Part shown: piece after piece, positions 1 to 64,000 of the stretch
Numbering within the stretch: position 1 is the first letter of the stretch
How the letters are laid out: every line of letters begins with the position of its first letter
Origin: a virus
Lineage: Duplodnaviria; Caudoviricetes
Strand: one strand, 5' to 3'
DNA: 64,000 nucleotides
IMG/VR virus record: IMGVR_UViG_3300029928_000005
Span: 34,117 to 98,116 of that record
The notes under the pieces: model-generated
Seen by the model: the letters and a program-made list of their open reading frames with translations, nothing else
Told to the model about the DNA's origin: nothing
Database searches by the model: none
Program-made: the position numbers and the translations under genes

Positions 1-66
1 AATATTCCTCATGAAACAAATGAAAGTCCAAAAGATAATATTGTTAATGGTTAAACTATAAATACA

Positions 67-1059
67 ATGAAAGGTCAAAGTGAAAAATCTCTTAGAGATT
101 ATTATGAAACATATAAAGCCAAAGCATCTGGTGATGTTTTATATTTTGCTAGTAAAGTTCGTACTTATAATATAAAACGTCATAGTTATAGACAAATTAT
201 AAGTGCTAATATTCTTAAGTATAAAGAACTTGGTATTAAACTTGTAGATTATCCTTTTGAATATGGAATGGGTATTTACAAAGATGGTAAACTTAATAAA
301 GCTGCTGTTAAACTATTAGACAAAGTTACAACTAACGAAGATAAAAAGCTAGTTAATGATTTAATTCTTTATACTAATATTATTAAACTTCTCCATGATA
401 CTAAGATTCTACTAGAAGAAACTGAAAATCGTGATAAACTTACTTATGATGAATATTCTGATTATGTTCTTAAATATTATGGAGAAGTTACTAAACAACT
501 TTTTGAAGGTTATGGTTATAATATGAACTATCATATTGGAATGCTTTTCTATGAAAGAGTTGATTTACCTGAAAAAGAACGTAAAGTTCTAGATTATGCT
601 GCTACTAATAAAGCTAAAGCAAAACTTATTGCTGAAGGTAAAAAACCTTATGAAAAGAAAATGGCTGATTTATATGCTGCTCGTGGTTTAAGATATGATG
701 GTGTTCCTTATGCTGTTTATAGAACTAAAGATACATTTTGTTATAAATGGCATTTTGTTAATAGTATATTTCTTGATAAACTTGGAATGGAATTTACTAT
801 GAGAAATTATACTCTTCCTGTTCATTATAAAATTGGTGATACAACAATGGAAGGTATTGCTAAATATTATAATAATGATTATAATAAAATTGTTTATTCC
901 GCTCTAGGTCTTCAACAAAAAGCTAATATACTTCTTAATATTGATAAAACTAGATATACTAAGTTTATTAGATTTAATAATAGAGGAATTAATAGAAAAG
1001 CTAAAGGTACTTTTATATTTAGAAATTATGATGATTATATTAAGCATCTTGAAGGATAA
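67..1059 (+). CDS. crAss-like IHF/HU-related DNA-binding protein (putative)
   Basis: 330-aa basic ORF; segment EYSDYVLKYYGEVTKQLFEGYGYNMNYHIG resembles the IHF-like genes that precede the tail tubular gene in crAss-like phages; recalled similarity plus synteny. Confidence 0.5.
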   Translation: MKGQSEKSLRDYYETYKAKASGDVLYFASKVRTYNIKRHSYRQIISANILKYKELGIKLVDYPFEYGMGIYKDGKLNKAAVKLLDKVTTNEDKKLVNDLILYTNIIKLLHDTKILLEETENRDKLTYDEYSDYVLKYYGEVTKQLFEGYGYNMNYHIGMLFYERVDLPEKERKVLDYAATNKAKAKLIAEGKKPYEKKMADLYAARGLRYDGVPYAVYRTKDTFCYKWHFVNSIFLDKLGMEFTMRNYTLPVHYKIGDTTMEGIAKYYNNDYNKIVYSALGLQQKANILLNIDKTRYTKFIRFNNRGINRKAKGTFIFRNYDDYIKHLEG

Positions 1060-1096
1060 GCTCGGCTTCGCCTCGCGACTCCCCGTAGAGGAAGTG
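1060..1096. repeat. GC-rich element GCTCGGCTTCGCCTCGC + CCCCGTAG motif
   Basis: 1060-1076 is identical to 57393-57409; CCCCGTAG at 1081-1088. Confidence 0.9.
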
Positions 1097-1138
1097 ATGT
1101 ATCCCCAATATATTATTAATTAAAATAATTTTGTTATT

Positions 1139-1762
1139 ATGAATACACTTGATATATTTGAAAAACATAGATATGCTAGAATAGCATACAATCCGTTATA
1201 TAAATATAGTGTTAATATAGGTCTTGGTTTTCCAGAAGAATATTATCCTCATAATGAAGAAAGTATTCTTGATGGAACTAATTTTATTGGTATAAAACAA
1301 TTAGGTTATTTGAGAGCTTATAGAGATTTTTATATAGATAAAATAATAAATAAAACAACAGATAATGAAACTAAAGAATTTATTTATAAACTTATTAATG
1401 ATAATACTGGTATATTAAATTGGACTTATTTAGACGAATCATATTATAAATTTGATATTGATAGAATATTAACTAATCTTTCTAATAGACGTATTATTAG
1501 AAGAACTAATAAGAAAAATATAATATTGTTAGCTAGTTATTTTTCTAATGATAATTATTATATTGAAAATGCTGCTGAATTTAGAAGATTATATGATTAT
1601 GATTATATATTTAGAAATAATATTACATATAGAGAACGTAATAAATTTAATAAAATGCTTAATTCTTTAAATCATAGTCATATTACAGAATTATTTGATG
1701 ATATAGATTACTATAGTTATTATAAAAGACATAATTTTATTTATAAAGATTATGGCAAATAA
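1139..1762 (+). CDS. hypothetical protein
   Basis: 207-aa ORF, very AT-rich, overlaps the start of the next gene; no recognisable motif. Confidence 0.75.
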   Translation: MNTLDIFEKHRYARIAYNPLYKYSVNIGLGFPEEYYPHNEESILDGTNFIGIKQLGYLRAYRDFYIDKIINKTTDNETKEFIYKLINDNTGILNWTYLDESYYKFDIDRILTNLSNRRIIRRTNKKNIILLASYFSNDNYYIENAAEFRRLYDYDYIFRNNITYRERNKFNKMLNSLNHSHITELFDDIDYYSYYKRHNFIYKDYGK

Positions 1763-2714
1763 TAAAACTACAACAATAGAACGTATCATTGCTAAAGTAG
1801 ATAATGATTTCAATCCTGATAATAGTGATTGGATTCCTAGAGTATCTGCTTGGGTTTATGATGCTTTGAACCAACTTAAATGTCTTCGTAAACAATATAA
1901 ATGTAGAAGACTAGAGGTTCATAATCGAATTGCTATTAGTCCTTGTTGTCCTGACGATAGTGTTCGAGTATTTGATAAATATGGTTGTGAGATTAAAATG
2001 ATGAATGATGCTAGATGTGGTGCTAATTGTGATGAAGGTAGGTGTGGCTCCAATACTTCTCCTATGGGGGGTCTGAATGTTGGTTATGGTTGCTATGACC
2101 ATCATCATGGATGCGACCCTTGTGAACCTCATCCTCATCCACATTTTGATGATTGTGGTTTTGAAATTGATATACATAATCATCACGACCATTGTCATGT
2201 TGCTGAATCTCATACAAGAGAAGTTGTTAATACTCATTTATTTCCTGATAAAGTACTTAATTGGACTGAACATACTGGTAGTTATGATTATAGGTGTATG
2301 CATAAAATGCACGAAGTTCATTTAAGAGATTTACAAAGTTATGGACGTAATAGAAATTTTGTAGTTAGTGGAAATAATATTGAACTTAATTTTGATACAG
2401 ATTATATAGTTGTTGCAATACTACAAGTTGAAACTGAATTTAGTGAATACTTTGGAAGTGAAGTTCCAAAAATTCCTGATAATGGTTTACTTATAGAAGC
2501 TATTACTGATTATGTAATGTATAGAATGCTAACTCGTGGTTATAAACATCCTGTTATGAGTTTAACTGCTGCAAGTGAAGCTCTTAATCCTTATGTAAGA
2601 TGGAAAGTTAATCTTGAAAAAGTTAAACGTAGTGTTACACTTGATGCACAACTTCCAACTGATGATGATTTAATGCGTAGTGCTTTTTATCTATTTACAT
2701 TTAATCCAAAATAA
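1752..2714 (+). CDS. tail tubular/ring protein (crAss Ttub-like) with His/Cys-rich insertion
   Basis: N-term TIERIIAKVDNDFN..WIPRV..WV.DAL and C-term P.IPD...L.EAI..Y match my recollection of crAss ring proteins; directly upstream of the stabilisation protein. Confidence 0.7.
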   Translation: MANNKTTTIERIIAKVDNDFNPDNSDWIPRVSAWVYDALNQLKCLRKQYKCRRLEVHNRIAISPCCPDDSVRVFDKYGCEIKMMNDARCGANCDEGRCGSNTSPMGGLNVGYGCYDHHHGCDPCEPHPHPHFDDCGFEIDIHNHHDHCHVAESHTREVVNTHLFPDKVLNWTEHTGSYDYRCMHKMHEVHLRDLQSYGRNRNFVVSGNNIELNFDTDYIVVAILQVETEFSEYFGSEVPKIPDNGLLIEAITDYVMYRMLTRGYKHPVMSLTAASEALNPYVRWKVNLEKVKRSVTLDAQLPTDDDLMRSAFYLFTFNPK

Positions 2715-2717
2715 GAT

Positions 2718-5700
2718 ATGAGTGAAGTTCCTAAAACTCTAAATCTTAATAAACATCCTGCTTTAGTTCCTAATTATAGTCTTATTCAAGCTAAGAATAT
2801 AAAACTTAGTAATGATTTGACTAGATTAACAAATGAAGAAGGAATTAGACAAAATGAACATATTAAAGAAGCTATAACTAATGTTTATGGTGGAACAGGA
2901 TGGTATATTGTTGGAGTTATTCCAACTTCTACTGAATTAGTAATATTTACTGTTAGTCCTAATCCAGTTAATAATCAATTTGATGGTAAAATATTCAGAT
3001 ATAACGAAGATGTTGAATATGGTACTAGTACATTAAATGATAGTAAAGTAAATAATTGTATTCTTGTTTCTGACCAATGGAAATGGCATGGCGGTAAACT
3101 TAAAGGTGATTATACTTATAATATTAATCAACATCTTATTGTACAATTAGCTGAAGACCCTTATGATAAAGAAGAATTAAATTTTGTAGCTACTTATGAA
3201 AGTAATAAACAAGATATTAAAGTTCCTCTTAAAACATTTGATTTTGATGATTGGGATATTATATGTAATAAGCCTTTAGGAAAATGTATTGATAATCCAA
3301 CTTTTACTGTTCAAGATTTTGTTGATGAACGTAAAGTTAATAATAGAAAATTAGAAAATGAAGATGATGGTACTGACATTAGTACTAGATTTGGTAATAG
3401 AGCTGATTGGGTTAATGCTGTTGTTCCACAAGTTCCTGTTTGTAATGTAACTTGGGGAGGACTTATTAATGGTAATGCTTTTAAAGGTATTTATACTTTC
3501 TTTATTAGATATAAGATTGATTGTTGGGGTAATTATACTCAATGGTATAGTATTGGTTTTCCTATTATATGTGATGATATAGAACGTAATGCTGTTAGTC
3601 GTTATAATTGGTATTATGATTATGGAGACCAAGATGATGAATCAGGACATGGTTATGGCTGTATAGATTTTTATAGTAGTAATAGAGAATTTTGTACTTA
3701 TCTTCCTAAAATTAGATTTAAGTTTCAAGCTACTTGGGAAGTTCTTAATTTTCAAAAATATCAAATTGGTATTGTTATTAAACGAAACGATACTACTAAA
3801 TGTTTTCGTAGTGATGATTTTGATAGATATCCTGAAACTAATGGTAATAACAAACTTGAAGAATATGAATATATTTTTAATAGAGAAAAACTAGTTGAAA
3901 CTAGTCTTGAAGAATTAACTCTTGATAAATATAATTATTATAATGTTCGTAATACGATTAATTATCAAAATCGTAATTATATAAGTAATTATACTGAAAC
4001 TAATTATAATATTAGTGAAAAAGAAATTGGTCTATTTGATGAAGGTTATAAGATTAATAAAATATTCAAACTTAAACTTTTTGCTTATGCTCCATATAGA
4101 AGACAAAATCCAAAAGAAAATGCTATAGACCTTAATAGTATTACTTATTTTCAAGATTATTGTATGGATGAGTTTTGTTATGATACTAATCTTATTCATG
4201 CAGCTGATGATGCTAAAGGTAAACGTAAACTTAGTAATGCTAAAAGTTGGGAAAAAGTAAAAGGTTATGATTATGGTACTTGGCATCGTATAATGGGTGG
4301 TTGGCTTCCTGGTAGTCATTTTGGAGTACCTCTTTATGAAGTTATTGGTACTGATAGAAATAAATTGATTAATGTTCCGGGTTATGGTGAAGATTATGCT
4401 TGGAAGTTTATTTTATTTCAAAGAGGAGGTCGTGATTCTTTTGCTTGGTGGAATAAAGATGATAGTAGATGTAGTATAGGTCATGTTAATGCTGATGGAA
4501 GTTTTCAAGAGTTAGGTACAGACCTTACTATTACATGGGATAATGGTGATAAATCTGTATATCTAGATGGTGGTTATAATTGGATGTCTGCTTATAGTCC
4601 ATATCTTGATTATAAAGAATCATTTGCTAGTAGACTTACTCATAAAACTTTAGTTCCTGGTGAAGTTTATAGTTTTTATATTCATTTTGTTGATAAGTTT
4701 GGTCAAAGCACTTATGGTTTCCATATACCAAATCTTGATAGTGATTGGAATGGTATAGACCTTAATCAAACTCTTGAAACTTATTTTAATGGTAAAACTG
4801 AAGCTGGTATAACTGACCAACAACTTAAAGCTATTTATGCTGCTTATCGTAATAATCCTACTAAATGGAAAGATTATAAACTATATCAATTTATTAATAA
4901 TGGAGGTGAGAATAGTAGTGGTCTTATAGGTTATAATCAAGTTCTTACAGCTGTTGGTAGTACAAATCTTAAATGGGGTTATTATGCTAATAATAGTGGA
5001 CAGACTTTTCATAGAGTACCAATGTATAATATGGTAGCTGATGTTGGTTATGCTAATACACGTTCTCAATTTAGAGTATTTGGAGCTAATGTAGATGTAG
5101 ACATGAATAATACTACAACTAGAGATTTTCTTCAAAGACTTAAAGATTTAGGTTATATTGGTTGGTATCTTAGTTATGAAAAAGCTGAACCTATGAGTCG
5201 TGTTGTAGGTTTTGCTAGTGAAACTGATGCTAGTGAAGATATTGATGACCATCCGACTAATCATGATTTGGATAATCTAGAAGATAAATTTAAAGGTGAT
5301 TATGATGGACGTTGGACTTATTATCGAGGAAATAATAATATAGCTACCGGTGGTATATCTGATGAAAAAGATGTTCATAAAAATGTATTTGTATATAGTG
5401 AAGATTTAAATACAACATCTAGACTTAAAGTAGATTTTAATGCTATTAGTTTTAGATGGTCTATGTTTGATTATAGAGGTTTTTGGCAAGACCAAGGAAC
5501 TAATAAAGTAGCTGAAGATAGAGCTAGTCTTAATCTTCCTGAAGTTATGTCTACAAAGAGATTTAAAGATGTAGACAAAATTATTTATCCTATTGAAGAT
5601 TATGAAATATTAGTTGCTGATGCTCCAAATAATTTTAATAAAGGAACTAGACTTCGTGTTCGTAATCCGGGTGTATTTAATAAAGAAAATTATGAATATA

Positions 5701-7541
5701 ATGCTATCGCTACTGTTTGGTCTTTAAATAATAATATTTATACTAATCCTAATAAAGAACTTGTTCGTATTAATAATATTCGTCTTATTGATGATAGAAC
5801 AAATCTAAATGATGATAATATTTTTGGTGCTTATCCCGGATGTTGTACATATAATAGTACTATAGTATTTAGACGTACTGGTGCTAGATGGGACCCACAA
5901 TGGACTACTGTTAAAGGTACTGACGGTTGTAGATATTATGCTCTTAATCAAGGTTCTTATAATGTTGTTAGTCCTCAACGTCTTGTTCAACATAGTTGTT
6001 ATTTTCATAGATTTTTTGAAAGTAAACAAGAAAATAATAGACCTGATATTCAATATTTTATTCTTAATATTAATAATAAAGAACGTTTTGATGATGAAGA
6101 AGATACTAAACGAATAGCAGCTCTACCAAATGATTCTCTTATGTTTCATGGTGGTCCTAATGTTCTATTTCCTGGTAGACCTGTTATGCCTAATCAAACA
6201 TTAGATATGTATCGTTATCAATTTCCTGATGAAGTTGTTTATGATAAATTACTTCTTGCTTATGACCCTAATAGACGTAATATTACTAAATATGATAAGA
6301 CTATAAGACGTAGTGATGTTATTCAAGACGAATCTTATGTAAATGCTTGGCGAACTTATACTGCTAATAACTATAAAATTATTACTGAAAATAAAGGTAA
6401 TATAGTTAATTTAGTTGGTATTGGTTTGTATCTTCTTGCTCATACTGAACATAGTATGTTTATGTTTGATAGAACAGCTGCTCTTCAAACTCAAAATCAA
6501 GATGTTCAACTCTTAACTCCTGATGCTTTTGATACACAATATAAAGAAGTTTATACAAGTGATAAAGGATTTGCTGGTATTCAAGATAGATTCGCTTACA
6601 TTGTTGGAGAGTTTGGTTATGTCTTTTATAATAATGATTTTCATCGTATATTTAAGTTTGATGAAAAAGCTATTAACTACGTTGATGATAATATTTATCT
6701 TTGGTTAGAAAAAGAACTTCCAATTAAAGTTAGATTTGGTAATGATAAATATAATAATAGATTACTTGCTTGTTTTACTATTGATAGTGAACATTGGGAA
6801 ACTCTAAGTTATAATACTCAAACCGGTACATATATTAGTGCTCATGATTATAAATTTGATTATGCTTATAACACTAAAGTTTATAATTATTATCAACATT
6901 TTATTCAAGCTACTAGTTTAAAACAATATACTTATGAAACTAATTATGGTAGATATGATAATAATCTAAATGATTTATATAATAAAACTAATGGTATTGA
7001 TAGAAATTTATTCCTTCAAGTTCCTGAAGGTGGTGAAGTTCAAGCATCTTATATAGATGTTATTTTTAATGATATGTATGAAACTATTAAGTTCCTTGAA
7101 TATATTAAATATAAAGTAAAACGAATTAATAATTATCTTAATAGATATGATTATGGTAATAATGTAGTTAATGACACATTCCCCGTAGAAGAAGAAACGT
7201 GGTCTAATGTAGCCTATGCTAATAGAAATGTACCTAATTATAGCGGCGATATTATTCGTATCTTTAATGAATATTGTGATACGTTTGATATAACTGTTGA
7301 TATTACTAATGACCCTAATAGATATAATCGTTATAAACTTCCTTATTTTGAACTTGGTAATTGGAATTTTAATTATTTTAGAAATAATATTCCTGCTCAT
7401 CCTGGCGAAATAAGTGATAAACTTAGACGAATTTATGGTAATCAAATTGTAGTTCGTTTTATATTTAAAAATACTCCTAACAAAAGAATTGAATTTGAAA
7501 ATATTCAATGTATTGTTACTAAACAAAGAAATGTTATATGA
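2718..7541 (+). CDS. tail stabilisation / muzzle protein (crAss Tstab-like)
   Basis: 1607 aa; N-term LNLNKHP..AKNIK..NEEG, G.YTFFIRY, GEVYSFYIHFV, C-term IRRSDVIQDES..NAWR..ENKG and RRIYG; synteny. Confidence 0.75.
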   Translation: MSEVPKTLNLNKHPALVPNYSLIQAKNIKLSNDLTRLTNEEGIRQNEHIKEAITNVYGGTGWYIVGVIPTSTELVIFTVSPNPVNNQFDGKIFRYNEDVEYGTSTLNDSKVNNCILVSDQWKWHGGKLKGDYTYNINQHLIVQLAEDPYDKEELNFVATYESNKQDIKVPLKTFDFDDWDIICNKPLGKCIDNPTFTVQDFVDERKVNNRKLENEDDGTDISTRFGNRADWVNAVVPQVPVCNVTWGGLINGNAFKGIYTFFIRYKIDCWGNYTQWYSIGFPIICDDIERNAVSRYNWYYDYGDQDDESGHGYGCIDFYSSNREFCTYLPKIRFKFQATWEVLNFQKYQIGIVIKRNDTTKCFRSDDFDRYPETNGNNKLEEYEYIFNREKLVETSLEELTLDKYNYYNVRNTINYQNRNYISNYTETNYNISEKEIGLFDEGYKINKIFKLKLFAYAPYRRQNPKENAIDLNSITYFQDYCMDEFCYDTNLIHAADDAKGKRKLSNAKSWEKVKGYDYGTWHRIMGGWLPGSHFGVPLYEVIGTDRNKLINVPGYGEDYAWKFILFQRGGRDSFAWWNKDDSRCSIGHVNADGSFQELGTDLTITWDNGDKSVYLDGGYNWMSAYSPYLDYKESFASRLTHKTLVPGEVYSFYIHFVDKFGQSTYGFHIPNLDSDWNGIDLNQTLETYFNGKTEAGITDQQLKAIYAAYRNNPTKWKDYKLYQFINNGGENSSGLIGYNQVLTAVGSTNLKWGYYANNSGQTFHRVPMYNMVADVGYANTRSQFRVFGANVDVDMNNTTTRDFLQRLKDLGYIGWYLSYEKAEPMSRVVGFASETDASEDIDDHPTNHDLDNLEDKFKGDYDGRWTYYRGNNNIATGGISDEKDVHKNVFVYSEDLNTTSRLKVDFNAISFRWSMFDYRGFWQDQGTNKVAEDRASLNLPEVMSTKRFKDVDKIIYPIEDYEILVADAPNNFNKGTRLRVRNPGVFNKENYEYNAIATVWSLNNNIYTNPNKELVRINNIRLIDDRTNLNDDNIFGAYPGCCTYNSTIVFRRTGARWDPQWTTVKGTDGCRYYALNQGSYNVVSPQRLVQHSCYFHRFFESKQENNRPDIQYFILNINNKERFDDEEDTKRIAALPNDSLMFHGGPNVLFPGRPVMPNQTLDMYRYQFPDEVVYDKLLLAYDPNRRNITKYDKTIRRSDVIQDESYVNAWRTYTANNYKIITENKGNIVNLVGIGLYLLAHTEHSMFMFDRTAALQTQNQDVQLLTPDAFDTQYKEVYTSDKGFAGIQDRFAYIVGEFGYVFYNNDFHRIFKFDEKAINYVDDNIYLWLEKELPIKVRFGNDKYNNRLLACFTIDSEHWETLSYNTQTGTYISAHDYKFDYAYNTKVYNYYQHFIQATSLKQYTYETNYGRYDNNLNDLYNKTNGIDRNLFLQVPEGGEVQASYIDVIFNDMYETIKFLEYIKYKVKRINNYLNRYDYGNNVVNDTFPVEEETWSNVAYANRNVPNYSGDIIRIFNEYCDTFDITVDITNDPNRYNRYKLPYFELGNWNFNYFRNNIPAHPGEISDKLRRIYGNQIVVRFIFKNTPNKRIEFENIQCIVTKQRNVI

Positions 7542-8476
7542 ATCAATATAGAGATAGACGTAAAGCATTTATTGGTGCTGTTGTTGGTGCTGGTCTTGGT
7601 GTAGCAAAAGGAATTGCTGGTATTGTTAGTAAAAAGAAACAAGCTGAAAAGCAACAGCAACAAGATTATGTTAATGCTGTTCTACAAAGTAAAGGTGGAA
7701 TGGATGATGAAATTAATAATAATGAAGCTCTTCAAGAACAATTTGAAAGTAAATATGTTATGAAATGTGGTGGTCGTAAAAGAGCTTGCTATGGTAAAGC
7801 TAGTAAAATGGCTTGTGGTGGTAGAAAAAAAGCTGAGCTTGGAGCTTTAACTCCTCTTCAAGCTCCTAAAATTGATGTAAGTCCTACTAACAATATTGAT
7901 AGTCTTAATAAAGATTTACAATCACAAATTGGTAATATTGGTAAAATGAATAGTTCTAGTACAGTCGCATCTCCTCTTCCTACGGGGGGTCAAGCTCAAT
8001 CGAATTTTAGTACAATAGGAGATGTATCTAATACTGCTGGTAAAATAGAAGCTGGTCTTTCAGGTGTTATGAATTTGGCTGGAAGTATTGGTAATATGAC
8101 AGGCAAATTTAAATGTGGTGGTCGTAAGAAAGGTTTAGCTGGTCTTAGTATGGGTATGCAAGCTGGTAATATGGTTGGTGAAATAGGTAAAGCATTTGTT
8201 AAAGGTCCACAGAAAACTGAAGTTGCTCAAACTAGTATTCGTAAACAAGGACTTACTAATTTAAATCAACTTGGTACTAATAATGTTCAAATGCCTACTA
8301 ATAATATTGTAACTGCTAATACTAATAGTGCTGCACCTATTCCAACTCAACCGTTAGTCGGCGGTGCTGATTCATACATGAAGCGTTGCGGAGGCAAACA
8401 AGCCAAATTTGGCACTTCTCGTCGTCGCTGTGGACTTGGCGTGTCCATCTCGATTAATAGCAAAGCTAAGAAATAA
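7538..8476 (+). CDS. virion cargo/ejection protein with repeated xCGG(R/K) motifs
   Basis: Gly/Ala-rich hydrophobic N-terminus (AFIGAVVGAGLGVAKGIAGIV), low complexity; position after the muzzle gene. Confidence 0.6.
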   Translation: MNQYRDRRKAFIGAVVGAGLGVAKGIAGIVSKKKQAEKQQQQDYVNAVLQSKGGMDDEINNNEALQEQFESKYVMKCGGRKRACYGKASKMACGGRKKAELGALTPLQAPKIDVSPTNNIDSLNKDLQSQIGNIGKMNSSSTVASPLPTGGQAQSNFSTIGDVSNTAGKIEAGLSGVMNLAGSIGNMTGKFKCGGRKKGLAGLSMGMQAGNMVGEIGKAFVKGPQKTEVAQTSIRKQGLTNLNQLGTNNVQMPTNNIVTANTNSAAPIPTQPLVGGADSYMKRCGGKQAKFGTSRRRCGLGVSISINSKAKK

Positions 8477-8496
8477 ATGGTCTTAAATCAAACGAG

Positions 8497-11226
8497 ATGA
8501 GTTCACTTAGACTTCGTAAAAGACGTATTCCTAACATAGTAAGAGGAGGTCGAGCAATATCTCTAGATAATAATGGTGAATTGTATTATTTACAAGGTCG
8601 TAGTCATGCGCAAGGAGGTATTGATATAGGCGAAAATCCTAGAACTGGTATTGAAGCTGAAGGTGGTGAAATAGTACAAATGAAACCTAATGAATTAAGA
8701 GTACTTTCAGCTCAAGATTTTATTGGTGGTGGTGTTAGTCCAGCTAAACAAGTTTTAGCTGGAGCTGACCCAGATAAAGTATTTAATGAACAAGAAAGAT
8801 TTAAAGATAGACATAGACTTAATGATGATGGCAGTAAATATAAAGAAGGCGGAAGTAGCGATAATCAAGATAGTTTAAATAATAAACCTGTTACAAATAA
8901 AGAACTTGCTTGGGATATTGTTAAATTATTAGACCCTACAGGTATTACTTCTTATAATGATGTTAAACGAGCTTTTAATGATTATAAAGATAATCCTATA
9001 GATTTACAATTATTTGGTAATTTATTATTTGAAACTGCTGGAGCTTTACCTGTTATTGGTAAAATTGGTAAGATTGGTAAATTACCTAGATTAATTACTA
9101 AATGGGGTAGAAGAGCTAAATTATTTAATAAAGCTCCTAAAGTTGCTGGAGATATAGATATGCTATATAATGATGGAGAAATTACTAAAGGTTTAGCATA
9201 TAAAGCTGCTAGAAATAGTGGAGGTATTGATGGAATGGGATTTATTATAGGTTCTGCTATTGATGATAAACCTTATACAGGAATTTATAATAATAAAAGT
9301 AATAAAAACGTTTTACGTTTATCTATTTATGGAGACGAAACTGGATTTAGAAAAAGTAGAATTAAAGAATCTCTTATAGATACTAAAAATAATAATGTTA
9401 TTGGAGACCTAAACAAATATTATTATCATAGTATGTATCCTTACGAAACTATTGATATACCAAAAAATAAAAAAGATGTTATTGATAATAATGTAGGAAA
9501 TATAATTAGAATTAATGGAGATATGATTGAAACAAAAGAACCCATATTAGATTATAAAGATGCAAGTCTAGCTATTAAAAGTCCTAATAAAGCTAGACTT
9601 TTTGATGTTTGGGACCAATCTAATAGTGTTCTTGGTAGAGCTTTAGATTTTGCAACTAGACCTACAGATAAATATAATTCTGGTATTCCTACTTTTATTA
9701 ATGAAATTCCTATAAGATATGTAGATAAAAATAATCAAAATAGTAAAACATTTAATGATATGATTATTCTAGATGATAATTTTAAAAATCAATTTAATCA
9801 AAAAAGAAATGGTGGTATGATTGCTACAATAAATGGAAATGTAAAAAACGGATTAATTACTACTCCACGTAAAAAATGTGGTGGACGTAGAAAAGCTGAA
9901 GGTGGTTTAACCACTACTACAGGTAGAAGAGGTACTTTAGCCAATGATACTTGGGAAACTAATGTTCTTTATTCTCCTGAACTTCTTGATTATTATAAAA
10001 ATATAGATTTAACTCAAGACCATGCTAGGCAAGATGCTTATTTTGCTACTAAGAATACTGTAAATTTTGACCCAAGTGGGGATACTTATGATGTTAATAA
10101 AGCTGTATTGCCTTATCAACAATGGTTTGCTAGAGACGCTCAAGGTTTGTTTAATAACATTAATAATAATACTGTAGCTAGAGGTAATACAGGTAATTGG
10201 TTAGACAATCGTTGGAGTAATGCTACGGAACAATATCATACCGGTATAAATTTACCAAGAGATGTTATTGTTAAATATAATGAACAACTTAAAGCTAATA
10301 ATAGATATATTGCTAATGACCTAGAAAATAATATGACTAAAGTATATGAAATGCCTGAACTTCTTAAAGCTCCTAATGTTCCACAACCTGTTAGACCTGA
10401 TTTATCTCCTATTGGACGTAATTCATCTCCTATTGGACGTAATTCATCTCCTACGGGGGGTCAAGCTAAAACTCCTCAAAGTTCTACTCCCCGTAGAAGA
10501 ATTAAATGGAATAATGACCTTACTTCTCTTGTAGTTAATGGACTTGGTTTTCTTGGAGCTTTTGGTGCTGATTTATGGGGAACTAATCTTCGTAGTTGGG
10601 AACCTTATCTTGAAGCTCCTGTTAAACTTAAAACTAATTGGAATATTAATCCTCAACTTGATAGAATTAGAGAATCTAGTCAAGAAGCTTATCGAGATAT
10701 TGATGCTAATACAGCTTCTAGTAGTACAGCTTTAGCTCGTAAACAACGAGTTCGTAATCAAGCTCAATATACTGCTAATGAACAATGGGGTACTAAAGAA
10801 AATAAAGAAACTGAACTTATTAATAAAGATAAACTTAATAGACAAAGTGTTCGTAATCGTAATACTAATAGATTAAATTATTGGGCTGAATCTGATGCTA
10901 ATATTGCTAATATGCGTAGACGTCTTCGTGGTGCTGCTTGGTCTAGTTTATTTGATAATCTTAATAAGACAGTTCAAGGTTATATTGGACGTAGAGACCA
11001 AAGACGTAGAGATGAAGCTATAGAACGTATGTTTAATAGAGCTTATCCTCATGGAGCTGCTATGGCTAGAAATATTCAAAGTCAAGAATCTAGCGGTGAT
11101 GCAACAATTCCTAGTTTAGCTACTAATCCTATCGCTGTTGCTGGTAGATTAGCAACAAAAGCACTTGATGATGAAATTGTAGCAAAGACTAAGAAAAGAT
11201 ATGGTAGTAAAATTAAAAGAAAATAA
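8497..11226 (+). CDS. virion cargo/ejection protein, multi-module
   Basis: 909 aa; N-term GRSHAQGG..EAEGGE; C-term PVKLKT.WNINPQL plus coiled coil as in crAss cargo proteins; internal DPTG..GALPVIGK segment. Confidence 0.6.
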   Translation: MSSLRLRKRRIPNIVRGGRAISLDNNGELYYLQGRSHAQGGIDIGENPRTGIEAEGGEIVQMKPNELRVLSAQDFIGGGVSPAKQVLAGADPDKVFNEQERFKDRHRLNDDGSKYKEGGSSDNQDSLNNKPVTNKELAWDIVKLLDPTGITSYNDVKRAFNDYKDNPIDLQLFGNLLFETAGALPVIGKIGKIGKLPRLITKWGRRAKLFNKAPKVAGDIDMLYNDGEITKGLAYKAARNSGGIDGMGFIIGSAIDDKPYTGIYNNKSNKNVLRLSIYGDETGFRKSRIKESLIDTKNNNVIGDLNKYYYHSMYPYETIDIPKNKKDVIDNNVGNIIRINGDMIETKEPILDYKDASLAIKSPNKARLFDVWDQSNSVLGRALDFATRPTDKYNSGIPTFINEIPIRYVDKNNQNSKTFNDMIILDDNFKNQFNQKRNGGMIATINGNVKNGLITTPRKKCGGRRKAEGGLTTTTGRRGTLANDTWETNVLYSPELLDYYKNIDLTQDHARQDAYFATKNTVNFDPSGDTYDVNKAVLPYQQWFARDAQGLFNNINNNTVARGNTGNWLDNRWSNATEQYHTGINLPRDVIVKYNEQLKANNRYIANDLENNMTKVYEMPELLKAPNVPQPVRPDLSPIGRNSSPIGRNSSPTGGQAKTPQSSTPRRRIKWNNDLTSLVVNGLGFLGAFGADLWGTNLRSWEPYLEAPVKLKTNWNINPQLDRIRESSQEAYRDIDANTASSSTALARKQRVRNQAQYTANEQWGTKENKETELINKDKLNRQSVRNRNTNRLNYWAESDANIANMRRRLRGAAWSSLFDNLNKTVQGYIGRRDQRRRDEAIERMFNRAYPHGAAMARNIQSQESSGDATIPSLATNPIAVAGRLATKALDDEIVAKTKKRYGSKIKRK
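10404..10453 (+). repeat. 21-bp tandem repeat (ATCTCCTATTGGACGTAATTC x2.4) running into a CTACGGGG motif
   Basis: Units 10404-10424 and 10425-10445, partial 10446-10453; encodes SPIGRNS-SPIGRNS-SPTGG. Confidence 0.95.
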
Positions 11227-11228
11227 TT

Positions 11229-13832
11229 ATGCCTTTTACAGTTGTTTATCCTGAATATACTCCTTCTATAGATTTAAATGCTGTAGAAAGAACATATAAA
11301 AGACTCGAAGATGCACATCAACAAACTATTAATAATTTAAGTACTTCTAAAGCTGCTATTGCTGCTCTTGATTTAAATAAAGATGAAGACCCTTGGCGTC
11401 AAGAACAAATAGCTAAACTTGATAATGCTATGTCTGATATGTATCTTTATGGTAATGCTTATGCTGCTGCTGATGAATTAAATAAAATGATTGGTGATAT
11501 TGCTTCTGACCCCGGTATGATTGGTAGAGTTCGTGCTCAACAACAATATAAAACTTGGGAAACTAATCTTGATAAAAGTAATCTTAATGATAAACAAAAA
11601 GCTTATTTTAAAGTTATGAATAAATATCATTATGAAGATATTCGTGATGATTCAGGTAGAGTAATAGGTGGTACTGATTGGACACCTCAAGTTAATTATG
11701 TTAATAATGTAGATATTGGAGCTTTAATGGCTAGAGCAACTCAATTAGCTGCTGCAGATGCTAGCGGTAGTGATATTGTATATTATAAAGATGCTTCTGG
11801 AAGATGGACGACTAATGTTGATGCTTCTATTGATGGACTTCCTTATTATAAAGTTAATGGACAATATGAAGTTCTTAGTAAAGATAAAGTTAGATTAGCT
11901 TTAGATACTGTTATTAGAGGAACTCCTGGAGCTTTAGATAGTATTAATCAAAATTATGATATTGATAAATGGTATAATGATAAAGGAGATGCTAGTAGCA
12001 AAATGAATATTATAGGTAAAGATGGTAAATTACTTACTAGAAATCAATATATTGAAAGAATACTTGATGGATTTGCTAATATTGCTAGTTATAGTAAATC
12101 TATGACTACTATGACTCCTCTTGCTGGTATGAGTGTTGCAGCTATGAAAGAACATAATAAAAGAAAAGGTACTAATGGAGATTTTTCTAAAACTTTATTT
12201 GATACGTTTGGAGATATTGAAAATACTAAATTTAAAGGAAATACTCGCGAAGAGCCTGATGCTACTATTGAAGGTGTAGCTGCTACTCGTAATGCAGCTG
12301 TACAACAAATGGCTAATCTTGCTGCTAAATATGATATACAATGGAATGATAAAAATATTGATGCTGGAATGCAAGCTCTTATTCAAGATGGTAGATTAAC
12401 TCCTGAAGAATATAGAGTTTTATATGAATATGAATTATCTAATAATGTTTATAAACATCTTATTGATAAAAATCCTAATATAAAAAATCCAGCAGATTAT
12501 ACTGCTGCTATAGATGCTGGTATTAGTATGATTGATACAGATAAGAATACATATATTATTAAACATAATCAAATTATTAATAATTTATTTAATGGACAAG
12601 ATAAAATAGCTATTGAAACTAATGTAAGTCCTGATTCTATTAAAAAAGCATTAGCTATGAAAGGTATTAATATTAATGATTTAGGTCTTAGTGTAGAACC
12701 ATCTGAAGATGGTAATGATATACTTTATATGAATTATGACCATGCTGATAAATTAGGTAAAGCGTATGATATTATAAAACCATATATAAATAAAGAAAAT
12801 ATGATACTAAATGGAGACCCTTCCGTTTTAAGTGGAACTATTTATACAAGAAGACCTAATAATCCTTTTGAAATTGCTGGTAAACAAATAAATAATTTAT
12901 ATAATCAAGCTATTAAAGATTTAAAAAATAATATAAAAAATAATGATTATGGATATGTTCAAGATGATTTATATAGTATGAATACTATTGTTGAAAGTCT
13001 TGCTAATAATCGTATGAGACAAAATATGCTTATGGGAGATGAAGTTAATGAATCTGATTATAATAATTATAAGAAATGGTATAAAGATATGTTTAGCGGA
13101 TTTGGTAATGTTACTGATAAAGAAATGAGTATTGGTACTGGTGTTAATTCTGAACAAATTATACAAGAAGGTGCTGCTAAACAAAGTATTATGCAATTTA
13201 TTCGTATGATAATGAATGGAGAAATTGAAGGTAGTGTTAATAGAAATGTTAAGACTGATATGACTAAAGAACAATTTGATGTTCAATTTTCTGAAACTGA
13301 AAGTCTAAGAAAAAATAAAACTTATGGTGCTGTAATTGATAATTTGGAAAAATATGGAATAAAACTTACAGGTAAAAATGATGGTATGTATAGATTTACT
13401 CTTACTACTGACCCTTTATATACTAATGAAGCTATGCAAGCTATTTATAGTAATCCTGATTTTGTAGCTGCAAAAGACTTATCTAATTTTGTTAATGCTG
13501 GAGCTACAGAAATTCCTTTTGATAGAAGTAAAACTACTATTTATTTTGATAAAAATACAGGTCGGTATAGTTATAGTAGTCAATATAGACCTTCTCCTGA
13601 ACCAATAACTCAACGAGAAGCTATAAGTATTGCTTCTGGAGATAGAAGACTTTCTGAACTTTATAATTATTATCTTAATAGAATAAATAATAATAGACCT
13701 TTTAGTCCTTCTGAAGAAATAGAATTTAATAACAATTTAACTCAAGCTGTTATTGATTTAAATCCTGAAGCTTCAGAAGATGAAATCAAAGCTATTGTAT
13801 TTTATCATATAAATAAATTAGAAGGAGAATAA
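11229..13832 (+). CDS. virion cargo/ejection protein (putative)
   Basis: 867-aa ORF in the cargo cluster, mostly helical; synteny. Confidence 0.55.
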   Translation: MPFTVVYPEYTPSIDLNAVERTYKRLEDAHQQTINNLSTSKAAIAALDLNKDEDPWRQEQIAKLDNAMSDMYLYGNAYAAADELNKMIGDIASDPGMIGRVRAQQQYKTWETNLDKSNLNDKQKAYFKVMNKYHYEDIRDDSGRVIGGTDWTPQVNYVNNVDIGALMARATQLAAADASGSDIVYYKDASGRWTTNVDASIDGLPYYKVNGQYEVLSKDKVRLALDTVIRGTPGALDSINQNYDIDKWYNDKGDASSKMNIIGKDGKLLTRNQYIERILDGFANIASYSKSMTTMTPLAGMSVAAMKEHNKRKGTNGDFSKTLFDTFGDIENTKFKGNTREEPDATIEGVAATRNAAVQQMANLAAKYDIQWNDKNIDAGMQALIQDGRLTPEEYRVLYEYELSNNVYKHLIDKNPNIKNPADYTAAIDAGISMIDTDKNTYIIKHNQIINNLFNGQDKIAIETNVSPDSIKKALAMKGININDLGLSVEPSEDGNDILYMNYDHADKLGKAYDIIKPYINKENMILNGDPSVLSGTIYTRRPNNPFEIAGKQINNLYNQAIKDLKNNIKNNDYGYVQDDLYSMNTIVESLANNRMRQNMLMGDEVNESDYNNYKKWYKDMFSGFGNVTDKEMSIGTGVNSEQIIQEGAAKQSIMQFIRMIMNGEIEGSVNRNVKTDMTKEQFDVQFSETESLRKNKTYGAVIDNLEKYGIKLTGKNDGMYRFTLTTDPLYTNEAMQAIYSNPDFVAAKDLSNFVNAGATEIPFDRSKTTIYFDKNTGRYSYSSQYRPSPEPITQREAISIASGDRRLSELYNYYLNRINNNRPFSPSEEIEFNNNLTQAVIDLNPEASEDEIKAIVFYHINKLEGE

Positions 13833-13835
13833 TAT

Positions 13836-16800
13836 ATGAGTTTAAAAGATGCTTTTAATAAAATGAATCAAGAGCCGGCAAATGCTGCTGGCTCTAATTA
13901 TATAAATCCTTTTGAAAGATATATACAAAATAACAATCTTGATAATACTCCTACATATTCTAGTGAAAAAGCAATTAGAAATGTTGATTTAAGTGGTCAA
14001 AATGTTATTCATTATAACCCATTACAATATAATAAATATGATATACCTGTTACTCCTAAAAGTAATATTGATGAACTTAATAGACAAAGAGCTATTAATC
14101 AATCTTTTGGTGAACAACTTTGGAGATTTGGTGTTCAAACTGTAGGAGACCAAATAGTTCTAGGAACTCTTCAAGCATTTACTGATATGGGTGATGCTTT
14201 ACTTGGTAATCAAGGTGGAGATTATTCTAATCCTCTTAGTACTGCTATAGAAGAAGCTAGAGAAGCTATTAGAGAAGCTAATGAGATATATAGAGTTAAT
14301 CCTGGTGAAAGTTTTGATTTAACAGATAGTGGATGGTGGCTTAATGGAGCTACTAGTATTGTAAGTTCTTTAGCTTTAATGGCTCCCGGACTTGCTGTTA
14401 CCAAAGGCGTTGGATTATTAGCTAAAGCTATTAATGCCACTAAAGGTGTTACTAAATTATTAGAAGGTTATAATACTGTTGCTAAAGGAGCTAAACTTGG
14501 AGCTTTAACAGTTAATAGTGCTAGAAGTGCTCAAATAATAGGACAAGGAAGTGAAGTATTAGGAATGGCTGCTGTTAGTAGAATTGCTGAAAATTATCAA
14601 GAAGCTAGACAAACTTATACTAATAGTATTGACCAAGTTATGAATGGTCTTGCCAATATGTCTAATGAAGAAAGAGATGAATTTGATAAAAACAATCCTG
14701 AATTTGCTAACAAATCTGATAGAGAAATAGCAGAATTAATAGCTGGTGAATCTGCTGATGATGTATTTTGGAAAGATATGTATCTTATAGCTTTTGATGC
14801 TATACAACTTAAAGCTCTTAATAAAGTATGGAAAGGTTTTCAAGGCAAAGGTCCTCTTAGTAAAGCTGTTCGTGATGAAGAACGTAAATTTGCTGCACAA
14901 ATTAGTGGTAAAACTTATGAACCTCTTACTGGTTTTAAAGGATTTGTTGATGATATGAAATTAATGATAAATCCTAAAATTGTTTTAACTGAAGCTACTG
15001 AAGGTTTAGAAGAATCATGGCAATATACTACTCAAAAAAGAGCTGAAGAAAATCTTCTTAATAAATTAAATCCTAAACAACAAGTTAGAGGTTATCTTGA
15101 TATTATTACTGATGAAGAAAGTTTAGAAAATGCTTTTTGGGGATGGATTGGTGGTATTACTTTTCAAGGATTAGGTGGTGCTACTATGAGAGGTATTAAT
15201 GCTTATCAAGATAAACGATATAAAAAAAAACATCCTGAAGATGCTGCTGGATATAATCTTCGTCGTCAAGAAGGAGTTATGGATTCTTATAGAACTGAAG
15301 AAATTAAATCTCGTATTAGCGAAATAGGTCGTTATCATGAATTAAGAAAACTTGTTGACGATGGTTATGATGTTTATAATTATAGAACAGATGAAAATAA
15401 TAATATAATAACAGACCAAGAAGGAAATGTTGTTTATGAACCTCTTACTGATGAATATCAAGGTGAATTAATAAAACAAGATTTGGAAAATGATATGCTT
15501 GTTAATATAGCTTTAAATGCTTATGACAGAGGTAATTATAATGCTCTTAAAGAAACAGTTAAAGATACAAATTTTAATGAACAAGATAAAAGTTTTGCTG
15601 ATAGAGCTATTAGTAAAATGGACGAAACTGTTGATATGTATGAAAAAGAATTAGGAATGGCTATTGCTAATTCTTTTTCAGAAAATATTGCTCGTCAAAT
15701 AGCTTTAAATAATGTTAAAGCAAAACTTAAAATTAGAAATCATGAAAAACTTGCTACTGATTTCGGAGTTCATATTGAAGATTTGATGCGTATTAATAAT
15801 TATTCTGGTGATGACGAAAAAGAAATAAGAACAAAACTTCAAGAACTTGAACTTGCTTATTATAAAGAACAACTTGAAGAAATTAATTATCAAATTGAAG
15901 ATTATAAAAGAAGATATAATGAATCTACTACTGATAGAATTAGTCGTAGTACTTTTTTAAAACAAATTAGACAACTTAATAGAATTAAAAATATTATATA
16001 TAATAAAAAACCTGAACTTAAACAATTAGAAAATAGACGTAATGAAATTGATAATCAAATAACTTCTTTACAAGAAGAACTTACTAATGCTGCTAAACAA
16101 TTAAGAAATGCCATTGATGTTAGAGATAGTAATCTTGAAAAAACTCTTAGTGATGGAATGACTAAAACTCAAGAAACTACTGATAATTTAAATAAAGAAT
16201 TAATAGATATAGATATTTCTAGTAAAAAATCTTATGACGATATTTATGATGAACTTTCTAATATAAATAAAGAAATAGCTGATGCTAAAAATAATGAACT
16301 TACATTTACTAGTAGAGCTTTAATTAACGGAGGAGAAATTCTAAATACTAAAAATGAAATTACTCAAGAAGCTGAATTTATTAATAATACTCTTAGAGCA
16401 TTTAGAGATAAAGAATTAGGAGATGCTGATAAAACTATTAATGATATTATATCTAATAAAGATTTAAATTTAGAAGAAATTGCTGATGAACTTAATGGAA
16501 GACAAACAAATCTTCCAGACGAAGTTAAGACTAGACTTAAAAAAGCTATTGAAAAATATAATCTTTATAGTTATAATAATGCTCCTATATTAGATAAAAT
16601 TAGTATTAAACTTAGACAAGAAGCTAGAAAAAGAGAAGAAGCTCCTGAAGCTGTTAAAAATGACGAACCTGTTACTGAAGTTCCTGTTACTCCTATACAA
16701 AGTGAAGCTAGTGAAGAAACTGTTAGTTCCCCCGTAGAAGGAGAAACTCAGTCTACATCTTCTACTTCTACGGGGAGTCAAACACAACAATCAGTTATTA

Positions 16801-19800
16801 CTACTAATGAAGGTGAAGTTATTGTTAGTGAAGAATTAGACCCAGATATAAGTCCAGAAGATAAAGCAAATTTAGAAGCTATTACTATTCAATCTCAAGG
16901 AGATTATGAAGTAGGCAAATCTATTAGAAATGATATTCGTAAAGCTTTATCTAATAAAAATATAGATTGGTTTGCTAGAGATTATAATACTATATTTAAT
17001 GAAATAAAACAACAACTTCTTAATAAATATAATAAAGAAGATGTAGATAGAGAAATGAAAGATTTTGATATGCAACTTTATGAATCTATTAGCAATAATG
17101 GAATTTCATTTGAAGATGCTGTTCAAAATATTAATTATTTTAGAAAAGCTATAGAAGAAAGTAATAGTAGTCTTATTTTTGAAAGCGCAGCTGTTGCAAA
17201 TAATAATAATTTAGCTAATGAACAATTAAGACAATTATATATTAATCTTATAGAAAGATATGTAGAAAAAAATAATATAGTTACTAATAGTCAAAGATTA
17301 TATGTAAATCTTGATGAACTTATTAAATATTTAATTCGTAATGGTATTGTTGATAGAACTACTCTAAGAAATATTTATAATAATATGAGTTTATTTTTTA
17401 GAAGTAGATATAATAATGGAGATACTATTTATAAACTTAAATATGTTCCTTTTAGATTAAGTGAAAGAAAACTTGATAAATTATTTAATGAAGTTGAAGC
17501 TGGAGATAATATAGGTCAAGATATATTTAAACGAGCTATAGACCCTACAGCTGATAAACGTATAAATGTTATTAATAAAGAATTATATCTTGAAGCTGGT
17601 ACTCCTATTTATGCTGTAAGACATAGTAGTGGATTTGGTATAGACTTTTATGTAGAACAAGATGGTAAAATGGTACAAATAGGTTATAATTCTATAGGTA
17701 AAAGAAGTGCTAATGGTAATGGATATAATATAACTGCTCGTGGTATAAATTATAATATTTTAAATGAAAATGGAGTTTATACATCTGATTTAGATGATAT
17801 ATTTACTACTTTATTTCCTTATAATGAGAACTATGAAAATATTCCTTTGTCAAAAGATGATGGAAAAGCATTAAATGCTATATTTGATTTAGGATATGAA
17901 ATGGTTAATCTTAAAGTTAATAAAAAATTTAAAGATGGTTGGCTTATTAATTATAAAGAACAAATAGAAGATATATTAAAATGTAAAATTATTAATGATT
18001 TTCTAAGTAAACATTTTTCTAATTTTGCTACTAATAAAGAAGGAGCTGTAAGTTCTTTTATTCAACTTATATATCCTATTATTGAATTTTCTAGAGTAAG
18101 TGGTTTAAATTCTGATTTGAATCGTAATGTTGTAATACTTTATAAGGATTTTATTATTAGGCAGATTTCTAATTATGATTTTACTAATCAGCTTAATAAA
18201 CAATTACAAGGTATGCCGAATACTAGTAAAAATCCAGCTGTTGTTACTTTAAATGTTACTCGTTCACAAAGAGGAGACCCAATTGAAGAAGGAGAACTTA
18301 AACCTATTAATGCTGATTCTATTGTAGGCTTTAATTTAGATAAATCTGATAATTCTGAAGGAGAAGTTCATTTAGCTAGAATAATTGATAAAGGACAAAT
18401 TAAATTAGATAATGGTAGAATACATAATATACCTGGATTTAATAGAAATTTAGGTTCTCCATTACTTTTAGCTCTTAGTAATGGTAGTAATTATCCAGAT
18501 TATATTCCTATTTATGCTTCTACTATTAACGAATTAAAAGATGATGATTTCGGAAAAGATTTACTTGCTGAAATAAATAATATTTTTATTAATTTCAAAA
18601 ATGGAGTTATAGATTTTGATACAGTTTATGATAGACTTAAAGAATTAATCGGTCCTAATAAACTTATTCAAGATATGGCTCTTTATAAAACTAAAGATGA
18701 TAAAATTATTATTAGTTATTATAAAAATGTAGGTACAAATAAAACTGCTGATATTACAATATATAAAAGAGATAATGCTGGAAATATAAGTACTGGTATT
18801 AGTTTTACTAATTCAGATGGAAATGTTACTAGTGGTAAACAATTATCTGATAAAACTATTAATGATTTTATTAGTAGATTATTTGGAATAGCTCGTATAG
18901 CTTCAAATTATGATTATTTTGAAAATGTTACTATTGATACTCCTTATGTAAAGAAGAATAATAAAGAAATGATAATAACTCTTAATAATCATGAATATAA
19001 AGCTAGAAATTATCTTGAATTTATTAGTAAATATAAAACTGGTAAAATTCAACTTGATAAGAAAGTTATTAATGGAAAAGAAACTAATTTTAATCCATTA
19101 ACTACTAATCAAGGAGCTAATATTAATATCCAAGTTGATTATAATGAACAATCTGGAAATCAAGTAGATAATAGAGTTCAAGAAGAAGAAAATAAAAATA
19201 TTAATGATTTTCTTAATAAAGCTAGACAATCTGGTAATAATATTTCTATTAATAAATTATTACCTAAACGTAATACTAAAAAACTATTAGAATTATTTGC
19301 TCCTAATTATGTTGGAACATTTTTTAATAGTAATGGAAGTATTAGAACTATAGGTTCTGTTGGTTTATTGCCAACAAATTTTATTATTAGAGCTTTCGAT
19401 GAAAATGGAGATTTTATAGAATATGATGCAAATAATCCTAATAAAGAAGTTGATGCTAGTTATTATGAAAATGGAACTTATGAAATAACTACTAAATTAC
19501 TTACTAGAGTAAATCCTAATGATGAATCTAGTCAAGAAGAATTTATTAGAACTTTATTACATGAACGAGTTCATGGTCTTATAGCTAGTAAAGCTGGTAA
19601 AGTTAATATAGAAGAAATTCGTGATGGTATTAATTATATTATAGATAAACTTTACGAATTTGTTGATAATGGAGATAAATTATCTCAATACGCTTTAGCT
19701 AATAACTTAAATGTTGATATTCTTCGTAATAATCTCAATAAACTTAGAGATTATATTAATAATTTAAAACGTAATGGTAAAAATGATACTGCTGTAGAAG

Positions 19801-20417
19801 AATTTATTGCTTATACTTTAACAAATAGAAGTTTTATTGATTTACTCAATAATATAGAAGATGAAGTTGTTGAAGGTAAAAAGACTCTTTGGGATAAATT
19901 TATTGATTTTATTGCTAAACTTTTCTTTGGAAATGATTATAAAATAAATGAAAGAAGTCTTCTTAATAGACAAATTAGATTACTTTCTAATGGAATTTCA
20001 AATAATAAAAAAGTAACTAATGTTAGTACCCCTATACAAGGAGAGCTGAATTTTGATAATGCTCCTTCTACGGGGAATGTTAATCGAGATATACAAAATA
20101 ATCAAGAAGCAACTATAGGTGAACCTTCAGAAGTTAAACCTGAATCTGTTCAAGAACAATATACTGAAACTCCTGAATATACTGCTAAAGAATATTCTGA
20201 TTTACAAAGTTTAGCAGATAGTTTATCTGATGATTTTGATTTAACTGAATTTAATGATGAAGATAATTTTAATGATTTAGATAATATGGCTTCTGAACTT
20301 ATATTTGAAGATATTCAAGTAACCAACTTATCGACCGTTGAACAGAGTTTACGACCTGACCAACGAACCGAATTTGGTACTTTAGCTTCTGCTGGAGCGA
20401 TTAAATTACATTGCTAA
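13836..20417 (+). CDS. giant virion protein with C-terminal zincin-like metallopeptidase motif
   Basis: 2193 aa; LLHERVH (HExxH) followed by EEFIA; E..EE..Q motif in the N-terminal part; immediately upstream of the RNAP gene. Confidence 0.7.
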   Translation: MSLKDAFNKMNQEPANAAGSNYINPFERYIQNNNLDNTPTYSSEKAIRNVDLSGQNVIHYNPLQYNKYDIPVTPKSNIDELNRQRAINQSFGEQLWRFGVQTVGDQIVLGTLQAFTDMGDALLGNQGGDYSNPLSTAIEEAREAIREANEIYRVNPGESFDLTDSGWWLNGATSIVSSLALMAPGLAVTKGVGLLAKAINATKGVTKLLEGYNTVAKGAKLGALTVNSARSAQIIGQGSEVLGMAAVSRIAENYQEARQTYTNSIDQVMNGLANMSNEERDEFDKNNPEFANKSDREIAELIAGESADDVFWKDMYLIAFDAIQLKALNKVWKGFQGKGPLSKAVRDEERKFAAQISGKTYEPLTGFKGFVDDMKLMINPKIVLTEATEGLEESWQYTTQKRAEENLLNKLNPKQQVRGYLDIITDEESLENAFWGWIGGITFQGLGGATMRGINAYQDKRYKKKHPEDAAGYNLRRQEGVMDSYRTEEIKSRISEIGRYHELRKLVDDGYDVYNYRTDENNNIITDQEGNVVYEPLTDEYQGELIKQDLENDMLVNIALNAYDRGNYNALKETVKDTNFNEQDKSFADRAISKMDETVDMYEKELGMAIANSFSENIARQIALNNVKAKLKIRNHEKLATDFGVHIEDLMRINNYSGDDEKEIRTKLQELELAYYKEQLEEINYQIEDYKRRYNESTTDRISRSTFLKQIRQLNRIKNIIYNKKPELKQLENRRNEIDNQITSLQEELTNAAKQLRNAIDVRDSNLEKTLSDGMTKTQETTDNLNKELIDIDISSKKSYDDIYDELSNINKEIADAKNNELTFTSRALINGGEILNTKNEITQEAEFINNTLRAFRDKELGDADKTINDIISNKDLNLEEIADELNGRQTNLPDEVKTRLKKAIEKYNLYSYNNAPILDKISIKLRQEARKREEAPEAVKNDEPVTEVPVTPIQSEASEETVSSPVEGETQSTSSTSTGSQTQQSVITTNEGEVIVSEELDPDISPEDKANLEAITIQSQGDYEVGKSIRNDIRKALSNKNIDWFARDYNTIFNEIKQQLLNKYNKEDVDREMKDFDMQLYESISNNGISFEDAVQNINYFRKAIEESNSSLIFESAAVANNNNLANEQLRQLYINLIERYVEKNNIVTNSQRLYVNLDELIKYLIRNGIVDRTTLRNIYNNMSLFFRSRYNNGDTIYKLKYVPFRLSERKLDKLFNEVEAGDNIGQDIFKRAIDPTADKRINVINKELYLEAGTPIYAVRHSSGFGIDFYVEQDGKMVQIGYNSIGKRSANGNGYNITARGINYNILNENGVYTSDLDDIFTTLFPYNENYENIPLSKDDGKALNAIFDLGYEMVNLKVNKKFKDGWLINYKEQIEDILKCKIINDFLSKHFSNFATNKEGAVSSFIQLIYPIIEFSRVSGLNSDLNRNVVILYKDFIIRQISNYDFTNQLNKQLQGMPNTSKNPAVVTLNVTRSQRGDPIEEGELKPINADSIVGFNLDKSDNSEGEVHLARIIDKGQIKLDNGRIHNIPGFNRNLGSPLLLALSNGSNYPDYIPIYASTINELKDDDFGKDLLAEINNIFINFKNGVIDFDTVYDRLKELIGPNKLIQDMALYKTKDDKIIISYYKNVGTNKTADITIYKRDNAGNISTGISFTNSDGNVTSGKQLSDKTINDFISRLFGIARIASNYDYFENVTIDTPYVKKNNKEMIITLNNHEYKARNYLEFISKYKTGKIQLDKKVINGKETNFNPLTTNQGANINIQVDYNEQSGNQVDNRVQEEENKNINDFLNKARQSGNNISINKLLPKRNTKKLLELFAPNYVGTFFNSNGSIRTIGSVGLLPTNFIIRAFDENGDFIEYDANNPNKEVDASYYENGTYEITTKLLTRVNPNDESSQEEFIRTLLHERVHGLIASKAGKVNIEEIRDGINYIIDKLYEFVDNGDKLSQYALANNLNVDILRNNLNKLRDYINNLKRNGKNDTAVEEFIAYTLTNRSFIDLLNNIEDEVVEGKKTLWDKFIDFIAKLFFGNDYKINERSLLNRQIRLLSNGISNNKKVTNVSTPIQGELNFDNAPSTGNVNRDIQNNQEATIGEPSEVKPESVQEQYTETPEYTAKEYSDLQSLADSLSDDFDLTEFNDEDNFNDLDNMASELIFEDIQVTNLSTVEQSLRPDQRTEFGTLASAGAIKLHC

Positions 20418-20449
20418 TAGAATAGTTCATAAAATAAAATAAATTCAAT

Positions 20450-20479
20450 GGTGAGCTTGAAAATAGCTCACCTATTTTT
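20450..20479 (+). terminator. intrinsic terminator-like hairpin
   Basis: GGTGAGCT-tgaaaat-AGCTCACC followed by TATTTTT. Confidence 0.6.
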
Positions 20480-20509
20480 ATTACAACAAACAAATAAACA
20501 ATTAAAGAT

Positions 20510-23500
20510 ATGGCTGATTGTAACTATAACTTTTCAAGTGATAAAAGAATTAATTCTATAATTCAATCCATAGCTGGAAATGACATTCAGTATGGTAATG
20601 ATTTGCTTAATATAATTAATAGTAAAGGATTTGCTAGTATATTAAGTAAATCAGATGAAGAAGTTAAACAAAGTCTTATTGATTATTATAATAAGAAAAT
20701 ATTTAATCCGTCTAAAAGTACTAAACTTAGTAAAAGAAGTGGATTATTTGGTTTTGCTAATATGATAGTAGCTAATGATGCTAAAGAGTATTTTGCTTCT
20801 TATGCAAATAAACTTAATTATGTTATGCTACTTCATAATATGAATACTGCTAATAATGTAGAATTTATTATAGCTAAATTTAGAAAAGATATTAGCGAAG
20901 AACTTATTAAACGTGTTGATGAAAAATATCTTACAGATGATGAATTAACTCAATGGAATGAAGCTAAAAATGCAGATGAAACTGCTGGTAATAAATCTAT
21001 AGTAAATAGATTTAAATTTGCTATTGTTTATTTTAATAATCATCGTAATGATTTAAATATTCCTAATGCTGAAAGAAATGCTAATTATGCAGATTTAGTT
21101 AAAGCATCTAGAACAAATGATTTTTATGTATATGCTAGAAATCATTCTAAAATTAACGATTTATTTAAAGATGTAAATGTTGAAAGTATTAATCTTGGAG
21201 AAGAAAATACTGATGAATTTAGTGATGATTTTGATGCTACTGAAGAATTAAGTGGAACTGCTCAATGGAATTTTGGAGATGATATTAAAAATAGTAGTCA
21301 ATTAATTAGTGCAGTTGTTAAACAAAAAATTAATGGATTACCTAGATTAAGTAGTCCTATTCCTACAGAAGTAGATGGTAAAAAAATATATTTAGAAGAT
21401 AGAAGTAATACTATTGGAACAACTCAAACTTTAGATTATAAAGAAGTTTCTGCCGAATTATTTGATATATGTGCTAATACAAATGCTGGTACTAATATTG
21501 ATAATTTTATGATAGAACTTCTCAAACTTGCTACTACTAAAAAAGATTTTTATGGTCTTAGAATATTATATGATGAAGCTGGTGGTTCACAACCTAATGA
21601 TTTAGCTTATGCTTTATTTAAAGATTTTTGTAAACCTGTTAAAGATAATGTTGAAATAGATATTGAAACTGACGGTAGCATCAAATATAGACAAAGTAAT
21701 GTAAAGAATAATAGTAAACGTAAGATGTATTATGATTTAATTAACGATATTAAATATACTGCATCTAATAGTAATTTTACTGTTATTCCTGAAATGATTA
21801 ATCATATTAATTCACTATTAGATAAAGCTGTTTTTGTTGGTACTGATAATATAAAACCGAAAGATGTTAGAGAAAAAGAAACTACTAATATTATTAATCA
21901 AGCTATTTCTGAAGTACAAATACTTTATAAAACAATATTTCCTAGTATTGATATAAAAGCTATTGATAGCTTTGTTAATAAAAATATTTTACAAAATGAT
22001 AGACGTAATGCTATAAAACAACTTGTTAATATAATTTATGATGTAAAAAATATAGATAATAATAAACAATTTTTATATAATATTATAGCTTCTGCTTATT
22101 CTAATTATCTTAGTCAAAAACAACATAATGCTCAAGTTTATTCTGCTTATAAAAAAGAACTTGATGCTTATAATGAAATAGCTGGACAAGATGGAGGTAT
22201 AGCTAAACGTCCTGAAGTTCCTAGTATGATTATTGATGATTCTTATTATAGAAGTAATTCTATGTGGAGAATTATTGATGATATTACTAATTTGCTTTCT
22301 CCTTATAGTAAAATTAATATAGAACTTAATGGACGTACTATAGATGGTAAAAATCAATCTGATGTTGTTTATAATAATTGGCTTTATAATGTAATTAATG
22401 CTACACATAATAAAGGTACTCTCACTGCTATACTTCAAGATAAAATGAGAAGTGATGAATATAAATATAGTAATCTTCTTGTTTCTGGAAATAATCATTA
22501 TGGTTTATTTACTTATAATCCTGCTACTAAACAATATGAAATAAGTAATGTTGGTACACAATTACTTAGAACATTTTATATGAATGGTATAAGTAATAGA
22601 CAAAATGGAACTAATGCTAAATATACTAATATGTCTGATAGCGATTTCTTTTATTTTGGTTATTTAGCATTTATTACTTCGCTTGATGATTATTATGCTT
22701 TAAATACTGGAGATAAAACTAATATTCCTAAAGCTAGTTATTTAATGAGAATTGCTGCTGATAGTCCTAAAAATATGATTCTTGAAGCTCCTAAATATTC
22801 ATTAAAACAATTATATGGTATTAATGATAATACTTTAACAGCTTATGTAAATAATGAATTATCTAAACTTAGATTTGGATTTGGTAATGTTTCTGTTTTT
22901 ACAGATAAAATGAATAATGGTAAAACTTATAATACTGAAATTGAATTTGCTAAAGCTATATTATCCAGAATTAATTCTAAAGAAGAATATGAAGCTAATA
23001 TTAAAGAATGGGTTTCTAGTACTAAACATGGTAGTAAAATTGCCGATAATTATAAAATAGGAGATAAAGTATATTGGTCTATTAATTATAAAGCTGGTGG
23101 ACAAATAACTAAAGCTGTATTTAGTGCTACTATTTCTGATAGAAATATTAAAGGACAAAGTACTACTATTAAAGCTAAAGATTTTAATTTTGAAGGTTTT
23201 CTTATTCCTGGCAATACAGATATGACTAATCCCCCCGTAGGAGATGAAATAGTATCCAAACTTTCTAATGAATTTAAAGAACAATATACTCAATCTGTTC
23301 TTACTAATAAACAATATGATACTAATAGTTCTATATTTAATCAACTTAGAAATTTAGTTTTTAGTGAAATTCAAATGGCTCTTCGTTCTAAATATGCTAT
23401 GTTTGGTGAAAATGGAACTACTCTTTTATTAAATCCTAAACAATTATATAACGATGCTCATATTAAAAATGGTAAATATGAAGAAAATGGTAAACTTGTT

Positions 23501-26500
23501 GGTAATCTTTTTAAATTTAATCGTTTATATGATATTGATTTAGGTAATGGAAAATATTTTAATATTGGTGATTTTGAATATGAAGGTCGTAAACTAAGTG
23601 AGTGGATTAATATATCTTCTACGGGGGGTCTTGCACAATCTAATATTGATTATTCTATTGATGGAAAAAATATTAATTTTAATTTAGTTGAAAAACAAAA
23701 AGAAGCTCTTGACGCTGCTATAACTGAATGGATTAATTTATTTATTGCTAATGAAGTAGAAATTATATATAATGAATTTAATAAGACTTTTGAAAATCTA
23801 GATAAAACTAGACTTACAGAGTATATGCTTAATTATACTCTTATGCTTAATAATATGGATGATTTATTTGAAGGTAATTCTGCTTTTTATAAAGACGCTC
23901 AAACATTTACTAAACGAGCTAAAGAATATGTAGCTGGCGGAACTGCTTATGGTGGACGCGATATGTATAATTTTAGTTCAACTAATGAAATTAAAGATAA
24001 AATTATTGGAACTGATGGTAAACAATTAAGTTATCAAAAATCTAATGGACAAATAGTTCCTATTGTTACTAGAAAATCTTATATAGGAGTTACTATTAAA
24101 AATATTGTTAGACCTGTAGATACAGCTGATGATATTTATAAAGAACTTACTAATAAAGAAACTGGTATTAGTAAAGAAAGAGCTGATGAATTAATTGAAA
24201 ATTTTAAAGGAGACGTAAAAGTTGATGATGCTCAATCTTATATAACTATTTATGAAGCTATTCGTCGTATTAAGTTATTGGGTGAGTATCCTAAATATGC
24301 TAATCTTATTACTCAATTACTTAATGGTGCTGAACTTACTGATGTAGACCCAAAACTTCTTAATAGTTTTATTCAAGTTGCTAAAAATTATTATTTTGAC
24401 CATAAATATGATGATATATTTAATATTCATGTTCCTAGACAAATTAAGAATGCAGAATTTATTCTTATTCCTCAATTTGTTAAAGGTACACAACTTGAAG
24501 TTGTATTACAATTTATGATTGATAATGATATTGACCAATTAAATACTCAAGAAACTAGTAAAGCTGCTAACGCTAATATTATTAATATTTGGGATGAAAA
24601 TTATAATCTTAAAGATTTAAAAGGAAAAGAAGTTCTTGATGAACTTAATAGTCCTGGAGTTAAATCTCAATATAGTTATAATTTTCTTTATAGACAACAA
24701 GAAGTTCCTCAGCACATGAAAGATGCTAAAAATAAAGCTGGTATTCAAATTATGAAAAAGATTCTTGATAATCTTAATGAAGCTGGAAATAAACTTAAAG
24801 GTGCTTCTGAAAAATTTGTAAATAATTATATAGCTAATATAGAAGAAGATTTTGAAAATCTTTGTAATGAACTTGATATTAAATTTGATGAGAATTATAA
24901 TCTTATAAGTAGAAGTGGTAATCCTATTAATTTTGCTAAATTTAATCAATTAGGTCTTGAACAAATGCAAAGACTTGGTGTTGATAGTAATACTTTTGAT
25001 TATTTTACTAGTGTGGTAGCTAATGATGATGCAACTGTAAATACTGTTATGCCAGAATTTATGAATATTATTGGCAATAAACTTGAAAATATTTGTATGG
25101 CTATATTTACTAATAATATTGCTAGACAAACTCTTCCAGGTTGGCACGCTGCCCAAGTTACTAGTCCTGGATTTAAAAAACTTAAAGTTAATACTAAAGA
25201 AGATGGGACTCAAGATGAACAAATAGTTAAATGGGCTAAAGATTTAAAATATCATTCTAATGGAGAAAATGTTATACAAGTAATGCTTCCTCGTTGGGCA
25301 GCTAATCTTTATGGTATTTCCGATGAAGCTATTATTAATAGTGAAATATCGACTATGATTGGCTATCGTATTCCTACAGAAGGTAAACAATCTGTTGGTA
25401 TTTTAAAAGTTGTTGGTATTTTACCTGACGCTTATGGTTCAACTATCATTGTTCCTGATGGATGGATTGCACAAACTGGTTCAGATTTTGACGTTGATAG
25501 TATTTATGGTATAGTTTATGAGCATTATATTAATAAGAAAAATAAATCTATTGTTAAAATAAAACGTAATGAAAATACAGATGAAGATAATACTTGGCTT
25601 AGATATACTAATTATGTAATTAGGAACGCTGAATCTAAACTTAAAAGAGAAAAACAATTAGCTTTTAATGATGAACAAAGAGCTGATATTAATTCTCGTA
25701 TTTCTGCAATGTATGATGCTACATATAAAAAGAATAGTGATGAATATAATAATTTATTAGCTACTAATGCTGAACAAGAAAGTAAAAGATATAAAGAACT
25801 TCCTGATAAAATTAGAGAAATTGTAAATAGTATTCTTCAAAAGAAAACTATTCTTTATAATGAAAGACTTAAACTTTTAATAGAAACTCTTACTAAAATA
25901 AATAAAAGTAATAATCGTATTCTTAATGAATTTATTGACATAAACCAACAACGTCTTCAAATAATGAAAGATAGTAAATTTGGTCTTGAATATGCTTTCT
26001 CTAATATTAATTCTAAAGAACTATTTAATCTTTTAAGAAAAGAAGATTATCATAAAAAGATTAAAGAAATAGCTGAAATTGCTGGTCTTAAAACATTTAA
26101 TGAATTTAAAAAACTTAATATTGATAGACAACAAAGTAGAGCTGCTAGAAATAATGCTATTCTTGAAGCTGCTATAGAAATTCTTCAGCATCCTAAAAAT
26201 CTTGAAGAAATGATGGGCACTAGTCATTTTGAAGATATAAAAACTGCAAAAAGAATTATTGATGATTATGTAGGAGAAACTAAAGTACATAGAAGTGTAT
26301 ATAGTCTTAAAGACCAAATATTTTTTAGACGTAATAGTATGGGAGGTGCTATTCTTAAAGCCTTTAGTGTTAATAGAGATACAATTAATAGTATTAATAA
26401 TGTTGTTAAAACTGAACTAGCTCAACCTATATTGGTTCGATATGCTTCTCCTACGGGGGGTCTGACAGTTAATACGTCAAAAATAGATAATAGTTATATT

Positions 26501-29500
26501 ATTAAAGATGGTTTTGTTGTTCATAAAGGTTTAGGACATAGTAAAAATAATAGAAATGTTGTTGGACAACTTATTACCAGTTATAGTTCACAAACTACTG
26601 CTCATATTCTTGATGCTGTAAAAGAAGGTGCTATTCCTAATGAGAATCCATATACATTTGGAACTTATAAAACTCTTCTTGATGTTGGTATGGACCATTA
26701 TCATGCTATGCTTTGGCTTAGACAACCAGCTATAAGTTATATTGTTGATGGTTATTATCAAACTCAATCTGTATTTAATAGAAGTCTAGCTAATCCTATT
26801 AATATTGCTATTAGAGAAATAGCTAAAAATATTGTATTTGAAGACGGAAGTTATGCTGGAGAAAAAGGTCAAATAATTAATAATAGTACAGCTATTAGTA
26901 TAATAGAAGAAAATATTCTTAACAAATTAGGAATTAATCTTCAAGAACAACTTGATGATATTAAAATTGATTTTAATGATATAATTGCTACTTATAATAG
27001 ACCCCCCGTAGAAAGAGGAAATGAATATTATGTTAGACTTCTTAAACAAGTATATACTTTTAAAGCTATTAGAGATATAAGTAATAATATAGAAGCTCAT
27101 GGTCGTATTCTTACTGCTGATAAATATGGTGCTACTGAAAATTTCTTTAAGAATAGAAAAAAGTTTTATGATATTTATGACTTATATAATAATGGAAAAG
27201 CTAGTAAATTATTAGTTGGAGAAACTACTTTATTAGAAGCTGTTATTCCTGGTTCAAGTTCTATAGCAATTAATAATGATGAAGGAGTAGGTCGTATTAT
27301 AGAAGATATTAATGAAGGTATTAGAAGATTTATGAAAGCTGGAGAAAATAAACGTAGTAGTTATCCTACTCTTAATACTTTCTTTAGAAATTGTCTTGTA
27401 CCTAGTTATCTTATAGCTAGTGAAAAATTTAGTACTGAAAAACCTGTATTTGTTAATGCTATTAATAACTTAGGATTTATACTTAATAATTCTCTTGATG
27501 AAGAAACATATAATCAATTTAAAAAATATGTTCTTACTTATATGTATAGAGAAACAGCTCATAATTTAGCTCACGATATAATTGTTGATAATGAAGGTAA
27601 TATTAAAGCTATTGATAAAGCTACTCCATTAGATAGATTATATGGTACTAATTATGATATTGATAATGAATTTAATTGTGAAAATATTAATAATCCTACA
27701 GAAGAAGAATATAATAAATTTCATAATCTTAACGTCGCTAATAAAGTTCAATTTATTAAATCTAATATAACTGTTAGTGATGACAATATATTTAATTATT
27801 TAACTACTAATTTACATAATGCTTATGAAATAGCTAATAGTGGATTAGCTAAACAAACTATTAATTTTGATGATGAAGGACAAAATATAGACCAAATATA
27901 TAGATTGTTTAATGAAGCTATGGATAATAATAATAGACTTATTAAAGATACTATGATTGATATTATTAAATATGCTTTTTATGTAGAAGGATTTAATTTT
28001 GGTCGTAATAATGCTTCTAAATGTATTAGTAATAAAGCATTATATAGTACTTTTGAAGAAGGTGGTATTAATATTATTAAAGATATTAAATCTGGTATAG
28101 ATATAGTTAATGAAGCTACATTATATGATGCTAATCTTTATGAAGATTTTGTTCGTGGTCATAGTAAGTCTAAAATAATTTCATCTCATAATATTAAATT
28201 TATAAATAAAGTTTCCGAAATAGCTAATAATTATATTGGAAATGATATTTATATGTTTGATTTAAATGATAAAATTCAATATGGTAGAGCTATAGATTTA
28301 GGAATTATTAGAGAACTTAGTGAAGGATATAGTAAAACTAATTATATAGTATTTTCTAATAGAGGTAATGAAACTCTTTATAAATGTGTATATAAAGATG
28401 GAGATATTGTATATTTACATCCTCTTAATCTTCTTGAAAATTATGAATATGGAGAAAGTGTTAATTTAAAAAATATTAAACATCTTCAACCAGAAGATTA
28501 TCAAAGTCTTATTAATTTACATTATGAAGATATAGCTGCTTATAAAACTCAAGCAAATAATCTTTATAATGAATACCTTAAAAATAAGAAAACATCTGCT
28601 ACAACACAAGTTGTTGGAGTTCCTAATAATGAATATTTTATAAGTGAACAACTTGAAAATAATGAAAGAGGTATTGATGGTATTAATAATTTTATAAATA
28701 GAATTAATACTCATTTTTCTAAACCTAATGTTAGTCTAGGATATTTTTGGATTATTAACCCTATTTTAAGAAGTAATTTTTCTAAACTTAATACTATAAG
28801 TTATCAACGTATTCAAGACAACAATGGAGAAGAACATTTATATACTATAAAACGAGTACAAAGAGATATTAGTAAACTTAAATATCTTGAAAAGGATAGT
28901 AGTACTGAAGAACTTGATAAAATTTTAAAAGACAATAATATTACTTTTAGTGATGATATTTATCTTGTAGAAAAAATTAACGAAAGACCTGAAGAACCTA
29001 CTCGTATGGATAGTAGCATTAGTTTTGCTGATGATAGAATTGACATTAGTGATTTAGGTCGAGTTAATATGTCTATGTATCAAAGCATGAAAATTCAAGC
29101 TAGACGTAGTAATGATAATCCTGCTGCTAGAACTTTAAGAAGACTTAGAAGACAAAGAATTAATCTTAATTCTGTTCAATCTATTGAAGAAAATCGTGAA
29201 CTTGGAATTATTATTACTGCTGATTATTATGAAGAACAAGCTAATAATATTACTAGAGCTTTAAATAAATTTATGGGAGATGAATCTATTAATAATGATT
29301 CTGTAATTCAAGCTCTTATTGATGAAGATGAAAATATGACATTTGATGGTCCTATTAAAACTAGATTTGTTGAACTTGTTCTTAAAGCTATTACATTTGG
29401 TGATAATATTCAAATGATTTATAATGTAAGTACTGATGATTTATCTAAAAATACTAAAAAAGCTATAGATAAAATTAAAAATTCTATTGATAAAGTTAAA

Positions 29501-32500
29501 AATAATAGTATTGCTAAAGATGCTGTTATTAAATATATGGATAGATTTTTATCTAGATATAGTACTAATCCTGATATTAAAGCTGGTAAATTTTTATTAT
29601 CTGAAATGATAGATGTTGATGAAACTAAACTTAATTTTATGTTTCAAGATAGTTTAGAAATTAGAGATGCTGTTGTTCAAATATTTCTTAGACTTATTAA
29701 TCGTAAACTTAATGAAGGTAATATAAAATCTAAACAATTAGTTGATGATATTGAACATAAAATAAATGAAATTAAAAAAGAAGCTGCGGGTGCTGGAGAA
29801 GTTATAGATATTAATAAATTAGTAAATAAAGAAACTGGTACTATTGGAACTAGATTTATTAAACAATTTCTTATAGATAAAGCTAAATATGATGAAGATT
29901 ATTCTGACGCTGTTTTAGTTTATGGAGAATATTCACCACAAGCTATTCGTGCTCAACAAAGACGTAATAATTGGTATGCTCAAAATGTAGAACAAGAATT
30001 ACCTGATAGTTATTATAATGAAATTAATAATATAATGAATCAAATTTGTAATGATGATGATATGCTTAATCTTTATTGTCAATATTCTCAAATTAGTAGT
30101 GAAATTAAAGATATTCAAGCTCTTACTGACAAAACTGATGAACAATATATACAATTAGAAAAACTTATTCAACAAAGAAATGAAATTGTAAGTCCTCATC
30201 TTAATATAGATGGTCAAATAGATGATAAACTTGCTGATAAGAAAGATTTACTTTCTAAACTTCTTTATGATAGAATAGCTGTTCAAAATAAATATTATAA
30301 ATATGAAGGTAGTGAAAATTTTAAAGATAAACTTAAATCTGCATTAGAAATTATTGATAAATATAAAGATATGTCTATTAAAGATAGATATAGAATTAAA
30401 GAATATCAAAATGCAGTTGATTGGATTAATAATAATACAAACTATACTCTTGGTACTGAATTTTATAGTAAATTTAAAGAAAGTATAGATGCTTTGTCTA
30501 GTGAAGATAGTGAACATGATAGCACTATTAAAGATATAATGAATGAACATAAAAATATTCAATATAAAGATTATAAAGGAGAAATAGATGGTCGTAAATT
30601 TACCAGAGAAGAAGTTGCTAAAATAAAAGCCGCTAAAGAAGAAAAATATAAAAAGAATGGTGCTAAACTTATTCGCAATAGAAGTGATGAAACTAGAATA
30701 TTTAGTAAAGAATTTTATGATTCTATGTCTGGAGGAAAAGAAAGAGCTAATTCTGATTATAGAAATCAAATTATTAATGATATTAATGCTATTTTAATTG
30801 ATGCTTTAGATACTAATACAGGAAAAGTTTATCTTAGCAATTTAACTATTGAACAATTAAGAGAACTTAGACCTTTATTTGAAGAACTTTATAATTATGA
30901 TAAAGTTAATAATCCAAAAGCTACTAATAATAGACAATTCTTTTTAAGTCATGTAGAAATTAAAAGTGATGTTAATACAGTTATTAAAGATAGACAAATA
31001 GCAGAATCTAAAAATGATTCTGATTATATGGAAGCATTTAATGCTGTAGCTAATTTACATAGAGATAAAGCTGGATTATATCAAGATGATACTCTTAATA
31101 CAGGTAATGATTATATTTATTCTTATCCTGTTCCTAAATATGATTATTTTATTGATGATAAGAAAACAAAAGCTAAACAATGGCTTAACGAAAATGTTAC
31201 TTATGAATTAACTGAATATTATTATGATGCTGCTAGAGAAGCTAAATTAAATGATACTTATGAACAATGGTATAAAGATAATCATGTTTATAATCCTTAT
31301 ACTCATAAAGAAGAACCTCTTCCTATTTGGACTAATTTAAAAACAACTCCTCAAAGTAAATATCAAGGTGAGTTTAGACCTACATTTATTAATTCAAATA
31401 CTACACCTAAAGTTATTAATAATAATTATGAAAAAGGAGGCATTAATTATAAAGGTAATAATTATAATAATGGAGTAAAACTTAATAGATATGAAGAAAA
31501 ACTTCTTAAATTAATGCTTAATACAATGAAATCTTTAGCTATTAATGGTAATGCTAGAACTACTTATGCTAAAAGACAATTCCCCTTTAGGAGGAGAAAT
31601 GATAAAAATACTACTTCTTTTGCAAAAGGAGTACTTAATTTTGTAGGAGTTGCTACTAGTAGTAAAGATTATGGAGGACTTAATGATAATATAGGTGCTG
31701 CATTTGATAAAGATGTTCCTAATGAATCATATCAAGAATTTTATGATGGTAGAATTAAAGAAAAAGAACCTATGCCTAAACGTCAAGAAGGTATGAGCGA
31801 TTCTACTTATGCTAATATTATTAAAGAATGGAGAGAACGTAATAGAGAAATTGATGAAGCTAATAATAAAATAATTGAAAGTCTTAGAGAAGATAATGTA
31901 GAAGAAGCATTTCTTAATTATATTAATTCTGCTGCAAATGTAAATACTAGAGAAGCTATAAAAAATGATTTATATATGCTTATTGCTTATTATGATAATA
32001 TAAAACAAACTTATAAAACAGGTTTTCTTGGTAATATGATACAAGATAGAGTTGTTAATGATGACGATTATAAACTTTATAAGATTAATGAACGTACAAA
32101 AAATAATACAGTTAGACATTTAAGAATACTTGCTAATAGAATTTTATTTAATCAATTTAGACAAAATACTAGACTTGATAAAGTTTTTAGTACTCTTCAA
32201 GGTTTTACTTCTGCTAAATATATGATGATTAATGTTCAAGGAGGTATTTCTAATATAACTACAGGTTCTAGTAATATAGCTATGGAATATCATGCCGGTC
32301 AATATTTTAATCATAAAGATTGGGAAAATGCTAAATTTTTATATATGACTAATGCTTTTGGTTATATATTAAATGCAGGTCAAGATAAATCTAATAACCT
32401 TTATGATGCTATATTTAAATTATGTGGTGTTATTGATTATGAAGCTATTAATGAACGTCGTATTACTGATTTTACTGACCCAAATACTTATATAGAAAAA

Positions 32501-33835
32501 CTTAAAAATTTCGCTTATAGTCCTCAAAGTGCTGGTGAACATTATATGCAAAATACAGTTCTTCTTGCTATGTTAATGAGTAATAGAATATTTAAAGAAG
32601 GAGGTAGATATGTTATTAAAGATTTTAATGCTTTTCGATATGAAGCTGAATTAACAGCTATAGAAAAAGTAGTTAGTGAAAATCCTGCTATTGCTGGTTA
32701 TTGGAAAGGTTTTAATAAAAGTATAAAAAATGATGCTGAATTACTTAGAGCATATCAATCTAGAAGTAAAAATATATTTGAAGATTTTCTTGGATTATTA
32801 GATAGCAATACTAGAAATAATTTAGCTGATAAATTTGCTCAATATAAAAAAGAAGCTATAAATCAAGCTAAAAAAGATTATGAATCTGGAGAAAGATTAA
32901 TAAACCAATTTGAACTTAAAAATGGTGTTGCTAGTTTAAAATCAGATAGTCATATAACTTTATTAGATATTGGTGATTTTGTTGGTAAAGTTCGTGCAGT
33001 TAATAAATTTATTCATGGTACTTATGATAGAACTGGAGCTGCTACTTTAGAATCTACGTCTCCTATAGGTAGTATAATTATGCAATTTCATAAACATTTA
33101 CCTATTGGTATTCGTAAATGGTTTAGTAAACAAAGTTATTATAATGAAAGTCGTCAAGCATATCAAAAAGGTATTTATGCTAGTTTACTACATTTTATTG
33201 GTGGTGGATATGGACGCGCTAATACTCGTGTAAAAGCAGGAAATTATATTAATAATTATGATAAACTAGTTGCTTACTTTAAAGAATATATTAAAGCCAC
33301 TCTTAATCTTGCTTGGGATATGGCGTTTAATTATAAGATAATGGATGAAACTGATAGAGCTAATCTTCGTAGAATTAGAGGGCATCTTATTATGACAGGT
33401 TATGCAATAGCATCGTATATTATGGCTTGTTTATGGTTAGAAGATGATGATGACGATAAACTTGCTAATTTATCTCTTTATGTTACTGATAGATGGCTTA
33501 GCGAAATTAATATGTATAACTGGACATTTATAGGCGAAATGGGTAAAACGATAAGTAATCCAGCAGCTGCTATTAGTAGTATTAAAGATATGCTTAAACT
33601 TACTTCTATTATTGGTGAATGGATGATACTTGGTGATGATTTTGTTGAATCTATTCTTACAGGTCAATATGCTGGAGAAAGTAAATGGCTAACATATCTT
33701 GAACGTAATATTCCTATTTGGCGTAATATTGAAAGAACTATTAATATTGATAGACATAATAGATATTATAAACTTCAAGATAATCTTGGTGGACTTGTTC
33801 CAATGGAAGATGTAATAGATTTCATTGGTTATTAA
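20510..33835 (+). CDS. virion-packaged DNA-dependent RNA polymerase (crAss-type, single large polypeptide)
   Basis: 4441 aa; catalytic GSDFDVD (about 25478-25498), GYRIPTEGKQS, DDAQSY, LYRQQ. Confidence 0.9.
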   Translation: MADCNYNFSSDKRINSIIQSIAGNDIQYGNDLLNIINSKGFASILSKSDEEVKQSLIDYYNKKIFNPSKSTKLSKRSGLFGFANMIVANDAKEYFASYANKLNYVMLLHNMNTANNVEFIIAKFRKDISEELIKRVDEKYLTDDELTQWNEAKNADETAGNKSIVNRFKFAIVYFNNHRNDLNIPNAERNANYADLVKASRTNDFYVYARNHSKINDLFKDVNVESINLGEENTDEFSDDFDATEELSGTAQWNFGDDIKNSSQLISAVVKQKINGLPRLSSPIPTEVDGKKIYLEDRSNTIGTTQTLDYKEVSAELFDICANTNAGTNIDNFMIELLKLATTKKDFYGLRILYDEAGGSQPNDLAYALFKDFCKPVKDNVEIDIETDGSIKYRQSNVKNNSKRKMYYDLINDIKYTASNSNFTVIPEMINHINSLLDKAVFVGTDNIKPKDVREKETTNIINQAISEVQILYKTIFPSIDIKAIDSFVNKNILQNDRRNAIKQLVNIIYDVKNIDNNKQFLYNIIASAYSNYLSQKQHNAQVYSAYKKELDAYNEIAGQDGGIAKRPEVPSMIIDDSYYRSNSMWRIIDDITNLLSPYSKINIELNGRTIDGKNQSDVVYNNWLYNVINATHNKGTLTAILQDKMRSDEYKYSNLLVSGNNHYGLFTYNPATKQYEISNVGTQLLRTFYMNGISNRQNGTNAKYTNMSDSDFFYFGYLAFITSLDDYYALNTGDKTNIPKASYLMRIAADSPKNMILEAPKYSLKQLYGINDNTLTAYVNNELSKLRFGFGNVSVFTDKMNNGKTYNTEIEFAKAILSRINSKEEYEANIKEWVSSTKHGSKIADNYKIGDKVYWSINYKAGGQITKAVFSATISDRNIKGQSTTIKAKDFNFEGFLIPGNTDMTNPPVGDEIVSKLSNEFKEQYTQSVLTNKQYDTNSSIFNQLRNLVFSEIQMALRSKYAMFGENGTTLLLNPKQLYNDAHIKNGKYEENGKLVGNLFKFNRLYDIDLGNGKYFNIGDFEYEGRKLSEWINISSTGGLAQSNIDYSIDGKNINFNLVEKQKEALDAAITEWINLFIANEVEIIYNEFNKTFENLDKTRLTEYMLNYTLMLNNMDDLFEGNSAFYKDAQTFTKRAKEYVAGGTAYGGRDMYNFSSTNEIKDKIIGTDGKQLSYQKSNGQIVPIVTRKSYIGVTIKNIVRPVDTADDIYKELTNKETGISKERADELIENFKGDVKVDDAQSYITIYEAIRRIKLLGEYPKYANLITQLLNGAELTDVDPKLLNSFIQVAKNYYFDHKYDDIFNIHVPRQIKNAEFILIPQFVKGTQLEVVLQFMIDNDIDQLNTQETSKAANANIINIWDENYNLKDLKGKEVLDELNSPGVKSQYSYNFLYRQQEVPQHMKDAKNKAGIQIMKKILDNLNEAGNKLKGASEKFVNNYIANIEEDFENLCNELDIKFDENYNLISRSGNPINFAKFNQLGLEQMQRLGVDSNTFDYFTSVVANDDATVNTVMPEFMNIIGNKLENICMAIFTNNIARQTLPGWHAAQVTSPGFKKLKVNTKEDGTQDEQIVKWAKDLKYHSNGENVIQVMLPRWAANLYGISDEAIINSEISTMIGYRIPTEGKQSVGILKVVGILPDAYGSTIIVPDGWIAQTGSDFDVDSIYGIVYEHYINKKNKSIVKIKRNENTDEDNTWLRYTNYVIRNAESKLKREKQLAFNDEQRADINSRISAMYDATYKKNSDEYNNLLATNAEQESKRYKELPDKIREIVNSILQKKTILYNERLKLLIETLTKINKSNNRILNEFIDINQQRLQIMKDSKFGLEYAFSNINSKELFNLLRKEDYHKKIKEIAEIAGLKTFNEFKKLNIDRQQSRAARNNAILEAAIEILQHPKNLEEMMGTSHFEDIKTAKRIIDDYVGETKVHRSVYSLKDQIFFRRNSMGGAILKAFSVNRDTINSINNVVKTELAQPILVRYASPTGGLTVNTSKIDNSYIIKDGFVVHKGLGHSKNNRNVVGQLITSYSSQTTAHILDAVKEGAIPNENPYTFGTYKTLLDVGMDHYHAMLWLRQPAISYIVDGYYQTQSVFNRSLANPINIAIREIAKNIVFEDGSYAGEKGQIINNSTAISIIEENILNKLGINLQEQLDDIKIDFNDIIATYNRPPVERGNEYYVRLLKQVYTFKAIRDISNNIEAHGRILTADKYGATENFFKNRKKFYDIYDLYNNGKASKLLVGETTLLEAVIPGSSSIAINNDEGVGRIIEDINEGIRRFMKAGENKRSSYPTLNTFFRNCLVPSYLIASEKFSTEKPVFVNAINNLGFILNNSLDEETYNQFKKYVLTYMYRETAHNLAHDIIVDNEGNIKAIDKATPLDRLYGTNYDIDNEFNCENINNPTEEEYNKFHNLNVANKVQFIKSNITVSDDNIFNYLTTNLHNAYEIANSGLAKQTINFDDEGQNIDQIYRLFNEAMDNNNRLIKDTMIDIIKYAFYVEGFNFGRNNASKCISNKALYSTFEEGGINIIKDIKSGIDIVNEATLYDANLYEDFVRGHSKSKIISSHNIKFINKVSEIANNYIGNDIYMFDLNDKIQYGRAIDLGIIRELSEGYSKTNYIVFSNRGNETLYKCVYKDGDIVYLHPLNLLENYEYGESVNLKNIKHLQPEDYQSLINLHYEDIAAYKTQANNLYNEYLKNKKTSATTQVVGVPNNEYFISEQLENNERGIDGINNFINRINTHFSKPNVSLGYFWIINPILRSNFSKLNTISYQRIQDNNGEEHLYTIKRVQRDISKLKYLEKDSSTEELDKILKDNNITFSDDIYLVEKINERPEEPTRMDSSISFADDRIDISDLGRVNMSMYQSMKIQARRSNDNPAARTLRRLRRQRINLNSVQSIEENRELGIIITADYYEEQANNITRALNKFMGDESINNDSVIQALIDEDENMTFDGPIKTRFVELVLKAITFGDNIQMIYNVSTDDLSKNTKKAIDKIKNSIDKVKNNSIAKDAVIKYMDRFLSRYSTNPDIKAGKFLLSEMIDVDETKLNFMFQDSLEIRDAVVQIFLRLINRKLNEGNIKSKQLVDDIEHKINEIKKEAAGAGEVIDINKLVNKETGTIGTRFIKQFLIDKAKYDEDYSDAVLVYGEYSPQAIRAQQRRNNWYAQNVEQELPDSYYNEINNIMNQICNDDDMLNLYCQYSQISSEIKDIQALTDKTDEQYIQLEKLIQQRNEIVSPHLNIDGQIDDKLADKKDLLSKLLYDRIAVQNKYYKYEGSENFKDKLKSALEIIDKYKDMSIKDRYRIKEYQNAVDWINNNTNYTLGTEFYSKFKESIDALSSEDSEHDSTIKDIMNEHKNIQYKDYKGEIDGRKFTREEVAKIKAAKEEKYKKNGAKLIRNRSDETRIFSKEFYDSMSGGKERANSDYRNQIINDINAILIDALDTNTGKVYLSNLTIEQLRELRPLFEELYNYDKVNNPKATNNRQFFLSHVEIKSDVNTVIKDRQIAESKNDSDYMEAFNAVANLHRDKAGLYQDDTLNTGNDYIYSYPVPKYDYFIDDKKTKAKQWLNENVTYELTEYYYDAAREAKLNDTYEQWYKDNHVYNPYTHKEEPLPIWTNLKTTPQSKYQGEFRPTFINSNTTPKVINNNYEKGGINYKGNNYNNGVKLNRYEEKLLKLMLNTMKSLAINGNARTTYAKRQFPFRRRNDKNTTSFAKGVLNFVGVATSSKDYGGLNDNIGAAFDKDVPNESYQEFYDGRIKEKEPMPKRQEGMSDSTYANIIKEWRERNREIDEANNKIIESLREDNVEEAFLNYINSAANVNTREAIKNDLYMLIAYYDNIKQTYKTGFLGNMIQDRVVNDDDYKLYKINERTKNNTVRHLRILANRILFNQFRQNTRLDKVFSTLQGFTSAKYMMINVQGGISNITTGSSNIAMEYHAGQYFNHKDWENAKFLYMTNAFGYILNAGQDKSNNLYDAIFKLCGVIDYEAINERRITDFTDPNTYIEKLKNFAYSPQSAGEHYMQNTVLLAMLMSNRIFKEGGRYVIKDFNAFRYEAELTAIEKVVSENPAIAGYWKGFNKSIKNDAELLRAYQSRSKNIFEDFLGLLDSNTRNNLADKFAQYKKEAINQAKKDYESGERLINQFELKNGVASLKSDSHITLLDIGDFVGKVRAVNKFIHGTYDRTGAATLESTSPIGSIIMQFHKHLPIGIRKWFSKQSYYNESRQAYQKGIYASLLHFIGGGYGRANTRVKAGNYINNYDKLVAYFKEYIKATLNLAWDMAFNYKIMDETDRANLRRIRGHLIMTGYAIASYIMACLWLEDDDDDKLANLSLYVTDRWLSEINMYNWTFIGEMGKTISNPAAAISSIKDMLKLTSIIGEWMILGDDFVESILTGQYAGESKWLTYLERNIPIWRNIERTINIDRHNRYYKLQDNLGGLVPMEDVIDFIGY

Positions 33836-33863
33836 TAATAACAATAACAATAACACTACAATT

Positions 33864-33894
33864 AAAAGCTGGACTAGCAATAGCTCCAGCTTTT
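33864..33894. terminator. bidirectional terminator where the two transcription blocks converge
   Basis: AAAAGCTGGA-ctagcaatagc-TCCAGCTTTT. Confidence 0.8.
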
Positions 33895-33931
33895 ATTTTA
33901 TTTATACCATGATTTAGTTCCCCAATCCAAT

Positions 33932-33967
33932 AAAAAAGAGAACCTATACTCTTTTGTATAGGTTCTC
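33932..33967 (-). terminator. intrinsic terminator
   Basis: GAGAACCTATAC/GTATAGGTTCTC stem with U-tract on the - strand. Confidence 0.75.
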
Positions 33968-34145
33968 AATTATAAATAATATAATCTAATAAATAATATA
34001 CAGGAAGCCATACAAAAAGAATATTTATTAATACAGCTAAACCTAATATATCGCCATCACTAAGAAAATCATGATTTTTATCTTTAAAAACAAAACCTCC
34101 TATAACAGAAATAATATAACCAATAAAAAATGAAACAAATAACAT
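33966..34145 (-). CDS. small two-TM membrane protein (59 aa; not in ORF track)
   Basis: Manual translation MLFVSFFIGYIISVIGGFVFKDKNHDFLSDGDILGLAVLINILFVWLPVYYLLDYIIYN; bracketed by terminators. Confidence 0.55.
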   Translation of the reverse strand: MLFVSFFIGYIISVIGGFVFKDKNHDFLSDGDILGLAVLINILFVWLPVYYLLDYIIYN

Positions 34146-34160
34146 AATATTAATACAAAT

Positions 34161-34190
34161 AAAAAGAGCTGATAGATAACCATCAGCTCT
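34161..34190 (-). terminator. intrinsic terminator
   Basis: AGAGCTGAT/ATCAGCTCT stem with U-tract on the - strand. Confidence 0.7.
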
Positions 34191-34363
34191 ATATTAACAA
34201 CTTTAAATTATATATCCATGAACATTCTCCGTAAGAGAAGGATTAGTATTCTACTCTTTCAAGTCTTCTTTTTATTAAATGAATTAAAATTAGACTTTCT
34301 GAGCTTGTTTCTTTGTTTTGTGTAGGATTATTCATCTTACGATTTAAAATTGAATACAAGTCA

Positions 34364-35584
34364 TCAGAGTGTTGGAATTTGACTTGCTTGAATGCGTTTA
34401 TACAAGTAATACAAAAGCAAGTCATTCAACGGTGATGGAAATTGAATAGTTCCATGAACATCATTATTAATTCTATCAATAGTATCACAATAAGACTTAC
34501 CTCTTATATCAAGATAATATACCAAACTATTAATATCAACAGCACTATCGTCGAGGACAATAGGAGCAATATTTGCTTCAAAGGCTTCATTGCTAGCATC
34601 TTTAAGTGAAACATTAAATCGTTTGGTAAATATTTCTTTATAATTTCCATTATACCAAATGCCTGACGTAGCAGCATAACAGTAATAACTATTATGTTTG
34701 AAGTCGCTATTAGTAATAAGACGATATATAGGTTCATAAATTCTATCAAGAACAAAAACAATACCTTTATAAATAATTTCTCTTAAACTATTAAATGTTA
34801 GACCCCCCGTAGGAGAAGTATTGAAGAAAAACTTAACAGCAGCTTTAGTACCACCACTATAATACCAATTATTAGCACCACGTTTAACTTTAATATTTGG
34901 TATATAATGATTATCTCTATCTTGTTGTCTTTCCCATGCTTTAACTTTATTTTCATTAAAAGTAGGAAGATAAGTATAGAAATGAACTAAAGCACTAAGA
35001 TAAGGATTATAAATAGTATATCCATTATTTTGGATATAACTATTAATGTCTAATCCAATACGTTTAGCTTTTTCATTACCTTCACTAGCAAGTTTAGCAA
35101 GAATTGGATTCATATTCCAAATTTGGTCTTGACTAACAAAAGGACTACGACAAGGGTCTTCAAGTTCTTTATAATGTAACATTCTAAGATTTGATTTAAT
35201 GTTACCATCTCCAAGAATATCATCTCTTAAAAAGAAACCATCTACAACTCCTTGTTCATCAACATACCAATTATCAAAACTACAATTAATATAAGCAGCA
35301 GCAACTAATCTATCATATACTTCTAAAGCATGAACAAGATTAATAGGACTTTCAATACTCAATTTCTCTTTCATCCATAATAATGTCCATAAACCGGCAA
35401 GATTAATAGTACCATCACCAACATCACAATAATGACTTCTGCCTTGATTAAATATAATTAATTGATAAGGAATATTACTACCAGAATTATTACTAACAGT
35501 ATTATTATTATCTAATTCATAAAAGAAGTTGTTCCAAAAGAACTCTTCTATTTTTTTAAACTTTTCGTCTACTGTCATTTGCAA
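34364..35584 (-). CDS. hypothetical protein (406 aa)
   Basis: Long ORF with enzyme-like segments (GFFLRDD, SPFVSQDQIWN); function not recognised. Confidence 0.85.
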   Translation of the reverse strand: MQMTVDEKFKKIEEFFWNNFFYELDNNNTVSNNSGSNIPYQLIIFNQGRSHYCDVGDGTINLAGLWTLLWMKEKLSIESPINLVHALEVYDRLVAAAYINCSFDNWYVDEQGVVDGFFLRDDILGDGNIKSNLRMLHYKELEDPCRSPFVSQDQIWNMNPILAKLASEGNEKAKRIGLDINSYIQNNGYTIYNPYLSALVHFYTYLPTFNENKVKAWERQQDRDNHYIPNIKVKRGANNWYYSGGTKAAVKFFFNTSPTGGLTFNSLREIIYKGIVFVLDRIYEPIYRLITNSDFKHNSYYCYAATSGIWYNGNYKEIFTKRFNVSLKDASNEAFEANIAPIVLDDSAVDINSLVYYLDIRGKSYCDTIDRINNDVHGTIQFPSPLNDLLLYYLYKRIQASQIPTL

Positions 35585-35849
35585 TATGTTTATTAATTAT
35601 AGCATCAATAAAATATTTGGTACAAGTACCATAAATTATATCAGAAGAAATATTATCACTTCTAATAATAGTGGTTGGATATTGCGGCTTATCCATTCCA
35701 TTTTCTATGGGGGGTATAGCACCGTCTCGACTAAGAAGACTATGAATTGTAATTTCATGAGGACAATCATTCATAATACTTTTAATAATATCCTTCATAA
35801 TCTTACAAGCAGCACAACCACTTTTGTCATAAAAATCAATGTGTACCAT
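35556..35849 (-). CDS. thioredoxin/glutaredoxin-like protein (CxxC)
   Basis: Start reassigned to MVHIDFYDKSGCAACK; cis-Pro motif YPT. Confidence 0.75.
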   Translation of the reverse strand: MVHIDFYDKSGCAACKIMKDIIKSIMNDCPHEITIHSLLSRDGAIPPIENGMDKPQYPTTIIRSDNISSDIIYGTCTKYFIDAIINKHIANDSRRKV

Positions 35850-36111
35850 TTTTAATAATTTGTTCATTAATCCAACTACTAATTTTAACAAAACTATGAA
35901 CACCTTCAAGTCGTTCTTTAGTTTGTTTACAATAAAGAGTAGGGGCATCAGTAACCCCTACTTCTTTACATAAACGAGGATTAAGTTCCATAACTTTTCC
36001 TTTTAAACTAACCTGTTCTAGAAACTCATCATTAACAATTTGACTAACTTTATCTGCCATAGTTTCTGAACTAATACAACCTTTAGTTGTAAAAAGAATC
36101 AAATCAAGCAT
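35836..36111 (-). CDS. thioredoxin-like protein (CxxS)
   Basis: Start reassigned to MLDLILFTTKGCISS; GVTDAPTL and RLEG thioredoxin-fold signature. Confidence 0.65.
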   Translation of the reverse strand: MLDLILFTTKGCISSETMADKVSQIVNDEFLEQVSLKGKVMELNPRLCKEVGVTDAPTLYCKQTKERLEGVHSFVKISSWINEQIIKNGTH

Positions 36112-36364
36112 TTCTAAAATTAGCATTAAAATCTTTAACAGTTCTAATGTAAGTAACTTTTTGTCCATTTTTATCAGCGAAAACAGGACTATAAACTACT
36201 CCATCTTTCCATTCACGAGTAGTTTCATCTTTAACTTTACAAAAACCAGTAATAACATAAAGATTATTAGTTTTATTATGATAATACTGACTATAAAGTT
36301 GAAGATTTTGAATAGCATTTATATTAGCCATACTAATAATATCTACTAAATCACTTAAATACAT
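36104..36364 (-). CDS. DUF1653-like protein
   Basis: YYH.K...Y.I....VVY....Y.R...F...F pattern. Confidence 0.6.
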   Translation of the reverse strand: MYLSDLVDIISMANINAIQNLQLYSQYYHNKTNNLYVITGFCKVKDETTREWKDGVVYSPVFADKNGQKVTYIRTVKDFNANFRNA

Positions 36365-36367
36365 ATT

Positions 36368-36955
36368 TCAACGCCCAGTCGACCCGTGCCCGTTTGTACC
36401 TCTTTCGGATTCTGAAAGTTCATTAACCCATTCAAATTCAATAATAGGATAAGGTTCAATAGCTATTTGAGCAATTCTATCTCCTATTTTATATGGAGCT
36501 TGATAAGAAGCATATTCTTTTATTTTATCTTTATCAGAAACAATTCTATTACTAACATCAATAACACTATAAGCAACAGCTTTTATATCATCAATTCCTT
36601 TATTAGCAACATTTTCAAGAAATTTATCATTTCTCATAGCAGTTAAAGAAGAAGAAACTCCATTTCTATCTTTAAAACAAATAAGAACTTCTCCTCTATA
36701 ACCACTATCAACAATACCTACATGATTTGTCATATAAGCATGAGTTTTACGATTTGAACTTCTTGGATAAATTTTCATTACATATCCTTTTGGAACTTCA
36801 ACAGCCCAACCTGTATGATAAATATGACAATCTAATTCTTTATCATATTCATAATCTACAGCTGTAACATCCATTCCGTAATCACCTTCTTTAGCATAAG
36901 AAGGCATAACTGCATCATCTCTAAGTTTCTTTAATTTAACTTTTAATTTGTCCAT
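36368..36955 (-). CDS. dut: trimeric dUTPase
   Basis: GMD, PRSS, GIVDSGYRGE, RIAQ, RG..G.GSTG motifs. Confidence 0.95.
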   Translation of the reverse strand: MDKLKVKLKKLRDDAVMPSYAKEGDYGMDVTAVDYEYDKELDCHIYHTGWAVEVPKGYVMKIYPRSSNRKTHAYMTNHVGIVDSGYRGEVLICFKDRNGVSSSLTAMRNDKFLENVANKGIDDIKAVAYSVIDVSNRIVSDKDKIKEYASYQAPYKIGDRIAQIAIEPYPIIEFEWVNELSESERGTNGHGSTGR

Positions 36956-36967
36956 TTTTACAATAAT

Positions 36968-37543
36968 TTATTTATTAGTTCGTAAATCTTTTATTTTAAT
37001 TCTACCATAACCATCTTTTTCACCAGGTCTTCCATCATAAAGACCAATATAATTTTTAATAAATTCGCTATAATCTCCTTTAAATATAATATTATGATTA
37101 ATAATAAATATATCTTCTTCATCAGTATTAGCTATTATATTAGCTTTTACCACATTACAAATAGTATTTTTTAAAGTAGCTACTGTAAGACCTATAGTTT
37201 TAGCAGCTTTTTCTTTATCAATCTTTATAATATTACTATTGAATTTAAGAAGACCTATAATATAAAGAACTAATCTAATATCACTTCCATTAAGATTACA
37301 TATATGAAAATGAATATTTTCATTAACTCTTACAAAAGGAGTACTAACATAATTAGTAGTACAAACACTTATAATAGCATCATTTTGAAGTTTAGTATTA
37401 TACTCAACTTCTTTTTGAGTGATAGGTATTTCAAATATAGTTGGAACTATAGTTTGAGCTTTATCTTCAAAAGACCTATCAGCTTTTTCTCGAAATAGTT
37501 TTTTAAAATCTATTGTAGGCATACGTTTAATATTTATAAACAC
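36968..37543 (-). CDS. RepL-like winged-helix protein (copy 1)
   Basis: HTH (AAKTIGLTVATLKNTICNVVKANII) followed by FIINHNIIFKG, typical of the RepL family; start may be the ATG at 37522. Confidence 0.65.
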   Translation of the reverse strand: MFINIKRMPTIDFKKLFREKADRSFEDKAQTIVPTIFEIPITQKEVEYNTKLQNDAIISVCTTNYVSTPFVRVNENIHFHICNLNGSDIRLVLYIIGLLKFNSNIIKIDKEKAAKTIGLTVATLKNTICNVVKANIIANTDEEDIFIINHNIIFKGDYSEFIKNYIGLYDGRPGEKDGYGRIKIKDLRTNK

Positions 37544-37545
37544 TT

Positions 37546-37680
37546 AATTTGTCATGCTGGCAATGCTAAATTAGCCATTTTTGCCTTGATTTGTCATTCT
37601 CAGCATGACAAATTTTTTTTATAACATATTGATATTCAATGATTTATAAAAACAATAATAAATATCTATATAGATATATA
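37546..37680. promoter_or_regulatory. upstream module of RepL-1: palindromic operators, IHF-type site, AT palindrome
   Basis: TTGTCAT-N7-ATGCTAA (37549) and TTGTCAT-N7-ATGACAA (37591); WATCAANNNNTTR match on the - strand 37622-37634; TATCTATATAGATA near 37663. Confidence 0.6.
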
Positions 37681-37727
37681 AAACATTATCAATATCAATA
37701 TAAACAGTTCTACAATCTCTTTTAGCT

Positions 37728-37808
37728 AGACCCCCCGTAGAAGGAGAATGTTGAGCCATATCTACATATATAGCCTATGATACCATCCATTCCTCTACGG
37801 GGAATCTA
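37728..37808. repeat. inverted pair of CCCCGTAG motifs
   Basis: AGACCCCCCGTAGAAGGAGAATG ... CATTCCTCTACGGGGAATCT. Confidence 0.9.
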
Positions 37809-37820
37809 ACATTAAACATA

Positions 37821-38879
37821 TTAGCAATAAAGAAAATCAGCATCAAATGCTTTTTGAATCTTCTTTGCTTTATCACCATAAACAAGACTATCAAATCTCT
37901 TCATATTATCAACAGATGTATCAACATTACTAAGATAACCACTAACTGCATTAGCAGCTCCCCAAGCAGTACCCATATATTCAGCTTGACCTGGACCAGT
38001 ATGATAATATTCCCAAGTATCGGTAATCATATTAAGTTTACGACTACTTAACTTAAGACCTTCAACAGCCATCCAATTACGACCAATAATCATAGAATAA
38101 TCAATATTCATTTGAGCACGACGATTTTCTTCTTCTTCAGTCATAAATTGTTTACAAATATATTTCATAACGCCTTTATCAGACATCTTAATAATAGAAA
38201 GTCTTTCACATTCTTGTCCAAAATTAAAAGCAAATTTATGACTAATACCAAGAACTTCATTAGCTTGGTTAATTTTATTATGAATAGATTGAGTATGTCT
38301 AAAAGTTACAATATTATTAGCTCCTCGAATAGCAGCATTCAAAGTATTTTGACATATAACTCGAATAGGAGTAAATAATATTTTGACACCACTTGAACCA
38401 TCATGTGTATTAGTAAATACAAGATAAGTTTCAATAGGGTCTTTACCTTTTACAAGAATATTATCAGGAAGTTTAGCACTAACAAATATTCTTTCACCAT
38501 TACCAAATGCTCCAGCAGTTTGCCAAATAGCTTTATTTGCACCAATAGCTGCATCAAAGAAATTAAAAGCGTCTAAATTTTGAACAACAGTATATTTACT
38601 TTTTACATTACCAAGAGGTATATTATAATCAGTTCTATACGTAGCAAAACTATTAGGTACTTCACGATAAATATTACTTCCTTTGACAAAACCATCAGCT
38701 GCATTCATTCTATCAAGAGTATCATCAGATAAATCTTTAATAGGCATTTTAGCAACTATTTCACATTTAGCAACTTCAAAGTTAAGACCAGCCGTGAACA
38801 TAACTTCACGACTAGTCTTACAATGTTCAACATTTACACTACCTTTGGCTTCCCAAGGTTTACCTTTTACACTAAACAT
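37821..38879 (-). CDS. DUF932 family protein
   Basis: LG.V...Y.VVQN..AF.FFD, TAG....G..IF, NTHDGS, TPIRVICQNTL, GTAWGA.NAV. Confidence 0.85.
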   Translation of the reverse strand: MFSVKGKPWEAKGSVNVEHCKTSREVMFTAGLNFEVAKCEIVAKMPIKDLSDDTLDRMNAADGFVKGSNIYREVPNSFATYRTDYNIPLGNVKSKYTVVQNLDAFNFFDAAIGANKAIWQTAGAFGNGERIFVSAKLPDNILVKGKDPIETYLVFTNTHDGSSGVKILFTPIRVICQNTLNAAIRGANNIVTFRHTQSIHNKINQANEVLGISHKFAFNFGQECERLSIIKMSDKGVMKYICKQFMTEEEENRRAQMNIDYSMIIGRNWMAVEGLKLSSRKLNMITDTWEYYHTGPGQAEYMGTAWGAANAVSGYLSNVDTSVDNMKRFDSLVYGDKAKKIQKAFDADFLYC

Positions 38880-38880
38880 A

Positions 38881-39654
38881 TTATCTCATATTAATATATG
38901 GTTTAACAACAATACTTGCAACAGTTGGATTTATAATATTAGAATCAATCAATTCTTTAACCTCAATAGGATTAAGACAAGGTTTAGAATTAATAGCTTC
39001 ATCATTATCCAAACTTACTTGAAGTATTTCAACTTTGTCTCGTTTAATAAGATTAGCTATTTCAATACTAGCATTAAATTCAATTTTAACACAATATAAA
39101 TCATCTACTATAAAATCAGGGTCTTCTTCTTGAAGAAAACCATTTTCACGAGCATGTTTATTAATCCAATTAATAACATTATCGGGGTTAAAATCAAAAT
39201 CATCATAATCATTAATAAGGCAATCGTTATCATTAAGATAAGTAGCCCAATTTTTAAAACATTCTGCAAGAATTTGTAACCTATGTTCATCTACTTTAAG
39301 TCCTTTTCGATTAACAGTATAAAATTTAAAAGTATCGGTACTATAAGTTTTATTACCAGATTTACCATAATCTCCAAACTCTAATACAGCATTAAGAATA
39401 CTATTATTAAGTTTATCAACAATATTTCCTTTAGTCTTTTTAGCAGCTTGAAGACGTTTAATTTCATTAGAACACATTTCTTCTTGATATTTAAGAACAA
39501 GAATAGCTTTACGATAATTATCAAGTTTATCTTTCATTTCTTGTTCTTTAACTTCAAATTGTTGAAGTTGTTCATCAGTAACTTCACCACCTTGAACTTC
39601 AATATCTTCTATAATATTACGAAGTTCATTACTAATACTAAATAAATTATCCAT
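38881..39654 (-). CDS. siphovirus Gp157-like protein
   Basis: N-term LFSI..EL..I...IE..GGE and EIKRLQ..KK coiled coil. Confidence 0.65.
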   Translation of the reverse strand: MDNLFSISNELRNIIEDIEVQGGEVTDEQLQQFEVKEQEMKDKLDNYRKAILVLKYQEEMCSNEIKRLQAAKKTKGNIVDKLNNSILNAVLEFGDYGKSGNKTYSTDTFKFYTVNRKGLKVDEHRLQILAECFKNWATYLNDNDCLINDYDDFDFNPDNVINWINKHARENGFLQEEDPDFIVDDLYCVKIEFNASIEIANLIKRDKVEILQVSLDNDEAINSKPCLNPIEVKELIDSNIINPTVASIVVKPYINMR

Positions 39655-39838
39655 ATAGCTCTTTAATTTTATTAGTTACATGTTTAAACTCATTAACAGT
39701 AAGTTTTCTATTAAATCTAAAAATACCTAGTTTATAAAAAAAATGTCCAAGAGAAGTACGAACTTTTTTATTTGATTTACCATTATAAGTAATAATATCG
39801 TACTTCATCTTGAACCATTGTTTATTTATTTTGTTCAT
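39647..39838 (-). CDS. hypothetical protein
   Basis: Likely start MNKINKQWF within the 88-aa track ORF; overlaps both neighbours. Confidence 0.55.
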   Translation of the reverse strand: MNKINKQWFKMKYDIITYNGKSNKKVRTSLGHFFYKLGIFRFNRKLTVNEFKHVTNKIKELYG

Positions 39839-40055
39839 ACTTTTCATAATGAACACCTTTTTTATCAGGACGACAACGACATCGACATTCAAATTTGTCA
39901 GTAAACATATCACTTAAACAACCATGATATTTATTATCAAATATGCAAGATTGACAACTATATCTATCATTTTCAAAATCGTCTTCAACACATATTACAT
40001 CATATTTAAGAGCATTGCTACAAGCAACTTCTCCTACATTTAGAATTTTATTCGT
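39822..40055 (-). CDS. Cys-rich small protein with ACG (non-canonical or mutated) start; not in ORF track
   Basis: Open frame (M)NKILNVGEVAC..CVED..CQSC..C..CRCRCRPDKKGVHY.., 77 aa, filling the gap between neighbours. Confidence 0.5.
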   Translation of the reverse strand, partial: TNKILNVGEVACSNALKYDVICVEDDFENDRYSCQSCIFDNKYHGCLSDMFTDKFECRCRCRPDKKGVHYEKYEQNK

Positions 40056-40056
40056 A

Positions 40057-40233
40057 TTAATATCTATTAGACATTACAGGAACAACATGGTCTTTAAGTT
40101 TACCACAAGTCTTGCACTTACTTATTATATTAAGTGCTTCAACTTCACCACGAGTATTCTTTATTTCAACCTCTTTATAAGGTTCATAATTATGAATACC
40201 AAGAATACATTTAAAAGTTACTAAATCAGCCAT
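40057..40233 (-). CDS. small Zn-finger protein (58 aa; not in ORF track)
   Basis: MADLVTFKCILGIH...CKTCGK. Confidence 0.65.
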   Translation of the reverse strand: MADLVTFKCILGIHNYEPYKEVEIKNTRGEVEALNIISKCKTCGKLKDHVVPVMSNRY

Positions 40234-40236
40234 AAC

Positions 40237-41124
40237 TTATAATTCATATCCAAGTTCATTAATTTTATTTCTAATAATACCTGCCAAAATTTTGGCATTT
40301 TCATGAGATTTACCTGTAGTTCCATAATATCTTAAATTAATAATTCGTTTCCAAATATCAATAGGATAAGTATATACAACTACAGTTTTAGTATCTAATG
40401 GTAAAACACCACGAGCATCTTGTTTAGGTAATCCTAAAAGAACAAGTTCTTTATAATTAGTAAAACCTTCAATACAAGCCCAAACATATTTATAAAGAGG
40501 TTTATTATTATGAATCCATTCATTAGATAAAGAACTAGTAACATTAATAAATGTAGCATCTTCTGATTTCATCCAATGAGGTCTAACAATTTCACCTTCT
40601 TCATAACAATATCGAGTACTGCGTTCAACAATATTATTAGGACTAACACGATTAAATTCCCTACTAGTACTAATTTGAGTAACACATTTAAAAGTAAGCC
40701 AACAAAGTTGATAACCTAATTCAGTATTACTAAAATGTTCATAAGAAACTTCATATTCTTTTAGACATTCATAATATTTATAATGGTCTATAGCAAAATG
40801 ATGATTAAAATTTATATAAAAGTTATTATTATCACGAGCAACTCTAACATAAGGACTAACTTCATAAATTAAATAAAATTTATGAGCATCAACATTACTT
40901 CTAGGAACAATAAAATAATGAATCCAATGACGAAATACACTATAATGTCTAGAAGCGATAAGGCTTTTAATAAGAATATTATCTTTATCTAGACCCCCCG
41001 TAGAAGATGGATTGGAACCATCCACATCCTTACCATAACAAACTCTTGCTATATTAGCAATATGATTTATCATATCAAATCCATTCTGAAGTATAACTTC
41101 AGCTTTAGGTTCAATTATTTTCAT
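40237..41124 (-). CDS. thyX: flavin-dependent thymidylate synthase
   Basis: ARVCY, H.SVF.H, SREFNR....ERSTRYC, QDARGVLPL, LR...H. Confidence 0.85.
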   Translation of the reverse strand: MKIIEPKAEVILQNGFDMINHIANIARVCYGKDVDGSNPSSTGGLDKDNILIKSLIASRHYSVFRHWIHYFIVPRSNVDAHKFYLIYEVSPYVRVARDNNNFYINFNHHFAIDHYKYYECLKEYEVSYEHFSNTELGYQLCWLTFKCVTQISTSREFNRVSPNNIVERSTRYCYEEGEIVRPHWMKSEDATFINVTSSLSNEWIHNNKPLYKYVWACIEGFTNYKELVLLGLPKQDARGVLPLDTKTVVVYTYPIDIWKRIINLRYYGTTGKSHENAKILAGIIRNKINELGYEL

Positions 41125-41127
41125 AAC

Positions 41128-41316
41128 TTATCTAACTTTATCAGTAATTTCAATTTTATCAGTTTTAACTGTAGACCACATAAATTCTACTTCGTCCATC
41201 TCAAAACCATAATCACGAAGAAGATTTTCGATAACTTTATTTTCATCTTCTTCATCAACATCTATTCGATAGATTTTACCGTCATTATAATTAAGAACAT
41301 AAATATATTCTTTCAT
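41128..41316 (-). CDS. hypothetical protein
   Basis: 62-aa ORF coupled to both neighbours. Confidence 0.7.
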   Translation of the reverse strand: MKEYIYVLNYNDGKIYRIDVDEEDENKVIENLLRDYGFEMDEVEFMWSTVKTDKIEITDKVR

Positions 41317-42029
41317 AACTCTTGTTTTATAAATTCTAATACTCTATAAAATAAAGTCATAAGACTTCCATCATTATTAATTATAAAATCGTATTCAAAA
41401 TTAAGTTCTTCACTTGGATGATTATCTTTAGTAAGATTAGGACGTTCAACTTTAATAATAATACCTTCAGCATTATGAATAGCTTCAGATTCATTACCAA
41501 ATCTTACATCACTAATTAAACAATACTTATTCCTATTTCTAATTTTATTAGCTCTACGAATAGTATCTTCAATCCAAACTTCGTCATAAAGTTGATTACG
41601 ACCAATTTCAGTACCAAACCATTGCATTAAAGTTCTAAGTTTAATACAAGCATTAGTATTCATATATTGATTAAGACCAAAATTAGTATTAATCATTTGA
41701 TTATGAATAATAGTTGTATGTTCTCTTTGAGCAGTTTCAATAGTTACAAATTGTCTTTCTTTTAAATAAAAATATAAAGTATCTTTATAAGCTCTAGAAT
41801 CAAAACATTCTCGTTTAATGCCAAATAATCTACTTAGAATATCTTTAATACCATCAGCAAAACCAATAGTTTGTTTTTTATAAATAGTATTATTAATACC
41901 ATTTACAATCCATTTATTATAATCTACTTTCATAATACCATTTCTCATAATATAATCAATGATATTACAAACTGTATCTTTACCACTATTGCGTAATCCA
42001 GATACACCTATTAATAAATCCTTTTTCAT
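41313..42029 (-). CDS. deoxynucleoside monophosphate kinase
   Basis: Walker A GLRNSGKDT, FAD..K, R.LMQ.FGTE.GR, ISDVRF.NE, H.SE. Confidence 0.9.
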   Translation of the reverse strand: MKKDLLIGVSGLRNSGKDTVCNIIDYIMRNGIMKVDYNKWIVNGINNTIYKKQTIGFADGIKDILSRLFGIKRECFDSRAYKDTLYFYLKERQFVTIETAQREHTTIIHNQMINTNFGLNQYMNTNACIKLRTLMQWFGTEIGRNQLYDEVWIEDTIRRANKIRNRNKYCLISDVRFGNESEAIHNAEGIIIKVERPNLTKDNHPSEELNFEYDFIINNDGSLMTLFYRVLEFIKQEL

Positions 42030-42107
42030 TACTTACTTTATTTGTTTATTTAAATATATAATTAATATATTAGAAACCAATAATTTTTTTTTAGTATTTT
42101 AAGCCCA

Positions 42108-42193
42108 TTTGAGACATTCAAATTAAAAATGGATAGATTGTTCATGTTAATACTAAAAATGCCACAGAACGAACGAGAAGTGCCAAATTTGGC
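42108..42193 (-). repeat. bipartite ~90-bp dispersed element (TTTRAGAC..ATT / GTGCCAAATTTG)
   Basis: 42173-42193 is the exact reverse complement of 8402-8422; similar copy at 58404-58491. Confidence 0.75.
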
Positions 42194-42217
42194 AAGTCCG
42201 ACCATAAATTAGTCCAT

Positions 42218-42250
42218 GAAAAAGCCCAACCACCAAATTGATGATTGGGC
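42218..42250 (-). terminator. intrinsic terminator
   Basis: GCCCAA...TTGGGC stem with U-tract on the - strand. Confidence 0.6.
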
Positions 42251-42259
42251 ATGACCAAC

Positions 42260-42604
42260 TTATTCAATACTATAAACATCATAATCATCATTAGCTTCAA
42301 CATTAGTAAAAACAAAATTAGTTCTATCACTATATTGAAAATAATGTTTATGACCAATAGGACAAATCTTATATCGTCCAAAGTCGTCATAATCTAAACG
42401 ACGACATTCATTATGAAACTTAGTATTACCAAAAGCAATAAATCTATCATAATCTTGAATATCTGGATTAAACTTTTGAAGTTCTACAAAATATTTATAT
42501 CCGGTAGGTAGTTCTCGACTATAAAGAATATTCTTTTTAGCATCATACCAAGTTCCAGCTTTAGATACTTTTATTTTAATTACATCATAACCAATAATAC
42601 ACAT
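42260..42604 (-). CDS. hypothetical protein
   Basis: 114-aa ORF in operon. Confidence 0.75.
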   Translation of the reverse strand: MCIIGYDVIKIKVSKAGTWYDAKKNILYSRELPTGYKYFVELQKFNPDIQDYDRFIAFGNTKFHNECRRLDYDDFGRYKICPIGHKHYFQYSDRTNFVFTNVEANDDYDVYSIE

Positions 42605-42612
42605 TTAATTAA

Positions 42613-43827
42613 TTATTCTATTAGTTTTACTTCCTTTACATGGAAGGGAACACGTCTTATTCCCGAACGCTCCCCATACGTTAGATATATCATCTTCCCT
42701 ATATACTTTTCTTTATTTTCTAATATATCAGCTTGACGACTAGTTGTATAACTAAATCTAGTTTCAAATAATTCATCATTAATATCATTACGACAAAGAA
42801 TAATTGGAAGATAACGACTCTTTTCAGGATAAATATTTACTATTTGAAAATTACCTTCATGTACATCTTTATACTTGACCATATATCCAGCACGTCTCTT
42901 ACCAAATTGATAATCGACATCCGGATTTCTAAGAATAACTCCTTCAAAACCAGCATTAATAAATTGATTACGATATTCAGTAGCTTTATCTTTATTATCT
43001 ACTTCATAAATAGGAAGAACATTAAATAAATTTTGATTATTAATATGTCTATCATAATCAATATTTTCTTTAATTCTAAATCCTTCTAAAACAGTATATA
43101 GATAATTAAATCTAGTTTCTTGACTAGAATCAGGAATAATCAAATCATAACACCAATATTGAAGAAGTTTATTTTGAATACAATTAGGGTCTTTGACAAA
43201 ATGGTCAATAGCATTTACACTATGACCAGGTAAATATATTTCTCCATCTAAAGCCCAACCATCATTAATCATGTGATTAATAATATTAGTTGGAAGATAT
43301 TGAAACATAAAACTAGCAAGAGTATCTAATGTATGCCAAAATGTACCTTCACGACTTTGAAAAGTAAATTTATAAGGACTAAACATATCATCAGCAGGAA
43401 TAGCACGAATAATACATCTTAGACCATTAATCTTCCATTGACCATAATAAAGAGGAACTTTCTTAAAAGTATTTTTATCAAAAGCCTTAGCAAGCATAGG
43501 AAGAAGAAGACCATTAGCGTCATATCTATCATGTTCAAGATAAGTATTAAGCCAATTATAGAGAATTGGGTCATCTCCTTCTCCTACGGGGGGTCTAAAA
43601 TTATCATCCTTGATTTCATCAATAGGTCTATAACCTGTTTTACGTTTATCATTATATCTACTTTTAATTTCAGCATTAGCATCTTTTAGTTTAACAGGAT
43701 ATTTTTCAGTAAGAATTTTACCTCCAACATTTCCATATTGAACTATAATTTTACCATCAGCATCAATAAAAGCTCGCCATTTACAAGGCTTACCAATATT
43801 ATTTCGTCTATATAACCATTCGTTCAT
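42613..43827 (-). CDS. lig: ATP-dependent DNA ligase
   Basis: PMLA, QWKINGLRC (motif I), LDGEIY, EGVILR, VKYK; WGR-like N-terminus. Confidence 0.9.
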   Translation of the reverse strand: MNEWLYRRNNIGKPCKWRAFIDADGKIIVQYGNVGGKILTEKYPVKLKDANAEIKSRYNDKRKTGYRPIDEIKDDNFRPPVGEGDDPILYNWLNTYLEHDRYDANGLLLPMLAKAFDKNTFKKVPLYYGQWKINGLRCIIRAIPADDMFSPYKFTFQSREGTFWHTLDTLASFMFQYLPTNIINHMINDGWALDGEIYLPGHSVNAIDHFVKDPNCIQNKLLQYWCYDLIIPDSSQETRFNYLYTVLEGFRIKENIDYDRHINNQNLFNVLPIYEVDNKDKATEYRNQFINAGFEGVILRNPDVDYQFGKRRAGYMVKYKDVHEGNFQIVNIYPEKSRYLPIILCRNDINDELFETRFSYTTSRQADILENKEKYIGKMIYLTYGERSGIRRVPFHVKEVKLIE

Positions 43828-44306
43828 ATCTTAATAATAACATTATCTTTAGTTAATATTCTAGTAGCTTTAGGCTTAGCTTCTCGTTTCTTTTTAGTAA
43901 CAATAGGTTCAATAATTTCAGCACCAGTAATTAAATCTCTAGACTTAATACTTGTAGCTATTCTCTTACCCCCCGTAGAAGGAGAATTCTTAGCTCCTTT
44001 CTTCTTAGTATAAATAACAGGAGGATTATCTTTTTCAAATTCTAAGTTAGTAATATGTCTTTGTTCAAGTTTTCCTCTATATAAATTACATTGTTCAACA
44101 GTAACAAAATTATTATCAATAGCCATATTAAGAATCTTATTAAATGCTTCCATTAAAAAATTATATCTATAATTAATAGTTTGCATAATTCTTCCAATAG
44201 GAGTTATTTTTGTACAATCTAATTCATTTAGAATATTATCAAGAACTTGAAAATAAGATTTACCAATAAGCCAACTTTCAACTAGTTTTTCTTCATTTTT
44301 GTCCAT
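43824..44306 (-). CDS. hypothetical protein
   Basis: Start reassigned to MDKNEEK. Confidence 0.75.
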   Translation of the reverse strand: MDKNEEKLVESWLIGKSYFQVLDNILNELDCTKITPIGRIMQTINYRYNFLMEAFNKILNMAIDNNFVTVEQCNLYRGKLEQRHITNLEFEKDNPPVIYTKKKGAKNSPSTGGKRIATSIKSRDLITGAEIIEPIVTKKKREAKPKATRILTKDNVIIKI

Positions 44307-44736
44307 AAGGATAAATTTGTTGTCGATAAATAATAACTCTTTTAGGACGACCAACTAATGTATAAGCATAATCCCATACAAGTAAAGGATTAGTACTAAA
44401 TATAAAAGTAGGAGGTTTAATAACTTTATATTGTTCATTTATATTAGAATGAATACAAGTTCCATTTTCATTTACCAGATTAAATCTGATAATAGCTCTA
44501 GCATCTTCTTCATTAGAAGAATTTACTTCTCCATAACAGTATATGGAATCTTTTGACACATTAAGAATATCATCTTCAACAACAAGATTAATACTTTTTT
44601 CGTCATCAAGCTTTTCTTCTTGTTTTTCAGTAATACTTTGCATATAAACATTATAATATTTACCATTATGTTTAATACGGCAAAGAACTGTTCGAGACCT
44701 TATCCCTAATAGATTGATTATGTCTTTCTCGTTCAT
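44293..44736 (-). CDS. hypothetical protein
   Basis: 147-aa ORF in operon. Confidence 0.75.
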   Translation of the reverse strand: MNEKDIINLLGIRSRTVLCRIKHNGKYYNVYMQSITEKQEEKLDDEKSINLVVEDDILNVSKDSIYCYGEVNSSNEEDARAIIRFNLVNENGTCIHSNINEQYKVIKPPTFIFSTNPLLVWDYAYTLVGRPKRVIIYRQQIYPYGQK

Positions 44737-45853
44737 CTTCTATAATCTTAATTGTTTGATTAATAAGATTAAGAATAGTATCATCACTATATAAATTCCT
44801 AAGTTCAGCAAAATCTTTAGCTTCATAACTTCTAGGAATTATAATAGGAAATATATTCCAATCATCTCGATATTTAATAGCACACATATAGCCAGCTCTA
44901 TCATTATCAAATAGACTAACTATCATAGAAGTTTTACTCCTAATAAAATTATATTCTTGTTTAGTAAGAATATGAGTTTCGCTAGGAATATTTACAATAC
45001 CTATACTAAGTTCATCATTGGAGACCCCCCGTAGAAGATGTGTATGTATAAATTCATCTAGACTAATTCTATCTTTACTCGATTTAGTAATTACAATAAA
45101 ATCATAATTATCTAATTCAAGATTCCATACACCTTCAATATGATTACAATTAGTAATAAAGCGAACCTTATTATGTCCTCTTTTAGGAAAATATAATTTC
45201 CAATTATAAATACCTCTACTATCTTGACCTAGAAGATAAGCATAACAAGGGTCGCTTTTGTCATACACATATTTACTCTCAGGATTAATTTTTCTATTAA
45301 TCCAATATTCCTGAACAGGATAAACAAATCTACTATTAAGAAATCCAAGACTAACACCAAATTTAGCCCAATAATTTTTATCATTATTATTCCAACTTCT
45401 ATAGGCTACTTCAATAATATTCTTTTTATTCTTTATAGTAGAAATTGCATTATTAATGTCAGTAATTACACGTTCATCTTTATCTTTTCCATATATAATA
45501 TTTTTAAATGTATAAGCACAATGTCTAAGACAAAACATAAAATCATGTTTATTACTAACATCAAGTTCTCGTTCAGTAATAGTAGACAATACATAAGCAA
45601 TAATATCCCAAATATCTCCCCAGAAATAACCAGCAAAATCTCTAGCTTTAAGTTGTCTTTTATTATTATAAGCAAAACCAAAACTAGGATGTTCATCTTC
45701 TCGAAGAGGACTACAAATAGTACGTCCTGTCTGAACACACCATTCAACTGTTTCTATTGGTATATTGAGATATGTACTAGCAATAAGTTCCTGAGAAACT
45801 TTACTAAGAATATAAGTCTTAGTAAGTTTAGCATTAGCAACACCTCGTCCCAT
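44672..45853 (-). CDS. DnaG-type DNA primase
   Basis: CSPLRED.HPSF zinc-finger-like N-terminus, ITKSSKD, TOPRIM FDND..G, KDFAEL. Confidence 0.85.
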   Translation of the reverse strand: MGRGVANAKLTKTYILSKVSQELIASTYLNIPIETVEWCVQTGRTICSPLREDEHPSFGFAYNNKRQLKARDFAGYFWGDIWDIIAYVLSTITERELDVSNKHDFMFCLRHCAYTFKNIIYGKDKDERVITDINNAISTIKNKKNIIEVAYRSWNNNDKNYWAKFGVSLGFLNSRFVYPVQEYWINRKINPESKYVYDKSDPCYAYLLGQDSRGIYNWKLYFPKRGHNKVRFITNCNHIEGVWNLELDNYDFIVITKSSKDRISLDEFIHTHLLRGVSNDELSIGIVNIPSETHILTKQEYNFIRSKTSMIVSLFDNDRAGYMCAIKYRDDWNIFPIIIPRSYEAKDFAELRNLYSDDTILNLINQTIKIIEDERERHNQSIRDKVSNSSLPY

Positions 45854-45875
45854 TGAAAATCAATCATTTGATATT

Positions 45876-45909
45876 AAAAAACCCGTTATCTAATATATAG
45901 ATAACGGGT
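45876..45909 (-). terminator. intrinsic terminator
   Basis: ACCCGTTATCTA/TAGATAACGGGT stem with U-tract. Confidence 0.8.
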
Positions 45910-45994
45910 CATGTAAACAAATGCGCTAATACTCTGAAAATGATTGATTTAATTGGCACAAACTGTAAGCATCAGCATTAGCAACATTTATAAC

Positions 45995-47032
45995 TTAAAA
46001 AGGCATTTCATCACTTGCAGTTGGGTCTTGGAATTGACTATAATCTACAGGAGCTTGACCAACATTCATATCTGGAGCACCACCAAAGATAGGATTAACA
46101 CCACCAACAGGAACACCGCCTGCAACACCCATAGGATTAGCTGGGGCAGAAGGTTTAGTTTCCCATTTTTGAGGAATAATACTTTCTTTAGACGGGTCTA
46201 CACGAAGAGTAGGAACAACTTCTTTTTCCCACTTTTCGATAATACCTGTACCAATAAAAGTAGGAAATCCTAAATCACCAGTACTATTACCGCCACGAAT
46301 AACAGGTTGCCATTTATTCTTATTCTTAACAAAACGAAGAAGTTTAAGCCAATACCAAGTTTTCTTACCATCCTTATTAACATAACAAGGTTTAGGAGCA
46401 GCATTAGGTTCAAGATTCCAAGTACCATTTAACATAGCTGCTGCATTAGAAAATACTTGTTTATAACCAGCAATAACTTCTTTAACATCAACAGGTTCAT
46501 AAACGAACTTGTTATCATCAGTTACACTAAAATCCTCAAATGGAAGAGTTAAAGCATCTTCTTCTTCAGGAGTTAATTGACGACCTTGCAAATAACAAAC
46601 ATCAAGAAGATGTTTAATCATTGCATTAACATTATCAACTTTCCAAGCATCTTTAGCAAATGGAATAGTATCAGCCGTACTTTCAACAGCCATTAGACGA
46701 ATATAAGCCCAACGCCATTTTTCAGGAGTATCATGTAAACTATGAAAGTTTACTATAAATACAGGAATAGTTTCACCTGCAAATTGAGGCATACCATCAC
46801 TACCGGCATTGATGGTAACTTCCTGCACATCTACAGAATCAATAACTCCCGTAAACAAACCATTAACTCGATTAGCAAGACTTTCGTCATACTTTAAACG
46901 ACTAACAGTTCTAGTTTCATTAGTAATACCTCTTCTGAACTTTTTCTTTGGTTGTTCAGTCATAGGTTGTCCTTGTACTTCATCAGCAGGTTTACCTGCA
47001 TTTACACCATTTGTTGCAACATTTTCTGGCAT
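45995..47032 (-). CDS. single-stranded DNA-binding protein (putative)
   Basis: Flexible Pro/Gly tail ending in acidic DEMPF; located in the replication block. Confidence 0.65.
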   Translation of the reverse strand: MPENVATNGVNAGKPADEVQGQPMTEQPKKKFRRGITNETRTVSRLKYDESLANRVNGLFTGVIDSVDVQEVTINAGSDGMPQFAGETIPVFIVNFHSLHDTPEKWRWAYIRLMAVESTADTIPFAKDAWKVDNVNAMIKHLLDVCYLQGRQLTPEEEDALTLPFEDFSVTDDNKFVYEPVDVKEVIAGYKQVFSNAAAMLNGTWNLEPNAAPKPCYVNKDGKKTWYWLKLLRFVKNKNKWQPVIRGGNSTGDLGFPTFIGTGIIEKWEKEVVPTLRVDPSKESIIPQKWETKPSAPANPMGVAGGVPVGGVNPIFGGAPDMNVGQAPVDYSQFQDPTASDEMPF

Positions 47033-47063
47033 AATTCAATCAATTTATTAATTAAACATTACT

Positions 47064-47101
47064 AAAAACCCTCCTATCAATAATAATATCAATAGGAGGG
47101 T
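47064..47101 (-). terminator. intrinsic terminator
   Basis: ACCCTCCTAT/ATAGGAGGGT stem with U-tract. Confidence 0.75.
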
Positions 47102-47137
47102 CATAATTTCAAAACCTAAATATGGAAAAACAAGAGT

Positions 47138-47977
47138 TTATTCTTTAGTATTACGAACGATAGGGTCTTCGTCCACAGCAGGAGCACATTCTGTTCCAAT
47201 AAATGGAAGAACAGTAATTTCTACTTCTTCATAACCGTTATTAACTTTAATCTTTTCAGCTTGTTCAAGATTAATGTTATAAATACGATTCTTCTTAGAA
47301 ATAGCATCACCCAAATCAGCTTTAATAGTACTCCAAACAGCAGAATCAGTAAAATTAAGAGTAGTACCAACACCCATCATCTTAGCAGAATTAGCACACT
47401 TACTACCAGCAAAAGAAGGAACTTCTTGACCAGATACTAACTTAGAAAGAACTGCAATTAACTCATCTTCTGTAATATCAGGACGAGAAATAGAAGCAAT
47501 CATTTCTTCATTGTTAGAACCAAGAACAGACTGACGAAGTTCAGCCATATTGTTCTTTACATAAGCAGTCTTTTCTTCTTTAGTAAGACGTTCTTTGATA
47601 GTCTTAACATTACCCTTAGAATCAAATTCTTGAATACCCTTAGCGATATACCATTCGTCAAATTCTTTATGAATAGCAAGACGAGCAGCAGGGTCTGCTA
47701 CATCAAGACCATTAGCTTGACAGAATTGCATAATCGGTGCAATATCTTCATTAGAAGGATTCATAATAGCTTCATTAATTGCTGCATCAATCATAGCAAC
47801 ATTATTAATGAACATTACATAATCACCATGCTGGATAGCCAAAAATTTACTTACAGGAGGAGTAATACGAATACCACCCGGAGTAGAAGTAAAAATAATT
47901 TGAGGTTCAACAACTGTTTGACGCTGACCTGCATTAACTACTGTAACACCAAAATTCAAATTACCAAAAGTTTTCAT
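47138..47977 (-). CDS. conserved crAss-like hypothetical protein
   Basis: Start reassigned to MKTFGNLNF. Confidence 0.8.
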   Translation of the reverse strand: MKTFGNLNFGVTVVNAGQRQTVVEPQIIFTSTPGGIRITPPVSKFLAIQHGDYVMFINNVAMIDAAINEAIMNPSNEDIAPIMQFCQANGLDVADPAARLAIHKEFDEWYIAKGIQEFDSKGNVKTIKERLTKEEKTAYVKNNMAELRQSVLGSNNEEMIASISRPDITEDELIAVLSKLVSGQEVPSFAGSKCANSAKMMGVGTTLNFTDSAVWSTIKADLGDAISKKNRIYNINLEQAEKIKVNNGYEEVEITVLPFIGTECAPAVDEDPIVRNTKE

Positions 47978-48033
47978 AACTTTAAAACGTTTTAAATTTA
48001 ACAATAATATTAATTGGAATAATAATGATTTCT

Positions 48034-48180
48034 TTAATCAATTCTTTTAATAACATAATTTTCTCTATCATTTAAAAGAGAAATTTCAGAAAGTAATGCT
48101 TTACTAAATTCAAGATTATATTTTTTACTATAATCAGAACCTTTTAAAGCACTTTCAATACTTTTTTCTACTTCATTCAT
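48034..48180 (-). CDS. small hypothetical protein (48 aa; not in ORF track)
   Basis: MNEVEKSIESALKGSDYSKKYNLEFS..., ATGA overlap with the upstream stop. Confidence 0.4.
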   Translation of the reverse strand: MNEVEKSIESALKGSDYSKKYNLEFSKALLSEISLLNDRENYVIKRID

Positions 48181-49127
48181 GCTATTTCTATTACATCAGT
48201 ATCAGTAATATCAATATTATTAATTTGTTTAAGTTCTGTAAGTTCCATACAACCCATAAGTAAATCGCTAGCAATTTCACGAGCACCATAAACAAATGCT
48301 CTATGACTTATCATAATTCTAGCATATTTCTTATAAGTATCTTTAGAAAAAGCATCAGCAGTAACAGCTTCAGAATAACTATAATGACCAAGAGCTTCTA
48401 CAAGTTCAAGTTTACCATTAACGTTAAAGTATCTTTTAAACCAATAAGAAGTTCTATAATCACTAGGAACAGCAGGTATTCTAAAAATTGGTATTTTCTT
48501 TTGTGCAATTATTTGTTGAGCATGTTGTTTATTTAAAGCTACAACAAAATTAGAATTAAGTTGATAATCTTTATAAATATTACCGTCGTATCCTTGATAG
48601 AAACGTACAGGATAAACATAAAGATTATCTATACCATTTTTATTATCTTCTTCTGTTTTAGCATCAGCTTCTTTTTTATTCTTACATTTAATAGCATCAA
48701 CTGGAAGTTTATCTTCAACAAAGCTATTCCAACCATCTGTATATTCATACAGAGGAATATAATCTTCTTTTACGCCAAACATTATTCCTGCCTTTGATAG
48801 AATAGCTTTTATTATATGTACATCAATACCTGTTTTACCATTAATAACATGAATATGTTCAAGACAAGTACTAAAAGGAAGACCTAAATCTTGAGCACGC
48901 ATCATAATAGCTAAACCATCTTCAATAGTTTTAATACCACCTTTGTCTGTTTTAAGCATTCGTTTAAGAAAAACTTCAGCTTTAGCAACATCTTCAGGAT
49001 TAAGAAGATTTATATTATTGACTGATTCATGTTTAATAGCAATAGGATTAACATTTGTCGAAGACTTAGCAACAACATTAGACGTAGCTGTTGTCGCTTC
49101 TACATCTTTAACCTCTCGTTCGTCCAT
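48177..49127 (-). CDS. RecT-like single-strand annealing protein
   Basis: A..LGLP.....IHVINGK, S..EA..A, Y.KY...M..HRA....AR. Confidence 0.7.
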   Translation of the reverse strand: MDEREVKDVEATTATSNVVAKSSTNVNPIAIKHESVNNINLLNPEDVAKAEVFLKRMLKTDKGGIKTIEDGLAIMMRAQDLGLPFSTCLEHIHVINGKTGIDVHIIKAILSKAGIMFGVKEDYIPLYEYTDGWNSFVEDKLPVDAIKCKNKKEADAKTEEDNKNGIDNLYVYPVRFYQGYDGNIYKDYQLNSNFVVALNKQHAQQIIAQKKIPIFRIPAVPSDYRTSYWFKRYFNVNGKLELVEALGHYSYSEAVTADAFSKDTYKKYARIMISHRAFVYGAREIASDLLMGCMELTELKQINNIDITDTDVIEIA

Positions 49128-49184
49128 ATTTCAAAGACCTCTTGTTTGATTATTACACTACAAATATAATACATTATTTTAAAT

Positions 49185-50609
49185 CTATAATAGTACAGCA
49201 CCAATATTTTCATCAAAAGTTATTTCTTTTTCATGTGCATGTACATGATAAGAATTACTTTCTTTTACTTTTTCAAATGCTTTTTCCTCAATAGTGTTTT
49301 CTATATAAATCTTATAAATATTAGTAGGAACTTCACCTAAACTAACTTTATTAAATCTATATTTAAACTCCCACCAATCAGCAAACATAGCACTTGTAAA
49401 AATAAACACGTCTGACGTACATTCCAGCTCATCTGACGAAGCATTTTTGATGCTAAGTACATTTATACCACCTTGTTGAATAGCTTGCTCTACGAGGCTT
49501 GAATTAGGTCGATACGGCACGACCCCACACAACTTGAACCGTCTAACATTATCAGTACTAATAAATTGAGCTTTAACAATTCTAGGTTTACCCTTATTAA
49601 TACCAGACTTAACAAAAATAGGATTACCATTAGTATCAACAGCTTGTTTCGGAGGAATAGCATCGTGATATTCACCAACAGCAATACCATTTTTATTAAG
49701 ATATTCATAGACAGTATGAGCAAACTCACCACGTTTACTAACAATAATAATTCTCTTATCAGAATTTTGACGAACTATATCAAGAATAGCTGGCAATTTA
49801 CAACTAGCATCAGTAAGCATATTAGAACGTTCACGCATAATATTATATGCAGTTTCAGCTCTTAATGCAATACTACCCGGATTATACATATCATCTATTT
49901 GTTTATTAAATTCAGATGTACAATCAAGATATTCATGCCAACCATTTTCGCGAGCAATATGGTCGCAAATAGTTTCTTTACCAATATTAAGTTCTTTATC
50001 ACCAATTCTAGCTTGATTAATTCTATCAAAACTTCCAAATATTTTTATAGTTTGAGTAATATAATCACTATATTTTTCATATTTAACAAAATCATCAGCA
50101 TCAAAAGTTACTGGCACTCTCCATTCCTCTACGGGGGAATTGTCACGAACTACATTAGCTTGACTATTAGTAATTACATTATCAATTATAGGAAAATGAG
50201 AACTAATACCATTAGTAATTTGCTTATCATTAACTTTCCTATCAAGAATAACAAACCTAAATTTAGATTGTTCTATAATTGCAACAGTATTTTTTAATAA
50301 TACAGTAAAACCAATAGCTATACAAACATCATATTGATATTTATACATAGGATTAATATATTTAGTAGTAACAACAATTACACTATCTAATAATCCATTT
50401 TGATTAAGATATTGTCTTACAGTATTATAATTAACATATTGACAACATAGAATAAAAACTTTACAATTAGGATTCTTATTCCTCATAAGTTGAATGACAT
50501 GAATAGCTAACTCATAAGAATTAACAGGATTAATAGCATAAGTACTACCAATACCTTTTTGTTTTCTCCATTTATTAGCTATTTTATCATATAATTCTAC
50601 TTTATTCAT
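49185..50609 (-). CDS. SF2/SNF2-like helicase-fold protein, probably catalytically degenerate
   Basis: Helicase-like C-terminal domain (IIIVS, VGEYH, IY.IY..NT.EE); no canonical Walker A or DExx. Confidence 0.55.
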   Translation of the reverse strand: MNKVELYDKIANKWRKQKGIGSTYAINPVNSYELAIHVIQLMRNKNPNCKVFILCCQYVNYNTVRQYLNQNGLLDSVIVVTTKYINPMYKYQYDVCIAIGFTVLLKNTVAIIEQSKFRFVILDRKVNDKQITNGISSHFPIIDNVITNSQANVVRDNSPVEEWRVPVTFDADDFVKYEKYSDYITQTIKIFGSFDRINQARIGDKELNIGKETICDHIARENGWHEYLDCTSEFNKQIDDMYNPGSIALRAETAYNIMRERSNMLTDASCKLPAILDIVRQNSDKRIIIVSKRGEFAHTVYEYLNKNGIAVGEYHDAIPPKQAVDTNGNPIFVKSGINKGKPRIVKAQFISTDNVRRFKLCGVVPYRPNSSLVEQAIQQGGINVLSIKNASSDELECTSDVFIFTSAMFADWWEFKYRFNKVSLGEVPTNIYKIYIENTIEEKAFEKVKESNSYHVHAHEKEITFDENIGAVLL

Positions 50610-51620
50610 TCATCAAAAATTTGATTATAATATCCACTTAATTTACGAATACGAGTTTTACCTTTACCTTTAGGAACAATTCCTAATTTAATAGGGTCAA
50701 TAATTTTTAATGCTTCTTGATAATAATATTTATAACTAATATTTCTATTAGCAATATTTATATCATCAAGAGTATTTAAGATTGTAACTCGTTTACCAGC
50801 AGCTAATCGACTTTTAATACTAGAATCAGAATTATGTACTTTCTCAATAACTTCACCATCAGTAGAAATATAAAATCGAACATATCTTTGATAAGGAATA
50901 TGAACAACATTACCATCTACAATTTTGACAACTTCAACATGATAATTTTTACCAATATTTTGAGTTTTACAAAAATCAAGAATATCAGTACATTCACGAA
51001 GAGTTTCCATTATTGATTTATTATTAAGAAAATAATTTTCTACAGCTTTAGCAACAATAGGAGCATCATAACCTTTAGATAAATCACGAATATACATTTT
51101 AGGATTAAAATCTCCTTTATAACTTACTTTACTATTTGTTTCTTGGATTAAATAATTATTTATATTTGTATTAATATAACATCGATATTCTTCACTATCA
51201 GCACCAAGACCGGTATATTGTTTCCAATTTTCTGCAATAGTATTGAAAACTTCTCGTTTATTATCATAAAGTTTAATGACAATACCATCAGTATTAGCTG
51301 AAACAACTTCAATTCCATTAAGTTCAAGTTCTTCACAAAGCATAAGAATCATAAGTTGTCCATTAATAGTAACTTTAAGAGTTGCCATTCTATCATATAA
51401 ATCACCATGTTCAAAACTAAATTTACCATAAATAGAATTAATGACAATCTTTAAAGCCTCAGCCATTAACTTAGATGGAATGCCATCAATAAGACCTTCA
51501 GTATGTTTAGCTTTAACTCTAGTATCTTTAAGCCAAGTTACCAATTTAGTAAATATAGCTTCATTAAGATGTGCAGGAGCAATATGATAAACACTCATAA
51601 TACTAGGATAAAATGATGCA
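50606..51620 (-). CDS. polB: family B DNA polymerase, exon 2
   Basis: (I)ASFYPSIM, LKIVINSIYGK (motif B), SANTDG (motif C); in frame with the track ORF starting at 51598. Confidence 0.92.
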
Positions 51621-51659
51621 CTTTAACCTTATAACTTTCGTTATAAGCCTGACTATATC

Positions 51660-52358
51660 TTATTCTTGCTTATTACCATAACCAGAACTTAATATATTAC
51701 CTTTGGAATCAGTATATCTCCAAAGATAACCATAAGCTCTTTTTTTATTACCATTACAAACAGAACTTATAACACTAATAGTATATCCAAGTTCTTTATG
51801 AATTTGTCTAACAGAATCCCAAATTTTAATAAGTGTACCATCAAGAGTATATTGAGCAACATAATTACTCTTTAATTTACTCATTTTTTCTCTATATTCT
51901 TTAGTTTTATGAGTAGATTTATTACTACTACCATAATTTTTTTTAAGATTATCATCCATATAATGATGACTAATCTTTAAATTATATAGATTATCAATAC
52001 CTATTTCAATTTGTTTTTCTCTTTCTAATCTAATCAAATCTTCTTTATCACATTCAATATAAATACCATGTTCAAAATTATCTAATCCATATTGATTAAA
52101 TTCATCTTGCATACTTTTATTATTATGAACTCCTCTAAATAATTGATTCATGTGTTTAGAAAGTCTCATTCTAATATCGGTACTAGCACCAACATATTCT
52201 CTTTTAGTAATTTTATTTCGTACATAATAAATACCAACTTTATTATTATACTTAGTAAAATCACCATAAGCAAAATGATGACCACTACGAACTAAACCAT
52301 AAACTTGTTTTTTAACAGGTTTGTTAGGATTAAATACAAATTTACTTTTGTCTATCAT
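51660..52358 (-). CDS. intron-encoded GIY-YIG homing endonuclease with C-terminal NUMOD1-type domain
   Basis: VGIYYVRN....EYVGAS....R; VAQYTLDG..IK.WDS......LG....ISSVC.G....AYGY.WRY; likely start MIDKSK. Confidence 0.9.
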   Translation of the reverse strand: MIDKSKFVFNPNKPVKKQVYGLVRSGHHFAYGDFTKYNNKVGIYYVRNKITKREYVGASTDIRMRLSKHMNQLFRGVHNNKSMQDEFNQYGLDNFEHGIYIECDKEDLIRLEREKQIEIGIDNLYNLKISHHYMDDNLKKNYGSSNKSTHKTKEYREKMSKLKSNYVAQYTLDGTLIKIWDSVRQIHKELGYTISVISSVCNGNKKRAYGYLWRYTDSKGNILSSGYGNKQE

Positions 52359-52383
52359 AACTCTATTAAATTTTAATTTTGAA

Positions 52384-52413
52384 CAAAGATAATATCTTTT
52401 GGATAATTTCAAA
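52384..52413 (-). promoter_or_regulatory. Bacteroidota-type host promoter for the homing endonuclease
   Basis: TTTG-N18-TATCTTTG on the - strand, 26 nt upstream of the ATG at 52358. Confidence 0.55.
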
Positions 52414-52654
52414 ATGATTTATGCAAGAATCTTCGCGCTTCCACATATAATATATGTGTACTCTCTTTCGAGATAGTCGATGAACTTTACTATTATCATG
52501 TTTCACAACATAATGAGTAGTCTTAGCTGCTGATTGTCATATAATAATAGTTTTTCAAGCATTCACACTTAGATTTTCATCTTATGTTGTAGCACTATTA
52601 TCTTCACGATGTTCCAGCAGTTCACGAAGTTTTTAACGGGACACCGCATCACTA

Positions 52655-53898
52655 ATGTCCCAATGTACATAAGTATAACCATCTTGACCCCCCGTAGAAG
52701 GAGAACTACTATACAAAGCTCTTGGAGGGTCTTGACTATGAAGTCCTCCAGTAGCTACAGTATAAGTAAGATTACCTATTACAACATTTCTTTCAAAAGC
52801 ATCTTTACTAACTTTAGTAACTTTTACCTTCTTAATATCATTAAGAAATTCTTGAAGTTTAGGAGTCTTAAACCTAATAATAGGAAAGATAACTTTATTA
52901 AAACTCATAATAGTTCTTTCAGTTTTCTTTCCTTTCCATTGACTTGGATGAAGACCACTAAATTCACTATAAAACTTTTCAAAAAGTCTATCTGCAATAT
53001 TACTACGACTACTATTTAAAAGATTAACTTTATAACTATGACTTAAACTATATCTAAGTTTAATTTCATCAGTAAATAGTCTAGTAATTTCAGCTACAAT
53101 AAAAACATCATTCTTATTATAGTGCATCATAGGTTTAATATACTCATCAAGAATATATCTATCCCATGTTTGAACTCTCTGATTAAGTTCTTCGATAGTA
53201 GCTCCTTTATAAGGATAATTACCATGAACTTCTAAATTCCTATAAATATCAGCATCAGCCTCACAAATAGGAGGCATTTCATATTCTAATAGTTCATACC
53301 ATTTAAGATTAATACTAACTTGTTTAAGTCCTTTTGGTACAGGAATACGAGTACCATCTTTATCAACGATAACACTTGCTTTATTAAGAGCAAATATTTT
53401 CATTACATCAAGACTAACATAAGGAAGCTTATAAGTTCTAAGAACTTCAATAGCATAATCTTTTACATGGTTATCACTATTTTGTAATTCAATTATTCTT
53501 TTACTTGTATTATAAAGATAAGTTATTAATTCTTTTGTATTATCACATCTCAAAACATTACTAAGTAAAGCAGCAATCATTAGATTATCATAAGCCTGAT
53601 TATTATAACCAAACAAATCATGTCTTACATCTTTAGTAGCAACAAGATTGTTTATATAATTAATCATTGGAAATAGTTGGCTATCATCTTTATCAGTTAT
53701 ATAAAATTGTGTAGAATTAACTTTATCAAGTCTAGCTTTAATTTCAGTTACACTTAATTTTTCAGTTATAGGAATAGGTTTTCCTTTATCATCTACACAA
53801 TCTTTAAATACTTCCATAAAATCATTAATATCAACAAATGTAATACTAAAGAAATTAGGAAGAACTTCTGTGTCAAATCCAATAGCTTTAACCACCAT
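52655..53898 (-). CDS. polB: family B DNA polymerase, exon 1 (3'-5' exonuclease and start of palm)
   Basis: FDTEV (ExoI), GYNN..YD (ExoII), YNKNDV (ExoIII), GGLHS, YVHWDI. Confidence 0.92.
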
Positions 53899-55366
53899 GA
53901 CTTATAATAAGACTATGTTTTGCTCTACTAAATGCAACGTAAACTCTTCTAAGAACATCATCAACATTTGTATAAACATTACCGTTCTTATCATATAACA
54001 TATCATTTAAATCTACAAATACATTCTCATAAGTAGAACCTTGACTTTTATGAGCAGTAATTGCAAATCCATAATCAATATCACGTTCAAGAACAATTTT
54101 ATTAATGTCATTCTTATCAAGTATATTAGTACAAAGAAGATATTTATTTTTAAAATCATAATATTTACGCCAAAGTTTAGTTCTAGCATAACTATCTTCT
54201 TCATTAGTAGCCGCCTTAATCATATCAGTAACCATTGTATAATACTTTATAAGAGTATCACGATGCTTATGATTAATAATAAGAATAGGCGGAGTAACTT
54301 TACCACCATGAATAGCTTGAAACTTAATCATTATACCATGAAAACCATATTTTTGGTCTACAAAATCACTAATGTCTTTTACAATATATTCTTCACTATT
54401 AATAAGTATTTGACTATTAAATTCATCAACAAGATTCTTATAACTCATAACTAAATCATTCTTAGTAAGAACAGATTTATATGCGTCTTTAACAATAATA
54501 TTACGAACATAATTATTCCAACCACTAACAGCTACATTTGTATAAGCTATTACACGATATAAATCAATATTATTAACATATTCTGGATTATTAAATTCTC
54601 TAGAAATTATATTAACAAATTGATTTTTTGGTACAACAGTATATCCTTCACCAATCTCATTAAAATTATTAGGATGAAGATTAAGATAATCAATAAAACG
54701 ATAAGTCTTATTCTTTATATCGTCTCTAATAATTTTAAGTAAATCAGTTATAGGATTATTAGCTTCTTGTCTAACAATCTCTTTCAGAAAATAAATATCA
54801 TTACTATTAGCAAATGCAATACTTCTACGTTCATTAACTGGACTTAATTGACTTGCATCACCAATAGTAATAACTTTACATTGTTTACCTCTACAAACTT
54901 TTAAAAGATAATTATATAACTTACTTGGTATCATACTCGCTTCATCAACAATAAGAAGTCTAGTATAATCTGTATTACTTTGAAGTTTGTTTTTACCAAT
55001 AGGGTCAAATTGAGGTCTTACAGGGTCAAAGTTTTCAAGACTAAGATTAAGTCTTAATCCTAATAAACTTTGAATAGTATCAACCTTTTTACCTTTTAAA
55101 GCATTACTAAGCACTCTACAAGCTTTATGTGTAGGTGCTGCACAACGAATAATAGAATTACTAAATTTACAATGTCTAATGATATAGTTCGTAATAAAAG
55201 TTTTACCAGTACCACCAGCTCCACTTATACTACGAACAAAATCATTAGATGAAAAAGGCTGTGCAATGAAATCAATAATTCCATCGACAGCCTTTTGTTG
55301 AGACTTAGTGAAAACTATTTCTTCATTGTCATTAGAAATACTATTTCTACTAACAATATCAGCCAT
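53888..55366 (-). CDS. SF1 helicase, Dda/RecD-like
   Basis: GAGGTGKT, AAPTHKA, VDEASM, GD..QL.PV, AITAHKSQGSTY, YVAFSRA. Confidence 0.93.
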   Translation of the reverse strand: MADIVSRNSISNDNEEIVFTKSQQKAVDGIIDFIAQPFSSNDFVRSISGAGGTGKTFITNYIIRHCKFSNSIIRCAAPTHKACRVLSNALKGKKVDTIQSLLGLRLNLSLENFDPVRPQFDPIGKNKLQSNTDYTRLLIVDEASMIPSKLYNYLLKVCRGKQCKVITIGDASQLSPVNERRSIAFANSNDIYFLKEIVRQEANNPITDLLKIIRDDIKNKTYRFIDYLNLHPNNFNEIGEGYTVVPKNQFVNIISREFNNPEYVNNIDLYRVIAYTNVAVSGWNNYVRNIIVKDAYKSVLTKNDLVMSYKNLVDEFNSQILINSEEYIVKDISDFVDQKYGFHGIMIKFQAIHGGKVTPPILIINHKHRDTLIKYYTMVTDMIKAATNEEDSYARTKLWRKYYDFKNKYLLCTNILDKNDINKIVLERDIDYGFAITAHKSQGSTYENVFVDLNDMLYDKNGNVYTNVDDVLRRVYVAFSRAKHSLIISHGG

Positions 55367-55823
55367 TTGAATTTTCTTTAAGTTCTCTTAGATTAATAAG
55401 ATATTCGAGCCATTCTTTAGTAGCATCTCGAACTTCTTCAACACAACTTAAGTTATACACTTTAATAATATGAAAAACAATTTCATTTCTTATTTGTATA
55501 ACTTTACCTTTGCAAACTAATCCGGGTGCAAATGGAAGATAAAAACGATTATCCATCTCAATTCTATGGTCAATATCTCGTATAATTTTAATATGATGAC
55601 CATATTCATCAAGTTTTTTAAGATAAACCTCTTTCTTACCTTTACATTTATAACAATCAGGATTTATATTATATATTTTATCTTCACAAAATACAAAATA
55701 AATTCCATCTTGTCTGCACCTTATAATACCTTCAGCATTATCTTTAATAACTTCTGGTACTAGTCTAGGTTTTCTGTTTTTAATCTTAAGCCAAGGATTA
55801 AATACAGGTGGTTTAATAGACAT
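55359..55823 (-). CDS. hypothetical protein
   Basis: 154-aa ORF in operon. Confidence 0.75.
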   Translation of the reverse strand: MSIKPPVFNPWLKIKNRKPRLVPEVIKDNAEGIIRCRQDGIYFVFCEDKIYNINPDCYKCKGKKEVYLKKLDEYGHHIKIIRDIDHRIEMDNRFYLPFAPGLVCKGKVIQIRNEIVFHIIKVYNLSCVEEVRDATKEWLEYLINLRELKENSNG

Positions 55824-55831
55824 AACATAAC

Positions 55832-56161
55832 TTACTTAACTTTGTTAAACTTCTTCTTAAACACCTGCTTTACGTCCTTAGCAATCTTAATTTGATTAGC
55901 TTGTTTAGTTTCTTTCTTAGCTTTCTTTTTACTAACAACTTCATCAGTATTAGCATTTGTTGGACGCTTAACTGATTTCTCATTAGCAAAATACATTACA
56001 TAGCCACAATAATGAACAAGAAAATCAATCTTGCCATAAGTGCCATTACCAACTAGAGGAGAATCTTTCTTTACAAAAATAGATTTATTACCCTCATTAA
56101 CATTCACATCTCTGTTCTTTTTAAGCGCATGAACAGTACTCGCTTCATCACGATTTCTCAT
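55832..56161 (-). CDS. basic hypothetical protein
   Basis: 109 aa; VGNGTYGKIDFLVHYCGY, Lys-rich tail. Confidence 0.8.
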   Translation of the reverse strand: MRNRDEASTVHALKKNRDVNVNEGNKSIFVKKDSPLVGNGTYGKIDFLVHYCGYVMYFANEKSVKRPTNANTDEVVSKKKAKKETKQANQIKIAKDVKQVFKKKFNKVK

Positions 56162-56186
56162 TTTACGCGAATTTTTAATTAAACAT

Positions 56187-56699
56187 TTAGTTATTTATAT
56201 CATCAACAGAAAAACTGTCGATTTCTTCTTTTATTTGTTTATTATTTAAACCAAGAATATCAGCATAAGTGTTTAGGTCATTACAATACATTTGCCAACT
56301 ACCTATATAGCCAAATTCTTTAAAATTATAAACATAATTACCACGAAGATGTTTACCTTCATTATTTTTTAAAGGTATAATAGCATTTCGTTTAATAAGT
56401 TCAGCCTTAACTTTATTAAGACTAGAAAGAGAAAGAGGATTATCTTTATCTAGCCAATTAGCAAAATTAATCATTGATTCATTGCCTAAATAAATAATAT
56501 ATCTTCCTTCATCATCTTCTTTTCGCTTAGATATTACTTCTTGAATATAACGAAATAAATCATTAGCGTTAGAACTAAGTCCTCTTAATTTATGTGCATA
56601 AATCATACTCTTAACTCTTTTACGTCTATCATTTATATCATTTGTAATACCTCTACGATAATCTATTTTAATAGGTCTATTTATAAATATACTACCCAT
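56187..56699 (-). CDS. RepL-like winged-helix protein (copy 2, divergent)
   Basis: LSSNA.DLF.YI, HTH LSLSSLNKVKAELIKRNAI, GNYVYN; start likely MGSIF. Confidence 0.5.
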   Translation of the reverse strand: MGSIFINRPIKIDYRRGITNDINDRRKRVKSMIYAHKLRGLSSNANDLFRYIQEVISKRKEDDEGRYIIYLGNESMINFANWLDKDNPLSLSSLNKVKAELIKRNAIIPLKNNEGKHLRGNYVYNFKEFGYIGSWQMYCNDLNTYADILGLNNKQIKEEIDSFSVDDINN

Positions 56700-56703
56700 A
56701 ATT

Positions 56704-56950
56704 ATATCGTTATTTGATAGCAAAGATATAATTTTTCGATATATGAACTATCGAATTACGATATTAATTTTGCTTTTTAACTATCGTATGGCGATAGCAA
56801 ATATACGAATTTTATTTTATAAACGCCTGATTCTCAAATATGATTTTTTCAGCTGCTATCGTGTGATGATAGCAATTTTTGAATCTAAAATGTTGATTAT
56901 CAAATAATTATCTCGAAAAAAGTGCTCGAAAGTAAGTATATAATAGTCTC
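56704..56950. promoter_or_regulatory. upstream module of RepL-2: four CTATCG-N5-CGATAG-type palindromes, two TAnnTTTG boxes, IHF-type site
   Basis: Palindromes near 56704, 56748, 56781 and 56856; TAnnTTTG on the - strand at 56721-56728 and 56798-56805; TATCAAATAATTA 56898-56910. Confidence 0.7.
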
Positions 56951-57019
56951 CAGCAAGCTATATACATATATTAACAATTATATTGTTTAAACACCATCAT
57001 CAAAACTCCTTCAGCAATT

Positions 57020-57360
57020 TTATCTTTCAATATTATATAATTCTTCAATAGCATTTTTAATTAGATTACCATCAATAGTTAATATAGTATTATTATAACT
57101 ATCAGTAACTAAAAGTTGTTTATTACGATTTACAGGATTAATTGTACAATCATAATAATAATTATTGCTCTTAACTCTAATAGTAAATTGTTGATAATCT
57201 TCACAATCAGGATTATAACTTACTACATAATAAACAGCTTTAATAGATAGAATTTCTTTCTACCTAAAACAAATATTTATTCATTTTCAATAGTACAAAT
57301 AGTTTTGCCACCATCAGTATTTATATCAATACTTATTTTAATATTACTTTTAATATTCAT
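57020..57360 (-). pseudogene. disrupted ORF ending NAIEELYNIER
   Basis: ATG at 57360 followed by an early TAA, a frame change and an in-frame TAG; 57022-57055 is identical to 57843-57876. Confidence 0.55.
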
Positions 57361-57392
57361 TTTATTAATTGTTTAATGATTAATACTAATAG

Positions 57393-57533
57393 GCTCGGCT
57401 TCGCCTCGCCGACCCCCCGTAGGAGAATGATTGGAGCCAGCATATCTAGCTATATCCATAACATAAGCTATAGTATCAGGATTGGCTTAATCATCTCCTT
57501 CTACGGGGAATATGCGCAGGACGAAGTCCGAGC
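57393..57533. repeat. ~140-bp imperfect inverted repeat containing a CCCCGTAG pair
   Basis: GCTCGGCTTCGCCTCGC..CCCCCCGTAGGAGAATGATT ... AATCATCTCCTTCTACGGGG..GCGCAGGACGAAGTCCGAGC. Confidence 0.9.
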
Positions 57534-57607
57534 ACTTATACATTACTACAATCAGCAATGTATAAATGTGTTCTACGGTCATTAACATGACCTTGAACAA
57601 AACTAGT

Positions 57608-57844
57608 TTAATGTTTCTTATTCTTAACTAAATCACGATACATTTTAGCAGCTTTCTCTGTATTATGATTAACAAATTGACTTTGTTTAATCTTAATATA
57701 ACATTGAAAACCATTATCAATAAATGTAATTGCAATACCTTTATCTTCTTCAATTACATTATCGATAATTGCTAATCTACCATTATCAGCAAGAATAATA
57801 TCATTGCGACGAACAACGTCTTGTTGTTTACTGTACTGTATCAT
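57608..57844 (-). CDS. hypothetical protein
   Basis: 78-aa ORF, ATGA overlap with the upstream gene. Confidence 0.7.
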   Translation of the reverse strand: MIQYSKQQDVVRRNDIILADNGRLAIIDNVIEEDKGIAITFIDNGFQCYIKIKQSQFVNHNTEKAAKMYRDLVKNKKH

Positions 57845-58311
57845 CTTTCAATATTATATAATTCTTCAATAGCATTCATAATTTCAATAATCTCACGTTC
57901 GTTAAGATTATCAATAGTTTTACCTGTATCAAAATTAGCAGCAATATAATTTGTTACTGTTTGAAGAGGACAAACAATATGATTACTTATATTATCAGTA
58001 ATAATAACAGGTTCATCAACATTAAATTCGTTCTTTTTTAATGCAAAAATTCTTACGATTTTATATTCTCGTCCAGCTTTAATAATATCTTTAATATGAC
58101 TATCAATATAATTATTAATACTTTCGACATTCATACCTTGATTTGATAATTCATTAAGAAAATCAAAATCATATATTTTATCAAGAGTATCTCTTGATAA
58201 AACAATCTTAAAACGATTAGTAGCAATAGTTATTTGCTGTTTAGCAGCCCAATAATCTACACAATACTTATCAGTTTTAAGACAAGTATCACAATAATTT
58301 TTAGTTTCCAT
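57841..58311 (-). CDS. hypothetical protein
   Basis: Start reassigned to METKNYCDTC. Confidence 0.75.
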   Translation of the reverse strand: METKNYCDTCLKTDKYCVDYWAAKQQITIATNRFKIVLSRDTLDKIYDFDFLNELSNQGMNVESINNYIDSHIKDIIKAGREYKIVRIFALKKNEFNVDEPVIITDNISNHIVCPLQTVTNYIAANFDTGKTIDNLNEREIIEIMNAIEELYNIER

Positions 58312-58586
58312 TTTTAAATCTTCTATATTTATATTAGTTGAACAATTAATTAATTCAAAAGTATTACTCACAACAGCTGTTATGAGATTTTCAAATTAGC
58401 TTGTTTAAGACATTATTTTTAATCGAGTGGATGAACTTATCATTTCAAAAAAGATAATGCCTCTAGCAAGCTAGAATGTGCCAAATTTGACACATAGACG
58501 TATATCGAACCATGTACACGCACGCACATACATAATAAGATATGAAGAACATCAATAGCATTATGAATAATACTATTATAAACAAC

Positions 58587-58620
58587 AAAACCGCTACTAC
58601 TTTCATAAGCAATAGCGGTT
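58587..58620 (-). terminator. intrinsic terminator
   Basis: AACCGCTA...TAGCGGTT with U-tract on the - strand. Confidence 0.65.
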
Positions 58621-58736
58621 ATAAAATAATATTACGTTTGGATTAAAATGTTGATGATTATTATCATTATCTATTATTAGTAATAGTACTGCGAGTTTCA
58701 CAACTGGCAGTACTAACATCATGAATGATAAAAAAA

Positions 58737-59174
58737 CTACTTATTGTTTTCTTTAATATATTTAATAAGTTCTTCTTTAGTCATACTTTCAAGATTAGGT
58801 TTAGTTTCATAATGTTCAAAAGAATTATATATTTTATAACTCAATTTACCTAAACTAGTATCAACTTCATGAACTAATTCGTCTCTACGTTCATGAAGAG
58901 CATTAAAGAACTTCTTAAGAGTTTCTTCAGTAATACCTGTTTCTTTAATAATTTCTCTTAATTCATCAGATTCAAAATTAACAATGAAATTAGCATATTC
59001 AGAAATAGTACAGATACATTTAACATCTTCTTGAAGATGAGATTTAAAATCTTTACAATCTTCTTTACTGTCTTCAACTAATATCTTAAACATATTAGTA
59101 AGAATAGTTTTATTACTAGGTTTGTTCTTTTCAATAATTGATTCTAATGTTTCAATTAATTTGTTTATTTCCAT
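58737..59174 (-). CDS. hypothetical protein
   Basis: Start reassigned to MEINKLIE; C-term LESMTKEELIKYI. Confidence 0.75.
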   Translation of the reverse strand: MEINKLIETLESIIEKNKPSNKTILTNMFKILVEDSKEDCKDFKSHLQEDVKCICTISEYANFIVNFESDELREIIKETGITEETLKKFFNALHERRDELVHEVDTSLGKLSYKIYNSFEHYETKPNLESMTKEELIKYIKENNK

Positions 59175-59187
59175 TTTATTTATTATT

Positions 59188-59337
59188 TTAATTGTTATAA
59201 CCAAATATATCTTCATCATCAAAAGAATCATCAACTGTTTCTGGTTCCCAACCAACATTATCAAAATCTTCATCTAATAATTCACTATGAATATCAATAG
59301 TTTCAATATCCATATAATCATCACTAAATTCTGACAT
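59188..59337 (-). CDS. very acidic 49-aa peptide (not in ORF track)
   Basis: MSEFSDDYMDIETIDIHSELLDEDFDNVGWEPETVDDSFDDEDIFGYNN; 19 D/E and no K/R. Confidence 0.65.
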   Translation of the reverse strand: MSEFSDDYMDIETIDIHSELLDEDFDNVGWEPETVDDSFDDEDIFGYNN

Positions 59338-59442
59338 AATGATTATGATTATGATAAATAGTAGCTGGCTTAGTTCCTCCTTTTATGGGGAATCTAACAC
59401 CAACTACATTACTACAATTAATATATATAGAAGATTAAGAAT

Positions 59443-59913
59443 TTACATTACATTGTCATTAATTTCTTTTTCTTCTTTAGATTCTTCTACAGTATTACCA
59501 TTTATTTCATTATCATTATCATTGTTGGTAACACCATCAACAATTTTATTTTCTTCTAAAATAAATGTTTCAATAGTTTTTTGACTATCTTCAGCGAAAC
59601 TCTTGAATGCACCTACAAGAGCATTAATAAAAAATTGTTCTCGATAAGTATATTCACGTTTAAGACCATTAACAACAAGACTGAATTTATTCCAATCAGT
59701 AAAATCAATATATCTGTCTTTATCAATTTCAGGATTTACAATACCTTGTTGAATAAAATAATTCATAATATTTAGAGCTGTATGACGACGAACACCATGA
59801 TTAAAATGAATAATCATACTAAGCTCAACAACATGATTAGGAATATTAAAAGGAATTTTAAATTTTCTACGAATACTAGATTCAATCTTACCTTTAGCAT
59901 TATTTATTTTCAT
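59443..59913 (-). CDS. hypothetical protein
   Basis: 156-aa ORF with a host-type promoter upstream. Confidence 0.75.
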   Translation of the reverse strand: MKINNAKGKIESSIRRKFKIPFNIPNHVVELSMIIHFNHGVRRHTALNIMNYFIQQGIVNPEIDKDRYIDFTDWNKFSLVVNGLKREYTYREQFFINALVGAFKSFAEDSQKTIETFILEENKIVDGVTNNDNDNEINGNTVEESKEEKEINDNVM

Positions 59914-59947
59914 AACTACAACATATATTTAAACATTAATACTATGA

Positions 59948-59978
59948 CAAATATAACATATAATTACGAAAATGCAAA
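59948..59978 (-). promoter_or_regulatory. Bacteroidota primary-sigma promoter
   Basis: TTTG-N19-TATATTTG, 35 nt upstream of the ATG at 59913. Confidence 0.7.
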
Positions 59979-60178
59979 TACTAATGAATATTTTTATTCG
60001 GTATTGCTGTAATTATTGCTATTAGGTCATGTTCTCAAATGTTAATTGCATGAATAATAAATATAATAACATAATGATTTATTATTATATTATGCTTATC
60101 AATACTATTAAATTTATATTAAACAGTTTCATAAGTAATGTGGATATTACTATCCACACTACTTATATTGCTATATCA

Positions 60179-60886
60179 TTATCCCATGTGAGATTTAAAC
60201 ATATCTTTAATCATACTTCGTTTCGCATCACGAATATCTTCATTAGTTTCACCATTAACTCTAATAGCGATAATATGATTAATAAATGTGTCATTACTCA
60301 TTTTAGTCTCATTATTACGAGTACTAAAAGGATTATGATATAATTGACCAGCTTTTACAGGCTGACTAACTACATCAATAGTAGCACCAGCCATAATAGC
60401 TTCAAACACCTTGGCATTTTCTACAAGAGAATTACCAATCCATGCAATAGATTCAGTGTTTTTAATAACACCGCCTAATGCGAAATTAGAACTAAAGATA
60501 ATGTTTCTAGTTCCTTCTTTAAACACTCCGTTAGAATCAGCAACCATAGCACGAATAGGTCTATTTATAGTCAAATTGACCATAAAATAATTCTCCATTT
60601 CAGTAACTTTTGCAGTCTTTACTTTAAGATTACGATAATATTCATTACCGTCAGCTTTAATAAGACTTTGAACAATAGTTTCATAAGTGCTTGGTTCTTC
60701 AGGATTAGCATTATCTGCTTCATCCTCATTCTTTTCTGCTGCTTCTAATTCAGCATTATCTGCTTCATTCTTAGCCTTTTCCTTTTCTGCTTCTAATTCA
60801 GCATTTACTAATTTAGTAGCTTCTTCTACTGATAAACCTGTTGCTACTATTTCTGCAATTCTTGCTTGAACTTCTTGTGCGTTCAT
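60179..60886 (-). CDS. hypothetical protein with acidic N-terminal linker
   Basis: Start reassigned to MNAQEVQ. Confidence 0.8.
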   Translation of the reverse strand: MNAQEVQARIAEIVATGLSVEEATKLVNAELEAEKEKAKNEADNAELEAAEKNEDEADNANPEEPSTYETIVQSLIKADGNEYYRNLKVKTAKVTEMENYFMVNLTINRPIRAMVADSNGVFKEGTRNIIFSSNFALGGVIKNTESIAWIGNSLVENAKVFEAIMAGATIDVVSQPVKAGQLYHNPFSTRNNETKMSNDTFINHIIAIRVNGETNEDIRDAKRSMIKDMFKSHMG

Positions 60887-60990
60887 GTCTAAGTCTCCTA
60901 TTACTATCATCATTAGTAGGAATGATGATGTTTTATGTTTATAATATTTATAATTGGATAGATAACACCTACTTATCATCTATCCAATAT

Positions 60991-61012
60991 TTATATTGAT
61001 TATGAGTGAGTT
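60991..61012 (-). promoter_or_regulatory. candidate phage-specific promoter (copy 1)
   Basis: TTATATTGATTATGAGTGAGTT; near-identical copies at 61972 and 62668. Confidence 0.6.
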
Positions 61013-61018
61013 CTAAAC

Positions 61019-61056
61019 AAAAATAGTATTATTAGAAATAAATCTAATAATACTAT
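61019..61056 (-). terminator. AT-rich terminator-like hairpin
   Basis: ATAGTATTATTAGA-aataaa-TCTAATAATACTAT with U-tract on the - strand. Confidence 0.5.
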
Positions 61057-61062
61057 AAATAA

Positions 61063-61227
61063 TCATATATGTGCTATTAATTGAATTAATATCAACAATC
61101 CAAATGATGATAATAATAATTTAGCACATAATTTACCTTTTTCGTCTAAAGCTGCTGCAATTAATGCAGCAAATTCTGTTAAACCCATAATTATGGACAG
61201 GATTATGAGAATGATATTTATAATCAT
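61063..61227 (-). CDS. small membrane protein (54 aa; not in ORF track)
   Basis: MIINIILIILSIIMGLTEFAALIAAALDEKGKLCAKLLLSSFGLLILIQLIAHI. Confidence 0.5.
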   Translation of the reverse strand: MIINIILIILSIIMGLTEFAALIAAALDEKGKLCAKLLLSSFGLLILIQLIAHI

Positions 61228-61593
61228 GATTCTACTAATTTTAATACATGTTCTCCATATAAATATAGAACTATCATAATTGTAATTATTAGTTATTGTG
61301 ATGATGAAGAAAGAGATGATGCTGATAACAAATCAGGTACTATCCAAGTCTTTATGTTTTATTATTGATTATAGTAGGATAATGGATAAGGAATAAAATT
61401 AAAATGAATGTTGTAGGAATGGTATATGGAGATAAAAGTGATGATGGAACTAATGCTCCGCATCCTTTTCACATTACAGCTAAACATTCATATATTATTC
61501 CTTATCATTATCCTTATTCTATTATTAATCCTATTGGAGACGAAGTCGACGCTTGACGTGTTTGTCATGTTACAACTTTATCTCCTAATATTA

Positions 61594-61890
61594 TTAATCT
61601 TCTAACTTAAACTTATGAAGACCATTAACAATATTGTTAATGATGTCCATAGTTATGCTAATTTTCATTCTGCTTGCTATTAGAGTATTCTTAATCCTTC
61701 TTATCGGAAGGTTTGCTTTAAGGATACGAATAGCCTTATTATAATCAACATTTGTATAAATGCCAATTATAATATCTTCTCCATTACATTTCATCCATAC
61801 ATTATCATATCTTTTGATAATGTATTTTCTGCTGATGCCATCTATATTGAAAGCAACAGCGTTCTTGTAAAAACAACATGTTTGTTTCAT
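61594..61890 (-). CDS. hypothetical protein
   Basis: ATG start MKQTCC, downstream of the candidate promoter at 61972. Confidence 0.55.
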   Translation of the reverse strand: MKQTCCFYKNAVAFNIDGISRKYIIKRYDNVWMKCNGEDIIIGIYTNVDYNKAIRILKANLPIRRIKNTLIASRMKISITMDIINNIVNGLHKFKLED

Positions 61891-61971
61891 TGCCAAATAA
61901 TATTTGCCGGATTAATATTATCATTATGACCGTGCCGGCTTTAATCATAATGATTATCATTCATGCGAAAT

Positions 61972-61993
61972 TTATATTGATTATGGGTGAGTT
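61972..61993 (-). promoter_or_regulatory. candidate phage-specific promoter (copy 2)
   Basis: TTATATTGATTATGGGTGAGTT. Confidence 0.6.
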
Positions 61994-62046
61994 ATTTGTT
62001 TTGGAAGTAGGAACAGCCCATTTTTAGACTGTCCCTTTTCCATGAC

Positions 62047-62565
62047 TTAAAGTTCTATACCGAACTTCTTCGCCGTCATCTTAATCATAAAGTCGCTGTA
62101 GTTCTTTTCTGCTACATAGTCCATAAATATTAAGAAAATTTCATCTTCAGGAATAGCAAGACGAACATTACTAAAACTATAATTAATAGTTTTAGTAACT
62201 TCTCCTGTTTCTTTGTTAGTTTTTTTCCCTTCTGTTGCTTCAATATCGACAACAGCTCCACGAAGCCATTGTCTACATTGCTCAATGTTATTGTCTACAT
62301 TATTTAATCTATCTTCTAGAATAGCTCTTGTTGGAAATTGTTCTAATCCAGTATGTACCAATTTTTGTAGTACAACATTATATATTGATAGTTCAGATTT
62401 AGTGCTAACATTATAATTACCAGCATCATCTTTGACAATACCAGTAACAGCAGCATTAAGATGAAGCAAAGACTTATCGTTATCGACAATAAGCTCAGAT
62501 TTACCATTAACCATTACAGACTTGTAAGCATTAGTAACTTTAGAAATAACTGTTGTTGTTGCCAT
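62047..62565 (-). CDS. hypothetical protein
   Basis: Start reassigned to MATTTVIS. Confidence 0.8.
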   Translation of the reverse strand: MATTTVISKVTNAYKSVMVNGKSELIVDNDKSLLHLNAAVTGIVKDDAGNYNVSTKSELSIYNVVLQKLVHTGLEQFPTRAILEDRLNNVDNNIEQCRQWLRGAVVDIEATEGKKTNKETGEVTKTINYSFSNVRLAIPEDEIFLIFMDYVAEKNYSDFMIKMTAKKFGIEL

Positions 62566-62667
62566 AATGATAGATACTGTGTCCTTAACACAGAGTAGTA
62601 CTATTAATAACAAGTAGAGAAACACTACTATATTCTCTGCTACCAATGTATTCTACATTGGCAAGAA

Positions 62668-62689
62668 TTGTATTAATTATGGGTGAGTT
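62668..62689 (-). promoter_or_regulatory. candidate phage-specific promoter (copy 3)
   Basis: TTGTATTAATTATGGGTGAGTT. Confidence 0.6.
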
Positions 62690-62904
62690 AATATTATCAG
62701 CAGTTTCAATAGCGGGGGTATGTCAATCAGTTCCGCAATGCCGGGGGGCATCGCTCCGTAGCTCCCCCATCTCACTAATATACACCAAAAACACCTATAT
62801 CCTTTCTATCATTTACATCATTATTTACTTTATCTTCATATTCATTTACAATTTCTACTTATTTATCATCTTTATTTTTTTTATTATATCATCCCATTCA
62901 TTTC

Positions 62905-63687
62905 TTATATCTTTATCACATATCCATTTTTATCAATAATAGTTACTTTACTTCTTTTTCTATCTTTTCTTCCTTTTACTTCTTCAACCATTTCGTTATT
63001 TAATTTAAGAACATCACATTTATTTTCTTCATAATTATTATCTTGTTCTACAATATTATCTATTTCTTCAACTTCTTTAGCATACATACTTTTATCTACA
63101 TAAAGAGTTCCTTCAATATCATTTTTATCTTTAAATACTTTATATTTATCTATAACAACTATATTGTTTTTTGTAACAATAGTATTTTTAAGTTCATATT
63201 CTATTCTTTTATTATATGTAAGAAGATTTCCTTTATAAATATATAATGGATTTACACAATAAAGTCTTTGTATATTAGTTTTACGAATAACATCATTTGC
63301 TATTAAAACTTTAATAGTATTATAATAATCTCTATTACTAATTTCTTTTCCTAAACAACCTTTTATTCTTTCAATACTAAGTTTTATCCAATTACTATCA
63401 AATTCAATTTTAGCAGCTATATAACCACAAATTCTATAAAAATGAAGATTATCAACTTTATTCATAATATCCCAAAGACTATCTCCTATAAGATTAAAAG
63501 AATGTTTAAGTCTAAAAGGTTGAATAATTTTAGTTCCATCATATAAAATTCCTCTTACGGTTTCTGTATCTTCTAAAGTAACAGGAAATGGATTGGGAAT
63601 ATTTAATTTAATATTCGGATTATTACCAGAACCAACAAGTTCGATAGTTTCATTTAAACTTTTAACAAAATTATAATGCGTACTCAT
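62905..63687 (-). CDS. RepL-like winged-helix protein (copy 3)
   Basis: YYNTIKVLIANDVIRKT...LYCVNPLYIYKG, the RepL-type C-terminal motif. Confidence 0.65.
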   Translation of the reverse strand: MSTHYNFVKSLNETIELVGSGNNPNIKLNIPNPFPVTLEDTETVRGILYDGTKIIQPFRLKHSFNLIGDSLWDIMNKVDNLHFYRICGYIAAKIEFDSNWIKLSIERIKGCLGKEISNRDYYNTIKVLIANDVIRKTNIQRLYCVNPLYIYKGNLLTYNKRIEYELKNTIVTKNNIVVIDKYKVFKDKNDIEGTLYVDKSMYAKEVEEIDNIVEQDNNYEENKCDVLKLNNEMVEEVKGRKDRKRSKVTIIDKNGYVIKI

Positions 63688-63698
63688 AACAAAATGAC

Positions 63699-63835
63699 TT
63701 TTTAGTATATTAATTGGTATAAATATATCAATATTATTGATTTTTAGTACCCAATTCGGTAATTATTTTTTATTTTATCTATTTGATTATCAATAAGTTA
63801 CAACTTTTCCTTTCTTATATATAATATATAAATCA
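63699..63835. promoter_or_regulatory. upstream module of RepL-3: repeats, IHF-type site, AT tract
   Basis: TTTTTAGTA...AATT(C)GGTA at 63699 and 63741; TATCAATAAGTTA 63788-63800; TATATATAATATATA near 63817. Confidence 0.55.
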
Positions 63836-63885
63836 TAGATTTATTGCTATCTATATAATCAATATCATTCTTTCTAATATGTACA

Positions 63886-63948
63886 CTCCCCGTAGGAGAA
63901 TGATGGATGGCTATAGCTTGCTCAATATCTCCTCCTACAGGGAATCTA
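63886..63948. repeat. inverted pair of CCCCGTAG-type motifs
   Basis: CTCCCCGTAGGAGAATGAT ... ATCTCCTCCTACAGGGAATCT. Confidence 0.85.
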
Positions 63949-64000
63949 TCATTATCATTATATTTATTATTGAAATAATATATAATATACTTGTATATAT

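Follow-up and report, generated by a model that had tools for sequence, protein, structure and literature searches.

What function could keep one short DNA word scattered through the genes of a phage, on both strands and in several reading frames? The word is CCCCGTAG, and we followed it in a window of 64,000 nt that spans positions 34117-98116 in a phage genome of 98,116 bp. The window holds 24 exact copies, 14 as CCCCGTAG (+) and 10 as the reverse complement CTACGGGG (−), every one at the position and on the strand where an earlier note, made from the sequence alone, had placed it. That note had put the GC content at ~27% and the chance expectation at ~0.1 copy; the measured GC content is 27.5%, and a second-order Markov model predicts 0.05 copies. 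Eighteen of the 24 lie within CDSs, as had been noted, and are read in four frames, (S/P)TG, PV(E/G), PRR and LRG; the other six, at 1081, 37733, 37795, 57415, 57501 and 63888, are intergenic. The whole genome has 35 exact copies (18+/17−), or 46 sites by PWM (site lists depend on the PWM threshold), with the consensus agacc CCCCGTAG aaGRag and ~30-40 bits of information per site. A codon-preserving shuffle had been proposed as a check on the enrichment: CDSs genome-wide contain 30 copies, versus a mean of 0.09 and a maximum of 1 in 300 synonymous-codon shuffles, and these copies require rare codons (CCC, GGG and ACG among them). The over-representation is genuine and far above chance.

In window coordinates, the leftmost exact core is intergenic (1081-1088, +), with a GC-GAA-GC mini-hairpin ~19 nt upstream on the G-rich strand. 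A degenerate core, CCCCATAG, follows in the ring-protein gene (2062-2069, −; the ORF at 1752-2714 gives a sub-threshold match to a crAss tail ring protein), and has an equivalent place in p-crAssphage, cr3_1 and ctbg_1. Exact cores then lie in a 1607-aa tail gene (7181-7188, +, read as FPVE), in a CDS at 7980-7987 (−, PTGG), back-to-back in a 909-aa gene (10451-10458, −, PTGG; 10489-10496, +, PRR), and in a 2193-aa cargo gene, where a face-to-face pair (16730-16737, +, PVE; 16768-16775, −, STG) is followed by a single copy (20068-20075, −, STG). The 4441-aa RNAP gene has exact cores at 23233-23240 (+, PVG), 23619-23626 (−, STGG), 26451-26458 (−, PTGG) and 27004-27011 (+, PVE), as well as a weak degenerate copy at 31583-31591 (+, PWM 20.7 bits); another weak copy, at 34227-34234 (+, PWM 20.8 bits), is near the convergence of two gene blocks. 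Further on are an exact core antisense in a 406-aa ORF (34805-34812, +, PTGG), a second CCCCATAG core (35705-35712, −), an intergenic face-to-face pair (37733-37740, +; 37795-37802, −), and exact cores antisense in ThyX (40996-41003, +, STGG), sense in the DNA ligase (43584-43591, −, PVG), antisense in a 176-aa ORF (43971-43978, +, STGG), antisense in the primase gene (45027-45034, +), in a SNF2-like gene (50129-50136, −, PVEE) and antisense in the N-terminal part of PolB (52690-52697, +, STGG). The right end is marked by a symmetric intergenic element (57390-57535) in which cores at 57415 (+) and 57501 (−) face each other between two hairpins, both with C-GAA-G loops on the G-rich strand, by an intergenic degenerate core CCCCATAA (59383-59390, −, genome PWM), and by a face-to-face pair (63888-63942) of an exact core at 63888 (+) and CCCTGTAG at 63935 (−, PWM), which sits where two gene blocks diverge, adjoining the contig end. 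Among the degenerate copies listed earlier, those at 2062, 31582, 35705, 59383 and 63935 pass the genome PWM and the one at 20029 fails; the copy at 34227 is an addition.

Terminase, cargo and primase place the phage in Intestiviridae (terminase 68% identical to that of cr3_1 and 61% to that of p-crAssphage, primase 68% identical to that of an IMG/VR genome). We examined ten genomes of this family (the studied one, G001, p-crAssphage, cr3_1, crAss002, 'jaberico', cr8_1, ctcc615, cr271_1 and ctbg_1) within a panel of 28 that was nearly all gut-derived. In all ten the top-ranked word, present on both strands, had a core near CCCYRTRRA with lineage-specific flanks; by PWM there were 21-46 sites per genome, with strands balanced in all relatives and about 73% of sites in CDSs. 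The AGACCCCCCGTAGRAGRAG pattern, which is the spelling of the studied lineage, had no match in IMG/VR. Such words can delimit crAss DNA in contigs, as in one 135-kb contig where matches end at 91 kb.

Many sites turn over among relatives, and others are kept: that in the SNF2-like gene in 9 of 9 relatives, that at 23619-23626 in the RNAP gene in 8 of 9 with its orientation, and that in the ligase gene in 4 of 9. Nine of the 10 genomes keep the primase-gene site in one place and one orientation while its reading frame changes (LRG/LQG in four, LYG/FYG/FYR in five), which argues that selection is on the DNA. This site maps to a low-confidence loop (pLDDT <50) of the predicted structure, consistent with the surface-loop location that had been suggested for checking. 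Conservation at synonymous positions in relatives had been suggested likewise, and the core is near-invariant there. Of its G/C bases at four-fold degenerate positions, none of 11 differs in a relative whose primase is 93% identical, versus 37% elsewhere, and at p-crAssphage-like loci 4.6% differ in the core versus 41% elsewhere. The word's DNA is under purifying selection, rather than the peptide, as the earlier note had argued. Peptide or codon bias as the cause is ruled out by the shuffles, the orthologous sites and the four-fold positions. An inserted element of the REP/MITE type is unsupported, with sites at orthologous places across genera and no hairpin belonging to the word itself.

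The spacing of sites becomes regular when each strand is taken separately. On 18 of the 20 strands of the ten Intestiviridae, gaps had a coefficient of variation of 0.25-0.57, versus ~1 if random, with a same-strand median of 5.8 kb (quartiles 4.1-7.6 kb), and when strand labels were permuted over the fixed positions, none of 2000 trials reached the observed regularity. Neighbors within 500 bp were never on the same strand (0 of 301 sites), versus 94 of 301 on the opposite strand. The word is non-palindromic with an asymmetric consensus, and its strand labels are non-random given the positions: each strand carries its own evenly spaced lattice, and the signal is polar. A lattice of this kind is hard to square with a coating site that has no direction; it favors a process running from site to site along one strand. 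Orientation does not follow local transcription (115 sites co-oriented, 139 counter-oriented), bearing out the earlier argument against a promoter or RBS signal oriented with genes. The stoperators of mycobacteriophage L5, of which there are ~30 per genome, are likewise asymmetric and phage-private; they follow the direction of transcription and are found close to the ends of genes, whereas the crAss word is orientation-independent and mostly within CDSs.

The word appears to belong to the phage rather than to its hosts. In 14 Bacteroidales genomes the 12-mer occurred 0-11 times per 2.5-6.1 Mb, the same as its control, and the 8-mer was at or below its reversed control; these background counts rule out mimicry of host Chi or KOPS. 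Two phages recorded from B. cellulosilyticus, 'jaberico' and 'frurule', have unrelated words. Because the word is unenriched in hosts, its reader is probably phage-encoded, as had been supposed. Two candidate binders had been named. RepL-like genes occur in only 3 of the 10 carriers and are absent from the closest relative, G001, which has 34 sites, ruling out RepL as the family-wide reader; neither clustering at an origin nor co-occurrence with the Rep gene, as for RepL iterons, was seen. The IHF-like protein (67-1059), conserved in all 10 Intestiviridae and weakly IHF-like (Atlas 0.82, a lead), is still a candidate, and coating by it alone would leave the per-strand spacing unexplained. The nucleic-acid proteins shared by all Intestiviridae and by cr127_1 (Crevaviridae) include a primase, PolB, SF1 helicase, SNF2-like ATPase, ligase, DUF932 protein, Gam-like protein, PD-(D/E)XK nuclease and RNAP; a DnaB-type helicase was found neither in the 10 Intestiviridae nor in cr127_1. 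The primase (44672-45853, −), with orthologues in all carriers, is a stand-alone TOPRIM protein of the DnaG/T7-type fold (Foldseek E 7.5e-7 to the Aquifex primase), and we consider it the candidate reader.

The word is best explained as a polar signal private to the phage, acting on one of the two DNA strands at a time and having to recur every 4-8 kb on each. Per-strand regularity together with same-strand exclusion fits a processive site-to-site event on one strand, and we tentatively prefer, at somewhat less than even confidence, to see the word as a single-strand initiation signal at which the phage's own DnaG-type primase starts. In the absence of a DnaB-type helicase, a stand-alone primase needs some other way of choosing its starts; at the origin of phage G4, DnaG primes without DnaB. 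On a displaced, SSB-coated strand, the primase would recognize the G-rich strand, about 5'-TCYTCTACGGGG-3', and use the purine run as the start of an RNA primer (pppAG.. or pppAA..); PolB would extend it by ~6 kb as far as the following site on that strand, with the pieces sealed by the phage ligase. A full set of sites on both strands would be needed only if each strand can be the displaced template genome-wide, as might happen in strand-displacement or rolling-circle replication or at recombination-started forks. Two-way theta replication from one origin needs one orientation per arm, and both are equally common, so priming would require forks that cross every region in both directions, and we infer such forks.

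Several features of the sites bear on priming. At the pyrimidine/purine junction the G-rich strand reads 5'-CTA at 163 sites, TTA at 111 and CCA at 15, and CTA and TTA are start trinucleotides of Bacilli DnaG (PMC2978363); this agreement is weak, because the seed patterns partly imposed the junction and RNA polymerases also start at pyrimidine/purine junctions. Face-to-face pairs occur at gene-block divergence in 4 of 10 genomes, including the pair at 63888/63935, and in C. communis an origin has been predicted in the gene-block divergence region, SSBs being the most expressed genes (PMC10983915). C-GNA-G mini-hairpins were found 13-24 nt from 8 of ~290 sites on the G-rich strand (0.9 expected; 2 in the opposite-strand control), mostly at intergenic sites and most clearly at 57390-57535; the excess concerns <3% of sites and is confounded by intergenic location. 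No general folding signal was detected in site flanks, nor did the purine run show any site-specific complementarity to the pyrimidine-rich flank at +15..+35. The nearest parallel is plasmid RSF1010, whose own primase RepB' reads the long ssiA and ssiB sites, on both strands (PMC6925257): there too a long, polar, element-private signal serves each strand, with a face-to-face pair near the likely origin, but RSF1010 has two sites in one origin, whereas here about 20-46 are spread over the genome, genes included, and the primase is DnaG-type. Against priming, known DnaG recognition sites are of three bases and Okazaki fragments measure 1-2 kb (PMC2978363), versus words of 12-20 bp some 6 kb apart.

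Other Crassvirales bear on this reading from another side. The Crevaviridae phage cr127_1 has a different element of ~30 bp (5+/5−), and all 11 genomes with a long, strong word are without a DnaB-type helicase, which may hint at a link between DnaB loss and the long word, although it amounts to one evolutionary event. Shorter words of similar behavior, two-stranded and in multiple frames, occur in crAss001 (CTCCAGAAG, 26 in CDSs versus 2.9 expected, regular per strand with permutation p<0.001), Dulem virus 41 (CTCCMGGMC, 33 versus 2.2, spacing p=0.008), DAC15 (CACCAGAAG, 18 versus 1.6) and 'frurule' (CACTTGAAG, 14 versus 1.2), with spacing not significant in the last two. All four of these phages encode a DnaB-type helicase, so its loss is not a necessary condition for a word, as we had considered, and their words count against the priming reading. 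DAC15 has a face-to-face pair within its annotated terminal repeat; Bacteroides genomes show no enrichment of the crAss001 word; and the positions of the shorter words show no conservation between genera. In cr50_1, TACTYYRGA is enriched with uneven spacing, and ProJPt-Bp1 is without DnaB, TOPRIM primase or word. We found no clear two-strand word in phi14:2, cr108_1, cr116_1, bajarodcaudo, Fpv1, crAssE-Sib or MT835492, nor in 4 of 5 gut Suoliviridae, although in both sets a short word could escape detection.

Some of the same observations could be explained by programmed single-strand nicks, a reading that we consider unlikely yet worth weighing. The precedents are T5, phiKMV and tf, with the difference that sites on both strands would be nicked, perhaps by the PD-(D/E)XK nuclease; such breaks could serve to load the SF1 helicase, to prime displacement of a strand or to release torsion during packaging or ejection. 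A conserved PD-(D/E)XK protein does adjoin the packaging genes (48-75% identity across Intestiviridae, and present in cr127_1 too), and the nick motifs of T5, phiKMV and tf/LUZ24 are likewise short, asymmetric, dispersed, within genes and kept in position among relatives (PMC3517423). Those known so far are on one strand only (PMC3517423), versus 18+/17− and an evenly spaced set per strand here, and Nanopore reads of ~100 kb have come from C. communis and crAss001 virions (PMC12946183), although library repair could have sealed nicks. The word resembles an ssi signal or a nick motif most, but fails a defining feature of each, and we place it in neither class. A quite improbable reading, to our minds, is a phage-private Chi-like or Ter-like polar signal, at which, given the right orientation of the site, a phage helicase/nuclease entering from an end would stop or switch to recombination (RecT loading), so that phage DNA is marked as self whichever end the enzyme comes from. 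Chi sites are polar, dispersed, 8 nt long and enriched in the host chromosome. The word shares with Chi (of RecBCD/AddAB) its polarity, dispersal, mostly coding location and 8-nt core; polarity, both orientations and even per-strand spacing are properties that this reading calls for, and every carrier conserves an SF1 helicase, a RecT-like and a Gam-like protein and a nuclease. Host Chi itself is excluded by the background counts in the 14 Bacteroidales genomes, and at 30-40 bits the word is long to be read in passing; we know of no phage enzyme with Chi-like or Ter-like switching of this sort.

Slightly more improbable still is that the sites load or start the virion RNA polymerase, which would pull the genome into the cell or make primers. 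Promoters of phage N4 have hairpins, which the GNA hairpins at a fixed distance upstream of the word resemble, and the C-rich word is followed by a purine start; the crAss virion RNAP also favors ssDNA (10.1101/2020.03.07.982082). More than half of the sites oppose local transcription, however, early transcripts of phi14:2 have no common upstream motif (10.1101/2020.03.07.982082), and the pac-type headful packaging of crAss002 (PMC8042965) gives a single entry polarity, for which one orientation would be enough. The earlier note had inclined to matS/parS-like dsDNA sites for a coating or looping protein, with the IHF-like protein or RepL as reader, and this we now regard as very unlikely. A word that is genome-wide, within genes and phage-private, alongside an IHF-like gene in 10 of 10 genomes, is what such a protein might use, and matS, parS and DNA uptake sequences are likewise repeated words kept in genes at a rare-codon cost. 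However, matS and parS sites are palindromes restricted to a region, uptake sequences have their role in the competence of the host, and neither is spaced per strand, whereas this word is non-palindromic and regular per strand rather than overall, as the label permutations above attest, without cross-strand exclusion. RepL, moreover, is missing from 7 of 10 carriers, and no partition ATPase or clustering was seen. Some other explanation altogether retains a small share of our belief, and priming by the phage primase is the reading that we favor.

Look-ups by term in the crAssphage discovery paper, a Crassvirales review, a preprint on phage-plasmids, the Yutin survey and the paper on crAss002 brought up no description of the word, nor did a wider literature search, with most subscription papers outside its reach, find one. 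The replication mode of crAss-like phages is not known (PMC10136315). We suggest, with rather less assurance than doubt, that Crassvirales replicate or process their genomes by means of long start signals, private to the phage and specific to a strand, which form a lattice with one set on each strand and are read by a phage enzyme whose specificity has diverged between families; the lattice would be spelled CCCCGTAGAGG in Intestiviridae, CCACAAGGG in Crevaviridae and CTCCAGAAG or CACCAGAAG in some Steigviridae. The word constrains any recoding of crAss genomes and can serve to recognize crAss DNA in contigs. Were the primase its reader, that enzyme would have a specificity of 12-20 bases and would lay down fragments of a fixed 6 kb; were the word a nick site, it would be the first nick system to use both strands. 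Among the phages of the human gut the crAss-like ones rank first in abundance, and a strongly selected polar lattice offers a direct handle on their replication, open to testing in the cultured phages crAss002, 'jaberico', crAss001 and DAC15. Should the lattice reading be true, it would represent a pre-programmed form of discontinuous DNA synthesis for which no counterpart is known.

Four crAss phages outside Intestiviridae each have a two-strand word of their own: CTCCAGAAG in crAss001 (L050-L054), CACCAGAAG in DAC15 (L357-L361), CACTTGAAG in 'frurule' (L347-L351) and CTCCMGGMC in Dulem virus 41 (L352-L356), enriched ~9-15-fold relative to codon shuffles. Face-to-face pairs occur in crAss001 (102365+/102416-) and within the terminal repeat of DAC15 (503+/575-). 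In cr127_1 (L045-L049), a Crevaviridae phage, a ~30-bp element around CGCCCTTGTGGCCA is present 10 times, five per strand. Both strands of cr50_1 (L055-L059) are enriched in TACTYYRGA, with 74 copies in CDSs vs. ~18 expected; this word resembles the beginning of the phage tf nick motif, TACTRTGMC, and is unevenly spaced in cr50_1.

In the flanks of all sites of the word, the stretch from +15 to +35 downstream of the core is rich in pyrimidines and poor in G on the motif strand, irrespective of gene direction, with a minimum purine fraction of 0.33-0.38. ATATAAT-type repeats lie at both contig ends (window 63960-64000 and positions 1-50 of L001, the start of the phage genome), adjoining the face-to-face pair 63888+/63935-; it was probably at an AT-rich stretch, origin-like or terminal, that assembly was interrupted. 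In G003, the 135-kb record behind L127, motif matches end at 91 kb, and the remainder may be other DNA fused to a crAss genome. Two chicken gut metagenome studies yielded relatives of window 36001-56000, in pieces of 0.6-1.3 kb at ~82-95% identity.

Two RepL-like genes, whose products the earlier note had proposed as candidate readers of the word, lie on the minus strand (36968-37543 and 62905-63687). There are likewise two in p-crAssphage, and none was found in G001, the closest relative, or in most Intestiviridae.

The PolB gene of the window is interrupted (parts 52633-53898 and 50606-51598) by an insert at 51614-52653, whose minus-strand ORF (51660-52412) encodes a GIY-YIG/HNH homing endonuclease. 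Because contigs of three sequencing runs join 51613 directly to 52654, and PolB is undivided (752 aa) in L004, the insert is an optional element, probably of intron type. In ProJPt-Bp1 (L065-L069), neither DnaB nor a TOPRIM primase was detected; only the N-terminal region of the primase gave a match, a weak one, and this phage may depend on the host replisome.

Follow-up and report, generated by a model that had tools for sequence, protein, structure and literature searches.

The iteron theta origin of the pSC101 type consists of a DnaA box, an IHF site in an AT-rich region, iterons, inverted-repeat operators and repA. Two RepL genes, with an origin upstream of the first repL, have already been published for crAssphage, Carjivirus communis (Schmidtke et al., PMC10983915); the origin, upstream of gp88, was placed by Ori-Finder and long-read coverage. 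The same paper (PMC10983915) already contains the idea of multiple RepL genes and origins in crAssphage; a phage-plasmid lifestyle was proposed for the group on the basis of the two RepL genes and the predicted origin. The pHW126-family plasmids (pIGMS31, pIGRK and pHW126) encode a wHTH Rep, a distant relative of pSN2-type RepL, which initiates replication and also represses its own gene, and related replicons are mutually compatible (preprint 10.1101/2022.12.05.519187). RepL-driven replication of phage P1 needs an AT-rich region (PMC9948254).

The genome under study, a 98-kb crAssphage relative of about 27% GC, carries three self-contained cassettes (M1, M2 and M3) in the 64,000-nucleotide stretch of DNA analysed here (the window). 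In the sense of transcription, the order in each is a long hairpin, an AT-rich palindromic tract, an IHF-consensus-like core, protein-specific repeats and a winged-helix gene. A sequence-only reading of this DNA had listed the repeats, core, AT tracts and hairpins and had proposed three cassettes with a common order of elements; all of the listed elements were found where it had placed them, far above chance expectation, and their mapping bears out the common order. The layout is that of small RepL plasmid replicons and extends the existing suspicion about crAssphage, rather than introducing a new kind of system. That the modules are three RepL-plasmid-like rep/ori cassettes with autoregulated promoters has about an even chance of being correct. 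Each winged-helix protein would bind its own sites as a dimer and repress the promoter from which it is transcribed; at the core, an architectural protein of the host or the phage would bend the DNA, and the protein-DNA complex beside the AT tract would open the DNA and act as a replication origin. The hairpin may be a single-strand initiation or insulating element, and the three cassettes would constitute orthogonal replicons or control units. The best candidate for an origin is M3, which lies where two gene arms diverge.

Gene 1 (36968..37522, minus strand) encodes a RepL-type winged-helix protein of 184 aa, counted from the ATG at 37522, a likelier start than the GTG at 37543. It matches Pfam PF05732 (E 5.6e-7, 29.6-30.1 bits, cut-off 20.3), the match being limited to the wHTH core (profile positions 55-126 of 164), and it is via this RepL profile that the winged-helix fold is assigned; identity to C. 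communis gp43 is 28%. Gene 3 (62905..63687, minus strand, 260 aa), the first gene of the replication arm, encodes a probable diverged RepL-type protein which, by sequence comparison, is a distant homologue of gene 1 (BLASTP E 3e-6; hhalign E 1.4e-4). Its nearest Atlas cluster is 100% RepL (score 0.96) and it shares 34-37% identity with gp88, an annotated RepL of C. communis. The profile search gave no direct Pfam RepL match for gene 3, and its AF2 model (pLDDT 38) is unusable, the wHTH secondary-structure pattern being present at low confidence.

Gene 2 (56187..56699, minus strand, 170 aa) is the first gene of the block preceding the helicase and PolB genes. It belongs to no Pfam or PHROG family, its six homologues are likewise without a Pfam match, and no significant sequence similarity to gene 1 or gene 3 was detected; its membership of RepL (PF05732) was rejected for lack of a Pfam match or sequence link, the fold class alone being common. 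The AF2 model of gene 2 (pLDDT 76) has the wHTH secondary-structure order H1-S1-H2-H3-S2-S3 (H43-57, E68-70, H73-83, H91-103, E107-111, E117-124). VIA-align gives Z 8.7 to the WH domains of ORC2/Cdc6 and 7.4 to the RepA MDR initiator 4pta, within a range of 7-8.7 against many WH domains; the fold matches also include MarR, BlaI and Fur types, and the Atlas structural neighbours are for the most part RepA_N. A symmetric homodimer is predicted (ipSAE 0.77 vs 0.05 for the best control), with contacts that agree by at least 92% between runs and a partner pLDDT of at least 77, a mark that 20 of the 30 solved one-chain pairs attained, as against 1 of the 23 single chains. Gene 2 is accordingly predicted, from these models, to be a dimer-forming winged helix with initiator-type neighbours. 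The claim of three RepL-like wHTH genes stands insofar as all three are winged-helix or RepL-linked, but a Pfam RepL match is confined to gene 1, and gene 2 is not RepL-like by sequence. The missing RepL link of gene 2, and the fact that no close plasmid Rep was found for genes 1 or 3, speak against a rep/ori role; so does the phage's possession of its own helicase and PolB genes, with which it may not need plasmid-type initiators.

Bacteroides primary-sigma promoters have a -33 element, TTTG, and a -7 element, TAnnTTTG, and boxes of the latter kind lie among the private repeats, which are candidate operators on the minus strand in each module. In M1 (37549..37611) two 7-N7-7 dyads, one imperfect (37549-37569, two mismatches) and one perfect (37591-37611), are 42 bp apart, and a -7-like box TAATTTAG (37566-37573, minus strand) overlaps the proximal dyad; the arrangement recurs in the relatives L006-L009, while L001 has an altered dyad with a perfect TATATTTG box. 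M2 (56704..56872) has four 17-bp 6-N5-6 dyads, at 56704, 56748, 56781 and 56856 (0.92 matches expected in the window), and two perfect TAnnTTTG boxes on the minus strand (56721-56728 and 56798-56805), each adjoining a dyad; operators and boxes are kept in L003. The two sites of M3 (63699..63761), at 63699 and 63741, are also 42 bp apart, and a -7-like box (63720-63727, minus strand) that reads as a perfect TATATTTG in L001 and L003 is fused to the proximal one. In this genome the M1 and M3 boxes each have one mismatch and those of M2 are perfect; relatives have perfect boxes in M1 and M3. The -33 elements at the putative module promoters are weak. In favour of the rep/ori reading, sense-strand TATATTTG is intergenic four times vs about one expected from the genome's intergenic share; against it, exact TAnnTTTG shows no overall enrichment in intergenic DNA.

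The bracketing or abutting of a Bacteroides-type -7 box points to autoregulation, with the private sites as putative autoregulatory operators, and since these sites are mostly dyads their appearance is that of operators rather than of an iteron array. Each protein has, as had been suggested, a candidate operator set of its own, the private repeats being without other good matches across the 98-kb genome. An iteron origin, taken as an array of three or more Rep-bound direct repeats with one or more DnaA boxes, was considered and rejected: M1 and M3 have two sites each, M2 has four dyads, and the genome contains no perfect DnaA box, near-matches not being clustered at the modules. A search for repeats or iterons inside the three genes found none. 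The restriction of M1 and M3 to two sites each, positioned like operators, is a further observation against the rep/ori reading.

The shared core lies at 37622..37639 in M1 (TTGAATATCAA with NNNNTTA, minus strand, IHF-consensus-like), at 56886..56910 in M2 (NNNNTTA on both strands) and at 63783..63800 in M3 (with NNNNTTA), where it is inverted relative to the identical element preceding C. communis gp88. TTGATWWTCAA occurs at five loci in the window vs about one match expected, three of the five in modules; extended by NNNNTTR, it gives four matches, all within the three modules, vs 0.04 expected from shuffles. The distance from the core to the first repeat is fixed at 17 nt, or 20 nt in the M3 type. 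Each of the three modules has a match to the IHF consensus WATCAANNNNTTR, as do nearly all of the relatives, the orientation varying, this being the E. coli consensus, which Bacteroidales IHF/HU may not read; the phage genome has no Pfam match for HU/IHF. The AT tracts occupy 37655..37685 in M1, 56936..56975 in M2 (TATATA-rich) and 63812..63835 in M3 (TATATA), with extra TATATA copies near M3 beyond the hairpin and across the contig junction. The M1 tract contains a 14-bp perfect palindrome (37663-37676), found also before RepL genes in L001, L006 and L009 and before C. communis gp88. Of the plasmid-type layout of iterons, IHF site and AT-rich element envisaged by the sequence-only reading, the IHF-consensus match and the AT tract were recovered, but not the iterons, the sites resembling operators and both a DnaA box and gene-internal iterons being absent.

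The long hairpins (minus strand) carry inverted copies of the word CCCCGTAG. The M1 hairpin (37727..37808; arms at 37733/37795; -41.2 kcal/mol, z -5.65) comes directly after the stop codon of a DUF932 gene. The M2 hairpin (57393..57533; arms at 57415/57501; -42.2 kcal/mol, z -3.97) has GC-rich mini-hairpin flanks and is separated from its module by a frameshifted small gene (56990..57376, minus strand), the displacing pseudogene that had been proposed; the gene is intact, at 124-125 aa, in the same place in L003 (124 aa) and L007. The M3 hairpin (63882..63948; -31.9 kcal/mol, z -5.19), which occupies the intergenic DNA from which the two gene arms diverge, has CCCCGTAG at 63888 and a partner arm at about 63933 reading CCCTGTAG, with one mismatch; in L003 a matching C-to-T / G-to-A change is seen in both arms. 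As intrinsic terminators (a GC-rich hairpin with a T run) the hairpins were rejected: they are stable, but no T run follows them. The inverted pairs are present at the modules, although the word is spread over the genome and is not module-specific, the window holding 24 copies where 0.07 are expected, and the whole genome 35; most copies are within genes, and they occur in several frames and both orientations. That the arms are copies of a genome-wide word tells against the rep/ori reading, as does the ordinary hairpin with a T run that occupies the place of the CCCCGTAG hairpin in the L014 genus and fits a terminator.

The upstream architecture is conserved near homologues elsewhere, and operators co-vary with proteins, in line with the rep/operator proposal. 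The same order of elements precedes gp88 and gp43, the two genes annotated as RepL in C. communis, and is found in Delmidovirus, in a further genus and upstream of distant gene-2 homologues, one of them with three core copies. Within the 38.5 kb of C. communis scanned (replication arm, 1-36000 and 94500-97065), gp88 and gp43 are the only places with a core. Across four or more Crudevirinae lineages each RepL-type gene is preceded by the scaffold of hairpin, AT palindrome and IHF-like core, and in no fewer than four lineages the elements keep their order and spacing. Across relatives the repeats change with the protein type and the core stays; in related genomes the slot ahead of the helicase operon is occupied by a cassette of the gene-2 type, of the gene-1 type or of a fourth type that has dyads of its own. 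It is conceivable, but rather unlikely, that the cassettes are three mutually orthogonal phage-plasmid replicons in which one architectural protein reads the common scaffold, an origin scaffold used throughout the subfamily, and the private repeats set incompatibility. Repeated slot exchange and relocation among the three genome positions would then be the mark of crAss strains that share a host and are selected to coexist with, or to exclude, one another. If true, this would provide a genetic basis for long-term carriage in a phage group long regarded as lytic.

The main rival to the origin reading is purely transcriptional control, a serious possibility that nevertheless falls somewhat short of an even chance. 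Each cassette would be an insulated autoregulated promoter with no origin function, whose winged-helix repressor sets itself and the operon behind it; gene 2 would control the helicase-PolB block, the hairpin would stop read-through, the core would be an architectural or activator site, and a cassette swap would amount to a change of regulatory specificity, as in the immunity regions of lambdoid phages. Dyads flanking or abutting -7 boxes at four-turn spacing suit such a promoter, yet a regulator whose sites are confined to its own gene is left with nothing else to control. The next gene starts 13-26 nt after genes 1 and 2, in keeping with an operon, but gp43 of C. communis and the RepL gene of the L014 genus are monocistronic, each at an arm end, and therefore head no operon. 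A terminator-like hairpin in the place of the CCCCGTAG hairpin in that distant genus favours the insulating role, whereas upstream of the M3 hairpin there is no gene in the same direction whose transcription it could stop. The matches to MarR, BlaI and Fur-type folds, the usual role of winged-helix proteins as transcription factors, and the lack of a DnaA box and of an iteron array all agree with transcriptional control; against it, the block of hairpin, AT tract and core exceeds the needs of an autoregulated promoter and mirrors characterised RepL-related replicons.

Far less probable is a reading in which the phage's virion-packaged RNA polymerase starts transcription from the hairpin, AT tract and core, as happens at the hairpin promoters of coliphage N4, with the three genes the earliest expressed. 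Three long hairpins with conserved arms do lie upstream of three early-arm genes, and the crAss-like enzyme, assayed on denatured phage DNA, transcribes early genes, but no common motif was reported upstream of the early transcripts (preprint 10.1101/2020.03.07.982082). The 35 copies of the hairpin word, in both orientations and mostly inside genes, the distance of about 190 nt or more between hairpins and start codons, where a small gene can intervene, and the plain hairpin with a T run at the same place in another genus argue likewise against such a signal. Chance resemblance in AT-rich intergenic DNA is so improbable as to be negligible: at about 27% GC short AT-rich words do recur, and the 14-bp AT palindrome, with two mismatches allowed, is not above chance in the window, but the shuffles of the extended core and the conservation of order and spacing across genera refute it.

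Whether as rep/ori cassettes or as control units, the modules convert the phage-plasmid proposal into defined DNA parts, namely a conserved scaffold, co-varying private sites and a hot slot for cassette replacement, and on either reading the elements to clone are now delimited. Cassettes that replicate would supply Bacteroidales genetics with orthogonal replicons ready for use, and would give access to the question of which crAss strains are compatible; cassettes that only autoregulate would offer compact orthogonal repressor-operator pairs.

Compared to the known systems, the genome would resemble phage P1 as a phage-plasmid with more than one initiator gene, but oriL of P1 is postulated inside repL, whereas gene-internal repeats were not found here. 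As in pSC101, the order runs from an IHF-consensus-like site through an AT-rich tract to Rep-specific repeats and a putatively autoregulated rep gene. pSC101 differs in its DnaA box; here the repeats are few and overlap the promoter, and the Rep lies outside the RepA/Rep_3 family. With the pHW126 family the cassettes share an ssi-like palindrome, a family-conserved region, Rep-specific repeats and an inverted-repeat operator directly before a wHTH rep gene, which here is putatively autoregulated (10.1101/2022.12.05.519187). The similarity of gene 3 to those Reps is not significant (E about 0.7-1), their origins have four 20-bp direct repeats instead of two to four sites that are mostly dyads, and the present case is a 98-kb phage with its own replisome. 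Closest is C. communis, in which gp88 is the positional homologue of gene 3 and gp43 the homologue of gene 1, both with hairpin, AT tract, core and private repeats upstream, and in which the first-gene module likewise sits at the divergence of two arms. Operators, shared core and cassette exchange are not described in the account of that phage (PMC10983915). Identity is only 28-37%, the gene-1-type cassette lies here between DUF932 and dUTPase genes and not at an arm end, and the genome studied here adds a third cassette with a non-RepL winged-helix protein.

Each of the three winged-helix/RepL-type genes of the phage (gene 1, 36968..37522; gene 2, 56187..56699; gene 3, 62905..63687; all on the - strand) is preceded by a module (M1, M2 and M3, respectively) made up of a hairpin, an AT tract, a core element (TTGATWWTCAA) and private operators, and the positions of all these elements in the sequence-only reading were confirmed. 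The private operators, recovered by repeat finding and pattern search, comprise two dyads in M1 (37549 and 37591, 42 bp apart), four dyads in M2 (56704, 56748, 56781 and 56856) and two sites in M3 (63699 and 63741, also 42 bp apart), and in every case these are the sole good matches genome-wide. The 11-bp core occurs at five loci within the window, three of them inside modules; when extended by NNNNTTR it has four matches, all in modules, against 0.04 expected.

The description of all three genes as RepL-like holds for genes 1 and 3, while for gene 2 it stands at the level of fold and fails at the level of sequence. Gene 1, which most likely starts with the ATG at 37522, lies above the Pfam RepL threshold over the winged-helix core only. 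Gene 3 is distantly homologous to gene 1 (BLASTP E 3e-6; hhalign E 1.4e-4) and is 34-37% identical to gp88, one of the two annotated RepL genes of the prototype crAssphage Carjivirus communis; the Atlas cluster nearest to it consists entirely of RepL, and its AF2 model (pLDDT 38) is too poor for structure search. Gene 2 has neither a family nor detectable similarity to genes 1 and 3, and its profile gave nothing meaningful against PDB sequences. A PHROGs search returned zero families for the three proteins, and no repeats were found inside their genes. The AF2 model of gene 2 (pLDDT 76) has a canonical winged-helix fold, and its top structural neighbours are ORC/Cdc6 WH domains (Z 8.0-8.7), with the staphylococcal RepA initiator at Z 7.4, in a tie zone with many regulators. 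In the Atlas, most of its neighbours by structure belong to RepA_N clusters (TM ~0.45-0.5), and Foldseek gave winged-helix rows only, all weak. Gene 2 is furthermore predicted to form a symmetric homodimer (ipSAE 0.77 versus 0.05 for the best control; at least 92% of contacts agreeing between runs; partner pLDDT at least 77), a mark reached by 20 of 30 solved pairs of one chain and by 1 of 23 single chains, and such a predicted dimer would fit the dyad operators.

The record (98,116 bp, of which the window covers bases 34117-98116; GC ~27%) represents a crAss-like phage within Crudevirinae, distinct from C. communis itself. The + strand carries the genes up to ~34 kb, one of them a 4441-aa RNAP-type giant ORF, and the - strand carries those of the replication arm (34-64 kb). 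An 8-kb megablast against phage records gave zero matches, which reflects the considerable divergence of this genome from C. communis. A search of viral contigs with gene 3 likewise gave zero relatives, and a metagenome scan with the DUF932 neighbour yielded relatives only at ~50% identity, with flanks that stop short of the RepL module. The record ends, without overlap, within the divergent intergenic region (window 63950-64000, on into genome bases 1 to ~115) and was therefore linearised inside it; compared to the related genome L001, this region has an extra copy of a ~35-bp TATA-rich unit.

Judged from sequence comparison, the anatomy of related loci is the strongest evidence of the analysis; the upstream architecture proved to be conserved beside homologues in L001, L003, C. 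communis, Delmidovirus and L012-L019. In L001, L003 and L010, the gene 3 of which is 69-86% identical, the hairpin arms, the TATATA tract, the block surrounding the core and two protein sites are all retained upstream. The M3-type hairpin of L003 carries a matching C-to-T / G-to-A change on both arms, and in L001 and L003 the proximal site is fused to a perfect TATATTTG, an extended -7-type box. L010 has the most divergent gene-3 protein, and its sites differ. In C. communis the core is found only before the two RepL genes gp88 and gp43 (38.5 kb scanned), the order being hairpin, GC-rich bit, AT palindrome, core and two 27-bp direct repeats upstream of gp88, and hairpin, small inserted gene, AT tract, core, private repeats and a perfect TATATTTG upstream of gp43. 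The gene-3 homologue of Delmidovirus shares this upstream layout. In a further genus (L012-L019; DUF932 ~50% identical) an inverted RepL-like gene near the convergence of the arms is preceded by the same AT tract and core, together with one of two alternative operator types paired with two protein variants. Operator and protein co-vary across relatives, both in this genus, where operator types track protein variants, and in L010 with its own sites. Remote gene-2 homologues (34-43%) likewise have core elements and dyads of their own upstream. Upstream of one gene-2-type homologue (L051, 2255-2415) three core copies lie 58 and 88 bp apart, which suggests that a shared factor may be recruitable in arrays. 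Other repeats are a tandem 9-bp array at the end of the Delmidovirus cr110_1 record (1-60), immediately upstream of its RepL-type module, and three to four copies of a ~19-bp repeat upstream of gp09 in C. communis (4280-4600), a separate cluster in an early region without the core element.

The type of cassette found in one slot, upstream of a conserved block encoding a 109-aa protein, a 154-aa protein, helicase and PolB, varies between genomes: it is of gene-2 type in this genome, L003, L004, L051 and L053, and of gene-1 type in L001 and L006-L009, and L010 has a fourth type, likewise winged-helix, with GTGGC-N6-GCCAC dyads in three copies. The gene-1 type in turn occupies three positions, namely the slot, the DUF932-dUTPase interval (this genome) and, in C. 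communis, the end of the arm. A stretch of ~25 nt is common to the left arm of the M1 hairpin and the slot hairpin in L009, a sign that the hairpin may move along with the cassette. Mobile endonuclease insertions also differ among relatives, with an I-HmuI-like ORF splitting the helicase gene in L006 (5392-8082), an additional HNH gene in the structural arm of L003 (4266-5042) and an intron in the dUTPase of C. communis (gp34/gp35).

The Bacteroides-type -7 box is TAnnTTTG. Each module has a candidate -7 box between the private sites or directly adjoining them; M2 has two perfect boxes, and those of M1 and M3, with one mismatch here, are perfect in relatives. In sense intergenic DNA the extended box TATATTTG is enriched about four-fold, and the loose form TAnnTTTG shows no enrichment in intergenic DNA. 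Sites 42 bp apart lie on the same helix face. Of the proposed functions, self-repression is the most secure and is quite probable. Strong Bacteroides-type promoter candidates with an extended TGTWTTATATTTGT motif are also found 32-35 nt upstream of the start codons of other genes (window 49161 and 59948, genome 9731).

Whether the modules are in addition rep/ori cassettes is an evenly balanced matter. A protein-independent block is conserved that exceeds what a promoter needs, the private sites are restricted to their own gene, the RepL gene is monocistronic in C. communis and in the L014 genus, M3 lies at the divergence of the two gene arms, and the order of elements matches that of pHW126-family replicons, all counted in favour of rep/ori function; in C. 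communis a predicted origin and a coverage peak are located at the divergence of the arms (PMC10983915). Pure transcriptional control by the cassettes is a somewhat less probable alternative. The module repeats are few and operator-like, no DnaA boxes were found at the modules, close plasmid relatives are lacking for genes 1 and 3 (tblastn against plasmids: zero matches and a best E of ~1, respectively) and L014 has an ordinary terminator-like hairpin in place of the CCCCGTAG hairpin, all counted against rep/ori cassettes.

Folding energies of the module hairpins are -32 to -42 kcal/mol (z -4.0 to -5.7), and no tRNA or Rfam family explaining them was found. Their arms are formed by the GC-rich word CCCCGTAG, and the inverted pair had been listed as an element of each module. 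It is not a module-specific signal: the word is genome-wide (24 copies in the window versus 0.07 expected; 35 in the genome), so that each pair represents a dispersed element present twice. The copies are mostly intragenic, in both orientations and at least four reading frames, and with conserved flanks they are spaced about every 3 kb (e.g. 7181, 10451/10489, 16730/16768, 23233 and 43584); copies of CCCCGTRG are present in C. communis too. A one-strand RNA structure was rejected, and a DNA-level word appears more likely, because the arm variants create a wobble pair whose strand differs between genomes, sense in one and antisense in others. As anticipated, a pseudogene displaces the M2 hairpin from the remaining module; it is a frameshifted version of a gene whose intact form in L003 encodes 124 aa. 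Short GC-rich mini-hairpins are present on both sides of the M2 hairpin (57393-57414 and 57509-57533), the left one recurring with CCCCGTAG at ~1060-1088; L006, L009 and L010 have another GC-rich insert in their place.

The best-conserved portion of the core across the relatives compared is ATCAA-N4-TTA, the E. coli IHF consensus, and the distance from the core to the first private repeat is 17 nt (20 nt for the M3 type) in all lineages compared. The core in M3 is inverted relative to the identical sequence preceding gp88, which speaks for a site of DNA bending by a protein rather than for a promoter hexamer. The core had also been considered as a -35 hexamer of sigma-70 type, paired with an AAAAAT -10 element 17 nt downstream; this was dropped, because relatives retain no more of it than the half ATCAA-N4-TTA and because its orientation is reversed in M3. 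The phage genome has zero matches to the HU/IHF family.

That crAssphage carries two RepL genes, with an origin predicted upstream of the first, has been published before, and so has the phage-plasmid idea (PMC10983915). New, as far as checked, are a third cassette whose protein is not RepL, a scaffold common to the cassettes and conserved between genera, the constant core-to-first-repeat spacing, the finding that the conserved unit is an IHF-like half-site and the occupation of one slot by cassettes of at least three specificities. The cassettes are not categorically new, and they merit a bench test. The Rep of pHW126-family replicons, a RepL-related wHTH protein, is both initiator and autorepressor, and the origin of this family runs from an ssi-like palindrome through a conserved region, Rep repeats and operator to rep (preprint 10.1101/2022.12.05.519187), the same order of elements as in the modules described here.
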